Translations under genes and position numbers: made by a program
In this document: in pieces, positions 1 through 61,119 of the stretch
Position numbering within the stretch: position 1 is the first letter of the stretch
How the letters are laid out: each line of letters starts with the position of its first letter
Notes under the pieces: generated by a model
Databases searched by the model: none
Seen by the model: only the letters and a program-made list of their open reading frames with translations
Told to the model about the DNA's origin: nothing
Origin: an uncultured Hyphomicrobiales bacterium
Lineage (GTDB): Bacteria > Bacteroidota > Ignavibacteria > Kapaibacteriales > UBA2268
Length of the DNA: 61,119 nt
NCBI GenBank assembly: GCA_964577665.1
Contig: CAZOBD010000007.1
Span: forward strand, 1 to 61,119
Direction of reading: 5' to 3'

Positions 1-7
1 AAATACT

Positions 8-628
8 ATGCTTAGATACATTACACTTTTGATATTTTTTTTGGTGAATGCCACTGCTTATACGCAGATACTGCCCGGCGGCAGCGAAGGAAAAAGCTAT
101 TCTTTTCGAGATGAGGAAGAAGAAGACCCCGGATTATACGGAGCAATTAATCTAAAAGTCCCAAATATGGCAGGCGACCTTGGTATAGAACTGGGTGCAT
201 CCCTCGGCGGGTATTTTTCAAAGCATTTTTCATTGGGCGCGGAGATAGACTATCTTTTCACCCAGACTATTAAATTTGAACTTCCGGGAGAAGAAAAACA
301 GGCTCATGTCAGGCTGGTTTACGGCGGGCCTGTATTTTCAGCCTTTCTTCCGGCTGCGGGAGATTTTAAACTTTTTGGGGATGCGGCTTTTTTTACGGGA
401 CATCTCAGCTATGGTACCCACACAAGCATTGATATAGCCGATGATCCTGCCGGAAAATGGATTTTTATGTGGAATGCCTCAGGAGGTATTGAGTATAAGC
501 TGTCAAGGGGTATCTTTATTGGTCTGTCTGCCGGTTGGAGAGCGCCATTCAGTGCAGAATACAAAGGTTTATCCGCAGAAGATTTGAGCGGAATGATTAT
601 TAAGATTTATTTAAAAAATATAATGTGA
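8..628 (+). CDS. putative outer-membrane beta-barrel protein
   Basis: 206 aa ORF with an N-terminal signal-like segment (MLRYITLLIFFLVNATAYTQ). Gly/aromatic-rich alternating pattern typical of small OM beta-barrels. Confidence 0.5.
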   Translation: MLRYITLLIFFLVNATAYTQILPGGSEGKSYSFRDEEEEDPGLYGAINLKVPNMAGDLGIELGASLGGYFSKHFSLGAEIDYLFTQTIKFELPGEEKQAHVRLVYGGPVFSAFLPAAGDFKLFGDAAFFTGHLSYGTHTSIDIADDPAGKWIFMWNASGGIEYKLSRGIFIGLSAGWRAPFSAEYKGLSAEDLSGMIIKIYLKNIM

Positions 629-760
629 TTATTTAAAAAAAATAATTCTTCTTTTTTAAAATTATTTCTATTGTATTAAATAATTTATGCTTAATTTTGC
701 AGTCTATGTAATTATTGTTTAACTAAATTTTATATTATTTGAAAATCGAAAGCGTGCTCT

Positions 761-2491
761 ATGAACGAAGAAGCTAAAAACGGAATGAACGAAGAAAACA
801 TTGAAAATACTGAAAAACAAGGGATGGAAGGTACGTCTCAAGATGCGCAGGAACAAAATGCTGCGCAGGAACGTACAGAAGAAATTCTAGGTACAAATAT
901 TGCGGAAGAAAGCTCCGAAGAAAGTACACAAAGGGAAGAGGAGACAAGCCCCCCTTCGGAAAATCTGCCCGCAGAGAGCGCGCAGCCTGCATCAGAACCT
1001 GAAAAATCCGGTACGGAAAGTGTTCCTGAAGATAAAAAAACGGAGGACACTCCCGACAATAATATCACATCCGAAGAAGTCAAAACAGAGGAAACTGCCC
1101 CGCGGCAGGATGTTCCGGCTGCCGGGACCGGAGATAAATCTCCTGATGAACCGGAAGCAAAGCAGGAAACTCCTTCTGAAATCCCGCCTGTCGTTACTCC
1201 GGAAGTTAAAAAGGATGAACCCAAAGATGAAAAAATCAAGGAAACTCCCGAGAAAATTGATCTTGAAAAAATTGAAGCAAGAGAAAAGGCAAGAGCCGAA
1301 GAGAAAAAACTGGAAGAAGAAAAAATCAACGCGGTAATTGACCGGCTAAAAGAATACAAAGAGAATAAAAAGCCGATAGAAGTAATCGTAAAAGCAAGGA
1401 TCCGTGGAGGTCTTCGTGTAGAATACGAAGGAGCTTCACTTTTTCTGCCTGCATCACACTTCTCTATGAAAAAATCACCTTCGGAAGAAGAGCTTGTCGA
1501 TGCAATCGGTCATAAAATTGAAGTGGTCGTTCACGAAATACATGATAACCAGCAGGTTCGCAATTCAATCATAGTCAGCAGAAAATCAATTCTGGAAGAA
1601 GCATTTTGGTCGAAACTTCAAAAAGGAGCCGTAGTGGAAGGCAAAGTTTCTTCCATTGCCACTTTCGGAGTTTTCGTTGACTTAGGAGGTTTGGAAGGCT
1701 TGATTCACATTTCCCGTCTTTCCCAGCTTCACGTAGAAGACCCCTCAAAGCTTGTAAACAAAGGTGATACCATTAAAGCGGTCGTTCATGACGTTGACCG
1801 GGAAAAGAACAGAATATCTCTCAGCAGAAAAGAGCTTGAAGAATCCCCATGGAAAGGAATGGCTGAGAAATATCCCGAAGATTCCGTACAGAAAGGCATT
1901 GTGCGCCGTATAACCGATTTCGGTGCTTATGTAGAGCTGCAGCCCGGCATTGACGGACTGCTCAGGATGCCTGAGATGTCTTGGAAAAAAAGAATAAAAC
2001 ATCCTTCCGAGCTGTTTAAACCGGGAGATGAAATAGAGGTATATATTCTCAATGTGAACGAAAACAAGCAGACTGTTTCTCTCAGCTACAAGAGAACACG
2101 CCCCAATCCATGGCACGGACTTATAGAAAAATATCCCGTCGGCAGCGAGCAGGATGGTAAGGTGTTTCAGGTAGTGCCGCAGGGAGCCGTTATTACGGTG
2201 AATGACGAAGTTGACGGTTTCATACCACGCAGCAAAGTTAAAAATATAATGAAAGGCAAAAAGATGCCTTTCAAAGAGGGAGACGAAATAAAGGTTCTTA
2301 TCTCCGATATTGTCCCTGACGACGAATCTCTTATACTGGAACCCAAAGTAGAAGCGAGGGCTGCTTACAGCTCCGGCGGAAAAGGCTCTAAAGGATTCAA
2401 AGAGCAGGCAGGTAGTTCAGGCGGCACCTTTACTTTCGATGATTTTCTCTCGGAAGATCAGAAAAAAGAACTGATGAAAAGCCTCAAGTAG
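761..2491 (+). CDS. S1 RNA-binding domain protein (ribosomal protein S1-like) with acidic low-complexity N-terminal extension
   Basis: 576 aa. At least four S1/OB motifs (e.g. GAVVEGKVSSIATFGVFVDLGGLEGLIHISRLS; GIVRRITDFGAYVELQPGIDGLLRMPEMS). The first ~190 aa are E/P/K/T-rich. Confidence 0.8.
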   Translation: MNEEAKNGMNEENIENTEKQGMEGTSQDAQEQNAAQERTEEILGTNIAEESSEESTQREEETSPPSENLPAESAQPASEPEKSGTESVPEDKKTEDTPDNNITSEEVKTEETAPRQDVPAAGTGDKSPDEPEAKQETPSEIPPVVTPEVKKDEPKDEKIKETPEKIDLEKIEAREKARAEEKKLEEEKINAVIDRLKEYKENKKPIEVIVKARIRGGLRVEYEGASLFLPASHFSMKKSPSEEELVDAIGHKIEVVVHEIHDNQQVRNSIIVSRKSILEEAFWSKLQKGAVVEGKVSSIATFGVFVDLGGLEGLIHISRLSQLHVEDPSKLVNKGDTIKAVVHDVDREKNRISLSRKELEESPWKGMAEKYPEDSVQKGIVRRITDFGAYVELQPGIDGLLRMPEMSWKKRIKHPSELFKPGDEIEVYILNVNENKQTVSLSYKRTRPNPWHGLIEKYPVGSEQDGKVFQVVPQGAVITVNDEVDGFIPRSKVKNIMKGKKMPFKEGDEIKVLISDIVPDDESLILEPKVEARAAYSSGGKGSKGFKEQAGSSGGTFTFDDFLSEDQKKELMKSLK

Positions 2492-2521
2492 CATTGCTCT
2501 GATACAATAATTTTTAAAAAG

Positions 2522-2557
2522 AACCGATACTTACTTCAATAGGGTATCGGTTTTTTT
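2522..2557 (+). terminator. Rho-independent terminator after the S1-like gene
   Basis: Stem aaccgatac (2522-2530) / gtatcggtt (2544-2552) followed by a T-run. Confidence 0.7.
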
Positions 2558-2577
2558 ATCCGCTTACACTTATTTTT

Positions 2578-3363
2578 ATGAACAAAAAAAAGAAAAATAT
2601 TAATACGATAATAATGGCTTTATTTACAGCCATTATTTTTATTTTTATATCTATGCCTGCTTTTTCTCAGGAAAATACAAAGCAGGAAACGATAATTAAA
2701 AAGAAGCCTGTCCTGACTCCGTATCAAATAATCAGCGGAGACACTCTGCGGCTGCCCGATTCACTGAAGACTCCTGCTGTGCTGCCGGGCGCAAGCCGCG
2801 AGGAATATTTAGAGATGCAGGACAGTAATTATATTCGGGCTATGCGTCTTAATATAATCGGAGAAGTCCGCTTTCGCTCCGACTATATTGCCTTTTCAAA
2901 AGAGCGGGAGGTAATGCAGGGGATGATAGAAGGCTCTCCTATGGAGATTATTAAGAAAAACATGGATATACCGAGGGAGTTTTATGCTCCCAGCGGCGAA
3001 GAGCTTGTGCACAGGCAGCTCGTTTACGAAAATGCCTTTTATGTGCCTTACCTGAATACATACAATCCTAATTCAGGACTGGTATCATTCGGGCAGATAG
3101 CACAGTTTTTAGGGCTTTCGGAAGATGTTTCCCCTGTGTTGACTTATACTCTTGATCATCCGGCAGAGGTAGAGATTGTTATATATTCCATACAGGCAAA
3201 AGTTGCTGCTGTCCTTTACAGAGGTATCCAGAGTGAAGGAACTCATTCAATCACATGGAATTTCCGCAATGACAGCGGAAAAAGAATGCCGAAGGGCGAT
3301 TACATCGGTGAAATAAGAATTGGAAAAGACAGATTTATTAGAAAGAGAATCGTCATACCATAG
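2578..3363 (+). CDS. secreted hypothetical protein with C-terminal FlgD-Ig/T9SS-CTD-like beta-sandwich
   Basis: 261 aa with a signal/TM segment (IIMALFTAIIFIFISMPAFS). The C-terminus (VEIVIYSIQAKVAAVLYRG...HSITWNFRNDSGKRMPKGDYIGEIRIG) resembles FlgD-Ig-like/T9SS-type domains. Confidence 0.55.
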   Translation: MNKKKKNINTIIMALFTAIIFIFISMPAFSQENTKQETIIKKKPVLTPYQIISGDTLRLPDSLKTPAVLPGASREEYLEMQDSNYIRAMRLNIIGEVRFRSDYIAFSKEREVMQGMIEGSPMEIIKKNMDIPREFYAPSGEELVHRQLVYENAFYVPYLNTYNPNSGLVSFGQIAQFLGLSEDVSPVLTYTLDHPAEVEIVIYSIQAKVAAVLYRGIQSEGTHSITWNFRNDSGKRMPKGDYIGEIRIGKDRFIRKRIVIP

Positions 3364-3530
3364 TGTTATTATATTTTTATGCAGTAATATAATGCAAAAT
3401 AGCACTAAATGTGTTTGTTTTTAAATAATTAAAATTGTTTCAGATACAAAAATTTCGACGCATTTTTTTTAGAAATTATTAAATATTTTTTATCTTTGTA
3501 TATATTTAAATTGCCATTGTGTTATAATTA

Positions 3531-4043
3531 ATGAACAGGAAGAGAATGAAAAAGGACATAAGAAAGAAATTCAAGGGATTAGAGGAATTACCGGGATATG
3601 AAGATTTTGAAGACTTTCCCGGAATGCTGCTTTGGCAGCTTCAGCATTTATGGCAGAGACAGCTTAACTCAAAGCTCGACCAATTCGGATTAACACATAT
3701 GCAGTATATTATGCTTTCTGCGCTGGAGGTCGCTCTTTCTTCAGATTTTGAAACCACACAGGCTAACCTTGCCAAGGCTGTCAAATTTGATATTATGATG
3801 ACTTCTAACGTACTTAGGACACTTGAGAAAAAAGAGCTGATAACCAGAACCCGCAATCCCAAGGATATAAGGGCAATCCTGCTCGACATTACTCCAAAGG
3901 GAAAAAGACTTGTTAAAAAAGCAAGAGTAGCCGCCGATTCTTTCAACGAAGAATTCTTTTCGCCTATAGGGCAGGATTTGAAGAATTTCACTACCGATAT
4001 GATAAAGCTGATAAACAACAATATCGAAGCAAAAAAGAAATAA
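3531..4043 (+). CDS. MarR family transcriptional regulator
   Basis: 170 aa. Winged-helix MarR-like pattern (LTHMQYIMLSAL...QANLAKAVKFDIMMTSNVLRTLEKKELITR...D.R). Confidence 0.8.
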   Translation: MNRKRMKKDIRKKFKGLEELPGYEDFEDFPGMLLWQLQHLWQRQLNSKLDQFGLTHMQYIMLSALEVALSSDFETTQANLAKAVKFDIMMTSNVLRTLEKKELITRTRNPKDIRAILLDITPKGKRLVKKARVAADSFNEEFFSPIGQDLKNFTTDMIKLINNNIEAKKK

Positions 4044-4065
4044 TCAGTCAGGCGTCTTTTTTTAG

Positions 4066-4100
4066 AATCCTCTCCTTTGCCTTGTGAGAGGATTTTTTTT
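4066..4100 (+). terminator. intrinsic terminator between convergent marR-like and batE genes
   Basis: Stem aatcctctc (4066-4074) / gagaggatt (4086-4094) plus a T-run. An A-run precedes it, so it may act on both strands. It overlaps the batE stop codon. Confidence 0.65.
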
Positions 4101-4857
4101 ATATTATCCGAAATGATGATTCGGGTATCCATCCCACATTGCCGTCTGCAAGCCGGATTTCAGTCCATTGACCGACACGGTCGAGCAGATACACTTTTGT
4201 GCCTTCATGGAGAATAAACAAATCCGTACCGTCTTCGGCGGGCGAACTTTTTACGTAAACACTGGGAGAAAAAATAATCGCTTCGTTTTCGGATGTTTCC
4301 CTGTTGTAATCAATGTGAGCAAAGAAAAACAATATGACGAAAAGCAAAATAAATAAAACCCCGCCTGCAAAAGTCCATTTTTTCATTGTGATGCTTTTGC
4401 CGAAAATGTAAATCAAAGCAAGCGCCAGAGCCGCCCACAGAGAAACTGACGCAAAAACTGCCCAAACATCTGAGCGTACATTCTTCAGTAAATCGTCGAA
4501 CCACTGCTCGAAAAAAATACGGGGTACGGGTTCGATTTTGTCAATGATGCGCAGATTGGCTATCTGCAGGTTAAACTGAATATCCTCATCGGAAGGATCG
4601 AGCTTAAGAGCGCGTTCGTAGTATAAAATCGCTCTCGGAATTTGTTTCATTTTAAAATATGTATTGCCGAGATTGTAATACAGTGATTTGGATACATAGC
4701 CGTTGTTGATAATTTTCTCATACATTGCTGCGGCTTTTTCATATTCACTTTCCCGGTATGCCTGATTAGCCTGAATAAATGTTTCTTCAGCTTCGTCTGC
4801 GAAAAGATTAGCAGACAGGAAGATAAAGAGTGTCATTATCGCTGCTGATATTTTCAT
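4099..4857 (-). CDS. batE: BatE-like TPR + SH3 domain membrane protein
   Basis: Start taken at MKISAAIMTLF (ATG at 4857-4855), which overlaps the batD stop in an ATGA. TPR motifs, a TM segment, and a C-terminal SH3-like region (GQWTEIRLADGNVGWIPESSF). Confidence 0.75.
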   Translation of the reverse strand: MKISAAIMTLFIFLSANLFADEAEETFIQANQAYRESEYEKAAAMYEKIINNGYVSKSLYYNLGNTYFKMKQIPRAILYYERALKLDPSDEDIQFNLQIANLRIIDKIEPVPRIFFEQWFDDLLKNVRSDVWAVFASVSLWAALALALIYIFGKSITMKKWTFAGGVLFILLFVILFFFAHIDYNRETSENEAIIFSPSVYVKSSPAEDGTDLFILHEGTKVYLLDRVGQWTEIRLADGNVGWIPESSFRII

Positions 4858-6692
4858 TTCAGACTTCCCTCCAGCTTGGTTATCAAAGCCGCGGCGCTGC
4901 CGTACATATTCTCCATTTCGCCTTCCCTTTGTCCTGGGGCAAAGCGTGCAAATTCGCATTTATCTATCATTTCAATGAATGCCGCTGCCGTATCTTCTGA
5001 AACACCGCGTTTAAGCATTTGTTCTTTTGCAGTGTCGCCGGTCAGTTCGGCGTAAGGTATCCCCAGCTTATCGCCGAGATACCCCCAGAGAGCTCTGGAA
5101 AGTTCTTCATAATATTTTTCTTTCTCACCCTTTTTTAGGAAACTGTCAGCCCGTGAAAGTCTTTTCCTTGCTATTTTCGTAGCTTTTCTGTTTCTGAGCA
5201 GGGTTATGTCTGCATCCATTTTACGTTTATTTTTCAAATAGAAAAAGAAAATGAAGAAAAGAGCAAGAGGCGCAAGATTAAGACCAATAAAAAGAGGAGA
5301 GCCGTAGAGCCTGCCTGCGCTCCTGCCGAGACTGGCATCGGTTTTAATAAATCGTATATCCTTGCCTATATACTTTATGTTTTCTTTAGATACGCCGGAA
5401 ACGGAAGCCATTCCGGCTTCTCCGCTGCCTTTTGCCACTTCAACTGAAAATTCATCTGAGCTGATTGTAACGTAATCTTCTTTTTCCAGGTCAAAATAAG
5501 TAAATTCAACAGGTTTTATCTTGTAGTTACCCGGATTTTTCGGCAGGAGCAGGTACTCGAATACTTTATTGCCCGAAATGCCTCCTGAACCTACACTGAG
5601 ATTATCGGCAACTTTAGGTTCATAGCTTTCAAAGTCCGGTGGAAATTCGATGTTAAGCTCGTTCAGAAGCTTCAGGTTTCCGTTTCCTGAGACCTTTACT
5701 TTCAAAGTAACAGGATCGTTTGTAACAGCTTTCTTTTTATCAATCCATGCTTCCATGGAAAGCGTGCCGACGGCCCCGTTGAAGCTTACCGGATCTCCTT
5801 CGGGAAGAGCTTTCACGTGTACTGACTGCGTGGCTGTTTTGGCAGTATAGCTGAAATCCTTGTAATTTCCGCTGCCGAAAAAAGGATCATCAAAAAAATC
5901 GTCGAAAATGCTGCGGCGTCTTCTGTTTGGATCCACAACTTTAAGTCTTACAGTGAAATCCCACTGAAGGTCATCCACTTTCAGAGTGCCGCTTTGCTGT
6001 GGAATCAAAACATATTTTTTCAAAGTTACAGATGCAAATCTTTTACCGTCAATTATTTCATATTCGGGTCTGCCGCCTGTCTCCAGTTCCTGAGACCAAA
6101 ATCCCTGAAAGGCGGGTATTTCATTGAGATTATTGCTGACTATGGAAAGTTCCGGGTTGTAAATAACCTTGTAAGTTGCTGTCAGATGCTCGCCCCACCA
6201 AACATTGCGCTTGCTTACGTACAGCCGGAGCATTATGTTTTCTCTGAGTATTTTCTGAGCCTGACTGTCGAGTGACTCCTTCTTTCCGCTGCCGCTCTGA
6301 CTGCGGTTTCCGCCTTTGACCACTTTTATTTGAAGGGGTTTAGTCTCTAATGTTTTTCCGTTTGCTTTTATTGCTGCTTTTCCGATAACGTAATCGCCCG
6401 CGCTGCCTGCCTGCAGTACATAGGAATAACCGATAGACCGAGACATCCTGCCGTTCACAAAATTCATTGACTGTTGAGTGCTCGGTCCCATAAGGACATT
6501 GAAGCCTTTGAAATTTGGAGGTTTGAAATCCGAGCCGTCTGCATTTTCGAGGGTAAATGTAACCTGAAACCTTTCTCCTTCGGTGAGAGTGCTTTTTGAT
6601 ACCGATGCATTAAAACTCTGCCCCGTCATAACACCGGTTATTAACGGAAGTAATAAGAGAAAAGCTGATATGGATTTAAAAAATGCGTTCAT
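4854..6692 (-). CDS. batD: BatD-like oxygen-tolerance protein
   Basis: 612 aa with a signal peptide, a long extracytoplasmic region, a C-proximal TM and a cytoplasmic tail. Its position between the TPR proteins matches the Bat operon. Confidence 0.75.
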   Translation of the reverse strand: MNAFFKSISAFLLLLPLITGVMTGQSFNASVSKSTLTEGERFQVTFTLENADGSDFKPPNFKGFNVLMGPSTQQSMNFVNGRMSRSIGYSYVLQAGSAGDYVIGKAAIKANGKTLETKPLQIKVVKGGNRSQSGSGKKESLDSQAQKILRENIMLRLYVSKRNVWWGEHLTATYKVIYNPELSIVSNNLNEIPAFQGFWSQELETGGRPEYEIIDGKRFASVTLKKYVLIPQQSGTLKVDDLQWDFTVRLKVVDPNRRRRSIFDDFFDDPFFGSGNYKDFSYTAKTATQSVHVKALPEGDPVSFNGAVGTLSMEAWIDKKKAVTNDPVTLKVKVSGNGNLKLLNELNIEFPPDFESYEPKVADNLSVGSGGISGNKVFEYLLLPKNPGNYKIKPVEFTYFDLEKEDYVTISSDEFSVEVAKGSGEAGMASVSGVSKENIKYIGKDIRFIKTDASLGRSAGRLYGSPLFIGLNLAPLALFFIFFFYLKNKRKMDADITLLRNRKATKIARKRLSRADSFLKKGEKEKYYEELSRALWGYLGDKLGIPYAELTGDTAKEQMLKRGVSEDTAAAFIEMIDKCEFARFAPGQREGEMENMYGSAAALITKLEGSLK

Positions 6693-6711
6693 TTTTACTC
6701 TGATTTATTGT

Positions 6712-7482
6712 TTACCAATTCTTTTCTGTTTTGGCGCCGGTCGCCTTCATTTTTTTTAGCTTTTTCTGAAGTTCCTTTTCCTCGTTTTTCAACGCCTGCA
6801 ATAGTCTTTCAGCATTCTTTTTCGACATTTTTTGCTCCTTAGGCTGAGACTTTTGCTGCTGTTTTTCATCCTGTTTTTGCTGCTGATTTTGCTGCTGATT
6901 TTGCTCTTGCTGCTGTTCATTCTCTTTTTTATCTTGTTTGTTCCTGTCTTTTTTTTCTTGCTGATTCTGCTTATTTTTATCTTTATTTTCCTTATTATCC
7001 TGATTTTTATTGTCTTTATTTTTTTGTTGCTGTTGCTGCTGTCTTAGTTTTTTCAGTGCATAGGAGAGATTGTATTTAGTATCCATATCATTTGGATTGT
7101 TTTTTAAAGCCCGTTTGTATGCTTCTATGCTTTCCGCATATTTTTCTTTCTGCAGAAGTGAGTTTCCGAGATTGTGATAAGATTTGGCAAGCTCCTTTTT
7201 ATCCTTATTTGCCAAACCGAATGACTGAAATTCTTCTGCTGCTTTTTCGTACTGACCTTGCTTGTAGAGAGATGCACCAAGGTTGTACGTTGCTTTTTTG
7301 TTTTTATCGTTTTCCTCCATTGCCTTACGGTATTTAACCTCGGCTTCTTTGAAATTTTTTCTCTCATACAGCTCGTTGCCTTCTCTGATGTACTCTTTGT
7401 CTGACTGAGATAAACAATCTGGTGTAATAGAAAGAAACAAGAGAAAAACCGTTATAGCAGTAAAAATTATTCTTATTTTCAT
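6712..7482 (-). CDS. batC: BatC-like TPR protein with Q/K/N/E-rich low-complexity C-terminal half
   Basis: 256 aa with a signal peptide and TPR repeats (YNLGASLYKQGQYEKAAEEF; YHNLGNSLLQKEKYAESIEAYKRALKNNPND). Its start overlaps the upstream stop in an ATGA (7479-7482). Confidence 0.75.
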   Translation of the reverse strand: MKIRIIFTAITVFLLFLSITPDCLSQSDKEYIREGNELYERKNFKEAEVKYRKAMEENDKNKKATYNLGASLYKQGQYEKAAEEFQSFGLANKDKKELAKSYHNLGNSLLQKEKYAESIEAYKRALKNNPNDMDTKYNLSYALKKLRQQQQQQKNKDNKNQDNKENKDKNKQNQQEKKDRNKQDKKENEQQQEQNQQQNQQQKQDEKQQQKSQPKEQKMSKKNAERLLQALKNEEKELQKKLKKMKATGAKTEKNW

Positions 7483-8507
7483 TTTTTTCCTCCGAATAAG
7501 TTGAGGGATTGGATGATTCTGCTCTTTTTATCGGAAATCAGCAGTTCTGCCAGTAAAAATATAATAGCCGGAATCAGCATCCACTGAAAACGGCTTTCGT
7601 AATCGGTAACCATTTTCGATGAAAACTCCTTTTTTTCCATTGCTCCGATATTTTCTATCAAATCGGAAAGGTCTGCGTCTGTGCCGGCAGAGCGTATAAA
7701 ATCGCCGTCTCCCGCTGCGGCAATCTGCTGGAGCAGCGAGGCTTCGAGTTTCGTAAAAATAATATTTCCGTTTTTGCCGCGGAAATAATCACGCCCGCCT
7801 TTACCGGGTATAGGCCCCCCTTTCACTGTGCCCATGCCTATTGTGTGGACGATAATACCCTTTTCGGCGGCTTTTTCGGCAGCGCCTAATGCATCGTCTT
7901 CGTGATTTTCGCCGTCTGTTATTACGATAATTACTTTATGTTTTTTTGTTTCGTCTTTAAAAGATTTCGCTGCCAGCTCTATAGCGCTTCCGATGGCAGT
8001 ACCCTGCATTTGAATCATGCCGGTTGATACTGAATTGAGAAATAGTTTAGCAGCGGCATAATCGGTAGTTAAGGGGAGCTGCAGGAAAGATTCTCCCGCA
8101 AAGACCACCATGCCTATACGATCGTTTCTGAGCCTGTCTATCAATCTGCTTACAATCTGCTTTGCTCTTGCAAGCCTGTCCGGCTTTATATCATCGGCAA
8201 GCATGCTGTTTGATACGTCGAGGGCTATGAAAACATCTACCCCCTTGCGTTTTACTTCTTCCAATTTAGTGCCGACCAAAGGATTCAAGATGCCCCCTGC
8301 AAGGAAAAACAATGCCGCCATTGCAAGAGAAAACTTCAGCCACGGTTTGTAAGGCGATACATCCGGCATGAGCTGCTGAATCAGCCCCATGTCGCCGTAT
8401 TTTTCCAGCGAGCTTTTTCTTGCCCTCCGCACTATTAAAAATATGATGAGCAGAAGCGGTATCAGACCAAGGGCATAAATATACTCAAAATTTTCAAAAT
8501 CAATCAT
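7479..8507 (-). CDS. batB: BatA/BatB-type von Willebrand factor A domain membrane protein
   Basis: 342 aa. N-terminal TM (YALGLIPLLLIIFLIVRRARK), VWA MIDAS-like motif (DVFIALDVSNSM) and a C-terminal TM. It lies immediately upstream of batC. Confidence 0.8.
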   Translation of the reverse strand: MIDFENFEYIYALGLIPLLLIIFLIVRRARKSSLEKYGDMGLIQQLMPDVSPYKPWLKFSLAMAALFFLAGGILNPLVGTKLEEVKRKGVDVFIALDVSNSMLADDIKPDRLARAKQIVSRLIDRLRNDRIGMVVFAGESFLQLPLTTDYAAAKLFLNSVSTGMIQMQGTAIGSAIELAAKSFKDETKKHKVIIVITDGENHEDDALGAAEKAAEKGIIVHTIGMGTVKGGPIPGKGGRDYFRGKNGNIIFTKLEASLLQQIAAAGDGDFIRSAGTDADLSDLIENIGAMEKKEFSSKMVTDYESRFQWMLIPAIIFLLAELLISDKKSRIIQSLNLFGGKK

Positions 8508-8676
8508 TTTTCAACAAAAGTTTTTACCATCTTCATTAAAGAAATTTACTTTCAAATGACGAACTTTTTTTTGAAAAATTATGATTTCCTGAGAAAAATT
8601 CTGTTTTAAAAAATTGCAGGAAAATACTAAAATAAATTTTTCCATATTTCAAAATATATGTTTATCTTTGTAGTTC

Positions 8677-8706
8677 TTGTAAAAATTAATTTTGAAATTA
8701 TATAAT
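8677..8706 (+). promoter_or_regulatory. candidate sigma70-type promoter for rpmH
   Basis: TTGTAA (8677-8682), an 18-nt spacer, then TATAAT (8701-8706). A GAGGA Shine-Dalgarno sits at 8722-8726 before the ATG at 8733. Confidence 0.35.
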
Positions 8707-8732
8707 TGGCAATAATTTAACGAGGAAATTAC

Positions 8733-8888
8733 ATGAAAAGAACATTCCAGCCGAGCCGCAGGAAAAGGCTGAACAAGCACGGCTTCAGAGCAAGAATGGC
8801 TACAAAAAACGGACGAAAAGTAATTAACCGCCGCCGCTCTAAAGGCAGGCATAAACTTTCCGTAAGTACGGAAAGAAAGCCATATTAA
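8733..8888 (+). CDS. rpmH: 50S ribosomal protein L34
   Basis: Hand-translated 51 aa: [51 protein letters not shown]. This is the canonical L34 sequence. It is below the ORF-track length cutoff and lies upstream of rnpA. Confidence 0.93.
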
Positions 8889-9075
8889 TTAGTTGATTGG
8901 AACTGAGAGAATACTGTGTAAAAACTCATGGTATTATTTTTTGAACTCACTGAAGGAACCTGCTGTTTTACTAAGGGTGTTCAGCTCAGTAACCGCTTTT
9001 TTTTATGAATTACATGCTTTTCACTTTTTTCACATCGTCATGCGGAAAAAGGTATATTGCTAAATAGAGAAACTA

Positions 9076-9507
9076 ATGGCAAAGCTCGAAAGTTTAAAAG
9101 GCAGAAAAGCATTTGACAGATTGTTCAATGAAGGCAGGAAAATCTCCGGCAGAAAAGCCTGGGCTGTTTTCCTTTGCAGAGCAGAGATGCAGCATAAGGG
9201 CGATACAATGCGTTTTGCCGTAATAGCTCCTAAAAAATTCAGCAAAAAAGCGGTGGTACGCAACCGGATAAAAAGACTTTTGAGAGAAAGCATCAGGCTT
9301 GAAGCAGAAAATCACAATGAATTATATTTGCCGCATACGATTGCTTTCGCATGGAAAGAAAAAGGCATAAAACATCCCGGCCTTATCCGCCTGAATGATG
9401 TGCAGCCGGAGGTGGCTTTTCTCTTGGAAAGAGCAGTAGATCAATGCCGAAAAGTACTAAATGAAAGTGATGAAAAAAATACTGATTTACATAATAAAAG
9501 CATATAA
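9076..9507 (+). CDS. rnpA: ribonuclease P protein component
   Basis: 143 aa, basic, with the RNase P protein motif ([15 protein letters not shown]). Conserved rpmH-rnpA-yidD-yidC synteny. Confidence 0.85.
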
Positions 9508-9679
9508 ACTGCTTATTTCGCCATTTCTGCCGAACTCATGCAGGTTTTACCCTACCTGTTCTGAATACACGATGGAAGCGCTGCAAAAATACGGCGCTGC
9601 AAAAGGTTCGTGGCTCGGCTTAAAACGAATATCCCGATGTCATCCTTTTCATTCCGGCGGTATCGATCCCGTGCCCTGA
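9461..9679 (+). CDS. yidD: membrane protein insertion efficiency factor YidD
   Basis: 72 aa with the hallmark [10 protein letters not shown]...[13 protein letters not shown]. It overlaps the rnpA 3' end. Confidence 0.9.
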
Positions 9680-9706
9680 TTTTTAAAATATCATAATACA
9701 AGAAAT

Positions 9707-11644
9707 ATGGATAAGCGCTCAATATTAGCATTGGTTTTAATCACGGTTTTAATAATCGTATGGCTCTTTTGGAATCAATCCGTCCATAAAAGAGCCGTTG
9801 AACCCCGCCCAAAAGATACAAGCGAACTAACAGAAAAAAAGCCTGCGGCTGAGGATATCGAAGAGGTAAAAGACACTGCAAAAGCTCCCGGTAAAGTACT
9901 GCCGGAGGATGAAAGAGTGATCACCACTGCTGATACAATCGGGCAGATTAGTGAGGATTCTCTCCGTGCAGTAGAAAAATTCGGACGATGGTTTGCTCAT
10001 CTCAGCAAAGGTAACGAGCAAAGATTTATTTTTGAAAACGACCTTGTAAAATCACAGTGGACAAACAAAGGAGCTTCGGTAAAAAGATGGTGGCTGAAAG
10101 AATATGACATGTGGAACGGTCATACCACCCAGCTCGTTAAAGACAGGACAGGCCAGCTTTATACCACTTTTCTGACAATGGACGGCAAAAAAATTGACAG
10201 CCGAGACCTTTATTACGATTTCAATATCAAAAATGACAATATCAAACTCAGCGGCAATGACTCTATTACAGTTACAGGCGTTTTGAAAATTGACGAAAAT
10301 CGTGAAATTATAAAACGCATTACTTTTTATGGAAATAAGTATCATTTTAATACTGAAATTGAAGTTCGAAATCTTGATGAAATCTTAACCACAAGGGGGT
10401 ATGATTTCCGATGGACCGGGGGTATGGTCTTTCAGGAAGAAAACAGCGTTGACGAAGCAACTTCATCTCTGGGCATGATTTCACTCGGCGGCGATATACA
10501 GGAGCTTGATGCCGGTGACGCAGAACCTGAAGACTTAAGTCTTGAAGGCAGAATAGAGTTTGCCGCCATTAAACTGAAATATTTCGGCGTCGGCATAATG
10601 CCGCTGCCTTATAAAAATTTCGACGGCATTGTCGATTTGCGGGGTGAAACTGTTTACCTTAAACGAGACAACGGGCAGAACAAGATATTGGATCTTTCCT
10701 TCCGGGTGCCTTACAGGCAGGGCGGCACCAAAAGCAATTCTTTCCTTATTTACGTAGGACCTTTGGAATATGACATCCTGAAAGAAATCAACCTCGAGGA
10801 AATGGTTAACCTCGGTTTTCGTTTCGGTATAAGGCAGATTGGTGAGTTTTTCATGCTGCCCATATTCAATTTCATACATAAGTTTATACCAAACTACGGT
10901 TTCGCGATTATCATCTTCTCCATTTTGATGAAGATACTCCTTTACCCTCTTTCCATTAAGCAGATGCAGTCTGCCCGCAAGATGCAGCTTCTCGGTCCGG
11001 AGATGAACAAAATACGCGAAAAATATAAAGAAGACCAGCAGAAGCAGCAAAAGGAAATAATGAAGCTTTATTCGGATTACGGCATCAACCCCATGGGAGG
11101 CTGCCTGCCGCTTCTCCTTCAGATGCCTATACTTTATGCCCTTTGGTCGGTGCTGCGTTCTGCAATAGAACTGCGTCAAGAGCCGTTCATTCTCTGGATA
11201 GATGATCTTTCCACACCGGATGTTATTTTTTCTATCCCATGGTTCCCTGTTATTCAGCATTTTTCAGGCCTTGCATTACTTATGGGTATTACACTTTTCA
11301 TACAGCAGAAAATGACGATAACAGATCCGCGGCAGAAAGGTCTCGTATATATGATGCCCGTTATGTTTACTCTTATGTTTTCTGCTTTTCCTTCCGGTTT
11401 GAACCTGTATTACTTTATGTTCAACCTTCTCGGAATAGGACAGCAGATATACATTAATAAGTTTTCTAAGAATCAGCCGTCTCTGGAAGACATGAAAAAA
11501 TCTCCTAAAAAAGAAGGGTGGCTGCAGAAGAAAATGAGAGAAGCTCAGGATATTGCAGAATCTCAGGGCAGAAGCGTTCCGGGACAGCCGCAGAAGCAAA
11601 ATCCCAATTACCGTAAAAAGAAAAAAAAGGGTAAAAGCAGATAG
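9707..11644 (+). CDS. yidC: membrane protein insertase YidC
   Basis: 645 aa. N-terminal TM, a large periplasmic domain, a C-terminal 60-kDa insertase core (GFAIIIFSILMKILLYPLSIKQMQSARKMQ...GGCLPLLLQMPILYALW) and a basic tail. Confidence 0.92.
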   Translation: MDKRSILALVLITVLIIVWLFWNQSVHKRAVEPRPKDTSELTEKKPAAEDIEEVKDTAKAPGKVLPEDERVITTADTIGQISEDSLRAVEKFGRWFAHLSKGNEQRFIFENDLVKSQWTNKGASVKRWWLKEYDMWNGHTTQLVKDRTGQLYTTFLTMDGKKIDSRDLYYDFNIKNDNIKLSGNDSITVTGVLKIDENREIIKRITFYGNKYHFNTEIEVRNLDEILTTRGYDFRWTGGMVFQEENSVDEATSSLGMISLGGDIQELDAGDAEPEDLSLEGRIEFAAIKLKYFGVGIMPLPYKNFDGIVDLRGETVYLKRDNGQNKILDLSFRVPYRQGGTKSNSFLIYVGPLEYDILKEINLEEMVNLGFRFGIRQIGEFFMLPIFNFIHKFIPNYGFAIIIFSILMKILLYPLSIKQMQSARKMQLLGPEMNKIREKYKEDQQKQQKEIMKLYSDYGINPMGGCLPLLLQMPILYALWSVLRSAIELRQEPFILWIDDLSTPDVIFSIPWFPVIQHFSGLALLMGITLFIQQKMTITDPRQKGLVYMMPVMFTLMFSAFPSGLNLYYFMFNLLGIGQQIYINKFSKNQPSLEDMKKSPKKEGWLQKKMREAQDIAESQGRSVPGQPQKQNPNYRKKKKKGKSR

Positions 11645-11645
11645 T

Positions 11646-13718
11646 CTATTTCACAAGAGCAAGTTTTTCAGCATATTCTTTGCCGGCGGTCTGCATTACT
11701 ACATGGTAAATACCCGCCGAAAGAGATTTTCCACTTTCGGAAGTGTTCCAAACCAATTCGTGTATCCCTTCATCAAAAAAGTCTTCCGCTATCATGGCTG
11801 CCCTTTTTCCTTCGCTGTCATAAATTAAAATTTTTACATAGCCGGAGATGTCAGCTTTGAAAGCTATTCTGACTGAGTTTTCAGCGGGATTGGGATACAG
11901 AAAAAGTTTTTGATCAGTCGAATTTTTAGCAAGAGGATTGACAAGTATTTCAGAGAAGATTCCCTGGCTCAGATTATAATATGATCCCGACGGAACCTGT
12001 TCCAATTTCAAAGCGCGCACCATATAAATATTTCTGCCGCCGCCGAAACTTTTATCAGTGAAAGTATTTTCTTTTACAGTTTCTGAATTTATTTTTTCAA
12101 ATTTTTCCGAGAAAGATGAAGCACGGTAAATATTGTATCCAAGGTTGTTCTCTTCAGACGCTTCCCAAGTTAATTCTACACTATAAGATTTATTATCTTC
12201 CTTTAGAATTGTCTGTAACTCTTTCGGAGGAAGAGGATAATACATTTTTAAAGAAGGATCTCCCATTAAAGTTATATGCACCATTCTGTAGCCGTATTTT
12301 CCTGAAGAAGGGTATTCGTTCCATGAATTATTCTGAGAAATCTTTGCAGAATACCCCAGAGTTTCACCGAGAGCTATGTGATGCAAATGCCAAAAGGGTC
12401 TTCCAGACCAGATGCAGGCAATGATGGAGGGACTGGAGCCGATTGCACATCGCATAAGATTGTCTTCGGAATCCCAGTCGCCGAAAAGAGAGCCGAAGAG
12501 AATATTGAAAACGGAGTTTACTTCCTGCAGGCGGAAGTTCATAGAATTGCACACCCAAGAAGCCTGCGTATAATGCCCTGAACCGCTGCCGTATGCCCAC
12601 AGGTGCCTGTCATTTTCACGGGGAGCAAGATACTTTTGACCGCTGTTTGCATTTTCCTGAAACAGCAAATGGAAATCACTGCGGGCGAGGGCAGAAAATG
12701 CTTCATAAGAATACATCCCGAAATTATCGTCTAAAAGCGCTTTGGGCTTAGCCTTTAATATCCCGTGACGGAAATCGTGGTTTTTGTTCAAATACCTGCG
12801 TAGAAGCTCTGCTTCACTTATTTCCATCACAGTAAGATTATAAAAATCTATTCTGCCTGCTTCCAAAACAACATCAGATGGAATAAGGCTCTGGTCAAAT
12901 TTTCCGTCGCCGGGTGTATTATGGTTTTCTGTCCTTTCCGCTTCGGTAACAGTTACGCTTGTGTCTGTCCACTCATCTGAAAAAGTTGTATAAAAGGCGT
13001 CTGCGGGCCAGGCACCGTAATGTTCCGGCTGATGTCCGTCAGGTGCCATTTTCCCCGAATAAGGCACGGGGACTCTTCCAAGGATTATTAATCCCCGCAG
13101 TGTGTCTTTTCCAATTCCTCTTTCTTGGTCAATTATAGATTTTGTACTTAAGACGGCAGCGGGGTTGAGTTTTTCGGCTCTCGGCGCATATCTGACGGAA
13201 ACAAGCCAGCCTGAGCCTCTAAGGTCTGAGGTATATCGTGCTATTTCTTCTTTCAAGGGTTCTTTCATAGTTTCGTCAATTAATAGCAGCAGCCTGCCTT
13301 TATATTCTTCCGGAGGTATCTCCCAGCCGGCGGATACATAGCCGTAGCCGTCGAAATAGGATGAATCTTTACTGTCCACCACTATTTTCAAAATTCTGTG
13401 CACCTGATATTCATAGTGAATACCTTTGCGAACACCGCTGTCCGTCAAAGAGTTGTTTCCGGGAGAAAGTACGGCTAACTGCTGCCAGCTTTTTTCTCCC
13501 TTTTTTTTCTTAAAGATTTCGTAACGGTAGTCTGTCGTGTCGGGCAGCCAGCTTAAAGTAATAGAAGGATTATCACTGCTGTCAATTTTTGTTGTGATAT
13601 AAACCGCAAATTGGTCAACACTTAAATAATCCCTGTAATTTACTTCCGAGCAAACTCCCGCGACAGGTGTTAGGAATAATATTAATAACGCGAAAATAAT
13701 TGTATGTATTCTGTACAT
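11646..13718 (-). CDS. T9SS C-terminal-sorted secreted protein with FN3-like domains
   Basis: 690 aa with a signal peptide and FN3-like segments (SITLSWLPD...YEIFKKK; VELTWEASEENNLGYNIY). The C-terminal Por/T9SS sorting domain reads LFLYPNPAENSVRIAF...AGIYHVVMQTAGKEYAEKLALVK. The function of the central domain is unclear. Confidence 0.8.
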   Translation of the reverse strand: MYRIHTIIFALLILFLTPVAGVCSEVNYRDYLSVDQFAVYITTKIDSSDNPSITLSWLPDTTDYRYEIFKKKKGEKSWQQLAVLSPGNNSLTDSGVRKGIHYEYQVHRILKIVVDSKDSSYFDGYGYVSAGWEIPPEEYKGRLLLLIDETMKEPLKEEIARYTSDLRGSGWLVSVRYAPRAEKLNPAAVLSTKSIIDQERGIGKDTLRGLIILGRVPVPYSGKMAPDGHQPEHYGAWPADAFYTTFSDEWTDTSVTVTEAERTENHNTPGDGKFDQSLIPSDVVLEAGRIDFYNLTVMEISEAELLRRYLNKNHDFRHGILKAKPKALLDDNFGMYSYEAFSALARSDFHLLFQENANSGQKYLAPRENDRHLWAYGSGSGHYTQASWVCNSMNFRLQEVNSVFNILFGSLFGDWDSEDNLMRCAIGSSPSIIACIWSGRPFWHLHHIALGETLGYSAKISQNNSWNEYPSSGKYGYRMVHITLMGDPSLKMYYPLPPKELQTILKEDNKSYSVELTWEASEENNLGYNIYRASSFSEKFEKINSETVKENTFTDKSFGGGRNIYMVRALKLEQVPSGSYYNLSQGIFSEILVNPLAKNSTDQKLFLYPNPAENSVRIAFKADISGYVKILIYDSEGKRAAMIAEDFFDEGIHELVWNTSESGKSLSAGIYHVVMQTAGKEYAEKLALVK

Positions 13719-13811
13719 TTTTTAATTTCAATTACTTGATATATTTTTTTTATAATAACACTCTATTCATTAAAAAGATACAATCAAGGAATTATTTTAG
13801 GACTGCCGTTA

Positions 13812-13846
13812 ATAAAAAAAGTCCGGAACCGAAAAAGCGCCGGACT
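13812..13846 (-). terminator. possible intrinsic terminator downstream of the FAD oxidoreductase gene
   Basis: On the minus strand: agtccgg...ccggact hairpin followed by TTTTTTT. It lies ~165 nt after the stop codon. Confidence 0.35.
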
Positions 13847-14009
13847 AAAGGCAAAAAATTTCAATTTAAAGGTTAAAATTATAGTTTTAAAAATATCATT
13901 TAGATTCTGAATCGAGTTAATAATGACATTATGTTTTTAAAATAGACGAAAATGAATCTCGGATCAAGTGCGGAATGATACATAAATTAATTTTTTTAGA
14001 AATCTCAAT

Positions 14010-15479
14010 CTAAAACAAATTTCCTCTCCCCAGCAGAAAATCGGGGTCAAGCCCGCGTTTTATACCGCTCATTTTTTCAATGACACCGCCCGAGTACATT
14101 TGGCGGAGGTACTCTTTCTTAATTTTCCCTATACCATGCTCGGCAGAAATGGTGCCATTCATTTCTAAGGCTTTGTCAATGGACTTCTTGTAAAATTTTT
14201 TGCCGAGGGCAATTTCATCTTCGGTTCCTGCAAAAACATTTGCATGAACGTGGCAGTTTCCGATATGTCCGAATATGTAGTAATCCAGACCTGTCCTTTT
14301 AATTTCGTTGTGTAAAAAGAAAAAATAGCTGCGGAAATTTTCATCAGGTACGGCGGTGTCAGTGCCGATTTTTTTCAAATTCTTGAGTACAAGTCTTTCG
14401 TTTACGGCAAGGGGAAGGCTGTGGCGGAGTTCACGGATTTTTTCGCGGTTTTTTTCTGCCCCGAGCGCCAGCCATGTATCATCGGCAAGCGGAGTGTTTT
14501 TGTAAATGAGGACGCTCCATTTTTCAAGTAATTCCTCTTCATATTCCGAAGCGTATTCCTGCTCGAACCATATCGCTCCGCAGGCATCAGCCGGAATGCC
14601 GGGATTAGATTTTTGAATGAAATTAAGAGAATTCCTGTCAAAATATTCAAGCACACGGGGAGCGGTATCATTTATATCAATGTAATGCAAATGAAAATTA
14701 CTTTTTAAACCGTTTCCGGCTTGCGCTGCAAAATCAAGCAGCCTGTTTTCATCCTGAAAAAAAACAAATCCAGACATAAGATTTTCCGGTTTTTCAATTA
14801 ATTTCAGCTCCATTTCCGAAAAAACTCCGAGAGTGCCTTCGCTGCCTATGAAAAGATCCAGAGCGTCCATATCGGGCTTTAAAAAATATCCTGCCGCATG
14901 TTTCAATTCGGGAATGTGAATATCCGGGTATTCAATTTTGTATTCATTTTTCTCCGATTTGAGAATTAATTCTCTGCCATTGGCTTTATCCCTGCCTCGC
15001 TGAAGAAAAAGACTTTCGCCGCTCATTAGAATAACTTCTGCCGAGAGAATAAAATCTCTTGTGGAGCCGTATTTAAGCGTCCTTGAGCCAGAAGCATTTG
15101 TTGCTGCATTACCTCCGAGAGAACTGTTTATTTCAGTCGGATTTGGCGGATAGAAAAGTCCGTTTTCACCGGCTTTTTCCTGCAGTTCTGAAACAAAAAC
15201 GCCCGGCTGTACCAATGCTGTTTTACGAGATTTGTTTATTAGTATTTTTTTTAGCTTTTCTGTTGAAATTACCGCACCTCCGTACGGGGTTCTGCCCGCT
15301 GTCAAACCGGTTCCTGCTCCCGAAAGGGTTACTGGTATTTTCTTTCTGCTGCATTCCGCAAGGCATTCCTTTAGTTCTTCTTTGTTTTCTGGAATATATA
15401 ATATGTCTGCGCTGCCCTCAATGTTTGAGGCATCTTTCAGATAGCTGAGCAGTTCTTCTTTATTTTTTTTTACAATCAT
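14010..15479 (-). CDS. FAD-binding oxidoreductase (GlcD/D-lactate dehydrogenase-like)
   Basis: FAD PCMH-type motifs (PVTLSGAGTGLTAGRTP; NASGSRTLKYGSTRDF; GSEGTLGVFSEMELKL) and the C-terminal GTISAEHGIGKIKK. Start taken at MIVKKNKEEL (ATG 15479); the ORF extends to 15527. Confidence 0.85.
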   Translation of the reverse strand: MIVKKNKEELLSYLKDASNIEGSADILYIPENKEELKECLAECSRKKIPVTLSGAGTGLTAGRTPYGGAVISTEKLKKILINKSRKTALVQPGVFVSELQEKAGENGLFYPPNPTEINSSLGGNAATNASGSRTLKYGSTRDFILSAEVILMSGESLFLQRGRDKANGRELILKSEKNEYKIEYPDIHIPELKHAAGYFLKPDMDALDLFIGSEGTLGVFSEMELKLIEKPENLMSGFVFFQDENRLLDFAAQAGNGLKSNFHLHYIDINDTAPRVLEYFDRNSLNFIQKSNPGIPADACGAIWFEQEYASEYEEELLEKWSVLIYKNTPLADDTWLALGAEKNREKIRELRHSLPLAVNERLVLKNLKKIGTDTAVPDENFRSYFFFLHNEIKRTGLDYYIFGHIGNCHVHANVFAGTEDEIALGKKFYKKSIDKALEMNGTISAEHGIGKIKKEYLRQMYSGGVIEKMSGIKRGLDPDFLLGRGNLF

Positions 15480-15574
15480 ATTTTGATTATTTTCAATCTT
15501 TAACTCAATTTTAACAAAATTTCTCAATAAAATTATTATCTTTGAAAAACTGTATTAAAAAAGTAGAAAAAAAT

Positions 15575-17530
15575 ATGCTTACGCTTATCAGAAGTAATGC
15601 CGCCGTATTTCTTGTAATTTTACTGCAAATATCTTCTGTTTTCGCTCAGGAGAGACCATTGGAAAGATCACGCAGTTACAATCTAAGTATTCATCCGAAA
15701 ATCGGAATAACAGGTAATTTCCACTCTGCCGCCTTTAGTTCATTTCAGGGAATGGCAGACTGCGGCGAAGTTAAAAGCAGTTTCAGCCCGGGTTTTTCTG
15801 CCGGGATAGCTTTTGAAAAACACTTTTCGGAGAAATCTGCATTTAGTTTTGGCATCAGTTATATTACACGGGGCACGGTCTTTTCAAATGAAAACACTTA
15901 TCCGAAAAGGTATCCCGACGGCTCCCTTTCTGAACTGACAACTAAAACGGAACTCGACGTAAGTCTTAATTTTATCGAACTTCAGCCTGATTTCCGTTTC
16001 ATAATCGGAGATGATTTCTTAAGGGGTCCGATTCGAGCAGTCTGCGGGGTGAGAATGCTTATGCCGGCAGTGAAAAGTTTTGCCCAGACTGAGCAGATAG
16101 TTTCTCCTGTTTCCGCTGTTTTCATCAATTCGCAGACTCAAAAAAGGGAAATTGCCGAAGGCGATATAAAAACAATCAGCGGCTTTTGGATAGGCATCAG
16201 TGCCGGGCTTGAAAATCAAACAATGGTTTCGGAAAATCATTTTTTTACACAGCAGCTGCTGATTGATTACAATTTCGGAGATGTTACTTCCGATGCCGAC
16301 TGGCAGCTATTCGGAGTAAGATTTGAAATTGGCTGGGCTTGGAACATACCAAAGTCAATTGAAGAGCCTAAGCCTGCTCCTCCGCCCGCACTGCCCGAAC
16401 TCGAACCTGTTTTAATTTCAGAGGAAGCTCCCGAACTGCCAAAGCCCCACATAAGTATAGATGTTGAAAAACCCGATTCGAAAGATTTCATCATCAAAAC
16501 AGGCAGCGAACTGCTTGCCACAACCCCTTTGGTAAATGCAGTTTTTTTTGACAGGAACTCCGCAGAGATTAGCAGCTTCTATTCTAAGGAAAAAATTGAA
16601 AAGGATATGTTATCGGGAAATCCAGTTGAGGCTCATAAATACGTTCTCCCGAGAATAGCAAAAATTGTCTCAAGGGCTAACGATGCAGTGATAACTTTGA
16701 CAGGTGCAACTTCAGGCTCTGACTATGAAACGGGAGGAAAAGACTTAGCTCTGAAAAGAGCGATGGCAGTGAAAGAAGCTTTGCTTAGTCTCGGTGTTCA
16801 AGAAAGCAAAATAAAGGTAAAAGCCGATATTTTTCCCGAAAACAGGTCTAATCAGGATTTTGCCGAGGGTGTCGAAGAGAATCAAAGAGTCGATATTAAC
16901 CTGAAAAACGCATTTTTGCAGGAGTACGTTGCTATTCAGAAATTTGCTGAGATTCAGGGTAAGGCATTTGTTAATATAGAAATGAATAATGTACCGGAAG
17001 ATGACTTTGCAGTTTTAAAAAGCAATTTTCAAGAAAAACCCGAAAAAATATATAAATCCGGCAGGTACGTGATACCTGTTTTTAAAAGGCTTGAGCAGAA
17101 TGATAATATTGTTGAAATAAAAGCTTCAATCGAGTATCTTGATATGGAAGAACGCGATGAAACATTTCAGAACCTGAGAGAAGTACCGAAAAATCAGGTA
17201 CAGCTGCAGCTTGAAAATTTTGAAGCCGTGCTCTTGTTTGATTACAACAGCAGCATACTCAGTGAAGATAATAAAAATCTGCTCAGGCAGCTTGCAGAGA
17301 AACTTCCCGATGGTTCGATAGTTGAGATTTACGGCAGCGCCGATGCTCTTGGCACGGAAGAAGCCAACGTAAAACTATCACGCAGCCGCGCCGAAGTAAC
17401 CAGGCAGTTCTTAGAATCTGTAACCAATAAAAAATTCAGTCTCAATACAAGCACAGATATTCAAAAATTTCCGGAGGATACTCCGCAGGGAAGATTTTTA
17501 AACAGGTCTATAAGAATCAGACTAAAATAG
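15575..17530 (+). CDS. OmpA-family outer membrane protein (N-terminal beta-barrel, two OmpA-like C-terminal regions)
   Basis: ATG at 15575 (MLTLIRSNAAVFLVILLQISSVFAQ signal). OmpA-like segments (GATSGSDYETGGKDLALKRAMAVKEAL; GSADALGTEEANVKLSRSRAEVTRQFL) and a proline-rich linker. Confidence 0.8.
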   Translation: MLTLIRSNAAVFLVILLQISSVFAQERPLERSRSYNLSIHPKIGITGNFHSAAFSSFQGMADCGEVKSSFSPGFSAGIAFEKHFSEKSAFSFGISYITRGTVFSNENTYPKRYPDGSLSELTTKTELDVSLNFIELQPDFRFIIGDDFLRGPIRAVCGVRMLMPAVKSFAQTEQIVSPVSAVFINSQTQKREIAEGDIKTISGFWIGISAGLENQTMVSENHFFTQQLLIDYNFGDVTSDADWQLFGVRFEIGWAWNIPKSIEEPKPAPPPALPELEPVLISEEAPELPKPHISIDVEKPDSKDFIIKTGSELLATTPLVNAVFFDRNSAEISSFYSKEKIEKDMLSGNPVEAHKYVLPRIAKIVSRANDAVITLTGATSGSDYETGGKDLALKRAMAVKEALLSLGVQESKIKVKADIFPENRSNQDFAEGVEENQRVDINLKNAFLQEYVAIQKFAEIQGKAFVNIEMNNVPEDDFAVLKSNFQEKPEKIYKSGRYVIPVFKRLEQNDNIVEIKASIEYLDMEERDETFQNLREVPKNQVQLQLENFEAVLLFDYNSSILSEDNKNLLRQLAEKLPDGSIVEIYGSADALGTEEANVKLSRSRAEVTRQFLESVTNKKFSLNTSTDIQKFPEDTPQGRFLNRSIRIRLK

Positions 17531-17542
17531 ATTACAAATAGA

Positions 17543-18451
17543 TTACTTTACTTCACTGCTTACCGGAAGAGGTCTAAGCACGGTTATGCCTGTCTGGCTC
17601 TTATTCCCCAAGATGTAATCGCTAAGGTCTTTGTCCGGCACAACCTTGCGGTAAACAGTGGAGGCGTGCAGCAGGCGTACTTTTCCGAAATTATTCCTGT
17701 AAGCTATGCCCATGTGGGAATAATCCAGCCCCTCTATGGATGTGGTAATGGCTATTATATCCCCGCTTTGGATTTTGTCTTCCGCCTGATTTATTTTATT
17801 CTGAGGAAGGTAATAATATTTTCTGCCGTTAATTTCCTTTTCAATTTCTTTCATTTTGTCCAGATAGTTTTTGTTTATCTGCAAGTCTTTGTAATATTTC
17901 AGATTGTCCTTATCGGTCATAAAGTGTACGTTGAACTGTACTTCTATTCCTCCAAGTTCTTTTGTTATGTCCCGCACTACTCCTTTTTTTATATTGTCAT
18001 ATATCCAGTCGGCAGTGTAGTGGAGCCGGGAAGGATAGCCGTCAATTTTTCCTCCGCGGTAGCGCGTAAAAGTAAGGCAATCAACAAAGTCTTCTATGTT
18101 TGAGTTTTTCTTAGGCAAAATCCTTGAAATGCAGAGTGAATTTTCAACAAGAGTAACGCAGTCCAGCGCTTCGAGATTGAAGCGGCAGAACTCCTCGCCC
18201 ATACCCTCCAGAGTTTTTGGTTTGTACGGGGTGCCTTCAAAGCTTAATGCCGTTTTTTCAATTCTTTCACCAATAGGCAGGGTGTCAACTCCCTCGATTT
18301 TTAACATATCCATCTTTTCAGTGAAAAGCGGATTGTATTTCATAATAAGTTCCTGCAATTCCCTGTTTTCAAATCCGGGCTGCGGGAAGAGTGTGCTGAA
18401 AGCGGTAAAGATCAGCACTGCTGTAATTATTAAGTTTCTCATAAGGTTCAT
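17543..18451 (-). CDS. DUF1460-like (N-acetylmuramoyl-L-alanine amidase-like) secreted protein
   Basis: Start taken at MNLMRNLIITAVLIF (ATG 18451). The longer track ORF (to 18562) runs through palindromic repeat DNA. The family call is from memory of the RLHYTADWIYDN-type motif and is moderately uncertain. Confidence 0.6.
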   Translation of the reverse strand: MNLMRNLIITAVLIFTAFSTLFPQPGFENRELQELIMKYNPLFTEKMDMLKIEGVDTLPIGERIEKTALSFEGTPYKPKTLEGMGEEFCRFNLEALDCVTLVENSLCISRILPKKNSNIEDFVDCLTFTRYRGGKIDGYPSRLHYTADWIYDNIKKGVVRDITKELGGIEVQFNVHFMTDKDNLKYYKDLQINKNYLDKMKEIEKEINGRKYYYLPQNKINQAEDKIQSGDIIAITTSIEGLDYSHMGIAYRNNFGKVRLLHASTVYRKVVPDKDLSDYILGNKSQTGITVLRPLPVSSEVK

Positions 18452-18477
18452 CTGTTTATTTTTACTTTCAGATTCCA

Positions 18478-18508
18478 GATGTCCAACATCTGCCAGATGT
18501 CGGACATC
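18478..18508. repeat. family P palindrome, copy P1
   Basis: gatgtccaacatctg-c-cagatgtcggacatc. Flanked by the catctgtttatttttacttt motif at 18449-18469 and 18515-18535. Confidence 0.85.
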
Positions 18509-18560
18509 TTTTTCCATCTGTTTATTTTTTACTTTGATATTAGAAATTCGATTCTTTGTC

Positions 18561-18720
18561 ATGCTGAACTCGTTTTCAGCATCTCAAGTTAGGAATATCC
18601 CCTCTTGAGAGGGGATTAAGGGGTGTGTTCCCCTAACCTGAAATGCCGGCGTTCCGCCTCACTTTTGACCGGAATGTCATTCTTGAAGACTATTTCAAAA
18701 AAATTCACCCCCTTGAGTGA
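18561..18720. repeat. cluster of REP-like short palindromes
   Basis: atgctgaa-ctcgtt-ttcagcat (18561-18582), atcccctc-ttga-gaggggat (18597-18616) and taagggg...cccctaa. Intergenic, at the left edge of the TA island. Confidence 0.7.
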
Positions 18721-18778
18721 TTTACCGAATCATATATGTTTCATCTGTTTATTTTTTACTTTCCGTTTTTGATTTTCA

Positions 18779-18809
18779 GATGTCGTACACCTTCAAGGTG
18801 TCCGACATC
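18779..18809. repeat. family P palindrome, copy P2 (variant inner arms)
   Basis: gatgtcgtacacctt-c-aaggtgtccgacatc, preceded by catctgtttattttttacttt (18742-18762). Confidence 0.85.
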
Positions 18810-18885
18810 TTGCTTAAATAATCATTCTCTTTTGTGATTTCCAAAAACATGGATGTTTCATAATTTTTAAAATAAAAAAAATAGA

Positions 18886-18958
18886 GAAGAAAACCGAAAA
18901 GAAATATTGCAAAGCGGAAAATGGAAGAGCAGCGCGCCGGCGGGGGGACGCTGCTTTT
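18886..18958. repeat. family A cassette-junction repeat, copy A1
   Basis: agaagaaaaccgaaaagaaatattgcaaagcgg, then an A-rich linker, then the hairpin agcagcg/cgctgct (18928-18955) and TTTT. The 28-nt hairpin core is identical to A6. Confidence 0.85.
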
Positions 18959-18969
18959 AGGATACAAAA

Positions 18970-19194
18970 TTATTCCGTCAAAAATATTTCTTTAGAAATT
19001 TCGGACTGGCGGATAATCGAAAGCAATGTGCCTTTTTTTATTTCTTTATGTGCAGGCACAGGGATGGTTATCGTAGAATCAGGCAAACTCTTCTGCATAA
19101 TAATATGACTTCCTTTGGTTCTAACTTCAACAAAACCATGCCCTATAAGAATACTACAAATATCCTTACCCGAAAGTATTCGCAGCTTTCCCAA
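18970..19194 (-). CDS. hicA: HicA family toxin
   Basis: 74 aa with GFVEVRTKGSHIIMQK...IPVPAHKEIKKGTLLSIIRQ. It overlaps the upstream hicB. Confidence 0.85.
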   Translation of the reverse strand: MGKLRILSGKDICSILIGHGFVEVRTKGSHIIMQKSLPDSTITIPVPAHKEIKKGTLLSIIRQSEISKEIFLTE

Positions 19195-19408
19195 GATTGA
19201 TCTCCAACGGTGAAATATAGACTTCGTAATTAAATCTTTCCTTTATTTCATTTTCGGAAGCATATTCCAGAAAAAGCTCAATTGCCTCTTTAAGGTTAGC
19301 TTTAGCTTCTTCTATGCTGTATCCCTGACTTGCAATATCCAGCTCGGGACATAAAGCTGTAAACATATCATCGTCTTTTTCGATTAGCGCTGTGAACACT
19401 GGTTTCAT
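19166..19408 (-). CDS. hicB: HicB family antitoxin
   Basis: UPF0150/HicB-like (FTALCPELDIASQGYSIEEAKANLKEAIELFLE). Start taken at MKPVFTALIEK. Confidence 0.8.
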   Translation of the reverse strand: MKPVFTALIEKDDDMFTALCPELDIASQGYSIEEAKANLKEAIELFLEYASENEIKERFNYEVYISPLEINLGKAANTFG

Positions 19409-19462
19409 CAACACTCCAATTTTATTTTCAATTTTCAATAGAGATGTGATAATCCTTGATTT

Positions 19463-19517
19463 ATTGCATAGCGGAATAATGAAAAAAGCAGCGAGCCGGA
19501 GGGGGGGGGAGCGCTAT
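19463..19517. repeat. family A repeat, copy A2 (right hairpin arm degraded)
   Basis: attgcatagcggaataatgaaaaaagcagcgagccggagggggggggagcgctat. Confidence 0.75.
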
Positions 19518-20215
19518 TTATCAGGAAGATGTATATCATAAATTATTATCTCTACTTTGTATTCATTAAAATCATAAAAATATCGAACGAAACCATACTT
19601 TTCACTGAAATAATATTCTCCGCTGAATTTTCCAATTTCACTTATTCCTTGGGCATTTAACACCCAGCAAGTATCACGGATAACAGGATTGCTGTAATAA
19701 ACTTTATCAACAACTTCAATGGCGCCCCTAACTTCCTTGCCTTCGAATTCTTCCCAGCCTTTTCCGGGAGTCAGTTCCCAGTCCATTTTTTGACCTATAT
19801 GTACAGGAAATTTTATCCATGGGAAGGGTACTAATTCTGCTTTTCTCAAATAATCCTGTCTTGGCGGATGCAGCCATATCTCAGGTTTTAATAGTAATCT
19901 TGTTATGAAATTCCCCTGCCTGTCGATAACTCCGGTTCGGGGCTTAATGACGCTTTTACTGCCGTCTTCTCTATAAATTTTATATGTATAATTGATTTCC
20001 TTCTGGGTGTACATCCAAGTTTTGTTGAGGACTACAAAATGTAAAGTATCCACAGTTTTCTTATCGGATTTATGTATTGTGAAGCTGCATTTATATCCCG
20101 GTTTATAGATTAAAGAATTATTGCATGAATTGAGCAGAAAGATTACGCCGAATATTATTACACACATCACCAAAAGTGATAAAACAGATATTAATACAGT
20201 TTTTAAATATTTCAT
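19514..20215 (-). CDS. hypothetical membrane-anchored/lipoprotein
   Basis: 233 aa with an N-terminal TM and a possible lipobox (FLLNSC). I recognise no family. It forms a single-gene cassette. Confidence 0.6.
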   Translation of the reverse strand: MKYLKTVLISVLSLLVMCVIIFGVIFLLNSCNNSLIYKPGYKCSFTIHKSDKKTVDTLHFVVLNKTWMYTQKEINYTYKIYREDGSKSVIKPRTGVIDRQGNFITRLLLKPEIWLHPPRQDYLRKAELVPFPWIKFPVHIGQKMDWELTPGKGWEEFEGKEVRGAIEVVDKVYYSNPVIRDTCWVLNAQGISEIGKFSGEYYFSEKYGFVRYFYDFNEYKVEIIIYDIHLPDK

Positions 20216-20354
20216 AAATCAAGTAATTTGTTAAACTATAATTCAATACGCTGCACTCCTTCAGACAGCAACATTGTATCAGCATATAAATCTTCTCTGT
20301 GATAATAGAAAAATTGAAACTGATAATTAATGGAATTTTAAACTAATTAAAATG

Positions 20355-20540
20355 TTATTTAGTAACAGGTTCCCGCAAATTTTTATTTCTAAATCTAATA
20401 TTATACTTCCCCCTTATTTCTTCAGATTCCTGTTTTATATAATCAACATAGTCTTCAAAATTGCTTTGTTTAAAAGCTTTTTGAAGTGCCTTCTTCATCT
20501 CCCATACTTCGATAAGGGCAGGATCATCTTTCGTCTTCAT
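20355..20540 (-). CDS. small partner ORF of the PIN-like gene (putative antitoxin, downstream position)
   Basis: Start at MKTKDDPALIEVWEMKKAL, overlapping the 3' end of the PIN-like gene by 17 nt. Homologous to the hand-found ORF at 30667-30846 (MKTKIDKSLKEVWDMKEN). Confidence 0.6.
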   Translation of the reverse strand: MKTKDDPALIEVWEMKKALQKAFKQSNFEDYVDYIKQESEEIRGKYNIRFRNKNLREPVTK

Positions 20541-21009
20541 AAATAACCTCCATTGGATTGAGTAGTAAAAGCTGTTTTCTATATCCAAGCGACTGGTTAG
20601 TAATGTTTATTTTTTCTTGTTTGTTGATATTCGCCAAATGCCTGAAATTCCAAGATAATAGGATGTCAAAACCATAATATGTACAGAAGGCAATATGCAG
20701 AGCATCTTCAATTTTCTTTTCAGGAATTATTTTCCTTTCAACGTAAACTTTTGCTATTAATGAAATTTCTCGGTTTATTGCATCAAAATATTCTAAATGA
20801 TATTTTTTTATGGCAGAAAGTAATAGTTTTCTTTTTTCATCTACTTTTGTTTTTGAAATTTCTGCAATAACTATTTCTGAAATAAACACATCATAATAAT
20901 CAAGATATTTTTCAAAAAACTCTAAAGTTATTTCTTTCTTCTCAGGAGACTGCTCTGAAAAAAGAAAGTTGATTACAGATGTATCAAGATAAATTTTAAG
21001 TTTTTTCAT
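20524..21009 (-). CDS. PIN-like domain protein (putative toxin), subtype a
   Basis: 161 aa with MKKLKIYLDTSVINFLF...LLSWNFRHLANI. Paralog of 30830-31318. Confidence 0.75.
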   Translation of the reverse strand: MKKLKIYLDTSVINFLFSEQSPEKKEITLEFFEKYLDYYDVFISEIVIAEISKTKVDEKRKLLLSAIKKYHLEYFDAINREISLIAKVYVERKIIPEKKIEDALHIAFCTYYGFDILLSWNFRHLANINKQEKINITNQSLGYRKQLLLLNPMEVIYEDER

Positions 21010-21020
21010 AGTTTTTTCAA

Positions 21021-21098
21021 ATAAAGAAGCATTCCATTTTAAAATATTGCAAAGCGGAAAAATGCAAAAAGCAGCGAGCCGGAGAGGGGGAACTATGG
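21021..21098. repeat. family A repeat, copy A3
   Basis: ataaagaagcattccattttaaaatattgcaaagcggaaaaatgcaaaaagcagcgagccggagagggggaactatgg. The right hairpin arm is degraded. Confidence 0.8.
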
Positions 21099-21139
21099 TT
21101 TTTCTTAATCTGAAGAATTTTTTTTAGGTCAAGATTTTA

Positions 21140-21382
21140 TTACAAACTGTTATAGATTTCAAGAAATTCATTTCTTGATATACCTGCCTGAGTACAAATT
21201 AATCTAAGTATTGCTCCGTTTATTGTTTTATGATTGGGTAATGTCAAAGGTGTTTTGAAACCTTCCCCATCAACTCTTGCCATTGATATATGCTCTTTTT
21301 CTCTGACAATCTCAAAGCCTGATATCTTAAGAGCTTTAATTACCTTCCTTTTCGGAGCATCAGCAGGAAATTTGCTGCTCAT
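21140..21382 (-). CDS. hicA: HicA family toxin
   Basis: 80 aa, YcfA/HicA-like (VIKALKISGFEIVREKEHISMAR...LPNHKTINGAILRLICTQAGI). 4-nt overlap with the upstream hicB. Confidence 0.75.
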   Translation of the reverse strand: MSSKFPADAPKRKVIKALKISGFEIVREKEHISMARVDGEGFKTPLTLPNHKTINGAILRLICTQAGISRNEFLEIYNSL

Positions 21383-21597
21383 GCAATTGCCTCTTCTTCG
21401 ATAAAAGCTTCAATTATTTCTGCTTCATCATCTAATACGTTATCTCCAAAAGTTTCAATATGAAACTTCAATGCAGATTTAGCATCGTCCAATGCTTCCT
21501 TGTATGTACTGCCTTGTCCGGCAACAACTCCCTGTACTCCCAGCGGATATGCAATATAACTGCCGATGTGTTTTTCTACTACAAATTTTATACTCAT
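21379..21597 (-). CDS. hicB: HicB family antitoxin
   Basis: 72 aa, UPF0150-like (YIAYPLGVQGVVAGQGSTYKEALDDAKSALKFHIE). Confidence 0.75.
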   Translation of the reverse strand: MSIKFVVEKHIGSYIAYPLGVQGVVAGQGSTYKEALDDAKSALKFHIETFGDNVLDDEAEIIEAFIEEEAIA

Positions 21598-21620
21598 ATC
21601 TCCCTTTAACTATTTTTCAA

Positions 21621-21700
21621 ATAAAGAAGCATTCCATTTCAAATTATTGCAGAGCAGAAAAATGGAAAAGCCGCGTGGTGGAGGGGGGGTAGGCGGCTTT
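21621..21700. repeat. family A repeat, copy A4 (compensatory stem variant)
   Basis: ataaagaagcattccatttcaaattattgcagagcagaaaaatgg plus the hairpin aagccgc/gcggctt. The stem sequence differs from other copies but base pairing is preserved. Confidence 0.85.
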
Positions 21701-21708
21701 TGTAAATC

Positions 21709-21933
21709 CTACATTGAGGTCAAAAATTTATCAACAGTTAGCCCTGATAAACGGATCAATGCTCTGAGAGTGCCGATTGAAAGTTCCTTATGCTGTGGAA
21801 TAGAGAGATTTGCGTTCACATCATCTTTAGACATAACAACATGGCTGCCTACCTGCCCGACTTTATACCAGCCGAATCTTTGAAATGCTTTCACAGCTTC
21901 TTTCCCTGAAATATTTGCAAGTCTGCTCATCAC
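21709..21933 (-). CDS. hicA: HicA family toxin
   Basis: 74 aa with AVKAFQRFGWYKVGQVGSHVVMSK...IPQHKELSIGTLRALIRLSGL. Confidence 0.85.
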   Translation of the reverse strand: MMSRLANISGKEAVKAFQRFGWYKVGQVGSHVVMSKDDVNANLSIPQHKELSIGTLRALIRLSGLTVDKFLTSM

Positions 21934-22142
21934 ACGGTTACCAAAAGAGGTTCCTTAGTAGATTTCTCGATTTTTTTATAAGACTTTTGGTCTTCAGCCC
22001 AAAGCCATGCATAAATTGCCTCTTTTATGTTTCTCATTGCCTCTTCTTCAGTTATGCCTTGCGAAACACAACCAGGAAGCGCCGGACATTCAACAACGAA
22101 CCACCCGTCTTCTGCTTTTTCCAGTGTTACATGAAAGTGCAT
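21930..22142 (-). CDS. hicB: HicB family antitoxin
   Basis: 70 aa with GWFVVECPALPGCVSQGITEEEAMRNIKEAI. Confidence 0.85.
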   Translation of the reverse strand: MHFHVTLEKAEDGWFVVECPALPGCVSQGITEEEAMRNIKEAIYAWLWAEDQKSYKKIEKSTKEPLLVTV

Positions 22143-22217
22143 ATAATCTCCGTCAAAATGTTGAATTTTTATAAGATACGTTTTGTAAAGATTTTTATTA
22201 TAAGTATGAATAAAGGT

Positions 22218-22256
22218 AAAAAGCAGCGCGTAGGAGGGGAGAGGACGCTGCGTTTA
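22218..22256. repeat. family A hairpin-only copy A5
   Basis: aaaaagcagcgcgtaggaggggagaggacgctgcgttt. It lies in a divergent intergenic region, so it terminates neither neighbouring gene. Confidence 0.8.
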
Positions 22257-22365
22257 GTGAAATAATAAATACTATCTTTAATCTACTGAACGAATATTTT
22301 GTTTTGATTTATTGAAAATTTTCTTATTTTTATCTTTATTTATAATAATTAAGCAGAAAATTATA

Positions 22366-22587
22366 ATGACGCTTGAAGCAAGAAAATATCACCTAATTAA
22401 TTGGATAACCAATCTGAATGATATTGATACTATTGAATGTCTGGAGGCATTACGAAATTGCCCTTCTGAAACATGGGAAGATCTTCCGCTATCAGTTCGC
22501 AATGGAATTGTTAAATCATTAGAACAGGCTGATAGAGGAGAATTAACAGGCAGCAAAGAAGTATTTGAAAAGTACCGGAAAAGTTAA
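22366..22587 (+). CDS. putative antitoxin of the plus-strand ParE/RelE module
   Basis: Start at MTLEARKYHLINWI, 73 aa, ending 2 nt before the toxin start. This is the only cassette on the plus strand. Confidence 0.6.
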   Translation: MTLEARKYHLINWITNLNDIDTIECLEALRNCPSETWEDLPLSVRNGIVKSLEQADRGELTGSKEVFEKYRKS

Positions 22588-22589
22588 TA

Positions 22590-22895
22590 ATGAATTTACA
22601 AATCCTCTGGACTCCAATAGCTGAGACTACTTTTCAAGAAACCGTTAAATATTTAACATCTGAATGGAGCGAAATCACAGCTTATCAATTCATAGCGAGA
22701 ACTCATGCCATTTTGAGTAATTTATCAACATTTCCGTTAATGTACAAAAGTATTAATGACAAACTCAAGATTAGAAAGGGTTTAATTAACAAGCACATCA
22801 GCTTTTTCTATCGTGTAAAAGCATCTTCTATAGAAATTCTCTACTTTTGGGACAACAGAAGAAATCCCGAAGATTCAGAATATAATGTTCAATGA
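22590..22895 (+). CDS. RelE/ParE family toxin
   Basis: 101 aa, ParE-like (ISFFYRVKASSIEILYFWDNRRNPED). Confidence 0.8.
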   Translation: MNLQILWTPIAETTFQETVKYLTSEWSEITAYQFIARTHAILSNLSTFPLMYKSINDKLKIRKGLINKHISFFYRVKASSIEILYFWDNRRNPEDSEYNVQ

Positions 22896-22930
22896 AAAAA
22901 GCAGCGCGCCGGCGGGGGGACGCTGCTAAA
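22896..22930. repeat. family A hairpin-only copy A6
   Basis: aaaaaagcagcgcgccggcggggggacgctgctaaa. The hairpin (22900-22927) is identical to the A1 core. Confidence 0.85.
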
Positions 22931-23004
22931 TCGCTTTTCTTAATTTAAAAAAGATGACCAAAAAAAAATATTGAGATGCTGGGGTAGGAATGATAAAGAT
23001 AATT

Positions 23005-23277
23005 TTAATAAGCATCTTTCCGTTTACCTATCCATACTATCGAAACAATTTTTATTTCAGAGGTGATGGAATAGACAATTCTATAATCTCCAAGTCTGTA
23101 CCTGTAAAGACCTGATAATCTGCCTTTTAATTTTCTTATGTTTTTACCGAAAAACGGCTGTAGAGATATTTGTTCGAATATTTTGTTTAACTTCGCGGCT
23201 AAATTTTTATCGGATTCGCGATAGAATGTTTCAGCAGATTTTGATAAATTGATATCAAACATTTCTTTTGATATCAT
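23005..23277 (-). CDS. RelE/ParE family toxin
   Basis: 90 aa with LSGLYRYRLGDYRIVYSITSEIKIVSIVWIGKRKDAY. Confidence 0.85.
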   Translation of the reverse strand: MISKEMFDINLSKSAETFYRESDKNLAAKLNKIFEQISLQPFFGKNIRKLKGRLSGLYRYRLGDYRIVYSITSEIKIVSIVWIGKRKDAY

Positions 23278-23476
23278 TGAAATTCACAAAATTACCGGAA
23301 TTGATTTCGTCTAATCCCTTCTTTATTTCAAGGAGTATTTCGGGGGAATTAAGCTCCATAGTACTTTCCCATTCATCTTTACTGTTGAGATAAGACAAAT
23401 AATTATATGCTTCGGCAATTTTTTCTTCAGGTAAACTCTTTACAAGTTCTACAGTTTGATCGTAAATGACATTCAT
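23255..23476 (-). CDS. putative antitoxin (partner of RelE/ParE)
   Basis: 73 aa, acidic. It overlaps the toxin start by 23 nt. Confidence 0.65.
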   Translation of the reverse strand: MNVIYDQTVELVKSLPEEKIAEAYNYLSYLNSKDEWESTMELNSPEILLEIKKGLDEINSGNFVNFNDIKRNV

Positions 23477-23506
23477 TATCTGCTCCTGTTTTTGAATTTT
23501 TAATTA

Positions 23507-23585
23507 AAGATGAAAACCGAAAAAAAATATTGCAAAGCGAAAAAATGAAAAAAGCAGCGAGGCGGTGGGGGTTACGCTGCTTTTA
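23507..23585. repeat. family A repeat, copy A7
   Basis: aaagatgaaaaccgaaaaaaaatattgcaaagcgaaaaaatgaaaaa plus the hairpin agcagcg/cgctgct (23553-23581) and TTTT. Confidence 0.85.
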
Positions 23586-23609
23586 GTAAAAATTATCTAA
23601 AAATTTAAT

Positions 23610-24038
23610 TCACATAATACTTAAACCTTCAAATGAGGCAAGCTCAGACAGGATAATATCCGAAGAGAAAAAAACTTCAATCTTGTCTTTAACTTGCAAG
23701 CTTGATGCAAGCTGGATAGAATCCAATGTTCTCAAACCCCTCTTCCAATGTTTTTCTATAAGGTTTGTCGAAGCATTTCTTATATTTTTGTCAATCAAAA
23801 TGAAGGAAAACTTGTCAACATCATTGTGAAAATGTTGCAGCAGCTTTTTTGAAGATTTTTCGTCAATTTCGTTCATTCTGCACTTTTTCCAGACGACAGA
23901 GCTAAACTCAATGTAACTTAATTCAGATAAAAAGATTTCTTCAATGAAATGATTATTCAGGAAATCTATTAATTCGGGTGTACCCTGTTCGTAGTGATAT
24001 AATTTGAATAGAGAAGATGTATCAAAAAAAACTTTCAT
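23610..24038 (-). CDS. vapC: PIN domain toxin (VapC-like)
   Basis: 142 aa with MKVFFDTSSLFKLY...LRTLDSIQLASSL. ATGA overlap with the upstream antitoxin. Confidence 0.8.
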   Translation of the reverse strand: MKVFFDTSSLFKLYHYEQGTPELIDFLNNHFIEEIFLSELSYIEFSSVVWKKCRMNEIDEKSSKKLLQHFHNDVDKFSFILIDKNIRNASTNLIEKHWKRGLRTLDSIQLASSLQVKDKIEVFFSSDIILSELASFEGLSIM

Positions 24039-24268
24039 TGTTCTTTTCTTCTTTCAATTATTACCTCCTCTGCAAATGAACCTTTGTAATGTTTAAGCAG
24101 TTCTTGTGCTTTTAAAAAAGAAAAATCACTTACGCTTAATCCTTGCTTTTTTTCGTCTTCAAGAATCATTGTTACTTCTACCGGTTTTTTTTGCTCATAC
24201 AACCTGTCGAGTTTTATCTTTCCTTTGTAATATGTACCTTTTATTTCCTGCATTATATCTCCTTTCAC
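24035..24268 (-). CDS. putative antitoxin (DUF104/AF2212-like N-terminus)
   Basis: 77 aa with IKGTYYKGKIKLDRLYEQKKPVEVTMIL. AGGAG Shine-Dalgarno upstream. Confidence 0.65.
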   Translation of the reverse strand: MKGDIMQEIKGTYYKGKIKLDRLYEQKKPVEVTMILEDEKKQGLSVSDFSFLKAQELLKHYKGSFAEEVIIERRKEQ

Positions 24269-24279
24269 AGTTTTTTATA

Positions 24280-24360
24280 ATAAAGAAGCATTCCATTTCA
24301 AAATATTGCAGAGCGGAAAAAATGAATAAAGCAGCGTTGCCGAAGGGGGAGACGCTGCTT
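24280..24360. repeat. family A repeat, copy A8
   Basis: ataaagaagcattccatttcaaaatattgcagagcggaaaaaatgaataa plus the hairpin agcagcgt/acgctgct (24330-24359). Confidence 0.85.
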
Positions 24361-24381
24361 GTTTTACCAGTGTTATTATTG

Positions 24382-24741
24382 TCAAATAATATCATTAATT
24401 TCAAGTTCCTCAATCCAAATAAAATCGTCAGTATTATGAGTTACCAAGGTGTCTTTTCTTACAATAGCTGTTGCGGCAATAATCGAATCTCCGAGAGACA
24501 TCTTTTTTATCTGCTTAAGCTCTTTTGCTTTTAAAATGATTTCCGAAGATATTGGAATTACTTCAATAATGTCGAAAAAACTTTCAAATAAGGTTTTATC
24601 TCTATCCGAAAGCAAATGATAGCCTAATACTTCTAAATAGCTGATAGCAGAAACAGATACAGAATTTTCTGCAATAAAATCTCTGATATTTTCAAATTTT
24701 GGTTGTATAGAATAAATTATTATGTTGCTGTCTATTACCAT
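24382..24741 (-). CDS. vapC: PIN domain toxin (VapC-like)
   Basis: 119 aa with MVIDSNIIIY...SAISYLEVLGY...LGDSIIAATAIVRKDTLVTHNTDDF. Confidence 0.85.
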   Translation of the reverse strand: MVIDSNIIIYSIQPKFENIRDFIAENSVSVSAISYLEVLGYHLLSDRDKTLFESFFDIIEVIPISSEIILKAKELKQIKKMSLGDSIIAATAIVRKDTLVTHNTDDFIWIEELEINDII

Positions 24742-24989
24742 TATTGCCTGCCCGATAAAGGCTTATCAATACGTATGTCTTTCTGCCACTGCACAGGGTC
24801 AATATTTTTAAAAGCTGTAGAATTTTCAGCAAGCTCCGCTAATATTTCTTTAATTTTTAAGGAATTGGTAGAATTTGTATTTACTATTTTTCGTACTCGG
24901 ACTTCAACATCTGAATTATCGAAATCTTCGGGCAATTCCATTTGAATTTTTCTTCGTGTTACTCTTATTCTCTGAGTCATCTCAAGCAT
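24741..24989 (-). CDS. putative antitoxin (partner of VapC)
   Basis: 82 aa. Its stop overlaps the toxin ATG by 1 nt (TAATG). Confidence 0.6.
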   Translation of the reverse strand: MLEMTQRIRVTRRKIQMELPEDFDNSDVEVRVRKIVNTNSTNSLKIKEILAELAENSTAFKNIDPVQWQKDIRIDKPLSGRQ

Positions 24990-25010
24990 AAAAAATCCTT
25001 TTTTATGTTT

Positions 25011-25088
25011 AAAGATGAAAATAAAAAAGAATTATTGCAAAGCAGTAAAACGAAAAAAGCAGCGTTGCCGGAGGGAAGTGCTTCTTTT
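25011..25088. repeat. family A repeat, copy A9 (right arm degraded)
   Basis: aaagatgaaaataaaaaagaattattgcaaagcagtaaaacgaaaaaagcagcgttgccggagggaagtgcttctttt. Confidence 0.8.
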
Positions 25089-25111
25089 AGGATTACTTAT
25101 GTCAGGAATGT

Positions 25112-25513
25112 TTATAGATTAGACAGAAAATCTTCTATTGTTATTATTTTAGTACTATTTATGTGTTTTAAAACTAATAGATCATTATCTCCTGTTATCA
25201 ATAAATCCGCCTTACCGCAAAGGGCTAATTCCAAAAATATATTGTCCTTTGGATCTCTGCAAAGTTCTATCTTTTTATTTATGAATACGATATTTGTAAT
25301 GTCTGAATATCTTGTTAAAAATTCTTTTCGTAAACCTATATCAATGTATTTATTGAATTTATCTCTATGAAGTACTCCTTCGAGTTCCTTCAATGTATCT
25401 TTTGAAGATAACAAAGTAAAATGCTTTCGAGCAATATCGAATACTATTCTTGGCTTGCTGAATGGAAAACATAAACTGCTTACAATGATGTTTGTGTCAA
25501 GAACAATATTCAT
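25112..25513 (-). CDS. PIN family toxin component
   Basis: 133 aa with MNIVLDTNIIVSSL...CRDPKDNIFLELALCGKADLLITGDNDLL. Confidence 0.85.
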   Translation of the reverse strand: MNIVLDTNIIVSSLCFPFSKPRIVFDIARKHFTLLSSKDTLKELEGVLHRDKFNKYIDIGLRKEFLTRYSDITNIVFINKKIELCRDPKDNIFLELALCGKADLLITGDNDLLVLKHINSTKIITIEDFLSNL

Positions 25514-25517
25514 ATAC

Positions 25518-25739
25518 TCAGTCTTTTAATAGCTCAGCTAGTTTTTCCTCATTTAAGCCGTTTTCCAATGCCTGTAAACCGGCTTTATCCATTAGTAAAG
25601 AAAGCGAATCCTTTTCGCTGTCATTCTTTAGCCATTGATATAACAATAAGTTTACGCTTTTCTTCTGCTTTTTTGTTGCTTTATTATAAAGCAGAGCAGT
25701 CTTTTCATCAACTTCAATATTCAATTTTTTAGACAGCAT
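25518..25739 (-). CDS. putative antitoxin (partner of PIN toxin)
   Basis: Start at MLSKKLNIEVDEKT (ATG 25739), 73 aa, ending 4 nt before the PIN start. Confidence 0.6.
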   Translation of the reverse strand: MLSKKLNIEVDEKTALLYNKATKKQKKSVNLLLYQWLKNDSEKDSLSLLMDKAGLQALENGLNEEKLAELLKD

Positions 25740-25780
25740 ATATTTTTTGTTTTTTAATTCTATTAAACGACATATACACA

Positions 25781-25860
25781 ATAAGAGAAGCATTCCATTT
25801 CAAAATATTGCAGAGGGGAAAAAGGAAAAAGCAGTGTGCCGGAGGGGGAACGCTGCTTTT
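25781..25860. repeat. family A repeat, copy A10 (last A copy)
   Basis: ataagagaagcattccatttcaaaatattgcagaggggaaaaaggaaaa plus the hairpin agcagtgt/acgctgct (25830-25857) and a T-run. Confidence 0.85.
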
Positions 25861-25877
25861 TTTTAAAACACTACTTA

Positions 25878-26387
25878 TTATTTCTCAGCTTGTTTAACCA
25901 TTTCTTTGATGATTGCTTCACATTTTTTTCCTACAACTAATGCCTCAACAAACAAATCTGGATCATCCTCATCTTTCAAAAGTTTAGTTAACAAAGATTT
26001 TTCTTTGGGAGCTTGTGTTAACACCTCTTCATAATACTCATCTGTCTGTGAGTAAGTGACATTAACTATCTTTTTTTCAATTAATTTGCCGTCAGTAAAC
26101 ATGGAAGCTGTTCTCAATTCAAGAGTTAGATTAATTACACAAAAGCTCTCATCATAATTTTTTTCATATGCTTTAATCCAGAGAGAATAATCCTCACCAA
26201 CTTCAACTACTTTAGCCCATTTAGAAGACTTCAAATAAGATATGATTCCATTTTTAGCGGCAGTAATATCAATTTTATCTTCCATTTTGCTTTTAACATC
26301 AATCCTTGTTTTTGCATTTGCATTGTTTAAAAATAAACAGTTTAAAAGAAAAGCGCTTACAAAAAATATCATTACTTTTTTTAACAT
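25878..26387 (-). CDS. hypothetical secreted protein (last gene of the 4-gene operon)
   Basis: Start at MLKKVMIFFVSAFLLNCLFLNNANA (ATG 26387, GGAG Shine-Dalgarno 8 nt upstream). No family recognised. Confidence 0.6.
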   Translation of the reverse strand: MLKKVMIFFVSAFLLNCLFLNNANAKTRIDVKSKMEDKIDITAAKNGIISYLKSSKWAKVVEVGEDYSLWIKAYEKNYDESFCVINLTLELRTASMFTDGKLIEKKIVNVTYSQTDEYYEEVLTQAPKEKSLLTKLLKDEDDPDLFVEALVVGKKCEAIIKEMVKQAEK

Positions 26388-26445
26388 AATAAACTCCATA
26401 AATAAATAAAAATATTTTATCAAATATCATTCAATACCGTTTTGT

Positions 26446-26820
26446 TTATCCTAATCTTGATGGTATCTCTGGTTTTAATTTCATTTCTAAAAATATCTCA
26501 AGTGCAGCTACCCAATGTAAGTCTTCACTATGCTTAATATTAAACAATAAAAGGATTGTTTCTGAATCATTTTCTAATTGTTTCATCCAACCAGCAGTGT
26601 TATCCTCTAAATGCTGTAAAGCTCTTTTTCTGGAATTGCTTAATGATCTGCCGATTCTAATAACTTGTTCGTTTTTTAAGAAAACATAAACACCTGGCAT
26701 GGCGGCTCCATTATTTTGATGAAGTGTTTCCTCATTAAGAGAGTACTCAATTATGTTGAATTTATCTTTAACAAATCCAAACTCGTCTTCAAATAAATTA
26801 ATAATATTTGATTTTTCCAT
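26446..26820 (-). CDS. hypothetical protein with GIY-YIG-like N-terminal motif
   Basis: 124 aa. PGVYVFLKNEQVIRIGRS resembles the GIY..YIG motif of GIY-YIG nucleases. The assignment is tentative. Confidence 0.45.
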   Translation of the reverse strand: MEKSNIINLFEDEFGFVKDKFNIIEYSLNEETLHQNNGAAMPGVYVFLKNEQVIRIGRSLSNSRKRALQHLEDNTAGWMKQLENDSETILLLFNIKHSEDLHWVAALEIFLEMKLKPEIPSRLG

Positions 26821-26836
26821 TTTTAACTCCTGATAT

Positions 26837-27064
26837 TTATTTTAGAATATAGCCACAACTAGGACATAATAAATTCACTCCACCTTTTTTAGGCTTCCAA
26901 AATAAATAAAGCAAACCTGCTGAACAACATATAGCAACAAAATGAAACCATAAAGGATATTTTCCTTTATCTGTTTCAACAAAATCCATTGCCCCTTTAA
27001 AACCACATTTTGGACATTTTCCTTCTTTTTTTGAGAAGTTTCTCATCGCAGCTTCTTTTGGCAT
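26837..27064 (-). CDS. small zinc-ribbon membrane protein
   Basis: 75 aa with CPKCG...(TM: LWFHFVAICCSAGLLYLFW)...CPSCG. Confidence 0.55.
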   Translation of the reverse strand: MPKEAAMRNFSKKEGKCPKCGFKGAMDFVETDKGKYPLWFHFVAICCSAGLLYLFWKPKKGGVNLLCPSCGYILK

Positions 27065-27112
27065 TTTTTACCTTTATTTTTGATGTAACAAAAGTTTATT
27101 TAAATATTTTTA

Positions 27113-27631
27113 TCAGGCATCAGCCCATATTTTTATTCCATGTCTTTTTCTTTCTTCCATTGAGTATTTCCTTATTTGTTCTGATAATTCATTACCGTTT
27201 TTTAAACCGTTAATTCTTAAAACTGGTGTCGCTCTGTCTGATGTATGTAGCATTAATTCACTAAAACCTAATATTCTCATTCCTATTGGCTTGTTAACAG
27301 AAATATCATCAATTCTATATAATTCTATAGTTTTCTGTGATTTTGAGATAATACCTGATTCAATTAGAATCCTTTGATTAGTAATCTTATAATTCGTTGT
27401 TTTGCTATTAATAGCATAGTAAATATAAGCTATTCCAATAGTTAGAAATATGAAAATTATTTGTTTGATATCATACACAATTGATGGGTTACCTTCAAAC
27501 AAATAACTTTCAACCAAAGATTTCTTTTTTGCATGAAATTCTTCAATATCTTCTCCACAAAATCTACATTTGATTGCAGAAGATTTAATAGTTTCTCCGC
27601 AGATTGGACATTGTTTGTTACTGTCTTCCAT
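27113..27631 (-). CDS. zinc-ribbon + bacterial PH (bPH_2/DUF304-like) membrane protein
   Basis: Start at MEDSNKQCPICG (ATG 27631, GGAG upstream). Contains CPICG..CRFCG, a TM segment, and YKITNQRILIESGIISKSQKTIELYRIDDISV, which is typical of YdbS/YdbT-type PH domains. Confidence 0.65.
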   Translation of the reverse strand: MEDSNKQCPICGETIKSSAIKCRFCGEDIEEFHAKKKSLVESYLFEGNPSIVYDIKQIIFIFLTIGIAYIYYAINSKTTNYKITNQRILIESGIISKSQKTIELYRIDDISVNKPIGMRILGFSELMLHTSDRATPVLRINGLKNGNELSEQIRKYSMEERKRHGIKIWADA

Positions 27632-27739
27632 TTCGACTCCAAAAATTATTATAAAATAATCATAAAAAAAAGGGCATTTTCGCATTTATGCCCTAAATCG
27701 AGGTATCGCCAAACACCCTTGAACCAGACATAAAGGAAA

Positions 27740-27834
27740 ACGCCCCAAGCGGGGCGTGCCTTTATCTGCATCCGGTTCACAAAAATTGGCGATTTTCGAT
27801 TTAGAACGCAGTAAGACAACGCTTACAAATATTT
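27740..27834. repeat. family B cassette-junction repeat, copy B1 (long form)
   Basis: acgcccc-aagc-ggggcgt hairpin, then gcctttatctgcatccggttcac, then the core aaaattggcgattttcgatttagaacgcagtaagacaacgcttacaaatattt. Confidence 0.85.
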
Positions 27835-27838
27835 CAAA

Positions 27839-28015
27839 TTAAACAGACATTATCTGTTTTTCTTTCCTTTCAATCAGATATTTATATAAATCATTCTCTT
27901 TTATCATTTGATCGTGCAGTTTAATCAAACCTTTGAATGTTTCACCTGCTTCAATCCAGAGCTTTTCCTGAATTTCTAATTTAAGATTAACGCAGTCGAA
28001 TTTTTTAGTCTTCAT
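27839..28015 (-). CDS. small partner ORF of the PIN-like gene (hand-found, 58 aa)
   Basis: MKTKKFDCVNLKLEIQEKLWIEAGETFKGLIKLHDQMIKENDLYKYLIERKEKQIMSV. It overlaps the PIN-like 3' end by 11 nt. Related to 29316-29459 (shared FDCV motif). Confidence 0.55.
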   Translation of the reverse strand: MKTKKFDCVNLKLEIQEKLWIEAGETFKGLIKLHDQMIKENDLYKYLIERKEKQIMSV

Positions 28016-28469
28016 CTAAAATAACCTCCCTTGGTGATCTTATTTCAATTAATGAATAACCTTTTGTTAAATTGATACCATTGTACAGTCTTATTCTTCT
28101 TAAATTTACTATGTGTTTGAAATTCCAACTCACCAATACATCTGCCTTGTATATCGTTGCACATGCAATATGTAAGGCATCGTCAGAAAACTTCTGATTG
28201 ATTGCGTTGTTATTAATATAGCTTTCTGCTAATAAAATAACATCATCATTTTTGTTGATAATTTCCAAATTAACTACCGGGATTTCTTTGATCTTATTTT
28301 TTATTTTATTAGGGGCTTTTGATAATTCACCAATTAAGATATCAGATACAACCGCAATTCTATTTCCTACGACAAAATCCTCAAACAACTTGTTATACCA
28401 CTTTGAAAATTCTTCATCAAAGCACCCGCCTATTACAGATGTGTCAATATATATTCTTTGCTTTTGCAT
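28005..28469 (-). CDS. PIN-like domain protein (putative toxin), subtype b
   Basis: 154 aa with MQKQRIYIDTSVIGGCFDEEF...VLVSWNFKHIVNLRR. Paralog of 29452-29913. Confidence 0.75.
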   Translation of the reverse strand: MQKQRIYIDTSVIGGCFDEEFSKWYNKLFEDFVVGNRIAVVSDILIGELSKAPNKIKNKIKEIPVVNLEIINKNDDVILLAESYINNNAINQKFSDDALHIACATIYKADVLVSWNFKHIVNLRRIRLYNGINLTKGYSLIEIRSPREVILDED

Positions 28470-28611
28470 ATTATAAATTAATGAATAATTATTGATTAAA
28501 CAAGATAAATATTCACTATGTCAATATTTGTTTTATTATCTAATACAATTGAGTTACAAAGCGTGGAAAATGCCCGATTTCTTGTGCGTACCGTTCTACC
28601 GTTCTACTGTC

Positions 28612-28668
28612 ACAAAAATTGGCGATTTTTCACTAAAGAACGCAGTAAGACAACGCTTACAAGTATTT
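28612..28668. repeat. family B repeat, copy B2
   Basis: acaaaaattggcgatttttcactaaagaacgcagtaagacaacgcttacaagtattt. Confidence 0.85.
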
Positions 28669-28720
28669 TTTTCTATTTAATTGCTGTTGTTATAACCTCT
28701 CGGTATTTATGATAAAAAAA

Positions 28721-28978
28721 TTAGTTCTTTCTATATGCATCTTTTCTATGAATTACATCATATACTTCAATAATAGATTCTTTATCGTTTATTTCGTAAA
28801 TTATCCGGTAAACTCCAACTCGAATTCTATAAACTTCAGAGTCAGCCAGTTTCAAACTTCCATTTGGTCTGGGGACTTCTGAAAGCTTTTTTAACTTACT
28901 ATATATTTTCAAATAATAATTCTTTGGAATTTTATCCAAATTCTTGCAAGCATTATTAGATAGCTTAACTTTATACAT
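28721..28978 (-). CDS. RelE/ParE family toxin
   Basis: 85 aa with VYRIRVGVYRIIYEINDKESIIEVYDVIHRKDAY. Confidence 0.85.
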   Translation of the reverse strand: MYKVKLSNNACKNLDKIPKNYYLKIYSKLKKLSEVPRPNGSLKLADSEVYRIRVGVYRIIYEINDKESIIEVYDVIHRKDAYRKN

Positions 28979-29165
28979 TTTCTAATTTCATTCTTTGATT
29001 ATGATATTCTTCCAAATCAATGAAATGGTCTGTCTCGGCTTTAGCTTGTTTATAAGCTTCTCTGTCCTCAAGCATCTCAATTAACTCTTGGAAATAATCA
29101 TCTTTTCTGTATTCTTCCCAAGTTTCTCTTGAGATTATTACTTCTTTGTCAGTGAATGTAATCAT
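28971..29165 (-). CDS. putative antitoxin (partner of RelE/ParE)
   Basis: 64 aa. It overlaps the toxin start by 8 nt. The N-terminal 25 aa are identical to 32459-32662. Confidence 0.7.
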   Translation of the reverse strand: MITFTDKEVIISRETWEEYRKDDYFQELIEMLEDREAYKQAKAETDHFIDLEEYHNQRMKLENV

Positions 29166-29233
29166 ATTTCACCTTCGATTGTTAGTAACAGAACTTAATA
29201 TATATAAAACTTTTAAAACTGCAAAAAATTTTT

Positions 29234-29288
29234 AATTTTGGCGATTTTTCACTAAAGAACGCAGTAAGACAACGCTTACAAATATTTT
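29234..29288. repeat. family B repeat, copy B3 (core only)
   Basis: aattttggcgatttttcactaaagaacgcagtaagacaacgcttacaaatatttt. Confidence 0.85.
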
Positions 29289-29315
29289 AAATTAGTTTAT
29301 TTTTCTATTCTTTTC

Positions 29316-29459
29316 CTTAAATGATTTCACATATTCGCTTTCTTCAATTTTCTTTCTTAATAATGCAAATAATTTATTAACATCGCGATCAGCTTCATCA
29401 AAGAATTTTTCTCTGACTTTTCTTTGGTAATCCACGCAATCAAAACTTTTTTCATTCAT
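29316..29459 (-). CDS. small partner ORF of the PIN-like gene (hand-found, 47 aa)
   Basis: MNEKSFDCVDYQRKVREKFFDEADRDVNKLFALLRKKIEEKRICEII. It overlaps the PIN-like 3' end by 8 nt. Confidence 0.5.
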
Positions 29460-29913
29460 TATTAATCACCTCCTTCGGAGATCTGATTTCAACTTCTTTA
29501 TAACCATAAAATAAGTTCACTGAGTTATACTTTTTAATTCTTGTTAAATTAACAATATGTTTGAAATTCCAACTGACAAGAACATCCACTTTATTTATTG
29601 TTGAGTAAGCAATGTGCAAGGCATCTTCAGCACAGCTTGGTGAAATTGCCTTATGCTCTATATATTTTTGCGCTAAAAATTCAGCTTCAGAACTTACAGG
29701 CAGAATTTCAGTAAATGCTTCAAGAATATCAGACAATTTTTCTTTTACAAATAAAGGAGCATCTTCAACTTCTCTCAAAGTAACTTTTGAGACTGCAGCA
29801 ATTTTCTTTCCTGCCTTAAACTCCTCGAAAAGCAGATTAGACCACTCAGCAAACTCTTCATCGAAGCAGCCGCCTATGACGGAAGTATCAATATATACTC
29901 TAAGTTTCTTCAT
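29452..29913 (-). CDS. PIN-like domain protein (putative toxin), subtype b
   Basis: 153 aa with MKKLRVYIDTSVIGGCFDEEF...VLVSWNFKHIVNLTR. Confidence 0.75.
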   Translation of the reverse strand: MKKLRVYIDTSVIGGCFDEEFAEWSNLLFEEFKAGKKIAAVSKVTLREVEDAPLFVKEKLSDILEAFTEILPVSSEAEFLAQKYIEHKAISPSCAEDALHIAYSTINKVDVLVSWNFKHIVNLTRIKKYNSVNLFYGYKEVEIRSPKEVINNE

Positions 29914-30014
29914 ACAACAAATTATAAAAAAAACAAATAATATCCAAATCTTATAATTAGAGCTTTATTTGTTGCTAATCTTGTTTAACCAAACTTTAAG
30001 AAAAACTGAAAACT

Positions 30015-30099
30015 GGGCGTGCCTTTATCTGCATCCGGTTCAGAAAAATTGGCGATTTTTCACTAAAGAACGCAGTAAGACAACGCTTACAAGTATTTT
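30015..30099. repeat. family B repeat, copy B4 (long form, no second hairpin arm)
   Basis: gggcgtgcctttatctgcatccggttcagaaaaattggcgatttttcactaaagaacgcagtaagacaacgcttacaagtatttt. Confidence 0.85.
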
Positions 30100-30115
30100 A
30101 AAAAATCAATTTTCT

Positions 30116-30340
30116 TTAAATAGAAACCTCCATTTCATAAGATTTAACTTTCGGTTTCGGAATCCTCGTCGAACTCATTTTCATTCCTTCAAGGTGGAAT
30201 TCAAGAGCATCTTTAATTAAAGCTCTTACTTCTTCCTCTGTTTCAGCAACAGCCACACAGCCCGGTAAATCCGGGATATATGCACCATAAGAATGATATC
30301 CTTTTTCAATAATAATAGTGTATTTCATTATTGTATTCAT
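30116..30340 (-). CDS. hicB: HicB family antitoxin
   Basis: 74 aa with YGAYIPDLPGCVAVAETEEEVRALIKDALEFHLEG. Confidence 0.85.
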   Translation of the reverse strand: MNTIMKYTIIIEKGYHSYGAYIPDLPGCVAVAETEEEVRALIKDALEFHLEGMKMSSTRIPKPKVKSYEMEVSI

Positions 30341-30343
30341 TTA

Positions 30344-30529
30344 TTATCTTAGTTTAGCTTGTTTCAAAATACTGATAATTGTACCTTTTGGCATTTCGAC
30401 TGATAGTTTGCCAGCAATAGTAACTGTTCCTTTTTTAAGCGGATGATGAAATTGTCTATGACTTCCTCTGATTCTATCCATATACCATCCATCTGTTTCA
30501 ATAATTTCAATAATTTCTTTTACTTTCAT
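30344..30529 (-). CDS. hicA: HicA family toxin
   Basis: 61 aa with GWYMDRIRGSHRQFHHP...GKLSVEMPKGTIISILKQA. The order here is hicA then hicB, unlike the other three Hic modules. Confidence 0.85.
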   Translation of the reverse strand: MKVKEIIEIIETDGWYMDRIRGSHRQFHHPLKKGTVTIAGKLSVEMPKGTIISILKQAKLR

Positions 30530-30605
30530 TCAGCAATTTAATAAACATTATAAAATAAAAAAAATTTAATTTTTTAATAATTTTCTTTCTTACCGTTCAA
30601 CAGCT

Positions 30606-30660
30606 AAAAATTGGCGATTTTCAATGATGAACGCAGTAAGACAACGCTTACGTGTATTTT
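30606..30660. repeat. family B repeat, copy B5 (core only)
   Basis: aaaaattggcgattttcaatgatgaacgcagtaagacaacgcttacgtgtatttt. Confidence 0.85.
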
Positions 30661-30666
30661 ATTCGC

Positions 30667-30846
30667 TTAGTTTACTACATAATTTTTCTTTTCAGTAAAT
30701 TGATTTTTTAAGTACTCATCTATTTTCTTTTGTCTGATTTTTAAATATTCAGCATAGCTGCTAACATCACTATTTAAAAATCTATTTCTTGCATTTTCTT
30801 TCATATCCCAAACTTCTTTGAGGGATTTATCAATCTTCGTTTTCAT
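30667..30846 (-). CDS. small partner ORF of the PIN-like gene (hand-found, 59 aa)
   Basis: MKTKIDKSLKEVWDMKENARNRFLNSDVSSYAEYLKIRQKKIDEYLKNQFTEKKNYVVN. It overlaps the PIN-like 3' end by 17 nt. Homolog of 20355-20540. Confidence 0.6.
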   Translation of the reverse strand: MKTKIDKSLKEVWDMKENARNRFLNSDVSSYAEYLKIRQKKIDEYLKNQFTEKKNYVVN

Positions 30847-31318
30847 AGACTACCTCATAAGGATTAAGTAGTAATAATTGTTTTGAATAACCAATCTCAA
30901 GATTTACTGCATTAATTTTTCTTTGTTTTTTTACATTAGCTAAGTGTTTGAAATTCCAAGATAAGAGAATATCAAATTCGTAATAAGTAGCAAAAGCAAT
31001 ATGAACGGCATCTTCAAATTTTCTTTTGGGAATAATACCTCTATTTATATAGACATCAGCAATTTCAAGAATATTTTCATTAATTATATTATAATTATTT
31101 AACTTATATTGATGAATTGCCTGAAAAAGAATATTTTTCTTTTCTTCAAGCTTTGTATTATCTATTTCATCATAAACAATACTTGAAATATACACATCAA
31201 ATTTATCCAAATAATTTTCAAAAAAATCGACAGTAACTTCCTTCTTTTCCGGTGCATCGTCCGCAAAAAGAAAATTAATAACTGAAGTATCAAGATATAT
31301 TTTAAGTTTTTTATTCAT
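30830..31318 (-). CDS. PIN-like domain protein (putative toxin), subtype a
   Basis: 162 aa with MNKKLKIYLDTSVINFLF...LLSWNFKHLANV. Confidence 0.75.
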   Translation of the reverse strand: MNKKLKIYLDTSVINFLFADDAPEKKEVTVDFFENYLDKFDVYISSIVYDEIDNTKLEEKKNILFQAIHQYKLNNYNIINENILEIADVYINRGIIPKRKFEDAVHIAFATYYEFDILLSWNFKHLANVKKQRKINAVNLEIGYSKQLLLLNPYEVVYENED

Positions 31319-31395
31319 TGAAGTAATATAATAAAAATATTTCTAATATTCTATCAATATTCTAAAAATATGTTTCAAAAGAATAGTGATTGAAA

Positions 31396-31491
31396 ACGCG
31401 CCAAACGGGGCGTGCCTTTATCTGCATCCGGTTCACAAAAATTGGCGATTTTCGATTTAGAACGCAGTAAGACTACGCTTACAAATATTTT
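31396..31491. repeat. family B repeat, copy B6 (long form)
   Basis: acgcgcc-aaac-ggggcgt imperfect hairpin, then gcctttatctgcatccggttcac, then the core aaaattggcgattttcgatttagaacgcagtaagactacgcttacaaatatttt. Confidence 0.85.
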
Positions 31492-31505
31492 ATTTCATTA
31501 AAAAT

Positions 31506-31787
31506 CTATTTATAAATATCACCTCTATAATCAATTTCATAAATCATTATTTCTTCATTTTTTCTATCTGCTTGAAAAACTATTCTTAATTTTCCAATTT
31601 TTATTCTGCTAAAGCCTTTCCATTTGCCTTCTAAATGTTTCACATTCAAATTATGATAATTAGAAAGATTAATTCCACTATAAAACTCATGCAATTCACT
31701 GACTTTAGACCTGATTTTCTTTTTGTCTTTCTCAGGGCATTTTTCAAGAAATTTAATTGCATTTTTATGAAATTTTATTATCATCAA
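31506..31787 (-). CDS. RelE/ParE family toxin
   Basis: 93 aa with KHLEGKWKGFSRIKIGKLRIVFQADRKNEEIMIYEIDYRGDIY. Confidence 0.85.
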   Translation of the reverse strand: MMIIKFHKNAIKFLEKCPEKDKKKIRSKVSELHEFYSGINLSNYHNLNVKHLEGKWKGFSRIKIGKLRIVFQADRKNEEIMIYEIDYRGDIYK

Positions 31788-32004
31788 ATAGCCAATCCGT
31801 CATGTCTTCAAAGTCATCTTTCGAATATTTATCGGGACTGCCATAAAGATTTTCTATTTCTTCAATTTCAGCATCTGCTGCCTTTGGAAATATGGAATTA
31901 TAGAAATCAATTCTTTCTTCATTCATAACTTCAAGGATTACTTCTCTGAATATCTCTTTGAAGAACTCTCTTTGTTCTGTTGTACTCAGCATATCTTTTA
32001 TCAC
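31765..32004 (-). CDS. putative antitoxin (partner of RelE)
   Basis: 79 aa, acidic. It overlaps the toxin start by 23 nt. Confidence 0.65.
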   Translation of the reverse strand: MIKDMLSTTEQREFFKEIFREVILEVMNEERIDFYNSIFPKAADAEIEEIENLYGSPDKYSKDDFEDMTDWLFDDNKIS

Positions 32005-32098
32005 TAAATAATGTCAAACAAAAGCAATTCTAATATTTACTATTTCAAATATAGTTAATAAATTCTAATAAAACAATAAATGAAATAAACGAAACACT

Positions 32099-32177
32099 CC
32101 TTTATCTGCATCCGGTTCAGAAAAATTGGCGATTTTTCACTAAAGAACGCAAGTAAGACAACGCTTACAAATATTTT
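32099..32177. repeat. family B repeat, copy B7
   Basis: cctttatctgcatccggttcagaaaaattggcgatttttcactaaagaacgcaagtaagacaacgcttacaaatatttt, with a 1-nt insertion in the core. Confidence 0.85.
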
Positions 32178-32221
32178 ATTTCTATTTAATTACTGTTGTT
32201 TAAAAATCTCCATTAGTTTTT

Positions 32222-32465
32222 TTAATTCTTGATATATGCGTCTTTCCTGTCAGATATTTTTAAAATATTGACAATCTTATTAACATCATCCATTGTATAT
32301 AAAATTCTGTAATTACTCCATCGGATTCTATATCCTAATTCTGTTTTTAATTTTACACAACCTCTTGGCCTTGGAGTATCACTCAGCAAGTTAATAAGGC
32401 TTGCAATTTTGTCATATTGGTAATCATCAAGTTTCAACAAAAATTTCTTGCTTTAGAATCAATGA
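32222..32465 (-). pseudogene. RelE/ParE family toxin with disrupted 5' end
   Basis: Homologous to 28721-28978 from ...PRPRGCVKLKTELGYRIRWSNYRILYTMDD onward. The only in-frame start is a TTG at 32440, with an in-frame TAA 4 codons upstream. The N-terminal homology (IDSKARNF, compare LSNNACKN) sits in another frame. Confidence 0.5.
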
Positions 32466-32662
32466 GTATTCTGTAGTTTTCTTTCACGTCTTTGCCTGTC
32501 AAATTCCTTAAAGTCAATCATTTCTTTACTGTTTTCAATAGCTTTTTCAAGTTCTACAGAATCCTCCAAAATATCTAAAACCTCCCGGAAGTAATCATCC
32601 TTTCTGTATTCTTCCCAAGTTTCTCTCGAGATTATTACTTCTTTGTCAGTGAATGTAATCAT
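32459..32662 (-). CDS. putative antitoxin (partner of the degraded RelE/ParE)
   Basis: 67 aa. The first 25 aa (MITFTDKEVIISRETWEEYRKDDYF) are identical to 28971-29165, and the sequences then diverge. Confidence 0.7.
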   Translation of the reverse strand: MITFTDKEVIISRETWEEYRKDDYFREVLDILEDSVELEKAIENSKEMIDFKEFDRQRRERKLQNTH

Positions 32663-32730
32663 ATTTCACCTTCGATTGTTAGCAACAAAACTTAATATAC
32701 ATAAAACTTTATAATTTGCAAAAAAATTTT

Positions 32731-32784
32731 AAAATTGGCGATTTTTCACTAAAAAACGCAGTAAGACAAGCCTTGCAAGTTTTT
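32731..32784. repeat. family B repeat, copy B8 (core only, most diverged, last copy)
   Basis: aaaattggcgatttttcactaaaaaacgcagtaagacaagccttgcaagttttt. Confidence 0.8.
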
Positions 32785-32851
32785 TTAGCTTTGATAACAC
32801 AATAAAATGAAAGCGGTAAAAAGCGCAGGCTGCCGCCATTTTGGAATTAGA

Positions 32852-32887
32852 ACAATACTATATTGCATTACAATACTATATTACATT
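32852..32887. repeat. 18-nt tandem direct repeat at the right island boundary
   Basis: acaatactatattgcatt / acaatactatattacatt, with one mismatch. It sits between B8 and the stop of the AI-2E transporter gene. Confidence 0.8.
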
Positions 32888-32897
32888 ATTGACATTT

Positions 32898-33941
32898 TCA
32901 GGGCAGTTTTTTAGGCGGCGATCCCATAATTCGGGCTATTACCTGAAGGGATGGGAAGCGCTCGAAGATTAGTTTTATCATAACAAGCAGAGGAACGGAG
33001 AGCATCATGCCGGGTACTCCCCAGATATACCCCCAAAAAACCAATCCGAAGATAACCGTAAGAGTGTTGAGCTTGAGTCGGTCTCCCATTATCTTGGGCT
33101 CTACCAAATTGCCTATGGTAAACTGTACGCCGGTGAGTACCATTATATACAGCAGGACAATTTTAAATTCATTGAACTGGACAAATGCCATAAGGGCAGG
33201 CAGTGTAGTGGCAAGAAAGGAGCCGATGTTAGGTATATAGTTCATTACGAAAGCAAAGAATCCCCAGAAAAATGGAAACTTTACTCCGAACAGCAGGCTG
33301 ATGAGATACACGGCCGTGCCGGTTACAATATTGATGAGAGTTTTTATGAAAATGTAGGAAACGACTGATTTTTGAATTTTGACGAAATTAGAAACCAAAT
33401 CGGATTCTTCTGCTCCTGCAACGTAATTGAGGTATGTACCGTAGTTTGCCATGCCGGAAAGCAGCAGTACATAATAGATGGCAAACATGATGAAACTGCC
33501 CGTTGCGCTGGAAATGCCGACGAATATTCCTCCGGCGGTACTGGATACCCATTCGGATGTAACCTGCTTTTGCAGTTCGCTGAAAACCCATCCTGAGTCA
33601 AGTTTTAGATTTAGTAATGAGTTTATCCAGGAAAGAAAGTTATTCAGCCGGTACTCCAGACGGGTAAGAAGAAATTCGCCCTCTTCTGCTATGTTGCTGC
33701 CCACCTGAAAGATGATATTGCCTAAGAGTGCGATTACAAAAAGTGAAAATGTAGCAATGATAGGAATTATTATCCATTTCGGTATATGCTTTGAGCTAAG
33801 GAAACCGATAAGCGGCTGGAACATTAGCGCAACAAGCAGTGCAAAAAACAAAGGCAATAGTATGCCGGAGAGTATGTGCAGAAGATGGAATATCAGCACT
33901 AAAAGAAAAATAAGAAGTATGCGCCTGACAAATATGTCCAT
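32898..33941 (-). CDS. AI-2E family transporter (PerM/UPF0118)
   Basis: 347 aa, polytopic. Characteristic C-terminal region (NYIPNIGSFLATTLPALMAF...GNLVEPKIMGDRLKLNTLTVIFGLVFWGYIWGVPGMMLSVPL). Confidence 0.85.
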   Translation of the reverse strand: MDIFVRRILLIFLLVLIFHLLHILSGILLPLFFALLVALMFQPLIGFLSSKHIPKWIIIPIIATFSLFVIALLGNIIFQVGSNIAEEGEFLLTRLEYRLNNFLSWINSLLNLKLDSGWVFSELQKQVTSEWVSSTAGGIFVGISSATGSFIMFAIYYVLLLSGMANYGTYLNYVAGAEESDLVSNFVKIQKSVVSYIFIKTLINIVTGTAVYLISLLFGVKFPFFWGFFAFVMNYIPNIGSFLATTLPALMAFVQFNEFKIVLLYIMVLTGVQFTIGNLVEPKIMGDRLKLNTLTVIFGLVFWGYIWGVPGMMLSVPLLVMIKLIFERFPSLQVIARIMGSPPKKLP

Positions 33942-34100
33942 TTTGATATATATGTATTAAAATTTCTTAAATTTGTTTCTATTAATAAAACTTAACAATT
34001 CAATAAGACAATATATGTTAAAAATTGTTTTGCAGAAAATTTTTTTTCTAAAATGACAAGAAAATTTTCAAATAATCACAAAAGAGAAATGATTTTTTAT

Positions 34101-36044
34101 TTAAGTTCCTTGTTCGATTTCAGAAAGCTGCTCGTTTAGTTCGGTCCATTTATCCATTTTAACGGATAGCGAAGATTGGAATTTTTCGTATTCAGCTTGT
34201 TTCTTTTGTGAATTTTCAATGTCGGCAAAAAAGTCAGGCTTGGAAAACATAGCTTCATATTCGGCTAAATTTTCTTCGAGTTTTTGAATTTCTTTTTCGA
34301 CATTTGAAATCTGTTTTTTTATTCTGCCGGCTTCTCTTTCGATTTTTTTCTTCTGTTCGCGGTAATTGGCTGAACTGCTTTCGGTCTTCTTTTTTTCGCG
34401 GTTGTTTTTTTCGGAAACTTCAAGAGCCTGTAGATCATCCAGTCTTTTCTTTTCTAAAAATTCATATATACCTCCGGGATATTCCTCTATTTTTCCGCCT
34501 CCGAAGTAAACTGTTTTTTCTGTGAGACCGTCCAAAAAATCCCGGTCATGCGATACAATGATAAGAGCGCCGTCATATTTTTTAAGGGCATTTTTGAGAA
34601 CATCTTTCGCAGTCATATCTAAGTGGTTTGTAGGCTCATCGAGGATAAGCAGATTGACCGGTTCGAGCAGAAGCCGAGCAATGGCAAGGCGTGATTTTTC
34701 ACCTCCTGAAAGTACTTTTACTTTTTTATAAACGGAGTCTCCGCTGAAAAGAAAAGCGCCGAGCAGATTTCTTACCTGAGTGCGCATTTCGCCTGTGGCG
34801 GCGTTGTCTATTACCTCAAAAACAGTGCTGTCGCCGTCTAAGAGTTCAGCCTGATGCTGTGCAAAAAAGCCTGTTTGCACGTTATAACCTATCTTTAGTT
34901 CACCCTCGTAATCTTCCTGTCCGGCGATGATTTTTGTAAGAGTGGACTTCCCCTCGCCGTTTTTACCTACAAATGCTGCTCTTTCTCCGCGTTCTAAAGC
35001 AAAGTTGACATTACCAAAAACGAAATTGCCGCCGTAACTTTTTGTCAGATTAAAAGTTTCTACAACAACGGCGCCGGAGCGGGGTGCGGACGGAAATTCC
35101 AATTTAATTGCGGTATTGTCTTCTTCCTCTATTTCTATTCTATCCATTTTTTCGAGCTGCTTGATGCGGGACTGCACTCGTGAAGCAAGCGTTGCCTTCG
35201 AGCGGAAGCGCTCTATGAACCGTTCTGTTTCGGCAATCTGCTTTTGCTGCTGCTTGTAGGCGGCTGTCTGCTGCATCCTGATTTCTTCGCGCTGCTCAAT
35301 AAACTGCGAGAACGGCAGCTTGTAATCATATATTTTTCCGAGGGATATTTCAATGGTTCTGTTTGTGATGTTATCTAAAAATTTTCTGTCGTGAGATACT
35401 ATAATAACGGCGCCTTCGTATGATTTCAAAAACTGCTCCAGCCACTGAATGGATTCGATGTCAAGGTGATTGGTAGGTTCGTCGAGGAGTATGCAGTCGG
35501 GCCTGCGGAGCAGTATTTTTGCAAGTTCAATACGCATTTTCCAGCCGCCGCTGAAAGTATCGACTTTTCTGTGCATATCTTGCTGCTCAAAGCCTAATCC
35601 CCGAAGAATTTTGACTATTTCAGCTTCTAAAGAATGACCGCCGAGTACTTTGTAATGCTCGTTTGCCTCGGAAAGGACCTGCACCATTTTTTGATATTCT
35701 GCCGATTCGTAATCGGTTCTATCCGATAATTTTTCACTGATAAGCTTTATTTTTTCGTCAAGTTTTAAAAGCTCTTCTTTTGCCGCCGCCGCTTCATCAT
35801 AAACGGTTTTGGAAGATTTGACGATTCCTTCCTGCGGCAGATACCCGATAGTGAAATCGTTGGGTTTGGAAACCGTCCCGTTTTCTGGGGATTCTTCTCC
35901 GGCTATAATTTTCATCAGAGTTGATTTTCCCGAGCCGTTTCTTCCTATCAGCCCGATTTTGTCGGAACTGTTTACTGTGAAGGATACATCATTGAAGATG
36001 TAGCTGCCCGCAAAATGTATTGATATGTTTGATACTATTAACAT
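34101..36044 (-). CDS. ABC-F family ATPase (two ABC domains, C-terminal coiled coil)
   Basis: 647 aa. Two Walker A motifs (GRNGSGKST; GKNGEGKST), two signature motifs (FSGGWKMR; LSGGEKSR), two Walker B motifs (LLLDEPTNHLD), and no TM domain. Confidence 0.92.
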   Translation of the reverse strand: MLIVSNISIHFAGSYIFNDVSFTVNSSDKIGLIGRNGSGKSTLMKIIAGEESPENGTVSKPNDFTIGYLPQEGIVKSSKTVYDEAAAAKEELLKLDEKIKLISEKLSDRTDYESAEYQKMVQVLSEANEHYKVLGGHSLEAEIVKILRGLGFEQQDMHRKVDTFSGGWKMRIELAKILLRRPDCILLDEPTNHLDIESIQWLEQFLKSYEGAVIIVSHDRKFLDNITNRTIEISLGKIYDYKLPFSQFIEQREEIRMQQTAAYKQQQKQIAETERFIERFRSKATLASRVQSRIKQLEKMDRIEIEEEDNTAIKLEFPSAPRSGAVVVETFNLTKSYGGNFVFGNVNFALERGERAAFVGKNGEGKSTLTKIIAGQEDYEGELKIGYNVQTGFFAQHQAELLDGDSTVFEVIDNAATGEMRTQVRNLLGAFLFSGDSVYKKVKVLSGGEKSRLAIARLLLEPVNLLILDEPTNHLDMTAKDVLKNALKKYDGALIIVSHDRDFLDGLTEKTVYFGGGKIEEYPGGIYEFLEKKRLDDLQALEVSEKNNREKKKTESSSANYREQKKKIEREAGRIKKQISNVEKEIQKLEENLAEYEAMFSKPDFFADIENSQKKQAEYEKFQSSLSVKMDKWTELNEQLSEIEQGT

Positions 36045-36152
36045 TTAATTTTTTTTCTAAGTATAAGCAATTAAAAAATTTGAAAATACAAAGATAATTC
36101 ATATCTTTAAGATAGAAAAAATATAATTTCCTCATTTTTTCAGGAGGCTGCC

Positions 36153-36941
36153 ATGAAAAGGCTAATAGCATTGCTAAGTGATTTCGGACTTACCGACAAC
36201 TATGTAGGTATCATGAAGGCTGTAATAGCACGCATAAGTCCCGAATCACGCATCATCGACATTACTCACGACGTACTGCCCCAGCATATCGAGCAGGCGG
36301 CTTATCTTTTAACAACCGCATTTCCTTTTTTCCCGGAAGGAACAGTGTTTATTAGCGTTGTCGATCCGAGTGTCGGCACAGAACGAAAACCTGTGGCTGT
36401 GAAAGCGGCTGGTAAATATTTCATTGCACCGGATAACGGACTTTTAAGCTGTCTGGTAAATCAAAAAATTGTTGACGAAGCCGTAATACTTGACCGCAAA
36501 GAGTACCAGCTTACACAGGTCAGCAATACATTTCACGGGCGTGATATTTTCGCGCCGGCAGGTGCGCATCTTGCCAGAGGAGTTTCTTTTTCCCAGCTTG
36601 GAACTCCGACTGATCCGCTTGTACTTGTGCAGAAGCCCTTGTTTTTGAACAAGCATAATAACGACGGCTCTATAGACGGGAGGGTTATTCATATCGACCG
36701 CTTTGGAAATATGGTAACATCCCTTAAGCCGAAGGATTTGGGTACAGATAAAAATTGGACATTTGCTCTTGACGAAGAGAATGTTTACGATATTAAAAGG
36801 ACTTTTTCAGATGTGGAAAGCGGGCATCCCGTGGCTTACATCGGCAGTACCGGTTATCTCGAAATCGGAGTGCGCAACGGCAGTGCGGCACAGCGTTTCA
36901 AAGCAAAAATCGGCATGGATATTGAGGCATTCAAAAAGTGA
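36153..36941 (+). CDS. SAM hydroxide adenosyltransferase (DUF62, chlorinase/fluorinase family)
   Basis: 262 aa with LSDFGLTDNYVGIMKAVI...VVDPSVGTERKP...PDNGLL...FHGRDIFAPAGAHL. Confidence 0.85.
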   Translation: MKRLIALLSDFGLTDNYVGIMKAVIARISPESRIIDITHDVLPQHIEQAAYLLTTAFPFFPEGTVFISVVDPSVGTERKPVAVKAAGKYFIAPDNGLLSCLVNQKIVDEAVILDRKEYQLTQVSNTFHGRDIFAPAGAHLARGVSFSQLGTPTDPLVLVQKPLFLNKHNNDGSIDGRVIHIDRFGNMVTSLKPKDLGTDKNWTFALDEENVYDIKRTFSDVESGHPVAYIGSTGYLEIGVRNGSAAQRFKAKIGMDIEAFKK

Positions 36942-37969
36942 TGAACAGTTTAGTGAAAATCACCAGAGAAAGAGAACTCCAAAAAGGGGTGCATCTGCTG
37001 CTGTCGGATCCTTCCGTTGTGCGAAGCACTATATCAGGAAGGCGGCTTCAGGTACTTTCGCCCGGGAGAATAAACGTGCATCCCGGACCCGATTTTTTAG
37101 ATGTAGCCATACTTCTTGACGGAACTGTATTGGTCGGAGATGCCGAGTTTCACAGAAAATCATCCGAATGGGAGGAACACCGCCATTCCGACGATGATAA
37201 TTATCGGAATGTAATTCTGCACTTGGTAGTAGAGAATAATTCCACAAAAGATTATAATTTCGAAACACTGATAATTGATGACCATGATCTCAGCAACTCT
37301 GTAAAAGCATTAGGGGAAGAAGATAAAACTGCCGACATTGATTCACTCGACGAACTGCAGCATTACGCACTTATGCGCCTTTTAAGAAAAAGCTCGGAAG
37401 CTCAGAAACTTTTGAATAAATTCGGTATGGAAAAAGCTTTTCTTGCTTTGGCAGCTGATTTTATAAAAAGATACGATAAGAAACGGAGATATCCGGTGTA
37501 TAATGCTCAGAAGTTTGAAACCCTTCTGAGCGGCATTACAAGCTCTCCTGCATTCAGTTTTTTAGCTGACCTTAAAAAAAACAAGACATTTCATGTTTCC
37601 GATTCCTTACAAATGCTACTGAAAACAAAACTATCGGTGGAAGGAGCTCATCTCCGCCGTGAGCTTATTTTGAACTGCATACTTCCTATGGCAGTATGTA
37701 TTGCCGGCGAACAGGCAAGAATTGCGCTTTTTCTGTGGTATTGGTCCACACCCTCACTTCATAAATACGGCATCCTTACCCGCAGATTTGAAAAACTTCC
37801 CCAGAATTTTCTCTGGCAGCAGCAGGGAATGCTGGAATACCTTCGCGAGCACGGCAAAAAGAAAAATATTATTTCAGAAACAATCAATCAGTACGGCTTT
37901 GCGGAGCTTCTCAGCTTTTATAAAATCGGCAAATCACCTTACGGTGAAGTTACTCTGGATGATGACTGA
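36941..37969 (+). CDS. DUF2851-like protein
   Basis: ATG at 36941 overlaps the upstream TGA by 1 nt (a GTG at 36938 is also possible). Contains GPDFLDVAILLDGTVLVGDAEFHRKSSEWEEHRHSDDDNYRNVILHLV. The family is recalled from memory. Confidence 0.65.
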   Translation: MNSLVKITRERELQKGVHLLLSDPSVVRSTISGRRLQVLSPGRINVHPGPDFLDVAILLDGTVLVGDAEFHRKSSEWEEHRHSDDDNYRNVILHLVVENNSTKDYNFETLIIDDHDLSNSVKALGEEDKTADIDSLDELQHYALMRLLRKSSEAQKLLNKFGMEKAFLALAADFIKRYDKKRRYPVYNAQKFETLLSGITSSPAFSFLADLKKNKTFHVSDSLQMLLKTKLSVEGAHLRRELILNCILPMAVCIAGEQARIALFLWYWSTPSLHKYGILTRRFEKLPQNFLWQQQGMLEYLREHGKKKNIISETINQYGFAELLSFYKIGKSPYGEVTLDDD

Positions 37970-38247
37970 TTGAAAAAATCCACTCATATTATTATTTTCT
38001 AAAAATCATATTTTTTTTTTAATATTATTTTGTATAATTTAGAGTTTATCTAATATAATATTAGTATAATAACTGTTGAAATGAGAAGAGAAAAAACTTA
38101 CAAAATAAGAATCATTTATGAAAAATAAAAATACTAAAAGTTTTTTTGCCGAGAAATATCCGGCAGAAAGTTTTTTTTAGTGTTTGTAAGTAATATTAAT
38201 ATATGAGAAGTAGAAAATTATTAAATATATTTTATGGGAGTTATCAA

Positions 38248-41200
38248 ATGAAATTCTTTCGCCTAATCATTCCTTTCGCAGTAATGTTTTTTGCCTTACA
38301 GCTTTACGCAGTTGATCCGGATTTTACCGGTCAGCAGCCGGAAAGCCAGATAGTGGCGCCTATATGTTCGGCTTCTTTCACATCTAATCCTTCCGGTACC
38401 ATAATAGACAGGTACCAGTGGAGAATGAGCACTGACGGCGGTACTAACTGGACAGAAATAGTTGACGACAATCAATACTATTTCGGGGCAACAACAACCG
38501 CACTCGAATTAAGAACTTTATCTGAAGAAGACGGTTATGAGTTTCAAATGTATGTTGTGGTAGGATCGAGCACTTTTTATTCTTCATCGGCTACTATTAC
38601 ACTTACCCATTTCACCGATACGGAAATGGATTTTACGGGATTGAAGTACAGTGCGCTTGCATGGGCGGATTTCAATAATGATAACTGGCTCGATGCCGTT
38701 GTCTGCGGATATAATGCCAGCGGCACTTATACAAAAATTTACAAAAACATAGCCGTGGGCGGCGGAAATACTTCCCGTACCTTTCAGGAATTATCAGAAG
38801 GGACTACGGGACTGCCCCCAATTTCCAACGGCGACCTGTACGTAAGCGATTTCAACAACGATGAAAATCTTGATATTGTCTTTGTGGGCGCCGCACCCTC
38901 GGGACTGACTTTTACGGTATTTACGGGAAACGCTGATTTTACATTCGACCACTACTGGTCGCACACACTTGGCATGCACTACAGTTCCGTAGCCTGCGGC
39001 GATCTCGACAGAGACGGACTGGCGGATATTGCCGCAAACGGTGAAGATGAAAGCGGCACTTCTTGGTTCACGGCTTTGAAGAACAATTTAAACGGTACCG
39101 GCGAGAGATTTATCGATAAAACTGCCGACTGGGGCTTTACAGTTATTTATCAGCCGCAGGGATTTCCTCCTCTATCTTACGGCCCGGCAAATCTTACAAA
39201 AGGCTCGGTGGACTTAGGTGATTACGATAAGGACGGTGATATTGATGTTTTGGTTACGGGTGTTCCTACCAACACATTTCCTGATACTCAAACTCAATTC
39301 TATCGTACGGTTGTATTTGAGAATGCTGATTTAGGCGATTTTGACCGTTTACACAAGGATCAGGACGGATTAAGAGATTTTGCATTCGGTTCCGGCGTAT
39401 TTTTTGATTATGACGGCGACGGCGACCTTGATGTTCTGCTATCCGGCGCTTTTGAATCTCCGTTCCCCGATCATTACGATACAAAAATTTATGAAAGCAA
39501 CGGTGTGTTTTGGGAAGTACTGAGTGAAAATCTTGAATCTGTTTATTTAAACGGCACGGGTATTTTCGGCGACTTTACCAATAACGGTATTCTTGATTTA
39601 TTCCAAGCAGGTAAAAGATATTCCTACGGTCCTATTGCGAAAGCATGGTTGAACGGAGGACTTAACTCTGGAGCTATCGGGGAGTTTACCGAAGCTTCAG
39701 GCACTTTTACCGGGGTAATGAATGAATCGGCGGCATTCGGCGATTACAACAAGGACGGCAAACTCGACATTTTGCTGGCAGGCGAGACAAGCGCCGGCGT
39801 TGTTACGAAACTATATAAAAATCATGCATGCCTTGGCAGTTATGATCCCGGCACTCCTGCAGGCTTGACCTTCAAGCAGCTCGGTGAAGAGCAGATAACC
39901 ATGATTTGGGAAGATGCTGCCGATAATTTCCCTGCTTATGATTATCTTACGTATAACCTTTATCTTATGTCTCAGACCGGAACGAGTGTAACCGTTTCAC
40001 CACTTTCCGACCGAAGCACAGGCTACAGGAGGGTGCCGCGGCGCGGTAACGCAGGAGCAAATCTTGAATGGACAATTGTAAATATCGGAGAAGGTGAATA
40101 TAACTGGGGAGTTCAGTCCATAGACAACCGCTATGCGGGCTCGCCTTTCCAAAGCTCAACTCTGACAGTCTATCCGCTTCCCGATTATTACTGCGGAGAC
40201 TGCTATATGAGCAACTGTAATCCCTCGAGCGTTACTATCTGCCCTGAAGAGGACTGGACGATGACTTCCACTCCGTGCCATGCCAACGAATGGAAATGGC
40301 AGGTGTTTTTAAACAACCAGTGGGTGGATATTAATAATAATCTTCCAGGCGGCTCACAGTACAGCGGAGAAACAACAACCGCAATACTTTTCCAGGAAAT
40401 AGCAGAGGAAATGCACCAGACTCTCTTCCGTATGGCTGCAAGAAATCATCAGGCTCCGATTTCATGGGTCTATTCCGAACCGGCTTCTATTTTCCTTAAA
40501 GGATTTCCGACTTTCAGCCCGCATCCAAAAAGCGCTACTGTATCGGCAAGAGAAGGCTATACCTTCTGGGGAGATGTTTCGGCTGTTACCGGACAGCCCG
40601 GATGGAACGGAACAATATCCGCATGGAAATGGCAGCTTAAACTGAACGGAGAAACTCAATGGCAGGACATTCAGGAAGGAGCTAATTTCGGAGCGGTCTT
40701 TACCGGAACTACTACCAGTAAATTATCATTAAATCTTGTGGAACAGCACCACCGAACACAATTCAGACTGCTTGTGCAGACTCATATTTGCCCTAAATAT
40801 CCGGGACATCCCAATCACTGGTTTGGTTCAAATCCAGCAACACTTACCATATACGGTAATTTTTACGATATAGGTATGGACCTTGCCGGAGTTTCATACA
40901 GCTCGTCTCTTTGGGCAGATTTTGACAACGACGGCTGGCTCGACATACTCGTTACGGGCAGAAGCGGCAGGGTATGGCAGTATCCTTTCTCAAAAATATA
41001 TCACAATATACCCAGCAGCACCATACCGGGCGCTTCACGAACTTTTTCCGCCGTAAATCTCGGCTCTACCACTCTTGCCGGAGTTGAGTTCGGCCATGCC
41101 AGCGTAGGCGATTACAACAACGACGGTTTGCTTGACATTCTTTTAACCGGTGAGGATACCGACGGAAACAGAATTGCAAAACTTTACAGAAACGACAATA

Positions 41201-44200
41201 AGAGTCCGTTTACGCCGCCAAGCGGCACAATTACATACAGCAGCGGTACTTTTACAGAAGTAAATACCGTTTTTACAGGCATGAAACATAGCTGCTCTGA
41301 CTGGGGAGACTACAACAACGACGGCTGGCAGGATGTTATCATTACAGGCGAAAAAAGCGGCGGTACGAGATATTCCACTATCCTTTATAAGAATAACGGC
41401 GACGGCTCATTTTCGCAGGTAACTACAAATATTGAAAATCTTGCCGGAGGTCAGGTCGATTGGGGAGACGTTGACAACGACGGCGACTTAGACCTTCTTT
41501 TAACCGGTATAAATAACAGCTATCAAAATAAATCATATATTTATCTAAATAATAACGGCTCCTTTACCGACAGCGGCAGCGAACTTGAAGGAGTAAGACA
41601 GGGCGCTGCGCTGTTTGGCGATTATAACGACGACGGTCTGCTCGACGCTTTAATCGGCGGATTTTATGATATAGGGCCTTTGTACTGCACTACGAAACTT
41701 TATCAAAATCAGGGAAGCGGTTCCTTTACGGAAGTTGATGCTGACCTTCCCGCATTCCGTTCGGGAACGGCAGACTGGGGCGATTATGACAACGACGGCG
41801 ATCAGGACCTCCTTATGACAGGATACAGCGCTGTTTCAAATATTTTCTCTATCGTTTTTGCAAATGAAACAAACGGCGGCTCGGCAAGCTTTACCAATAT
41901 TCAGTCCAGTATTGCGCCAATGTTCCACAGCTCATGCCAGTTCGGCGACTATGACAAAGACGGTTTTCTGGATATTCTTCATACCGGCGAGAATCAGGGC
42001 TATTCTTATGCAAGAGTCTGGAGAAACAACGGCCTCGATCCCAACACCAGACCTTACAAACCTGAAAATCTTTCCATCAGACAATATACTGCAAACAGCG
42101 TTCATCTTTACTGGGAAGCTCCCGATCCGTGGGACCAGGGCATAAGCGGAACTGAGACACCGAAAGATGCTTTAACATATAATATTTATGTGGGAACAGA
42201 ACCTCAGTTTATCGACATCATGTCCCCGCATTCAAAAACAACAGCCGATAATGATAATGGATTGAACGGTTTGAGAAGAACCGTCGATTTCGGAAATACT
42301 TCAAACTCTACGGTGTGGGAAATAAAAGACCTTCCCGTCGGGGGAGGATACAAATGGGGCGTTCAGAGTATTGATAATGCTTTTGCGGGTTCCGAGTTTG
42401 CAAACGGAACATTTATTATATATGATCTTCCAGATTATACAAACGCTCACCCTGCTTCGGTAACGGTATGTCCCGAAGAAAGCGTAACTTTCACTTCGGA
42501 ACCTGTTAACTCCAATGAATGGAAATGGCAGATACTCTGGCAGAACACATGGCAGGACGTAACCAGCGTTAACATCGACGGAGTAAGCTACAACGGAGCA
42601 GACGACACAAGACTAATTATCGACTATGCTGTGGAAGAACTGCACAAGATTTCTTACAGGCTCGGCGCAAGAAACCATAATGCACCTTACACTTGGGCAT
42701 TTTCTAATCCTGCCGCTATATACTTTAAATATTATCCCGATTTCACTAAGCATCCTTCAAGCGCCACTATAAGAGCCGAAGAGCATACATTCACGGCACA
42801 GTACGACCTCGACAATTATTCGGGTAAGGCTTTGAACATTCAGCATCAATGGCAGCAGAAAGCTCCCAGCGATACAGAATGGTACGACGTAACGGAATCC
42901 GGATATACAGGAATAAATGATACTCAGCTTGTTCTCGACGATCCGGATTTCAGGCATCTTTATGAGTACAGACTGAAAGTCAGCAGCCCTGTGGTATGTC
43001 CGCAAACTTGGTTTGTTTCTAATGCGGCAACGCTCCATATACTGCCCATATTCAGCGACATTGATCTCGATGGTACCGTTTTTGACGATATGAAGAATGG
43101 TCTTGTAGAATGGGTTGATTTTGACAATGACGGTGATCTTGATTTGTTTTACACAGGCATTTTTACAGGTCAGGCGGGAAAACAAACTAGACTTTACAAG
43201 AATAACAATAATAACTTTACGAAATTTTATGATGGGAACGATCCCATAATAGCCTATAATAAATCAATAGCATGGGGCGATTACGATGGGGATGGTGATA
43301 TAGATCTTATTGAAATTGGAAGCTTCGGAGGGAAAATTCTCGAGATTTATCGTAATGACCCGACTACTTTTACAGGAATACTTTCCGAAGTTGAAGTTGC
43401 ACCGAATTGGACATCTGGTTATACAGACTGGGCAGATTTTGACAATGATGGAGATATCGATGCTTTTGTTACGGGCACTTATGTTGATGGAGACCGTACC
43501 CATATCTATTTCAATTCAAATGGAGCCTTTTCAAGAATTGATGCGGGACAATTAGGTCTGGTTAATTTAGCTCACTCAGCAGCAGATATTGGTGATGTAA
43601 ATAATGACGGTTATCTAGATATTGTTCTTTCTGGAGTAATCCATGGAACACAAAGTAGATTAACTAGAGTATATCTTAATAATGGCAGTGCATCGTTTAC
43701 GTTAAGTCAAGAACTTTTCGGAGTATCTCAGTCTTCAGTTGCACTTGGGGATATCGATAATGACGGAGATTTGGATTTAGCATATTGCGGCACAGATGGC
43801 ACAGATTATTATGTGAAAATTTATGAAAATTTGAGCGGTACTTTTGTCGATAGAACAACAGTCTCCGATTTTACAGGGGTCTATAATGGAAAAGTTGCAC
43901 TGGCAGACTTTGACAACGACGGTGATATTGACTTGTTAGTTACAGGAATGTACAGCGATGGCGGCGTTGACAAGCCTTCAACAAAGCTCTATAGAAATGA
44001 TGGCAATTTCAACTTTAGAGAAATGGGTACTACAGGATTGGATAATCTTTCCAGTTCATTTGCATGGGGAGATTATGACAATGACGGAGCAATAGATGTT
44101 GCCCTTATTGGACTTGATTCAGATGACAATAAACATACTTCGGTTTACAGAAATCTTAATGCTCTGAAAAACACTCCTCCGTCTTCTCCGGCTGATCTTA

Positions 44201-47200
44201 CTTACGATGATGTCGATGTTTGCGAACACGACTACGTAACGCTTCAGTGGAATGCTTCATCAGACAACGAAACACCATCAAACGGACTATCCTATAATAT
44301 ATACATAAGCAGAACTCCTTTTGCAAACGACGTAAAACCCGGCATGGCGGATAACTCTGCCGCAAATACCGGCTTCCGCCGCATAGTCAGGATAGGTAAC
44401 GCGGGTGCAAACACAAGCTATACATTTACTAATCCCGGTTCGGGAGTTTATTACTGGGGCGTACAGGCAATAGATGCAGGCTTTGCAAGTTCATCTTTTA
44501 CAAGCTCTACTTTCTCGCTTTGCCCGAAAGTGGACTTTACCGGTCAGCATCCGTCGGATGTAACGACCTGCCCCGGACTCAGCGTATCTTACTCATCCGA
44601 TCCTCAATTTGCCATTGAGTATATATGGCAGTATAACAAAAATGACGGCTCCGGCTGGCAGGATGTAACAGATGCAGGCACACCTTTCGCCTACACTTTC
44701 CATTCCTACAACAAAACGGTTATAATTAACAATGTTGAGTATTCAGTTGTTGCTCAAACTCGTCTCGAGATAGATCCCGTTACTGTCAGTCTGCACGACT
44801 ACAAATTCCGGCTGAAAGCCGGAAATAAATGCTGTCCTGGTTTAGGGGCAGATTATGTAGAATCGGATCCTGCGACGCTATGGGTCTATCAGCATGCCGC
44901 ATTTACTTCTCATCCGGCGGATTATTTCGCATGTCAGGACGGCAGCGCATCATTTACTGCTGAAGCCGCATCCCCGAATGAAGGTCCATATCAATGGCAG
45001 GTATGTTACTTGAACGATTACTCGGATGTTTTCGACTGGGGCGCCGGCGGCACCGGAAACGGTGAATTAAGAGACCCGGTTTCCATAGCTTATGACGACA
45101 ACGGAAACGTTTACGTAGTGGATGCAGGTAATTCGAGGATACAGAAATTCTCTTCTGACGGTGTTTATGAAAGAAAATGGGGCAGCTACGGCTCCGGCAA
45201 TTATCAATTTAGGAATCCTGTGGGCATAGCTGCAAACTCGAACACGGTATTTGTAGCAGATAAATATAATTTCCGCATACTGGTATATGACCAGAACGGT
45301 GTATTCCTCCGCAAATGGGGACAAAACGGATACAATCCTGAAGACTTCAAGATGATTACAGCCGTTGCCGTGGATGCTAACGGTTATGTCTATGTAACTG
45401 ATGAGCTTTTGGGTGTCGTTAAGAAATTTGACAATCTCGGCAATCATAAAGTAAACTTCGGCTCTGCCAACCTTACATCGCCTCAGGGTGTTGCTGTTGC
45501 TGCAAACGGTGATGTTTTCGTCAGCGACGACGGCAAGGTTAAAAAATTCGTTAAAGTTAATGAAACAACCTATAATTACTCAGATGAATGGACATCATCA
45601 AATCCGAAAGGACTTGATGTGGATATGCACGGCAACGTATTTGTTGTTGATGAAGTAAACGATGAAGTAAAGAAATTTAATAAATATAAAGATAACACAG
45701 CGGATCTTAATTCCGGACAGCTTAACCTGCCTTTGGATGTAGCTGTTACTCAGGACGGAAAGACAGCATTTGTATGCAGCTACGGCGGTGACGAAGTCGT
45801 CAGATATTCAGTTGAATGGCAGGATATCAGCGGCGGCGGCGATTACAGCGGATATACAAATACGATTTTAAATGTCAACAGTAATATCACCTTAAAAGAT
45901 CAGTCGGAATACAGGCTGGCAAATATAATTGACGGATGTCCCGACAATGATTATTCACGCAGCTATTCCAATTCAGCAACATTGACCGTTGCCGAAGAAC
46001 CAGCATTTACAGGTCAGCCGGCAGATGCAACCGCCTGTGAAGGAGACAATGCCTACTTTGCGGTATCTTTGACAAACCAAAATGAAATAAAGTGGGAATT
46101 TTCGACTAATAACGGTTCTAACTGGGCAGACGTAACCGATAATGGAGAATACTCAGGCTCAGAAACAGTAAATCTTACAGTTTCACTTGTTGATTTTGCA
46201 AAAAATAATTTTTATTTCAGAGCAAAGGCAAGGAATCATGGCTGCCCGGCAGACTGGGAGAATTCTTCACCTGCAAGCCTTACCGTAGTTCCCGAGCCGA
46301 CAATAACATTCACAGGACCGGAAACAAATACCTTTATGTGTGAGGATGGCAGCGCAGATTTTGAAATGTCGGTATCTCCTGAACCTTCTCAAACTTACAT
46401 TTACGATTTCAAATGGCAGCGCAAAACAGGCTCCGGTTGGAATGATATAAGCGGATATCCGTTCTCCGGAACTGATACGAGGACACTTTCCATATTGGAC
46501 GGAAACGGAATCGACAGCGCTGATCAATTCAGACTGCTTGTAAGAATTAATGACTGTCCGGCAGGGGACCGGGACGGGTATGAGTCACCGGTAATTACCG
46601 TAAATCATATTTTAAGCCCCGTTTTTGTAAACTGCTATCCTTCTCCTGAAAGTATCTATGCCTGCGAAGAGTACGGCGTATCGTTCTCTTTCAGTGATGC
46701 CGATATTAGCAATGATAATACATATCAATGGCAGTATGCGAAAAATGAGGACTTTACATTAGCATTTACTATTGAAGACGCTCCGGGATACGGTACTCTC
46801 GACAATCCTTCGGGTATTGCATTCGGACCGGGAAATGTGCTTTACGTTGTTGACTCAGGTAAAGACAGAATTATGAAATTTGACGCCGATGGCAGTCATC
46901 TTCTGAAATTCGGAGAAGAAGGCCTACACGACGGGCAGTTCCAGCATCCTTACGGCATAGCCGTCGATCCTGCGGGAAATGTATGGGTAACCGACAAAGT
47001 CCTGCACAGGATTACGAAATTTGATTCCGGCGGCAATTTTCAAACTAATTGGGGTTCTCAGGGACCCGGTATAGATCAGGTAGATAATCCTTCCGGCATA
47101 GCCGCGGATGAAAACGGCAATGTTTACGTAGCCGATACTGACAATGACAGAATAATGGTTACCAACTCATCCGGTAATTATTTAAGAAACTGGGCTGTAA

Positions 47201-50200
47201 CCAAACCGAGAGGCATAAAAGTTTATAATGGATATGTTTATGTAACTCACGGAAACGACGGGTTCAAGAAATTTGATAAAAACGGCAGTGAAATATCAAT
47301 AAGCGACAAAGATTTCGGTTCTAATCTCCGGCTATTTGATTTCGGACCATTCGGATATTTTTATGCTGCCGACAAGGGCGGCGGATCAATTTTGAAACGT
47401 GAATCCGACGGCACTTCCCAGGTTACTGCAACTGCAAATCCTTCGGAACCCGTAGGAGCAGCCGTTAACCACGCAAACAACTACTTATATATAACCGACC
47501 ATACTAATGACAGAGTAGAAGTTTATTCTCCCGACTGGGAAGACATTTCTGATAATTCCGTATTCTCAGGCTCTCAGACAAGAACTCTGGCAATCAGCGA
47601 TCCGACCGGTATGCACGGATGGTATTTCCGCCTGCGTGCAAGCAATACAATGACCGGACATCAGTGTCCCTCCACATGGGTAAGTTCATGTCCTGCAACT
47701 CTTGAAGTACACGAACAGCCTGTATTTGCAACTGCCGCTTATAATCAGACCGTATGCTATCAGTGGGACGGAAGCTCTACATATACAATAAATATGGAAG
47801 TAAACCCGGCAACTACTTATCAGTGGAAATGGTTTGACGGCAGTGTTTGGGAGGATCTCTCATCAGATGATCATTATTCAGGAGTCAACACTCCCGACCT
47901 GAGCATAGCAGCAGATTATAATCTCGGCGGAGATCCTGATCTTGCAAACCAGATGTACAGACTCGAAGTACAAAACAACGGCTGTCCGGATACATGGGCA
48001 AAATCAGGCGTGGTAACTCTGCACTTTGAGGTACTTCCCTATTTTGATCAGCAGCCTGCAGATGTAACAGCCTGCGCCGGCGAAAGCGCCACATTCTTTG
48101 CAAGCGCTACGTTTACAACCGGCGGAGGACTGGAATGGCAGTACCGCGATCTGCTGGATTATTCTACATCGCAGACTTTCGGCGGTTACGGATACGACCA
48201 GGGACAGTTTGAGCATCCCATAGTAATTGCAGTTGATGGTGAGGGATATGTTTACATAACAGATTCCAATCCGAGAAATCACAGAATACAGAAATTTACA
48301 CCCGACGGACAAACCGTTATTGATGAGTTCGGCGAGTTCGGCGTTGGATACGGACAGTTTTACAAACCTTACGGCATAGCCGTAACTCCTGATGGAAATG
48401 AAGTTTACATAACAGACAGAAACAACCACCGCGTACAGGTGTTTGCCCGCTCCAGCGGCACTTACGGCATAGCTAGGCAGTGGGGCGGCTTAGGCAGCGG
48501 CAGCGGACAGTTCAACAAGCCCCGCGGCATCGATGTTTTTGATTATGCGGGACAAAGAAGGGTTATCGTTGCAGACCAAGACAACAACAGAGTACAGGTC
48601 TTTGATGCAAATGGTAATTACATAACCGAATTTAACGGCAGCGGCTCGGCGGGCGGCGAATTTGAAAACCCGACGGGGCTGGCTATCGACGGTATCGGAT
48701 TTGTATATGTGGTTGATCATAAAAAGCATATTGTACAGAAATGGGTTACCTACGACGGCGGCAACACTTTTGAATACTATGACCAAATTGGAACCGGATA
48801 CAGCAGAGCCGACGGACAGTTCAGCTATCCCGAAGATGTTGACCACGACAAATACGATAATATTTATGTTATTGAAAGGGAATCTCCCGACTGGTCGAGA
48901 ATTCAGAAATTTGACCATCTCGGAAATCATGTTAAGAGTTTCGGTTATTACGGAAATGAATTCGGACAGTTCAATCTTCCGAAGGGAATTGGCGTCAGTC
49001 CGGCAAACAACTGGATTTATGTGTCAGACTCTCTGAAAAACAGAGTGCAGATTTTCGGCTACCCCTGGAAGAAACTCGAATCAAGCAGCAGCTTTACCGT
49101 TACAACAGGTATGACATCAGGTACTGTTTACATTCCCGACGTAACAAATATGGACGGTTTCAAATTCAGACTTAAAGCATGGAACGATGCAAACTGCTGT
49201 TTTGATTTCGGCTGCTCCAATCCCTCTTCGACAGTATATTCCGACGAAGCAGAGCTTACTGTTCCCAACGAGCCGGTTTTCTTCAGCTATAATCAGCCCG
49301 TCAGCGTAACGGTATGCGAAACTTATCCGGCAGTATTTACTTCATCGCCGTACTATTCAAACGAATACGTATGGGAAAGACTGATTGGAAACACCTGGAT
49401 GGATATAACGGATACACCGTCATATAGTGGAATAAATTCAAATACATTAACAGTAATTAACACTATTTACAATGGTCTGCACAAAGCAGTTTACCGCATG
49501 GTGGCAAGGAACAGCGGCTGTCCGCGAACAGGGGTACCCTCTGATCCGGTAACTCTTTCAATTATACCCATCCCCATCATACCTGATCCGCCGGATGCTA
49601 CCGTCTGCATAGGTGAGGATTACACTTATTCAATGCCGAATATTGTTTATTCTGATACCTGGCGCTGGCAGGGATTCAGCACAGCCGATAACAGTTGGAC
49701 TGATCTTGAAAACACTACAATGAATAATGTAACGTATTCGGGTGTTTACACTACCCAGCTTATTATACAAAATGCAAACTTGGATATTGATTACTCGCAC
49801 TTCAGGATAAAAGCTAAGCATGAAGGATGTCCGCCATCTTGGCAGTATTCCGAAGCTTCTCGTATGCTGGTACCCGAAGAACCTGACTTCAGCGGGGAAA
49901 GTCCTTCAAACCATACTGCGTGTATTAATTTCACGTATTATCTGAATTCAAATCCCGATAATGCCAATGAATATCTATGGCAGATAAAAGACGGCGGCGT
50001 ATGGACAGATTTATATGCTACCGGTCCCGGCGGAGTGAACTATAACGGATTCCAAACTACGGAATTAACTATTGTCAATCCTGCTCCTCTTGCCGGTGGG
50101 ACCCATGAGTTCAGAATGAAAGCAAGAAATGAAGGATGTCCGCGTACATGGAATATGTCGCATATAAGGACTGTAAAAGTACCTTTAATGCCTGCTGCGG

Positions 50201-53200
50201 ATATGGCAGATGCTACCGTTTGTGAAAATTACGGTATTACACTTGCGCCGGTTTCATGGAGCAATGCTAATGAATTCCAGTGGCAGATAATTACTTCGGA
50301 TGTTTACAATGAGAATAATTTTGAAGATGTTCAAAGCAGCTCTTATGCCGCCAGATTTACAGATTACACAACACCCAATCTCGATTTGAGCATGGCTGAT
50401 TACGACATGAACGGATTCTGGTTCAGATTGACGATGAGAAATGACGGATGTCCTATTTCGTGGTATGAATCTGCTCCTATGCAGCTTACCGTAAGAAAGC
50501 AGCCGGTAATTACAGGTCTTTCGCCAATGTCAACATCGGTTTGTGAAGATGAAGTTTACAATGTAACTGCAACTGTGATTGACGGTAATCTTTTTGAATG
50601 GGAATACTCTGACGACAACGGACAGAATTACTCGCTTGCATCCACACTTACGGCTGTCAGCGGTGCAAGCACCGTTAATCTTTCAGTCGGCTCCGTAACA
50701 ACTTCTATGAACGGCTGGATGTTCAGAATTAAGGCTAAGAATATAAGCTGCCCATCGACCTGGGTAACTTCCGAGGCGGCAACATTATTAATAACTCCCA
50801 AACCGCAGTTTTACAAGCATCCTCAGTCAGTTACAGTTTACTCAGGAAATCATACCTTTACGGCTGCTGCATCGCCGGCTGATACTTACAGGTGGGAAAT
50901 CATGTATCCCGGAGGTACTTGGGCGCCCGTAGTATCGAGTGCAACTTTCAGCGGAGTAAATCAGACCGCGTTGACCATAACGGATATAACCAAAGTCGGT
51001 ACTACGGTTTACAGGCTCGGTGCAAAATATATGGGCTGCAACACTACATGGACTTATTCAAACGAAGCTACTTTGTATGTGCCGAGGCAGTTTGTCTATC
51101 AGGACGATATTGACAATCTCGTACAGCTTTGCGGCTCGGCAGGCGTATGGGGCGATTACGATAACGACGGATGGCTCGACCTGCTTGTAAGCGGCGCTTC
51201 CGACAGCGGCACATTTACCAAGATATATCGCAACAACGGAGATAATTCATTTACAGAAACATTTGACTTAACAGGCGTTTACAATTCCTCGGCGGCGTGG
51301 GGCGACTACGACAACGACGGATATATTGACGTGCTTCTTTCGGGCAATACCGGTTCGGGAGTGATAACCAAGATTTACAGGAACACTTCCGGTACGGGCT
51401 TCACTGACATAAGCGCAGCTCTGACCGGAATTGAAAGCGGTAATGCCGAATGGGGCGACTACGACAATGACGGGGATCTGGATATTGTGCTTACAGGCAA
51501 CAGCGCCAGCGGCACATTTACTGCCGTTTACAGGAATGACGGAGCAGGTGTGTTTACGGATATTAATGTAGGTTTAACTGAATGCAGTAATTCTGACGTA
51601 CAGTGGGGCGACTACGATAACGATGGAAGGCTTGATATTCTTTTAACAGGAGAGTCATCTTCAGGTAAATTTGCAAAAATTTACAGAAACACTGGAGGCT
51701 CTTTCGCGGGTATTCTTGCCGCAGTTACGGAAATTTCCCACAGCGCTTCCGCATGGGGAGATTATGATCAGGACGGCGACCTTGATTTCATAATTACCGG
51801 CGACAACGGCACTAATCTTGTAACCAGACTTTACCGCAACGACGGGGGAGGAAACTTCACCGAAATAAATCCTGGCATTACGGGCTTAAAAGACGGTCAT
51901 ATTGCTTGGGGCGACTACGACAACGACGGCGATTTTGATATTGTAATCCTTGGCCTGGATAATTCGGCTACTAGAAGAATAGAACTCTACAGAAACGACA
52001 ACGGAACATTCAATATAGTACCACAGGCTGTTTCGGGATTAACAACAGATGTAGCCAACGGCGAAGCATCCTTCGGCGACTACGACAACGACGGTGATAT
52101 TGACCTGATTGTAACAGGCTGCGACGATTCAAACGGCAGATTTACCGGTGTTTATAAAAATATCGAAATCAAAGGAAACACTCCGCCATCCGCTCCTGAC
52201 AATCTTAGCGTGAACCTTTCATCCTGTTCGTCTGCTTCATTCACCTGGTCGCAAAGCAGCGACGACAATACTGATTCTGACGGATTGTCATATAATATTG
52301 TAATAAGCAAGCAGCAGGACTGGAGTGATATGATTGTATCGCCGATGGCTTGGGTAACCAGCAATACCTTCGGTTTCAGAAGAGTTGCACGCTTAGGCAA
52401 TACCAACATGAAGAACGGCTGGACTGTGGAAGGACTTGATATAGGTACATATTACTGGTCGGTACAGGCTATTGATAATGCATTCCTCGGTTCGCCTTTT
52501 GCATCGGCACAGGTATTTCATATTTCTTATCAATATGCCGGTACTCATCCCGAAGATGCCACCGTTTGTGAAAATGATTCTCATATTTTCCAGGCAGGAC
52601 CTACTAATGCAAATACTTACAGATGGTATATGTCAACGGACAACGGTATAAGCTGGGCTCAACTCGCAGATGGCGGAACTTACAGCGGCGTTCAGACTGT
52701 AAACCTGACAATAGATCATGCAGTACCTGCTTTAAGCGGTAATCTTTACAGACTTTACACACGCTTTGATAACTGCCCGTCATCATGGAACCGTTCAAAT
52801 CCTGCTGAACTTACAGTTACTCAGATACCCGACTTTACCGGAAATCAGCCTTATCCTGCTAATGCAACTGTCTGTATAGGCGATGAATACAATGTATGGG
52901 CAAATCCGGCAAATGCCGATGAATTCCAGTGGCAGATATGGAATGGCAGCATTTGGGAAGATATGGCAGGAGAAAACAGTAACACATTTACCATTTCAGC
53001 AGTAGATGTTTCTAATGATGATTCAATGTACAGACTGAAAGCTCGAAATATGGGCTGTCCGGATTCATGGATTTTCTCGGAAAGCGCTCATCTTAGAGTG
53101 CCGACTAATCCTGAATTCGGTTCATACAGTACAAGCATAACTGTCTGCGACGAAGATAATGCTTACATCACCGTGGATGTTTCAAATGCAAACGACTTGC

Positions 53201-56200
53201 AGTGGATGATAAAGCAGGGCGCGGGATATGTTAGTCTTACCAATGCCACTTATTACAGCGGAGTTAAAACCAACTCGCTTACTATATTGAATGTCAGTTC
53301 AACATTCTCCGGCAATCAATATAAACTGTATGCACAGAACGACGGATGTCCCGTACCGCCTGCCGAAACAAATGACATAATCCTTTATGTAACTGATTTA
53401 CCGGAGTTTACGGTACAGCCGGCTGATACACGCATCTGCTCGAATGTATCGACTGTTCTTACATCAAAAGCAGAACCGGCAGACCAGTATAAATGGCAGA
53501 AAGGCAACGATCTGTTTTGGGTTGATCTGACAGACAACACAGTTTACAACGGTATAAACAATACGGCGCTTACCATAAACGATCCTACGGATCTTAACGG
53601 ATGGTATTTCAGACTTTCCGCTAAAAACAGCGGTTGTCCGCTGACTTGGAAGCACTCCGACAGAGCATTGCTGACCGTTATCGGCATTCCTGATTTCACA
53701 AACGCTCAGTTACCCAATACCACAATATGTTACGGAGATTCTCATACATTTATTTCAACTCCTGAACCTGCCGATGAATATCAATGGCAGATTTGGAATG
53801 TATCTACTTGGGAAAATCTTGTCTCAGGAGGAGCATATACAGGAGTTGATGACACTAAATTCATTATTAACAATGTTGATTACAGTTACGACGGCAGCAG
53901 ATACAGACTGCTTGCAAGAAATAACGGCTGTCCTCCTACCTGGGAGATGTCTGATCCGTTTGAAATTGTAGTTCCGAGGAATCCAGAATTTTCACCTGGA
54001 AATCAGCCTTTCAGCGCTACGGCATGCCTCGGCGGAGAATGGACATTTACGGCAGCGCCCGACTATACAGATGAGTACCAATGGCAGTTCTACTACTATG
54101 CTTCCGAAACATGGTTTGACCTGCCGAATACAGGTATTTATTCTGGTACTAATACCAGCGCCCTATATATCAGCGATATAGAAGGCGTATTTGTGGGACG
54201 CTACAATCTTTACAGACTTCTTGTTAGACATCAGGGATGCCCCGCTTCATGGATATATTCTAATGAAGTATCTCTCTTTGTGCCTCAAGAGCCTGACTTT
54301 ACCGATGAACATCCTGTGAATGCTACCGCATGTGAAGGAGACCGCTGGACATTTACATCCGATCCTGAAAATGCCAATGTTTTCAAATGGCAGGTAAACG
54401 AAGGCGGCGGATGGATCGATATTACTAACGGAGGATACTACAGCGGGGCTCAAAGCAAGCATCTAATCATAGATCCTCTGCCGGTGGGCACAAGACAGTT
54501 TAGGCTGCTCGCTCAAAACGACGGCTGTCCACAGAGCTGGGCACGTTCCAACCCTGCGGAACTTTTTGTACCTGTTACACCTGTCTTTACAAATCATCCC
54601 CAGAGCAGAACACTATGTGATGCAGCAGGAGTAACATTTACTGCGTCTGCAACAAATGTAAGCCAATACAGATGGCAGCAGTACACTAATGTTCTCGGTG
54701 TTGACAGGTGGGAAAACATAACGGATGTTACAATATACAGCGGTGCCGGTACGAATACTCTTGTTGTAAGCGACCTTTCCGGATTCGACGAAATCACTCT
54801 GTTCAGGCTGACTGCCGTGAATGACGGCTGTCCGGATCCTTATCTGGCGTCGAATGTGGCAACCTTGTATCTGCCTGAAAGACTTACATTTGCAGGAAAC
54901 CATCCTTCTGATGCTACTGTTTGCGAGAGCAATACTCATCAATTTGCATCTCAGCCTGTTAATGCTCTTGATTACCAATGGCAGGTAAACAACGGCGGAG
55001 GATGGATCGATATTACTAACAATGCAGTTTACGACGGAGTTGAAAGTACATTGCTCACAATTAACGATGTCAGCGGACTCAACGGCAATTATTATCGTTT
55101 AAGCGCTCTCGGCGGCGGCTGTCCGACCACATGGACACACTCAAATGCTGCCCGTCTGCGCGTACCGCCGGCTCCCGACTTTACGGGTAACCACCCGCAG
55201 AATCAGATAATCTGCCTTAGCGGAAGTGCTGCATTTGAGTCCAATCCGGCTAATGCTAATCAATTCCTCTGGCAGAAATTCAACAATAACATCTGGGTTG
55301 ACCTAAATGAAGATCCACCCGATAATCCATACACCGGAGTTACAACAACCAGGCTTGTTATCTCAGATGTAAGCGGTCTTAACAATGCAAGATACAGACT
55401 CCGCGCCAAAAATGACGGCTGCCCTGACAACTGGGTAATATCCAATGAAGCTGCTTTGATAATAAGTACGGAACCTGACTTCAGCGGAGTTACATACACT
55501 GATGCTACCGTATGTATCAATGAAACACATACGTTTACGATTGATCCGGCAGATGCCGACGAATATCAATGGGTAAGGATCGACGGAGGCACTCCTGTTG
55601 TGCTATCGGAAGGTTCTGAGTACAGCGGTGTTACAACCGAATCATTGATAGTAACTAAATCAGCATCCGGAAACTACGAATACAAGCTTCGGGCAAGATA
55701 TAACGGATGTCCTTCTACATGGAAGGTTTCCGAAAGTGTGTATCTTGAAGTAACAGCAGATCCTGATTTCAGCGGTGTAACATATACTGATGCAACAGTA
55801 TGTCTCAAAGAAGAACACATATTTACCGTTTCTCCTTCGAATGCCGATAAATATCAGTGGATAAGAATCGATGGAGGCACTCCTGTAGTCTTAAGCAATA
55901 ATGCGGGATACACAGGAGTCAATACTCAATCGCTTACTGTAAACAAATCTTCGGCAGGTGATTTTGAATACAGACTAAGGGCAAAAAATAACAACTGTCC
56001 TTCAAGCTGGGCAGAATCCCTGAGCATGTATCTGATGGTGCTTGCCGATCCTGACTTTACGGGACAACAGCCCGCAGATGCTACGATTTGTGAAAACGGT
56101 ACACACACTTTCAGTTCAAATCCCTCAAATGCAAATGAATACAGATGGGAAATGTGGAACGGCTCTTCATTTGATGCATTGACATCGGGCGAAGGGTTTA

Positions 56201-57996
56201 CCGGCTATGATTCGCCGGATTTGACTGTCAGCGATCCTTCACTGTTGGATATGAACGGTGAAATGCTGCGCCTCGGCGCAAGGAATAACGGATGTCCCGC
56301 ATCATGGAAGTATTCTGAATTAGTGAATCTCAGCTTTGAAATGCTACCTTCGCTCGAAATCAGTCCGGCTTCTCAGACGGTTTGTATTAACGAGCAGGGT
56401 ACGGTTGAACTTGATGCCGATGAAGCAGCCTCATACACTTGGCAGAAGAAAAACGGCTCTGGAGGCTGGGATGATCTGACTGACGGAACGAATTACAGCG
56501 GCACGGATCATTATATACTGACATTCAGCAATTTAGCAGAAGGACAGCATGAATTCAGAGCAATAATCGGAAGCAGATACTGTCCTGAAAGAACATCCAA
56601 TACAGCACTTGTGTATGTTACCCTGCAGCCTGTCTTTACAGACCATCCTGAAAATGCCACGGTTGATTCGGGAGACGGACATACCTTCTCAGCTTCGGCG
56701 ACGAATGCAGCTTCTTATAAATGGCAGTACCTTGACGGTTCTTCCTGGTCGGATTTGAATAACGGAGGAGTTTATTCGGGCGTTATGACAGAAAACCTGA
56801 CGATTTCAGATGTTGACGGTCTCGACGGAACAACTTACCGCCTGACGGCAAGAAACGGCAATTGTCCCTGGGTTTCCTCAAACAGCGCCACACTTACCGT
56901 TCCTCAACCGCAGGGTTCTGTAACGCTTGTATCGCCTTCAAACAGCAATACAATTACTTCGCTGACTCCTACTTTAGTCTGGGACAGCGACGCAATAAAT
57001 CCGGTGTTCAGAGTGCAGGTAGCCGATGACCAGAATTTCAACAATATTATTTTCAGCAATAATAACGTAACTTCTGAAAATATAGCGTTACCCTCAGGAA
57101 CACTAAGCTGGGAGGAAACATATTACTGGAGAGTATCTATCGGTTCGGGCACATTTACTCCTGCATGGTGGTTCCAAACTCATTATCCGAGTTTGACAAT
57201 CAGCATACCGGATGTATATACATGCCCAAACTCATCGGCGACTCTCGGCGGAATAAATATTGTTACCGGAGGCTCAGGCAGCTATACATACTCATGGACG
57301 CCGTCAGCAGGTCTGAACGATGCAACAATATCAAATCCGGTTATATCTAATGCTACACAGACAACAACGTTTACGCTTTCAGTGATAGATCAGGCTGTTC
57401 CAAGCAGAACATTTACTGAAAAATGCGTTCTGACAGTTTATCCTCAAACAAATGTAACTATTACACGAAGGATAAGAGTTTCCAAAGGTGATTATATTTC
57501 CCTTGGGAACTATATTACCAGCCTCTCCGGTGCGCCTCCAATATCTTATGAATGGCGTGACAAGGATGATAATCTTATCTCAACTGATCCCAATCCAAGT
57601 GTTGAAATAAAAGACCACAATGCTTTTGAGGTTACTATATGGGATGGTGCAGGATGCGGCTCAGACAGTGATGAAATGGGCGTTATTGCACTCAGGATTT
57701 CGGGCAGCGAACTTTCCGAAGAGGATATTGACGACCTTATGAACGGAAACAGCGTTATCAGAGTTTATCCGAATCCAACCAGTTCGGTTATAAATGTTGA
57801 AGCAGTATTCCCCGAAAAAGCGAAGGTTGAGTTTACACTAATTGACCTTCCCGGAAGAGTTCTGCAGCGGTTCAGCAAGGAAGACATTAGCTCTTATGAA
57901 GGTTCCGTTGACCTTACGGATTATCCTTCCGGATCTTATACTCTGATAATCAGTGTGAACGGAAGAAATTACACTCAGAAGATTATTAAGCAATAA
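38248..57996 (+). CDS. giant T9SS-sorted surface protein (Ig-like repeats, FG-GAP/VCBS propeller blocks, FN3, NHL propellers)
   Basis: A single uninterrupted ORF. Start taken at MKFFRLIIPFAVMFFALQLYA (ATG 38248, GGGAG upstream); the track start is 38203. Domain architecture is described under findings. C-terminal Por/T9SS sorting domain. Confidence 0.9.
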   Translation: MKFFRLIIPFAVMFFALQLYAVDPDFTGQQPESQIVAPICSASFTSNPSGTIIDRYQWRMSTDGGTNWTEIVDDNQYYFGATTTALELRTLSEEDGYEFQMYVVVGSSTFYSSSATITLTHFTDTEMDFTGLKYSALAWADFNNDNWLDAVVCGYNASGTYTKIYKNIAVGGGNTSRTFQELSEGTTGLPPISNGDLYVSDFNNDENLDIVFVGAAPSGLTFTVFTGNADFTFDHYWSHTLGMHYSSVACGDLDRDGLADIAANGEDESGTSWFTALKNNLNGTGERFIDKTADWGFTVIYQPQGFPPLSYGPANLTKGSVDLGDYDKDGDIDVLVTGVPTNTFPDTQTQFYRTVVFENADLGDFDRLHKDQDGLRDFAFGSGVFFDYDGDGDLDVLLSGAFESPFPDHYDTKIYESNGVFWEVLSENLESVYLNGTGIFGDFTNNGILDLFQAGKRYSYGPIAKAWLNGGLNSGAIGEFTEASGTFTGVMNESAAFGDYNKDGKLDILLAGETSAGVVTKLYKNHACLGSYDPGTPAGLTFKQLGEEQITMIWEDAADNFPAYDYLTYNLYLMSQTGTSVTVSPLSDRSTGYRRVPRRGNAGANLEWTIVNIGEGEYNWGVQSIDNRYAGSPFQSSTLTVYPLPDYYCGDCYMSNCNPSSVTICPEEDWTMTSTPCHANEWKWQVFLNNQWVDINNNLPGGSQYSGETTTAILFQEIAEEMHQTLFRMAARNHQAPISWVYSEPASIFLKGFPTFSPHPKSATVSAREGYTFWGDVSAVTGQPGWNGTISAWKWQLKLNGETQWQDIQEGANFGAVFTGTTTSKLSLNLVEQHHRTQFRLLVQTHICPKYPGHPNHWFGSNPATLTIYGNFYDIGMDLAGVSYSSSLWADFDNDGWLDILVTGRSGRVWQYPFSKIYHNIPSSTIPGASRTFSAVNLGSTTLAGVEFGHASVGDYNNDGLLDILLTGEDTDGNRIAKLYRNDNKSPFTPPSGTITYSSGTFTEVNTVFTGMKHSCSDWGDYNNDGWQDVIITGEKSGGTRYSTILYKNNGDGSFSQVTTNIENLAGGQVDWGDVDNDGDLDLLLTGINNSYQNKSYIYLNNNGSFTDSGSELEGVRQGAALFGDYNDDGLLDALIGGFYDIGPLYCTTKLYQNQGSGSFTEVDADLPAFRSGTADWGDYDNDGDQDLLMTGYSAVSNIFSIVFANETNGGSASFTNIQSSIAPMFHSSCQFGDYDKDGFLDILHTGENQGYSYARVWRNNGLDPNTRPYKPENLSIRQYTANSVHLYWEAPDPWDQGISGTETPKDALTYNIYVGTEPQFIDIMSPHSKTTADNDNGLNGLRRTVDFGNTSNSTVWEIKDLPVGGGYKWGVQSIDNAFAGSEFANGTFIIYDLPDYTNAHPASVTVCPEESVTFTSEPVNSNEWKWQILWQNTWQDVTSVNIDGVSYNGADDTRLIIDYAVEELHKISYRLGARNHNAPYTWAFSNPAAIYFKYYPDFTKHPSSATIRAEEHTFTAQYDLDNYSGKALNIQHQWQQKAPSDTEWYDVTESGYTGINDTQLVLDDPDFRHLYEYRLKVSSPVVCPQTWFVSNAATLHILPIFSDIDLDGTVFDDMKNGLVEWVDFDNDGDLDLFYTGIFTGQAGKQTRLYKNNNNNFTKFYDGNDPIIAYNKSIAWGDYDGDGDIDLIEIGSFGGKILEIYRNDPTTFTGILSEVEVAPNWTSGYTDWADFDNDGDIDAFVTGTYVDGDRTHIYFNSNGAFSRIDAGQLGLVNLAHSAADIGDVNNDGYLDIVLSGVIHGTQSRLTRVYLNNGSASFTLSQELFGVSQSSVALGDIDNDGDLDLAYCGTDGTDYYVKIYENLSGTFVDRTTVSDFTGVYNGKVALADFDNDGDIDLLVTGMYSDGGVDKPSTKLYRNDGNFNFREMGTTGLDNLSSSFAWGDYDNDGAIDVALIGLDSDDNKHTSVYRNLNALKNTPPSSPADLTYDDVDVCEHDYVTLQWNASSDNETPSNGLSYNIYISRTPFANDVKPGMADNSAANTGFRRIVRIGNAGANTSYTFTNPGSGVYYWGVQAIDAGFASSSFTSSTFSLCPKVDFTGQHPSDVTTCPGLSVSYSSDPQFAIEYIWQYNKNDGSGWQDVTDAGTPFAYTFHSYNKTVIINNVEYSVVAQTRLEIDPVTVSLHDYKFRLKAGNKCCPGLGADYVESDPATLWVYQHAAFTSHPADYFACQDGSASFTAEAASPNEGPYQWQVCYLNDYSDVFDWGAGGTGNGELRDPVSIAYDDNGNVYVVDAGNSRIQKFSSDGVYERKWGSYGSGNYQFRNPVGIAANSNTVFVADKYNFRILVYDQNGVFLRKWGQNGYNPEDFKMITAVAVDANGYVYVTDELLGVVKKFDNLGNHKVNFGSANLTSPQGVAVAANGDVFVSDDGKVKKFVKVNETTYNYSDEWTSSNPKGLDVDMHGNVFVVDEVNDEVKKFNKYKDNTADLNSGQLNLPLDVAVTQDGKTAFVCSYGGDEVVRYSVEWQDISGGGDYSGYTNTILNVNSNITLKDQSEYRLANIIDGCPDNDYSRSYSNSATLTVAEEPAFTGQPADATACEGDNAYFAVSLTNQNEIKWEFSTNNGSNWADVTDNGEYSGSETVNLTVSLVDFAKNNFYFRAKARNHGCPADWENSSPASLTVVPEPTITFTGPETNTFMCEDGSADFEMSVSPEPSQTYIYDFKWQRKTGSGWNDISGYPFSGTDTRTLSILDGNGIDSADQFRLLVRINDCPAGDRDGYESPVITVNHILSPVFVNCYPSPESIYACEEYGVSFSFSDADISNDNTYQWQYAKNEDFTLAFTIEDAPGYGTLDNPSGIAFGPGNVLYVVDSGKDRIMKFDADGSHLLKFGEEGLHDGQFQHPYGIAVDPAGNVWVTDKVLHRITKFDSGGNFQTNWGSQGPGIDQVDNPSGIAADENGNVYVADTDNDRIMVTNSSGNYLRNWAVTKPRGIKVYNGYVYVTHGNDGFKKFDKNGSEISISDKDFGSNLRLFDFGPFGYFYAADKGGGSILKRESDGTSQVTATANPSEPVGAAVNHANNYLYITDHTNDRVEVYSPDWEDISDNSVFSGSQTRTLAISDPTGMHGWYFRLRASNTMTGHQCPSTWVSSCPATLEVHEQPVFATAAYNQTVCYQWDGSSTYTINMEVNPATTYQWKWFDGSVWEDLSSDDHYSGVNTPDLSIAADYNLGGDPDLANQMYRLEVQNNGCPDTWAKSGVVTLHFEVLPYFDQQPADVTACAGESATFFASATFTTGGGLEWQYRDLLDYSTSQTFGGYGYDQGQFEHPIVIAVDGEGYVYITDSNPRNHRIQKFTPDGQTVIDEFGEFGVGYGQFYKPYGIAVTPDGNEVYITDRNNHRVQVFARSSGTYGIARQWGGLGSGSGQFNKPRGIDVFDYAGQRRVIVADQDNNRVQVFDANGNYITEFNGSGSAGGEFENPTGLAIDGIGFVYVVDHKKHIVQKWVTYDGGNTFEYYDQIGTGYSRADGQFSYPEDVDHDKYDNIYVIERESPDWSRIQKFDHLGNHVKSFGYYGNEFGQFNLPKGIGVSPANNWIYVSDSLKNRVQIFGYPWKKLESSSSFTVTTGMTSGTVYIPDVTNMDGFKFRLKAWNDANCCFDFGCSNPSSTVYSDEAELTVPNEPVFFSYNQPVSVTVCETYPAVFTSSPYYSNEYVWERLIGNTWMDITDTPSYSGINSNTLTVINTIYNGLHKAVYRMVARNSGCPRTGVPSDPVTLSIIPIPIIPDPPDATVCIGEDYTYSMPNIVYSDTWRWQGFSTADNSWTDLENTTMNNVTYSGVYTTQLIIQNANLDIDYSHFRIKAKHEGCPPSWQYSEASRMLVPEEPDFSGESPSNHTACINFTYYLNSNPDNANEYLWQIKDGGVWTDLYATGPGGVNYNGFQTTELTIVNPAPLAGGTHEFRMKARNEGCPRTWNMSHIRTVKVPLMPAADMADATVCENYGITLAPVSWSNANEFQWQIITSDVYNENNFEDVQSSSYAARFTDYTTPNLDLSMADYDMNGFWFRLTMRNDGCPISWYESAPMQLTVRKQPVITGLSPMSTSVCEDEVYNVTATVIDGNLFEWEYSDDNGQNYSLASTLTAVSGASTVNLSVGSVTTSMNGWMFRIKAKNISCPSTWVTSEAATLLITPKPQFYKHPQSVTVYSGNHTFTAAASPADTYRWEIMYPGGTWAPVVSSATFSGVNQTALTITDITKVGTTVYRLGAKYMGCNTTWTYSNEATLYVPRQFVYQDDIDNLVQLCGSAGVWGDYDNDGWLDLLVSGASDSGTFTKIYRNNGDNSFTETFDLTGVYNSSAAWGDYDNDGYIDVLLSGNTGSGVITKIYRNTSGTGFTDISAALTGIESGNAEWGDYDNDGDLDIVLTGNSASGTFTAVYRNDGAGVFTDINVGLTECSNSDVQWGDYDNDGRLDILLTGESSSGKFAKIYRNTGGSFAGILAAVTEISHSASAWGDYDQDGDLDFIITGDNGTNLVTRLYRNDGGGNFTEINPGITGLKDGHIAWGDYDNDGDFDIVILGLDNSATRRIELYRNDNGTFNIVPQAVSGLTTDVANGEASFGDYDNDGDIDLIVTGCDDSNGRFTGVYKNIEIKGNTPPSAPDNLSVNLSSCSSASFTWSQSSDDNTDSDGLSYNIVISKQQDWSDMIVSPMAWVTSNTFGFRRVARLGNTNMKNGWTVEGLDIGTYYWSVQAIDNAFLGSPFASAQVFHISYQYAGTHPEDATVCENDSHIFQAGPTNANTYRWYMSTDNGISWAQLADGGTYSGVQTVNLTIDHAVPALSGNLYRLYTRFDNCPSSWNRSNPAELTVTQIPDFTGNQPYPANATVCIGDEYNVWANPANADEFQWQIWNGSIWEDMAGENSNTFTISAVDVSNDDSMYRLKARNMGCPDSWIFSESAHLRVPTNPEFGSYSTSITVCDEDNAYITVDVSNANDLQWMIKQGAGYVSLTNATYYSGVKTNSLTILNVSSTFSGNQYKLYAQNDGCPVPPAETNDIILYVTDLPEFTVQPADTRICSNVSTVLTSKAEPADQYKWQKGNDLFWVDLTDNTVYNGINNTALTINDPTDLNGWYFRLSAKNSGCPLTWKHSDRALLTVIGIPDFTNAQLPNTTICYGDSHTFISTPEPADEYQWQIWNVSTWENLVSGGAYTGVDDTKFIINNVDYSYDGSRYRLLARNNGCPPTWEMSDPFEIVVPRNPEFSPGNQPFSATACLGGEWTFTAAPDYTDEYQWQFYYYASETWFDLPNTGIYSGTNTSALYISDIEGVFVGRYNLYRLLVRHQGCPASWIYSNEVSLFVPQEPDFTDEHPVNATACEGDRWTFTSDPENANVFKWQVNEGGGWIDITNGGYYSGAQSKHLIIDPLPVGTRQFRLLAQNDGCPQSWARSNPAELFVPVTPVFTNHPQSRTLCDAAGVTFTASATNVSQYRWQQYTNVLGVDRWENITDVTIYSGAGTNTLVVSDLSGFDEITLFRLTAVNDGCPDPYLASNVATLYLPERLTFAGNHPSDATVCESNTHQFASQPVNALDYQWQVNNGGGWIDITNNAVYDGVESTLLTINDVSGLNGNYYRLSALGGGCPTTWTHSNAARLRVPPAPDFTGNHPQNQIICLSGSAAFESNPANANQFLWQKFNNNIWVDLNEDPPDNPYTGVTTTRLVISDVSGLNNARYRLRAKNDGCPDNWVISNEAALIISTEPDFSGVTYTDATVCINETHTFTIDPADADEYQWVRIDGGTPVVLSEGSEYSGVTTESLIVTKSASGNYEYKLRARYNGCPSTWKVSESVYLEVTADPDFSGVTYTDATVCLKEEHIFTVSPSNADKYQWIRIDGGTPVVLSNNAGYTGVNTQSLTVNKSSAGDFEYRLRAKNNNCPSSWAESLSMYLMVLADPDFTGQQPADATICENGTHTFSSNPSNANEYRWEMWNGSSFDALTSGEGFTGYDSPDLTVSDPSLLDMNGEMLRLGARNNGCPASWKYSELVNLSFEMLPSLEISPASQTVCINEQGTVELDADEAASYTWQKKNGSGGWDDLTDGTNYSGTDHYILTFSNLAEGQHEFRAIIGSRYCPERTSNTALVYVTLQPVFTDHPENATVDSGDGHTFSASATNAASYKWQYLDGSSWSDLNNGGVYSGVMTENLTISDVDGLDGTTYRLTARNGNCPWVSSNSATLTVPQPQGSVTLVSPSNSNTITSLTPTLVWDSDAINPVFRVQVADDQNFNNIIFSNNNVTSENIALPSGTLSWEETYYWRVSIGSGTFTPAWWFQTHYPSLTISIPDVYTCPNSSATLGGINIVTGGSGSYTYSWTPSAGLNDATISNPVISNATQTTTFTLSVIDQAVPSRTFTEKCVLTVYPQTNVTITRRIRVSKGDYISLGNYITSLSGAPPISYEWRDKDDNLISTDPNPSVEIKDHNAFEVTIWDGAGCGSDSDEMGVIALRISGSELSEEDIDDLMNGNSVIRVYPNPTSSVINVEAVFPEKAKVEFTLIDLPGRVLQRFSKEDISSYEGSVDLTDYPSGSYTLIISVNGRNYTQKIIKQ
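38620..39840 (+). other. FG-GAP/VCBS repeat block 1 of the giant protein (FN3-like domain follows, ~39841-40170)
   Basis: Recurrent WADFNNDNWLD / GDLDRDGLADI / GDYDKDGDIDVLVTG / GDYNKDGKLDILLAG motifs. Boundaries set by eye. Confidence 0.65.
40855..42040 (+). other. FG-GAP/VCBS repeat block 2 (FN3-like domain ~42041-42425)
   Basis: WADFDNDGWLDILVTG, GDYNNDGLLDILLTG, WGDVDNDGDLDLLLTG and similar. Boundaries set by eye. Confidence 0.65.
43041..44170 (+). other. FG-GAP/VCBS repeat block 3 (FN3-like domain ~44171-44525)
   Basis: WVDFDNDGDLDLFYTG, WGDYDGDGDIDLIE, WADFDNDGDIDAFVTG, GDIDNDGDLDLAYCG. Boundaries set by eye. Confidence 0.65.
45040..45810 (+). other. NHL-repeat beta-propeller block 1
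   Basis: Repeats of type LRDPVSIAYDDNGNVYVVDAGNSRIQKFSSDGVY / FRNPVGIAANSNTVFVADKYNFRILVYDQNG. Boundaries set by eye. Confidence 0.65.
46780..47525 (+). other. NHL-repeat beta-propeller block 2
   Basis: LDNPSGIAFGPGNVLYVVDSGKDRIMKFDADGSH / FQHPYGIAVDPAGNVWVTDKVLHRITKFDSGG and similar. Confidence 0.65.
48170..49060 (+). other. NHL-repeat beta-propeller block 3
   Basis: FEHPIVIAVDGEGYVYITDSNPRNHRIQKF / FYKPYGIAVTPDGNEVYITDRNNHRVQVF / FNKPRGIDVFD...VADQDNNRVQVFDANG and similar. Confidence 0.65.
51097..52180 (+). other. FG-GAP/VCBS repeat block 4 (FN3-like domain ~52181-52520)
   Basis: Seven near-regular WGDYDNDG(W/Y/D/R)LD..L(S/T)G units. Boundaries set by eye. Confidence 0.7.
55468..56037 (+). 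repeat. tandem duplication of one 285-nt Ig-like module inside the giant gene
   Basis: Units 55468-55752 and 55753-56037 encode ..PDFSGVTYTDATVC(I/L)..YQW(V/I)RIDGGTPVVLS... They are much more alike than neighbouring modules are to each other. Confidence 0.75.
57753..57993 (+). other. T9SS (Por) C-terminal sorting domain of the giant protein
   Basis: VIRVYPNPTSSVINVEAVFPEKAKVEFTLIDLPGRVL...SGSYTLIISVNGRNYTQKIIKQ. Confidence 0.8.
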
Positions 57997-58028
57997 TTTC
58001 CTGACAAAAAAACCTAAGAAATAAAATT

Positions 58029-58063
58029 GTCCGGTACTTTCATTAGTGCCGGACATTTTCTTT
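58029..58063 (+). terminator. Rho-independent terminator after the giant gene
   Basis: gtccggtac / gtgccggac stem (one mismatch) followed by TTTTCTTT. Confidence 0.65.
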
Positions 58064-58437
58064 AGATTATAATTGACATCAGACAAGATAACCCATATCG
58101 TAAACACTATTTTTTGAAATACAATAAACCCAATATTGTCATTAGAAGAGAACACATTTACCGGAATCCTTTCTCCTAAGGGGAAAAGACTTTCAAGAAA
58201 AAGCAGCAAGGATTGGGTTTCTGCGAGAAAGGAATATTTCTAATGGCACTTACGTGATAAATGCAGTAAAGGATTTTTTCCAAAAAGTACTCTTGTTGAT
58301 ACTTTCTACAATATTTGTTGAACACTTGCACACAACGAAAAAAAATCAATCTCATTATTTTACATAAAATCGTATTATACAAACCAACTTTTATTATGAC
58401 GATACATCTTCGATTTGGAAAAGTTCGGAAAAACACA

Positions 58438-58605
58438 CATGGGGATGAATATGAACTATAGAAGCAATCTCTAAGAAATCTACTGATGGTGGGAGATTGC
58501 TTCGCCGCTCCGCTCCTCGCAATGACTAATCGGTAGATGAAAAAGATGTCCAACATCTGGCAGATGTTGGACATCTAAAACGGTTGTGCAAGGGGATGAT
58601 TAAAA
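58438..58605. repeat. composite REP-like element cluster
   Basis: ggggatgaat, then gagattgcttcgccgctccgctcctcgcaatgac (a cattgcgag/gaagcaatc-type repeat), then family P palindrome P3 (58545-58575, perfect 15-bp arms), then aaggggatgatt. Confidence 0.75.
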
Positions 58606-58762
58606 TGGAATTTTATACAAGAGGAAAAAGTCATGTATAAATCCATAAAAATAAATACTTTAGCAAGTTGATTTTTTGAGTGAAAGATTGAATATATTTT
58701 GCAAATATAGGATACAATTATATGAGAAAATACAATTTACCCGCTAATAATAAAGAATTATT

Positions 58763-59572
58763 TTAATCAGTTTGATTATTCTGTACAAAGTCAAAAATCA
58801 AAATACGCTCGAAACCCGGCACCTGATAGTTTACCAAGGGGATGGTGAAAGCTTCGTTTTTTGTTTTATAAAAGCCTATGCCCTCTATAAACCAGATATT
58901 AAAGTATCTTGTGAATTTTATCGGCAGAGCGCCGTTTGCAACACCATCGAACTTGAATTCAACAGAATATTTATGTGCCGTATAGTCAATTCCTTTATAG
59001 GTTATCTGCTCTGTACCTTCTTTTAAGCCGTTGATATAAACAGTCGCTTCGATGTAACCCTTAAAGCCCATAATGTCTATGGCGGTGCTGTCAACTCCAA
59101 TCGTATCTATATGCCATGAGTCTTTGCCGGGATCAGCAAGCAGGTACCATTCATCGGGGAACTCGATTGGTATTTCGAAATCTACTTCTTCGAGATTTAT
59201 CCGGAAAATGCTCTGAAAAATGTCGGAATGAGTGTAAATTTTTCCATTTTCGACGTAGTAGTACTCCGTTCTGTTTTTCTCCCAGTTTATTCTTTCCTGG
59301 CTGATAAATCCTTCAAAAATATATGCGGTTTTGCCTAACTTTGTTTCGGTGCCGGTTACTGTAAGAGAATCAAAATACGGTGTTTCGCTGATTCTGCCGT
59401 TCGTGTCCAGCTCGTAAACCTCGCTAATCCAATAGTTTCCTTGAAACATTGGAATATATTCTTTATCACCGTTGGGAGTGGGGTCGGTTGAATTATCATC
59501 ATCACCGCATGAAACTGTTAAAAATAGAGAAATTAGTATCGCAAAAAATAGTGCAGCATTGATCCTTTTCAT
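58763..59572 (-). CDS. hypothetical lipoprotein
   Basis: 269 aa with a signal peptide and lipobox (LFLTVSCGDDDNS). No family recognised. Confidence 0.7.
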   Translation of the reverse strand: MKRINAALFFAILISLFLTVSCGDDDNSTDPTPNGDKEYIPMFQGNYWISEVYELDTNGRISETPYFDSLTVTGTETKLGKTAYIFEGFISQERINWEKNRTEYYYVENGKIYTHSDIFQSIFRINLEEVDFEIPIEFPDEWYLLADPGKDSWHIDTIGVDSTAIDIMGFKGYIEATVYINGLKEGTEQITYKGIDYTAHKYSVEFKFDGVANGALPIKFTRYFNIWFIEGIGFYKTKNEAFTIPLVNYQVPGFERILIFDFVQNNQTD

Positions 59573-59691
59573 ATCATACCTTTCTTTTTGTTAAATTGAT
59601 TTATTTCTTTAAAACGATTAATATTTAAAAATGTTGACTATTAAATGGTATTTGATTTATATCATTCCATTTTAAGAAACTCTTTAAGCAA

Positions 59692-59767
59692 GATGTCCAA
59701 CACCTTCAAGGTGTCCAACATCTGAAAAACAGATGTTGTGCATCTGAAGCGGGAATAAACAGATGAA
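59692..59767. repeat. family P palindrome cluster, copy P4
   Basis: gatgtccaacacctt-c-aaggtgtccaacatc overlapping caacatctg-aaaaa-cagatgttg. It ends with aataaacagatg, the reverse complement of the catctgtttatt motif. Confidence 0.8.
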
Positions 59768-59837
59768 TTCCTATTAAAAAAAATTTATTAACTACAATTG
59801 TAACGCTGCAATAAAATGCTCGTATTTAAAAAGTAAG

Positions 59838-60200
59838 ATGAATGCAGAAGAATTTCAGAAAGAAGTAACTAAGCACAGGGATAAGATGTTCCGGCTGGCA
59901 AGAAGGTTTCTTCGCACGAAAGAAGAGGCGGAAGACGCCGTGCAAGATGCTTTTGTGAAGCTCTGGGTTCGCAGAAACAAACTTAAAAAGGAAAGAAATC
60001 TTGAAGCGCTGGCTATGATTACAATGAAAAATCTATGTATTGACAACGGAAGAAAAACAAAAATTGAAAAATTGAGCCTTAATGAAGATATTAAGATTCG
60101 TATTGAAAAGAAGAAAATAAAGAAGATTGAGAAAGATTCTGAAATCGAAAAGGAAACAGAAATAGATAAACAGACTGAAACTGATACGGAATCCCCATAA
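59838..60200 (+). CDS. ECF-type sigma factor fragment (region 2 only) with K/E-rich tail
   Basis: 120 aa. Sigma70 region-2-like (MFRLARRFLRTKEEAEDAVQDAFVKLWVRR...NLEALAMITMKNLCID), but no region 4 HTH. The C-terminus is low-complexity (KKKIKKIEKDSEIEKETEIDKQTETD). Confidence 0.55.
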   Translation: MNAEEFQKEVTKHRDKMFRLARRFLRTKEEAEDAVQDAFVKLWVRRNKLKKERNLEALAMITMKNLCIDNGRKTKIEKLSLNEDIKIRIEKKKIKKIEKDSEIEKETEIDKQTETDTESP

Positions 60201-60269
60201 AAAAAGAGGCACTCCGGGGAGAACGGAATGCCTTCGGGGGGAGTCCAGGTATGGGGGAAACCATGGATA

Positions 60270-60749
60270 TCAATAATACATTTTTATGACCGAGCTAACA
60301 ACGCCCCATACATCAAACTTATCTGCATCGTCTATTTTTATGGAAGAATAATTTTCGTTTTCAGGTTCGAGAAATACGCTGCCTTCACGGTAGCGTATTC
60401 TTTTTACGAGAAGCTCATCATTAATTGCGGCTACGACAATTTTTCCGTCTTCGGGAGCAGCGCCGCAGTCAACCAGCAGTATGTCTCCGGTCTCTATTCC
60501 GGCTCCGCTCATGCTGTCTCCGCTGACCCTTATCAGAAAACTTTTTTCTGTTTCTTTCACTAAAAGTTCATTCAGATCAAGTTTTGCTTCGGTATAACCC
60601 GGTTTTTCATTAGTGTCAATTTCATAAAGGGGATTGATAGACAGCACACCTACGCCTTTCCGTCTTTTTAAAAGCCTGGTTTTAGCTTTTTGTCCCGGCG
60701 ACTTGCGTCTGTTTTTCCAGCTAATCATTATTTCGCTAACTTCTGTCAT
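60270..60749 (-). CDS. LexA/UmuD-like S24 family peptidase
   Basis: 159 aa with LDLNELLVKETEKSFLIRVSGDSMSGAGIETGDILLVD...GKIVVAAINDELLVKRIRY (Ser-Lys dyad context). The start codon is uncertain. Confidence 0.8.
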   Translation of the reverse strand: MTEVSEIMISWKNRRKSPGQKAKTRLLKRRKGVGVLSINPLYEIDTNEKPGYTEAKLDLNELLVKETEKSFLIRVSGDSMSGAGIETGDILLVDCGAAPEDGKIVVAAINDELLVKRIRYREGSVFLEPENENYSSIKIDDADKFDVWGVVSSVIKMYY

Positions 60750-60902
60750 ATCCCTTTTTTGCTTATGTAAAACAACTGCCTACATAAATAGCTAATACCA
60801 TGCCAGAAATTATATCGCTAATAATATCAATATCTTAGCAAAACGCTTTTCAAGAGATGATTTTTACTCTTTTGAAACAAGCATGATTTGGGAAATCAGT
60901 TT

Positions 60903-60926
60903 AAGGGGGATGAATGTTTTGGGTAG
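60903..60926. repeat. direct repeat, copy 1 (aagggggatgaatgttttgggtag)
   Basis: Repeated at 61097-61119, at the window edge. The related ggggatga(a/t)t also occurs at 58441 and 58594. Confidence 0.8.
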
Positions 60927-60978
60927 ATTTACCAAATCATAGAGAAAAAAACGTAGTGCAATGAATAACCGTAAAAGA

Positions 60979-61053
60979 CCCCACCCCTTCCCTCCCCAAG
61001 GGGAGGGAGCAAGATCATTGAATACCCTCCCTTTGGGGAGGGTTAGGGTGGGG
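60979..61053. repeat. G/C-rich nested palindrome (REP-like)
   Basis: ccccaccc ... ccctcccc-aa-ggggaggg ... ccctccc-tttg-gggaggg ... gggtgggg. Two inner hairpins are enclosed by an outer stem. Confidence 0.8.
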
Positions 61054-61096
61054 CTAAAATAAAGAGATGAAACGCCTATGATTTTGAAAAGCACGC

Positions 61097-61119
61097 AAGG
61101 GGATGAATGTTTTGGGTAG
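61097..61119. repeat. direct repeat, copy 2 (aaggggatgaatgttttgggtag), truncated by window end
   Basis: Matches 60903-60926 with one fewer g. Confidence 0.8.

Follow-up and report, generated by a model that had tools for sequence, protein, structure and literature searches.

The island described here lies between an amidase gene (AmiA-like/DUF1460, 17543-18562) and an AI-2E transporter gene (32898-33941) of an uncultured, Kapabacteria/Ignavibacteria-like bacterium. All positions are those of the window, i.e. the whole stretch of 61,119 nucleotides that was analysed. The island (18850..32897, minus strand, or 18.85-32.9 kb) comprises 18 gene units and as many junction repeats. Its GC content of 0.27-0.34 between 20 and 33 kb (about 0.30), against 0.39-0.45 (about 0.42) in the flanks, gives it a foreign-looking composition and agrees with the AT-rich tract of about 14 kb noted in a preliminary description of this DNA. 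The cargo consists of 16 type II toxin-antitoxin (TA) modules, one lipoprotein gene and one 4-gene unit. Pfam assigned four HicA/HicB pairs, five ParE/RelE-type pairs, one of them on the plus strand, and three VapBC-like pairs in which a small ORF is followed by a PIN protein. The other four modules each combine a PIN-like protein of 153-162 aa with a mini-ORF of 55-61 aa, and their PIN-like proteins are paralogues of one another; these numbers matched the earlier counts.

Sub-array B (27755..32789, minus strand) holds seven TA cassettes within eight family-B repeats, all on the minus strand: B8 (32729-32789), B7 (32092-32181), B6 (31405-31495), B5 (30595-30664), B4 (30012-30101), B3 (29233-29290), B2 (28601-28672) and B1 (27755-27839). 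Cassette 1 (32222..32662, minus) encodes a putative antitoxin of 67 aa and a ParE-type toxin, and has a paralogue in cassette 6 (28721-29165), the two being 84% identical at the nucleotide level over 247 nt. Cassette 2 (31506..32004, minus) consists of a 79-aa ORF and a ParE-type toxin, and cassette 4 (30116..30529, minus) of HicA followed by HicB. Cassette 3 (30667..31318, minus) carries a PIN-like protein of 162 aa and a 59-aa mini-ORF; its paralogues are cassettes 5 (29292-29913) and 7 (27839-28469) and, in the other sub-array, the PIN-like cassette 16 (20355-21009). The B-array cassettes have 70-190 nt of upstream DNA of their own, with sigma-70-like boxes.

The 4-gene unit (25878..27685, minus) lies between B1, the last B repeat, and A10, the first A repeat. 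It encodes a Zn-ribbon+bPH_2 protein of 190 aa, a 75-aa Zn-ribbon-like protein and two proteins of 124 and 181 aa to which no family could be assigned; PADLOC gave no match for this unit. Beyond it, sub-array A (18879..25863, minus) contains nine units within ten family-A repeats on the minus strand, namely A10 (25784-25863), A9 (25007-25091), A8 (24277-24361), A7 (23500-23586), A6 (22875-22933), A5 (22195-22254), A4 (21616-21701), A3 (21017-21104), A2 (19434-19519) and A1 (18879-18961). Cassettes 9-12 (23005..25793, minus) comprise the three VapBC-like pairs (25112-25793, 24382-24989 and 23610-24268, minus) and a RelE/ParE pair (23005-23476, minus). The sole inverted cassette (22312..22895, plus), a 91-aa ORF with ParE, has the A6 and A5 hairpins at its sides, both in the standard orientation, and a degenerate extra A copy beside it (~22940-22990). 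Three HicBA pairs (21709-22142, 21140-21597 and 18970-19405, within 18970..22142, minus) and an orphan lipoprotein-like gene (19514-20215, minus) also belong to this sub-array. The A-type units, with 10-45 nt from repeat to ATG, are essentially promoterless, and the same geometry is found in integron cassettes.

The previous tally of ten A and eight B copies was upheld, the degenerate A copy being added. All 18 repeats lie on one strand, one at nearly every junction of the island, with a chance expectation of 0-0.2 matches for the families, and no copy was found in the remaining 47 kb of the window or in its ~25 other intergenic regions. Repeat-to-repeat spacing is 553-834 nt, one larger unit excepted, and both sub-arrays obey the n+1 rule (eight sites for seven B cassettes, ten for nine A units). 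At the outer ends, a conserved chromosomal gene directly adjoins B8, which has no upstream cassette, and downstream of A1 there is only a 15-codon remnant and no gene. The cargo between the repeats (HicAB, ParE, VapBC, PIN-like) is unrelated, each sub-array has one homogeneous repeat family, and A and B do not intermix. An integron-like architecture is supported by these features together with the foreign-looking, AT-rich composition and repeats that stay co-oriented even around the inverted ParE cassette.

The B core reads AAAATAYTTGTAAGCGTTGTCTTACTGCGTTCTTTAGTGAAAAATCGCCAATTTTT in gene direction. In seven copies the distance from the upstream stop codon to the start of the core is a few to about 50 nt, in B8 about 100 nt; the core is 88-100% conserved between neighbouring genes that share nothing. 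The right arms are of three different types. Nested imperfect palindromes occur in the family, and in six of the eight copies the fold is no better than that of shuffled sequence; what is conserved in B is the sequence, not the structure. The extended B1 element (27690..27815, minus) is a 126-nt imperfect palindrome, or foldback, with a dG of -31.9 kcal/mol and a z of -6.5. The left arm is made up of the B core's 3' half and the extension GTGAACCGGATGCAGATAAAGGCACGCCCCG; a terminator-like GC hairpin with TTTT after it forms the centre, and the right arm is unique to this copy. B5 and B2 contain a 56-nt palindrome, GTCTTAC-TG-CGTTC...GAACG-GTAAGAA, with a left-arm bulge and R-box-like ends (matching at 6/7 and 5/7 positions, the central pair flipped).

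Family A consists, in gene direction, of AAAAGCAGCG, a C-rich loop of 14-18 nt, CGCTGCTTTTTT and CATTTTTCCGCTTTGCAATATTT, then one of two subtypes of ~25 nt; the next ATG follows the element after 10-45 nt, the conserved block reaching the RBS/ATG, almost to the start codon. The hairpin is flanked by A- and T-runs and folds better than shuffles (z -3.2 and -3.3). The A4 stem has one compensatory change (GCCGC/GCGGC), A2 and A3 lack the 5' stem arm, and the loop stays C-rich. By hairpin loop, A1 equals A6, A2 resembles A3 and A8 resembles A9; the downstream part is of subtype 1 in A10, A8, A4 and A3 and of subtype 2 in A9, A7 and A1. This free combination of loop types with downstream subtypes indicates a mosaic family with exchange within the conserved middle segment. 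In family A, searched in part by reading the sequence, no sigma-70-type promoter and no usably spaced -33/-7 promoter of the Bacteroidetes type was found.

Neither family was found in 185,579 species genomes or in JGI metagenomes, viral contigs, plasmids and loci from relatives; judged by these searches, both are lineage-private. Contigs from four sequencing runs were collinear with the window and 99.9-100% identical, i.e. one strain, and no cassette gain, loss or reshuffling was seen among these available assemblies, all of that strain. Cassette 3 has its closest homologues (80-81% aa) in two-gene modules that stand alone between housekeeping genes, with nucleotide homology that begins at the ATG and stops inside the mini-ORF. 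No A or B repeat lies beside them, so the repeat is a property of the array and not of the TA module. In a number of unrelated metagenome loci, other direct repeats, likewise private, bracket this PIN-like module (examples are L149 with seven copies, L180 with three, L156, L124, L111 and L143); the L180 repeat, 45 nt long and analogous to the A block, reaches the RBS or ATG. At another locus, L132, the module adjoins a true intI gene. A different, REP-like hairpin family is present in the clade, at 18470-18830 of the window and in L164, L167 and L145.

The absence of an intI-like recombinase from the window, asserted in the preliminary description, was borne out: a Pfam scan of the ORFs of at least 150 aa in the 61 kb revealed no recombinase, and, even with a cut-off of E <= 10, tblastn with IntI1 gave neither a match nor an IntI remnant in the window. 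Canonical attC R boxes, also said to be lacking, were not found at the junctions by a regular-expression search; as this search proved insensitive on real attC sites, it was superseded by the attC covariance model. Over the array the model gave 6.7-9.9 bits (E 1-8) with no match at any repeat, versus 30-67 bits for untrained attCs in a control, so that the array scores at background. Neither the AAC/GTT cleavage triplet nor an unpaired central spacer was found in the repeats, and the two-stem fold is missing throughout family A and in six of the eight B copies. On reading, no dif-like 11-6-11 site was recognised in the repeats, B having only a 5-6-5 mini-palindrome. Two of the outcomes that had been named beforehand as speaking against a cassette system were thus obtained, namely attC models at background and no associated recombinase.

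Among known systems, Xer-dependent modules include the pdif modules of Acinetobacter plasmids and the IMEX elements at dif; the pdif sites, of XerC-6-XerD type, measure 28 bp and alternate in orientation. The island shares with these discrete modules that are often TA pairs and are bounded by short conserved sites and, on the reading proposed below, movement by a recombinase encoded neither in the module nor nearby; unlike pdif, its repeats are 55-100 nt long, all direct and, on reading, without 11-6-11 organisation. Many unrelated TA modules are clustered as in TA or defence islands, for which, to our knowledge, a regular repeat at every junction has not been reported. Putative mobile promoters are identical upstream sequences preceding unrelated genes; an identical non-coding upstream segment is likewise common to unrelated genes here, but contains no recognisable promoter. 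The name CALIN denotes an attC cluster that has no integrase (IntegronFinder papers PMC4889954 and PMC9024848). Sedentary chromosomal integron arrays and CALINs resemble the island in their co-oriented cassettes of 0.5-1 kb with frequent TA modules, a single homogeneous repeat (55-125 nt) at each junction, ORFs that start soon after the preceding repeat, and assemblies that break at the repeats; a CALIN needs no local integrase. In contrast to them, the island has two repeat families in two separate blocks, repeats without R''/R' boxes or two-stem-plus-spacer fold, and almost wholly TA cargo, and no IntI is known for its organism.

Tandem duplication with divergence was ruled out, since it cannot yield unrelated genes between near-identical repeats (B core 88-100%). 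That the array is a genuine but strongly diverged CALIN, with attC drifted beyond recognition and intI elsewhere in the genome, seems very improbable given the attC scores, the missing triplet, spacer, IntI remnant and two-stem folds; the R-box-like ends and bulge of the B5/B2 palindrome, the intI neighbour in L132 and the complete integrons known in Chlorobi and Ignavibacteriae (PMC9024848) would fit it. We also doubt strongly that A and B are REP/MITE-like selfish repeats, small non-autonomous palindromic elements that have spread through the spaces between genes in an AT-rich TA island. As in REP/BIME and MITE elements, the repeats are lineage-private, partly palindromic (nested in B, with the B1 foldback), located just past stop codons and present as truncated or variant forms (the three B right-arm types, A copies missing one stem arm), and the clade has its other REP-like family. 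However, 18 of 18 copies in one orientation (~2^-17 if random), one at nearly every junction of a single island, no copies in the other intergenic regions, families that do not mix, long non-palindromic conserved segments, and no terminal inverted repeats with target-site duplications argue against such elements.

Rather unlikely, in our view, is a set of shared regulatory modules, A being a terminator hairpin with a common 5' leader/operator and B a common 3' UTR ending in a terminator, spread by local homologous recombination or gene conversion without a dedicated recombination system and retained for co-regulating or insulating toxins. It would account for the A- and T-runs, folding and compensatory change of the A hairpin, the GC hairpin and TTTT of the long B form, the extension of the A block and the L180 repeat to the RBS or ATG, the neighbouring positions of alike repeats (A2/A3, A8/A9) and the conservation of B as sequence. 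Yet unrelated TA families would need a common leader and no operators of their own; gene conversion needs prior homology, leaving the first acquisition by ten unrelated operons unexplained; A1 has no downstream gene and B8 no upstream cassette; and a plain terminator does not require a C-rich loop. The promoter half of the terminator/promoter alternative in the preliminary description is weak, since family A has no recognisable promoter.

The other option offered there, a diverged or non-canonical cassette system, is somewhat favoured over a TA island with a shared terminator/promoter; its cassette-array architecture is supported, and membership in integrons or CALINs is not. Tentatively, we read the island as an orphan integron-like cassette array built by serial insertion at non-attC sites, with the recombinase unlinked or lost. 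The co-orientation of all 18 repeats, the n+1 rule, their confinement to the island, the unrelated cargo between them, the repeat-free solitary homologues of cassette 3, the mosaic make-up of family A, the integron-like geometry of the A-type units and the other private repeats or intI gene beside PIN-like modules elsewhere count for it; no recombinase in the 61 kb scan, no cassette turnover in one strain, no recognisable core-type site, the three B right-arm types and the A2/A3 copies without 5' stem arm count against it. As A and B were found nowhere else, no independent instance ties them to a recombinase, and a shared 5' leader would look like the A block that nearly reaches the start codon.

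In such a cassette array, TA modules would have entered serially as units, probably circles, each with one site of 55-100 nt, and recombination with a resident site would leave one site at each side of every insert, resulting in n cassettes within n+1 co-oriented sites. Two arrays with different site families would have grown either side of the 4-gene unit, B beside the AI-2E gene and A beside the amidase gene; alternatively, the whole block could have been imported pre-assembled. A 13-nt direct repeat, TGAAAGCGGTAAA, brackets the island, one copy lying at 32808..32820 and the other within the amidase-like gene, at its 5' end (18397-18409). It may have been left by integration of the whole block at once; the pair was found post hoc, and this length was reached in 10 of 2000 shuffles. 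The recombinase would lie outside the window, either unlinked and host-encoded, as for Xer-dependent elements, or left in the donor genome, or would have been lost. The terminator-like A stem-loop with its A- and T-runs and the GC hairpin with TTTT of the long B form probably insulate the modules transcriptionally.

The AT-rich island (18.85-32.9 kb) lies between an amidase-like (AmiA-like/DUF1460) gene (17543-18562) on one flank and an AI-2E transporter gene (32898-33941) on the other, with a GC content of 0.27-0.34 inside it versus 0.39-0.45 in the flanks. Pfam analysis of every small ORF pair gave the same toxin-antitoxin (TA) counts as the preliminary description: four HicA/HicB pairs, five ParE/RelE-type pairs, three VapBC-like pairs and four modules in which a PIN-like protein (153-162 aa) is followed by a mini-ORF (55-61 aa), all four PIN-like proteins being paralogues. 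Only one unit, a ParE cassette at 22312-22895, lies on the plus strand. The other cargo consists of an orphan lipoprotein-like gene (19514-20215) and a 4-gene unit (25878-27685) that separates the two sub-arrays. The first protein of this unit is a membrane protein with a Zn ribbon and a bPH_2 domain, and the remaining ones are a 75-aa Zn-ribbon-like protein and proteins of 124 and 181 aa without family. The 4-gene unit received no TA assignment, PADLOC gave 0 matches on the non-TA cargo of the island, and a tRNA scan found none. Conceivably, the 4-gene unit might be the original resident DNA of the island. The T9SS sorting domains and BatA-D identify the host as an FCB-group bacterium, with no close relative in the collections searched. 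Elsewhere in the window, a giant protein, secreted or located at the cell surface, is encoded by a single ORF of 6597 aa (38203-57996); it contains numerous FG-GAP repeats as well as Ig-like domains, and a T9SS sorting domain lies at its C terminus.

Repeat finding, pattern searches and nhmmer profiles delimited two families of junction repeats, family A with 10 copies (A1 to A10, 18879-25863) and family B with 8 copies (B1 to B8, 27755-32789). All 18 copies share one strand, the number of matches expected by chance is 0-0.2, and the other 47 kb of the window contain 0 copies of either family. The repeat-bounded TA array reported earlier is therefore real, and within the window both families are confined to the island. 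Sub-array B comprises 7 cassettes and 8 sites, the first of which (B8) directly follows the conserved AI-2E gene. Sub-array A comprises 9 units and 10 sites; its tenth site, A10, adjoins the 4-gene unit, on the other side of which lies B1, and its last site, A1, is followed by a 15-codon remnant only. This n+1 pattern (7/8 and 9/10) is expected if units carrying one site each insert serially into a resident site. Hairpins A6 and A5, on either side of the inverted ParE cassette, are oriented like the rest, and next to this cassette there is an additional, degenerate A copy.

The island is also bracketed by a 13-nt direct repeat, TGAAAGCGGTAAA, one copy of which falls within the 5' part of the amidase-like gene, at its very end (18397-18409), and the other between the AI-2E stop codon and B8 (32808-32820). 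A match of this length was reached in only 10 of 2000 shuffles, for a pair that was found post hoc; it hints at en-bloc acquisition, and the two copies could be the attL/attR-type trace of such an event. The stretch that separates the amidase-like gene from the last A repeat (18450-18870) contains three copies of GTAAAAAATAAACAGATG, together with hairpins of the types GTCCGACATCTGGCAGATGTTGGAC and GACACCTTGAAGGTGTAC. In three loci from elsewhere (L164, L167 and L145), solitary TA modules are followed by hairpins that resemble these and have the same type of loop (...CTTGAAGG...); the hairpins look like a clade-wide REP-like or terminator family. In a Kapaibacterium MAG (L042, 7578-7807), the AI-2E orthologue is closely followed by an exact 98-bp tandem repeat (2.3 copies) with GGGGAGG/CCTCC motifs resembling the hairpin at 18590-18640 of the window.

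Read in gene direction, the family A element starts with a stem-loop, AAAAGCAGCG and CGCTGCTTTTTT enclosing a C-rich loop of 14-18 nt, and continues with a T-rich conserved segment (CATTTTTCCGCTTTGCAATATTT), either of two subtypes of about 25 nt and a tail, TTTATTnAAAAA, which ends 10-45 nt before the next ATG. A-type cassettes have almost no private upstream DNA. The stem is a simple one of only 6-10 bp that folds better than shuffled sequence (z -3.2 and -3.3), and its 5' arm is missing from A2 and A3. One compensatory change (GCCGC/GCGGC) was read by eye in the A4 stem; MAFFT misaligned the 5' arms of the A hairpins. The copies are mosaic, hairpin types combining freely with downstream subtypes. 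The loops (18926-25849) vary in length, yet every one is rich in C on the coding strand (CCCCCnCCGGC, which includes CCUCC). Such a bias is more than a plain terminator needs; a protein might bind the loop, or the loop might base-pair with ribosome-binding sites of the GGAG type.

The family B copies share a 55-nt core, AAAATAYTTGTAAGCGTTGTCTTACTGCGTTCTTTAGTGAAAAATCGCCAATTTTT, with 88-100% conservation. In seven copies the core begins a few to about 50 nt past the upstream stop codon; in B8, whose left part is the most divergent, it begins about 100 nt past the AI-2E stop codon. Three right-hand extensions occur: GTGAACCGGATGCAGATAAAGG followed by a GC hairpin and TTTT in B1, B4, B6 and B7; GAACGGTA(A/G)AA in B2 and B5; and an AT-rich stretch in B3 and B8, both of which precede paralogous ParE cassettes. 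B-type cassettes have 70-190 nt of private upstream DNA with sigma-70-like boxes. The only complete 126-nt imperfect palindrome is B1 (27690-27815; dG -31.9 kcal/mol, z -6.5 against shuffles), the right arm of which, TTGGCGATACCTCGATTTAG, is absent from the other seven copies. B5 reaches a z of -2.3, and the other six copies lie between -0.1 and -1.3. B5 and B2 share a 56-nt palindrome, GTCTTAC-TG-CGTTC...GAACG-GTAAGAA, with R-box-like ends and with neither an unpaired central spacer nor an AAC/GTT triplet.

The exact B-core pattern gave 0 matches in one genome per species (185,579 species), in JGI metagenome contigs and in IMG/VR. Three matches of the A pattern in IMG/VR all fell in one homologous phage coding sequence and were set aside as chance. 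The nhmmer profiles of A and B found nothing in 72 loci carrying AI-2E orthologues (MAGs of Kapaibacteria, Ignavibacteriota and Chlorobiota; best orthologue 67% identical), in 80 metagenome loci with PIN-like homologues or in the loci of the closest homologues; across all fetched loci they matched only the source organism's own contigs. No match to plasmids was obtained by blastn, and Rfam gave none at gathering score for the repeats, the only hit being a spurious snoRNA match at E 0.3. The nearest genomes, in which AI-2E is at most 67% identical, do not share the gene order around the island. Extension through identical proteins yielded only short Logan contigs (SRR7048219, SRR7048224, SRR7048225 and SRR7048228, from one study) that match the window collinearly at 99.9-100% identity; because they come from the same strain, their identical cassette order says nothing on whether the array is static. 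Homologues of one PIN-like module, cassette 3 (30667-31318, minus strand), with 80-81% amino acid identity, are solitary two-gene modules between ordinary chromosomal genes. Their nucleotide homology runs from the ATG to inside the mini-ORF and they carry no A or B element, which indicates that the repeats belong to the array and not to the TA modules.

The island has the layout of an integron, with co-oriented cassettes of about 0.5-1 kb, one site each and unrelated cargo. Integron attC sites fold as R''-spacer-L''...L'-spacer-R', with R'' (RYYYAAC) and R' (GTTRRRY) boxes at their ends. A strict regular expression for these boxes found no RYYYAAC...GTTRRRY pair at any junction, the closest being GTCTTAC...GTAAGAA in B5 and B2 only. 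As it also found just about one in six real attC sites in control integrons, it was replaced by a covariance model. This model, R1, a stand-in for IntegronFinder, was built and calibrated from 5 attC sites delimited in 10 class 1 integrons, which were fetched with an IntI1 query 100% identical to database copies. R1 recovered its training sites full-length and scored untrained attC sites at 66.9 bits (aadA16), 53.6 (an environmental cassette, L177), 49.3 (aac(6')-29b) and 30.2 (VIM-2); dfrA27 reached only 12.8 bits. The model is home-made and derives from mobile-integron sites. On the window R1 gave no match at E ≤ 10 with default filters, and with filters off on 18400-33000 it gave six matches of 6.7-9.9 bits (E 1-8), 0 of them at the repeats; the B5/B2 palindrome received no score. 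An attC-like fold better than chance was not found at each site, B being mostly shuffle-like and A a simple stem-loop. No recombinase was recognized by Pfam among the window's ORFs of at least 150 aa, most of which have other assignments, and tblastn of IntI1 found nothing in the window at E ≤ 10, the same query finding a 51%-identical IntI in a metagenome locus (L132). The absence of canonical attC boxes and of an intI-like recombinase, both asserted in the preliminary description, thus holds. Of its integron-like cassette array, the architecture stands (co-orientation, unit size, unrelated cargo); membership among integrons or CALINs (clusters of attC sites lacking integrase) does not, with R1 at background, no IntI in the window and weak folds. 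That the island is a true integron which has drifted would fit the architecture and is very improbable in view of these results.

What has to be explained is the occurrence of the same 55-100 nt element, in one orientation, between unrelated operons and nowhere else nearby. Tandem duplication is ruled out, as the cargo is unrelated. Our tentative preference is for an orphan cassette array, assembled at non-attC sites through a recombinase that would be unlinked or lost. Units carrying one site each would have inserted serially into a resident site, which would explain the n+1 rule, the co-orientation, the homogeneity of each sub-array and the mosaic A copies, and the hairpins may in addition act as terminators or insulators today.

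In the main rival reading, which we consider rather unlikely, A and B would be terminator, leader or 3'-UTR modules held in common and kept alike by local recombination. Intrinsic terminators have a GC-rich stem, a short loop (usually 3-8 nt) and a T-run directly after the stem. A terminator consensus scan called the GC hairpins of B1 and B6, plus one A copy, and A- and T-runs accompany the A stems; the loops of the latter exceed the usual length, and two A copies have only one stem arm. Gene conversion is disfavoured because it needs already existing homology. A promoter role of A was rejected, there being no sigma-70 match and the Bacteroidetes-type TTTG / TAnnTTTG boxes being 24 nt apart instead of 19-21 nt. 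REP or MITE-like repeats, typically present in many copies dispersed genome-wide in both orientations, seem improbable here: within the window, A and B stay inside the island and keep one orientation in 18 of 18 copies, and random MITE insertion would not give this orientation together with one copy at nearly every junction. Xer/pdif modules are flanked by 28-bp XerC-spacer-XerD sites in alternating orientation; alignments assessed by reading showed no 11-6-11 site and no XerC/XerD arms in B, all repeats are direct, and a dif-like reading was discarded.

PIN-like modules are bracketed by other, locus-private direct repeats in about 9 of about 30 metagenome loci of at least 4 kb. In one of them (L149, 1-13888 of JGI contig Ga0209121_10004035), a co-oriented TA/defence island is inserted between tmk/holB and a fragment of DUF2851, and GGGGTCAGGTCTCAACATTTGACA follows each unit (seven copies in all); the units include a YhcG nuclease, DUF3800, MNT-HEPN, a PIN-like protein with mini-ORF, and DUF7309/DUF6930, and no recombinase was found on this contig. 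In another (L180, 3019-5005 of JAYTSA010000237.1, GCA_043745925.1), two PIN-like modules that differ in subtype stand in tandem; a 45-nt element, TTTTTTAAAACAAAATATAGGCAAAGAAAAGGGAAAAGAGA, precedes each of them and extends to the ATG, with a third copy behind the second module. A likeness between A (reverse strand), the start of B and this element, of the common form CAAAATAT.GCAAAG, was dropped as non-significant by nhmmer. A further locus, L156, has 139-nt brackets with a C-rich-loop hairpin. In L132 (1518-3988 of JGI contig Ga0209324_10016990), the gene immediately downstream of a PIN-like module has 51% identity to IntI1 over 321 aa, and R1 gave a 20.5-bit match at 3926-3988; its matches there and in L111 are weak and attC-like. 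L132 looks like a genuine environmental integron with the PIN-like TA family as cargo. Given the repeat-bracketed metagenome loci and this intI neighbour, the PIN-like TA family is in many cases cargo of a cassette-like kind, both in true integrons and in arrays whose repeats are of other types.

The island is thus a TA cassette array of integron-like build, hitherto uncharacterised, whose repeats form two private families. A broader and more doubtful proposal is that the FCB group (Kapabacteria, Ignavibacteria and relatives) has a cassette-capture system distinct from integrons, in which stacks of TA and defence modules form at lineage-private sites (45-100 nt) and the recombinase is not array-adjacent. 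The window with its two site families would then be the largest example among those seen here, and L149, L180 (three repeats), L156, L124 and L143 would be smaller analogues. We do not claim a demonstrated new system, because neither a recombination event nor a recombinase was seen. To our knowledge, no well-understood system other than the integron stacks promoterless gene cassettes at a repeated site. If non-attC arrays are built by another recombinase, cassette capture has more than one evolutionary origin, and software that relies on attC and IntI would overlook a whole class of arrays in poorly studied phyla. If the repeats are instead shared regulatory modules, the island is still a clear case of unrelated TA operons placed under common non-coding elements. 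Should the cassette reading be true, the defined pair of short sites, A and B, and the compact array of 16 modules would offer a system for studying TA accumulation and transcriptional insulation.

What the first reader, a model, noticed from the sequence alone, without database searches (positions are those of the whole stretch)
44985..49080. Three NHL propellers appear to be inserted inside Ig-like modules (nested domains)
In ordinary modules the YxWQ strand is followed within ~10 residues by the g.W.D(I/L)...YSG..T..L.I strand. At three places the motif is split by ~250-300 aa of NHL repeats. The first is ..GPYQWQVCYLNDYSDVFDWGAGGTGNGELRDP[NHL block 1]VVRYSVEWQDISGGGDYSGYTNTILNV.. The second is ..NTYQWQYAKNEDFTLAFTIEDAPGYGTLDNP[NHL block 2]RVEVYSPDWEDISDNSVFSGSQTRTLAI.. 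The third is ..GLEWQYRDLLDYSTSQTFGGYGYDQGQFEHP[NHL block 3]RVQIFGYPWKKLESSSSFTVTTGMTSGTVYI.. After each insertion the host module finishes normally (..YRL/FRL...CP...L.V). A whole six-bladed propeller grafted into the same loop of an Ig-like domain three times is an uncommon architecture. It would place the propeller face at a defined position on the fibre.
Basis: partly seen in the sequence, partly recalled or inferred. Interest (0 to 1): 0.65.

Follow-up and report, generated by a model that had tools for sequence, protein, structure and literature searches.

The report
NHL propellers nested inside Ig-like modules
A 6,597-residue surface protein from an uncultured Bacteroidia bacterium (microbial mat) interrupts three of its Ig-like stalk modules, always in the same hairpin, with a complete six-bladed NHL propeller; this resembles the "split domain" design of RTX adhesins but uses a different host module, inserted fold and secretion system.

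Summary
The region lies in one ORF (38203-57996, 6,597 aa). It has a signal peptide, about 33 Ig-like modules of ~97 aa, four in-line FG-GAP propeller/FN3-like units, three NHL blocks and a T9SS type A sorting domain.

A profile of 18 intact modules matches complementary halves either side of each NHL block (positions ~3-40 before, ~42-98 after). With the NHL removed in silico, the halves score as one full module (63.5, 72.9, 39.3 bits).

AlphaFold2 models of units 1 and 3 are confident (pLDDT 93.3 and 92.2; pTM 0.90 and 0.89). They show 24 propeller strands. Ig strand C leads into the outermost strand of blade 6, and the last propeller strand leads into Ig strand C'.

Foldseek matches the inserts to TRIM71, Thin and Brat NHL domains (target TM 0.82-0.92). 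No PDB chain covers a whole unit.

The insertion recurs independently in an acidobacterial protein (OFV92099.1), at the same hairpin. Most relatives place NHL in line with intact modules.

The closest known design is the Ig-like "split domain" of RTX adhesins, so this is a new variant of a known kind. The ligand-binding role is inferred. I could not inspect model coordinates.

The parts
38203..57996 (+). Giant ORF of 6,597 aa. The likely true start is Met16 at nt 38248, giving 6,582 aa. Predicted T9SS-secreted fibrillar surface protein.
   Evidence: ORF list and translation. The database copy P0241 starts at Met16 and is otherwise identical. Pfam finds FG-GAP_3, NHL and Por_Secre_tail.
38248..38313 (+). 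Probable Sec signal peptide (MKFFRLIIPFAVMFFALQLYA|VD).
   Evidence: Read directly from the translation. No signal-peptide predictor was run.
44890..45012 (+). Split module 1, N-half (aa 2230-2270): strands A, A', B and C, ending in YQWQV.
   Evidence: HMM 4-49, i-E 6e-6. AF2 strands E7-9, E14-17, E22-25 and E36-; pLDDT 78-94.
45013..45810 (+). NHL propeller 1 (aa 2271-2536, 266 aa, six blades). Its first strand, DYSDVFDW, supplies the fourth strand of blade 6.
   Evidence: Pfam NHL. AF2 gives 24 strands with pLDDT ~96-98. Foldseek: TRIM71, Thin, TRIM2/3 and Brat, target TM 0.82-0.87.
45811..45993 (+). Split module 1, C-half (aa 2537-2597): strands C', E, F and G (EWQDIS...YSG...ILNV...YRL...GCP...ATLTV).
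   Evidence: HMM 42-98, i-E 8.6e-11. The spliced module scores 63.5 bits over HMM 4-97. AF2 strand E304-314 runs from the propeller into C'.
45994..46602 (+). Two intact modules between units 1 and 2 (aa 2598-2696 and 2702-2800).
   Evidence: HMM 1-98 at 108.8 bits and HMM 4-85 at 34.9 bits.
46609..46746 (+). Split module 2, N-half (aa 2803-2848).
   Evidence: HMM 3-44, i-E 1.4e-4.
46747..47523 (+). NHL propeller 2 (aa 2849-3107, 259 aa). Six blades by sequence; not modelled.
   Evidence: Pfam NHL and SGL. Collinear with NHL1 and NHL3 in alignments. 31% identical to NHL1 and 30% to NHL3.
47524..47712 (+). Split module 2, C-half (aa 3108-3170).
   Evidence: On its own it scores 51.8 bits over HMM 42-97. 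The spliced module scores 72.9 bits over HMM 3-97.
47716..48027 (+). Intact module between units 2 and 3 (aa 3172-3275).
   Evidence: HMM 2-97, 66.5 bits.
48031..48150 (+). Split module 3, N-half (aa 3277-3316).
   Evidence: HMM 4-39, i-E 3e-4. AF2 pLDDT 88-97.
48151..49059 (+). NHL propeller 3 (aa 3317-3619, 303 aa, six blades with longer loops).
   Evidence: AF2 gives 24 strands. Foldseek: TRIM71 and Thin NHL, target TM 0.89-0.92, rmsd 1.9-2.7.
49060..49266 (+). Split module 3, C-half (aa 3620-3688). This is the most divergent half.
   Evidence: HMM 43-98, i-E 3e-5. The spliced module scores 39.3 bits over HMM 4-98. AF2 pLDDT 85-94, except one loop block at 64.
57763..57987 (+). C-terminal T9SS type A sorting domain (aa 6521-6595).
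   Evidence: PF18962, E 6.8e-10, 39.5 bits against cut-off 27. TIGR04183, 41.4 bits against cut-off 23.

Best explanation
The gene encodes a very long fibrillar cell-surface protein of an uncultured Bacteroidia bacterium. It is exported by Sec and then by the type IX secretion system.

SHOWN (sequence and models):
- The stalk is a chain of ~97-residue Ig-like modules.
- At three places (aa 2230-2597, 2803-3170, 3277-3688) a module is split at its C-C' hairpin. A complete six-bladed NHL beta-propeller is nested there, and the module is then completed.
- The chain leaves Ig strand C, forms the outermost (fourth) strand of blade 6, builds blades 1-5 and three strands of blade 6, and returns into Ig strand C'.

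INFERRED from strand order and pTM (coordinates not seen):
- Entry and exit are neighbouring antiparallel strands of one blade.
- The Ig C-C' hairpin is in effect lengthened into a two-stranded ribbon that carries the propeller.

INFERRED (function):
- The arrangement lets the fibre continue through the host module's ordinary N-to-C path while each propeller is held out sideways as a ligand-binding head.
- The propeller would lie off the tensile path of the fibre. Its face opposite the junction would be free to bind a ligand that is still unknown, possibly a glycan or a protein.

This is the same logic as the 'split domain plus ligand-binding domain' pairs of RTX adhesins. The same hairpin has been used independently in an acidobacterial protein, which suggests that the site and junction geometry are structurally favoured.
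For: Split of the host module:
- Complementary half hits to the module profile at all three sites.
- Spliced halves score as one full module.
- MAFFT places 29 intact modules across the insert with one long gap.
- The conserved Cys pair, one Cys per half, is kept in all three split modules and in 26 of 33 modules overall.

Models:
- AF2 unit 1: pLDDT 93.3, pTM 0.90, with continuous strands E36-52 and E304-314 bridging Ig and propeller.
- AF2 unit 3: pLDDT 92.2, pTM 0.89.

Identity of the insert:
- Pfam NHL E 9e-62.
- Foldseek target TM 0.82-0.92 to TRIM71, Thin, TRIM2/3, Brat and PknD NHL domains.

Secretion: T9SS type A sorting domain above curated cut-offs.

Junctions: lengths are identical in all three units. 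D-[YF]-[ST] lies 7 residues after the strand-C Trp, and 4 residues separate the last propeller aromatic from the C' Trp.

Independent recurrence:
- OFV92099.1 (P0284) has one module split at the same hairpin by 311 aa of NHL.
- Its insert is 50% identical to that protein's own in-line C-terminal NHL, against 26-37% to the window's NHLs. The two pair in 100% of bootstraps.

[quoted passage not shown] Adhesive domains are often found mid-protein in Bacteroidetes fibrillar adhesins (PMC8286594).

Sequence integrity: the stretch is identical in independent assemblies from three samples.
Against: - Model coordinates and PAE were not available, so the packing of the two halves into one sandwich, and the propeller's orientation, are inferred from pTM, pLDDT and strand order.
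- The AF2 alignments contained intact modules spanning both halves, which favours the nested solution.
- Unit 2 was not modelled.
- No ligand, expression or localisation evidence exists. NHL propellers can also be enzymes or sensors, and Pfam gives weaker overlapping hits to SGL, Vgb_lyase and Lactonase.
- Pfam Ig_3 and I-set hits to the modules are below gathering thresholds.
- No orthologue of the whole protein was found, so conservation of the three units could not be tested.
Confidence: 0.75

Rival explanations
1. The segments either side of each NHL block are separate small domains or linkers, not two halves of one Ig-like fold. The architecture would then simply be tandem.
For: Taken alone, the N-half hits are weak (7-13 bits). 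Coordinates could not be inspected.
Against: - The halves are exactly complementary in profile coordinates at all three sites, and they sum to a full-length single-domain hit when spliced.
- Each ~40-aa N-half has only strands A-C, and each ~60-aa C-half only C'-G. Both Ig sheets need strands from both halves.
- pLDDT in both halves is mostly 76-97 and pTM is 0.89-0.90.
- The Cys pair is split across the halves.
Confidence: 0.03
2. The nested NHL propellers are catalytic (lactonase- or lyase-like) or sensory modules displayed on the fibre, rather than adhesive ligand-binding heads.
For: - Overlapping Pfam hits to SGL (5e-18), Vgb_lyase, Lactonase and Arylesterase.
- Foldseek also hits PAL, strictosidine synthase, paraoxonase and regucalcin at lower rank.
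- PknD's NHL domain is a sensor domain.
Against: - The best sequence and fold matches are non-enzymatic NHL domains (TRIM71, Thin, Brat, Pizza designs).
- SGL, Vgb_lyase and Lactonase hits overlap the NHL hits, and Vgb_lyase is below its cut-off.
- The context is a repetitive T9SS fibre with four further propellers, typical of adhesins.
- Active-site residues were not examined.
Confidence: 0.15
3. On origin: the three units arose by three separate insertions into the same hairpin, not by one insertion followed by duplication of the composite unit.
For: - NHL1-3 are only 28-31% identical to each other, and each is closer (36-42%) to outside NHL proteins.
- They are not monophyletic in a neighbour-joining tree (0.5% bootstrap).
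- The spliced host modules do not cluster: 30-35% identity against a family mean of 31%.
- Flanking modules show no supra-unit repeat.
- Independent insertion at this hairpin has demonstrably happened in P0284.
Against: - Both junctions have identical lengths, and the D-[YF]-[ST] entry motif is shared by all three units.
- The outside NHLs were selected for similarity to NHL1 and are consensus-like, which biases the tree.
- All modules in this protein are near saturation (~31% identity), so lack of clustering carries little weight.
Confidence: 0.35
4. The arrangement is an assembly chimera or a decaying pseudogene.
For: The gene is long and repetitive, and it comes from a metagenome.
Against: - A single 19.8-kb uninterrupted ORF.
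- Identical sequence across all six junctions in independent per-sample assemblies from three samples.
- Modules are only ~31% identical at protein level (the closest pair is 64.5%, outside the finding), so repeat-driven misassembly is unlikely.
Confidence: 0.01

Closest known systems
Ig-like 'split domains' of RTX adhesins that project ligand-binding domains (AhLap of Aeromonas hydrophila, FrhA of Vibrio cholerae, MpIBP of Marinomonas primoryensis). Sources: PMC12077191, PMC10865825, bioRxiv 10.1101/2025.09.30.679566, and Graham et al. 2024, Proteins 92:933, as cited in those papers.
   Same: - A fibrillar surface protein built of tandem Ig-like extender modules.
- Some extenders are interrupted by a complete domain whose N and C termini are adjacent. 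The host fold then finishes and the fibre continues.
- There are several such units per protein, separated by one or two ordinary extenders.
   Different: - The secretion system is T9SS type A, not T1SS. There is no retention module, RTX beta-roll or Ca-binding nonapeptides.
- The host module is an I-set/Ig_3-like family with a YxWQ strand, not BIg.
- The insertion is at the central C-C' hairpin. The preprint describes projection after the first strand or before the last two strands.
- The inserted domain is a ~260-300-aa six-bladed beta-propeller. The domains named in the passages read are CBM, PA14, vWFA, PBD and RTX, and 'propeller' does not occur in two of those texts.
- The units sit in the middle third of the protein, not in a terminal ligand-binding region.
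Integrin beta-subunit hybrid domain with the inserted beta-I (vWFA-like) domain (from general knowledge, not tested here).
   Same: An Ig-like beta-sandwich is interrupted by a whole ligand-binding domain, and the two are connected by two adjacent strands.
   Different: It is a eukaryotic receptor. The insert is an alpha/beta vWFA fold, not a propeller, and there is no homology.
TRIM71/LIN-41 filamin-NHL unit (PDB 6fq3, 6fpt) and other TRIM-NHL propellers (8j72, 6d69, 7qrw, 1q7f).
   Same: The best structural matches to the inserts are six-bladed NHL propellers with target TM 0.82-0.92. An Ig-like (filamin) domain accompanies the NHL.
   Different: In LIN-41 the Ig-like domain is complete and lies in tandem before the NHL. 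The whole-unit match is poor (query TM 0.62-0.64, rmsd 8-10). These are cytosolic RNA-binding proteins.
Bacterial and archaeal proteins with the same or a similar Ig module plus NHL in line (P0141, P0404, P0427, P0449, P0026 and others), and Bacteroides BT_3476 (PDB 3tc9).
   Same: They use the same two building blocks, and many are surface or secreted proteins.
   Different: The modules are intact and the propeller follows or precedes them. This is the common arrangement, and the nested one is the exception.
OFV92099.1 (P0284), a hypothetical protein from Acidobacteria bacterium RIFCSPLOWO2_02_FULL_64_15.
   Same: It has the same module family, with one module split at the same C-C' hairpin by a six-bladed NHL and a similar junction register.
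   Different: - One unit rather than three.
- A different NHL subtype, derived from that protein's own terminal NHL (50% identity).
- A different phylum.
- It is unannotated and undescribed.

Membership tests
NHL-repeat six-bladed beta-propeller (Pfam PF01436) | Sequence match to the NHL repeat model above the gathering score. | tested here: met
   PF01436, E 9.2e-62, 202.6 bits against cut-off 20, for aa 2201-3766.
NHL-repeat six-bladed beta-propeller (Pfam PF01436) | Six four-stranded blades forming a closed propeller. | tested here: met
   DSSP on the AF2 models shows 24 strands per insert, arranged as 1 + 5x4 + 3. Foldseek target TM is 0.82-0.92 to solved NHL domains. Unit 2 is judged by alignment only.
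Ig-like (I-set / Ig_3-like) module | Match to curated Ig family models. | tested here: inconclusive
   Ig_3 scores 25.1 bits (cut-off 30) and I-set 22.8 bits (cut-off 23.7), both below threshold. A PDB sequence search hits 'Immunoglobulin-like domain protein' 9ncf at E 2.8e-14. The module family itself is large: 22,418 representatives at E<=1e-3.
Ig-like (I-set / Ig_3-like) module | Seven-to-eight-strand beta-sandwich assembled from both flanks. | tested here: inconclusive
   Strand order A, A', B, C | C', E, F, G, with pLDDT mostly 76-97 in both flanks and pTM 0.89-0.90.
Split-domain / nested-domain architecture of fibrillar adhesins | The host extender is interrupted by a complete domain and is then completed. 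| tested here: met
   Complementary half hits and full-length spliced scores at three sites.
Split-domain / nested-domain architecture of fibrillar adhesins | The N and C termini of the projected domain are adjacent. | tested here: met
   The first and last propeller strands belong to the same blade (1+3 closure), and each is continuous with Ig strand C or C'. This is indirect because no coordinates were seen.
Split-domain / nested-domain architecture of fibrillar adhesins | The projected domain binds a ligand. | not testable with these tools
   Needs binding assays.
RTX (T1SS) adhesin | N-terminal retention module with a LapG site, a C-terminal RTX nonapeptide beta-roll and a T1SS signal. | tested here: not met
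   No HemolysinCabind or RTX hit across the whole protein. The C terminus is a T9SS type A sorting domain. The protein works like an RTX adhesin but is not a member.
T9SS type A cargo protein | C-terminal Por_Secre_tail / TIGR04183 domain above cut-off. | tested here: met
   PF18962 scores 39.5 bits (cut-off 27) and TIGR04183 scores 41.4 bits (cut-off 23), at aa 6521-6595.
T9SS type A cargo protein | An N-terminal Sec signal peptide, and T9SS machinery in the genome. | not tested
   A signal-like N terminus is visible by eye. No T9SS component genes were looked for beyond the 61-kb contig, and the neighbours scanned are unrelated.

The most novel reading that the evidence does not exclude
The C-C' hairpin of this widespread bacterial Ig-like module family may be a preferred docking site for whole beta-propellers. 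It has been exploited convergently in distant phyla (Bacteroidia, Acidobacteria, and probably another Ig subfamily in P0215). The result would be an unrecognised class of 'side-arm' adhesin units outside the RTX/T1SS world. In these units a rigid two-stranded ribbon fixes the propeller's orientation and keeps it off the fibre's load path. Ligand-dependent force might then be passed into the host sandwich, as in the integrin hybrid/beta-I pair.
Probability: 0.2. Interest if true: 0.7.

Novelty: new variant of a known kind. Interest (0 to 1): 0.45.

Why it matters
- It extends the 'split domain marks a ligand-binding domain' rule from T1SS RTX adhesins to T9SS giant proteins of Bacteroidota, and to a much larger inserted fold. 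This gives annotators a simple sequence test for likely binding heads in poorly annotated megaproteins: complementary half hits to a stalk-module profile.
- It offers a structural reason for the reported excess of mid-protein adhesive domains in Bacteroidetes fibrillar adhesins (PMC8286594).
- Independent reuse of the same hairpin with the same junction register suggests a naturally validated site for grafting a propeller onto an Ig scaffold, which may interest protein engineers.
- It does not reveal a new biochemical principle.

Tried and rejected
- Orthologue searches. Pattern scans with unit 1 found no relative in genome contigs and only generic NHL matches in metagenome contigs. The closest genome by a neighbouring ABC-F gene (L005, 75% identity) is not syntenic. 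Conservation of the three units therefore could not be assessed.
- The search for homologous proteins returned hits only between about 0.55 and 1.75 times the query length. Searches with unit 1 and with aa 2110-3790 could not return giant relatives and gave no split modules.
- A search with the P0284 unit returned only in-line Ig+NHL proteins.
- AF2 alignments. Alignments with many NHL homologues misplaced the intact modules and were discarded (A1, A3, A4, A5). A2 and A6 were checked column by column before use. The tool's MAFFT could not be reproduced locally.
- One insertion or three. Spliced-module identities, NHL identities, a neighbour-joining tree with bootstraps, and flanking-module neighbours all gave no resolution.
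- Model files are not exposed, so no contact or orientation analysis was possible.
- I considered and rejected the idea that the FG-GAP propellers are also nested. The modules either side of them are complete.

Full report
Where the finding sits.
- The coordinates fall inside one uninterrupted ORF, 38203-57996 on the + strand, of 6,597 codons.
- The copy in public databases (P0241, NCBI, on a 61,119-bp contig, the same length as this window) starts at Met16 and is otherwise identical.
- Pfam finds many FG-GAP repeats, NHL repeats (E 9e-62) confined to the aa 2201-3766 chunk, and a C-terminal Por_Secre_tail domain. It finds only sub-threshold Ig_3 and I-set hits for the ~97-aa repeat that makes up most of the protein.
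- NCBIfam confirms a T9SS type A sorting domain above its cut-off.
- A neighbouring ABC-F gene is 75% identical to one MAG and 50-55% identical to many Bacteroidales.
- The sequence is present in microbial-mat metagenomes.
- The protein is therefore a T9SS cargo megaprotein of an uncultured Bacteroidia bacterium.

Checking the observation.
- I built a 99-position HMM from 18 intact modules and searched the protein with it. [quoted passage not shown]
- At exactly three places the profile matches in two complementary pieces:
  - aa 2233-2279 (positions 4-49) and 2538-2597 (42-98)
  - aa 2806-2852 (3-44) and about 3108-3170 (42-98)
  - aa 3280-3316 (4-39) and 3622-3688 (43-98)
- When the intervening 266, 259 and 303 residues are removed in silico, each pair scores as a single domain spanning positions 3-98, at 63.5, 72.9 and 39.3 bits.
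- MAFFT aligns 29 intact modules to the three units with a single long gap over the NHL block.
- Two Cys columns (profile positions 16 and 83, one in each half) are both occupied in 26 of 33 modules, including all three split ones.
- The stretch 44800-49300 is found without a single difference in independent per-run assemblies from three samples. In two samples it lies on single contigs of 17.4 and 14.3 kb; in the third it lies on two overlapping contigs. An assembly chimera is excluded.
- The complete feature spans 44890-49266, a little more than the reported range.

Structure.
- The inputs were alignments checked column by column, containing three units, 29 intact modules and 15 or 2 outside NHL proteins.
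- AlphaFold2 gave confident models for unit 1 (aa 2228-2601: mean pLDDT 93.3, pTM 0.90) and unit 3 (aa 3275-3690: pLDDT 92.2, pTM 0.89).
- In both models the insert has 24 strands, read as one strand, then five four-stranded blades, then three strands. The N-terminal strand (DYSDVFDW in unit 1) is therefore read as the fourth strand of blade 6.
- In unit 1, DSSP reports one continuous strand from Ig strand C into that first propeller strand (residues 36-52). It reports another from the last propeller strand into Ig strand C' (304-314).
- I therefore read the C-C' hairpin of the Ig module as prolonged into a two-stranded ribbon that merges with blade 6.
- The flanks show the strand order A, A', B, C | C', E, F, G, with pLDDT mostly 76-97.
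- In an Ig sandwich each sheet needs strands from both halves (B with E; C with F and C'; A' with G; textbook topology), so the halves cannot be independent domains.
- A pTM near 0.9 for the whole chain fits one rigid body.
- Foldseek against the PDB matches the inserts to TRIM71/LIN-41, Thin, TRIM2/3, Brat, the designed Pizza6 proteins and PknD, with target TM 0.82-0.92. No chain covers the whole unit: the best query TM is 0.64, and the filamin-NHL tandem of LIN-41 aligns at rmsd 8-10.
- Limits:
  - Model files are not exposed, so I did not see the sheet pairing or the propeller orientation.
  - The alignments contained intact modules spanning both halves, so the models are not independent of the sequence argument.

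Relatives with and without the insertion.
- A profile of the intact modules finds 22,418 proteins (E<=1e-3) among 1.84 billion representatives.
- Among the best 150, only one protein other than the window's own shows the split signature: P0284, which is OFV92099.1 from an Acidobacteria MAG.
- P0284 has eleven intact modules, then one module split between 'YQWQV' and 'LWADV' by 311 aa of NHL, then two more modules, and an in-line NHL propeller at its C terminus.
- Its spliced module scores 44.4 bits over positions 3-97. Its inserted NHL is 50% identical to its own terminal NHL but only 26-37% identical to the window's NHLs, and the two pair in 100% of bootstraps.
- That was therefore a separate insertion event at the same hairpin, with a similar junction register.
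- A third protein, P0215, appears to carry two units in which a different Ig subfamily is interrupted by ~530-580 aa of NHL. Spliced versions hit Pfam Ig_2 and I-set across the junction, but only weakly (E 4e-4 to 5e-3).
- Many proteins combine intact modules with NHL in tandem, for example P0141, P0404, P0427, P0440, P0449 and P0026.
- The nested form is therefore rare but recurrent.

History within this protein.
- NHL1-3 are 28-31% identical to each other and 36-42% identical to outside NHL proteins.
- They do not group in a neighbour-joining tree.
- The spliced host modules are no closer to each other than to any other module.
- Flanking modules show no larger repeat.
- Against that, both junctions have exactly the same length in all three units and share a D-[YF]-[ST] entry motif.
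- I regard one insertion followed by duplication as somewhat more likely than three insertions, but the question is unresolved.

How it most likely works.
- Shown: a stalk of Ig-like modules, three of which carry a whole propeller in the C-C' hairpin, and a T9SS type A sorting signal at the C terminus.
- Inferred from what is known of T9SS type A cargo: after secretion the protein is anchored by its C-terminal end, so the N terminus is distal. The three NHL units would then lie in the middle third of the fibre, beyond about 21 modules and one FG-GAP unit.
- Inferred from topology:
  - A propeller's two chain ends lie side by side, so placing it in a hairpin lets the fibre run on through the host module's opposite-end termini while the propeller sticks out sideways.
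  - Tension along the fibre would pass through the host sandwich and not through the propeller's closure.
  - The face away from the junction would be free for a ligand.
- It also fits the remark that adhesive domains in Bacteroidetes fibrillar adhesins are often mid-protein (PMC8286594).
- The ligand is unknown. A glycan or protein is plausible, and a catalytic or sensory role is not excluded (weaker SGL, lyase and lactonase hits; enzymes at lower Foldseek ranks).

Comparison and novelty.
- The protein is not an RTX adhesin. It has no RTX repeats or T1SS signal, and it has a T9SS sorting domain instead.
- It differs from the described split domains in the host module family, in the insertion site, and in the inserted fold. 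The site here is the central hairpin, whereas the preprint describes insertion after the first strand or before the last two. The RTX papers I read list CBM, PA14, vWFA, PBD and RTX domains, and two of them do not contain the word 'propeller'.
- My literature searches found no description of a propeller nested in an Ig-like module of a T9SS protein. Absence from the held library is not proof.
- I rate it a new variant of a known kind. It is of moderate interest to adhesin and protein-architecture specialists, useful as an annotation rule, and not a new principle.

Noticed in passing
window 38203-38248: The ORF as listed starts 15 codons upstream of the start used in the public protein record. 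Met16 (MKFFRLIIPF...) gives a typical signal peptide and is the more likely start.
   Followed up: partly
window 38608-40197, 40852-42417, 43042-44517, 51085-52527: Four FG-GAP/VCBS propeller units, each followed by an FN3-like domain, sit in line between complete Ig-like modules. The same protein therefore uses two different ways of mounting propellers: FG-GAP in line and NHL nested.
   Followed up: partly
window ~20000-33000: A low-GC stretch (GC 0.28-0.33 against ~0.41-0.46 elsewhere) is packed with short minus-strand ORFs. It includes three PIN-domain proteins and a bPH_2/zinc-ribbon protein. It looks like an island of toxin-antitoxin-like genes.
   Followed up: partly
window 44530-44886 (aa 2110-2228): The intact module just before unit 1 carries about 20 extra residues after strand C' (TPFAYTFHSYNKTVIINNVEYSVV). 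This is a small expansion next to the hairpin that hosts the propellers.
   Followed up: no
window 55471-56040 (aa 5757-5946): Two adjacent modules are 64.5% identical, against a family mean of 31%. This is the only sign of a recent module duplication in the protein.
   Followed up: partly
P0215 aa ~930-1600 and ~1686-2302: A 2,440-aa protein with a Bacteroidota-like signal peptide has two places where an Ig-like domain of another subfamily (…WK.NG…) seems interrupted by ~530-580 aa of NHL, possibly two propellers. Spliced versions hit Pfam Ig_2 and I-set only weakly.
   Followed up: partly
P0284 (OFV92099.1) aa 1724-2138: An acidobacterial hypothetical protein has the same module family split at the same hairpin by an NHL propeller that is 50% identical to its own C-terminal in-line NHL.
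   Followed up: yes
L005 (CAYVTD010000035.1): This MAG contig is labelled 'uncultured Hyphomicrobiales' but carries the closest ABC-F homologue (75%) to this Bacteroidia window. All other good hits are Bacteroidales, so the label may be a binning or labelling error.
   Followed up: no
window 56905-57760 (aa ~6235-6520): Between the last regular module and the sorting domain lie different beta-rich domains, with a weak K319L-like PKD hit and a 'YxW' motif of another type. They were not characterised.
   Followed up: no
window 60270-60749 (-): A Peptidase_S24 (LexA/UmuD-like) ORF lies just downstream of the giant gene. The 269-aa ORF at 58763-59572 has no Pfam match.
   Followed up: no
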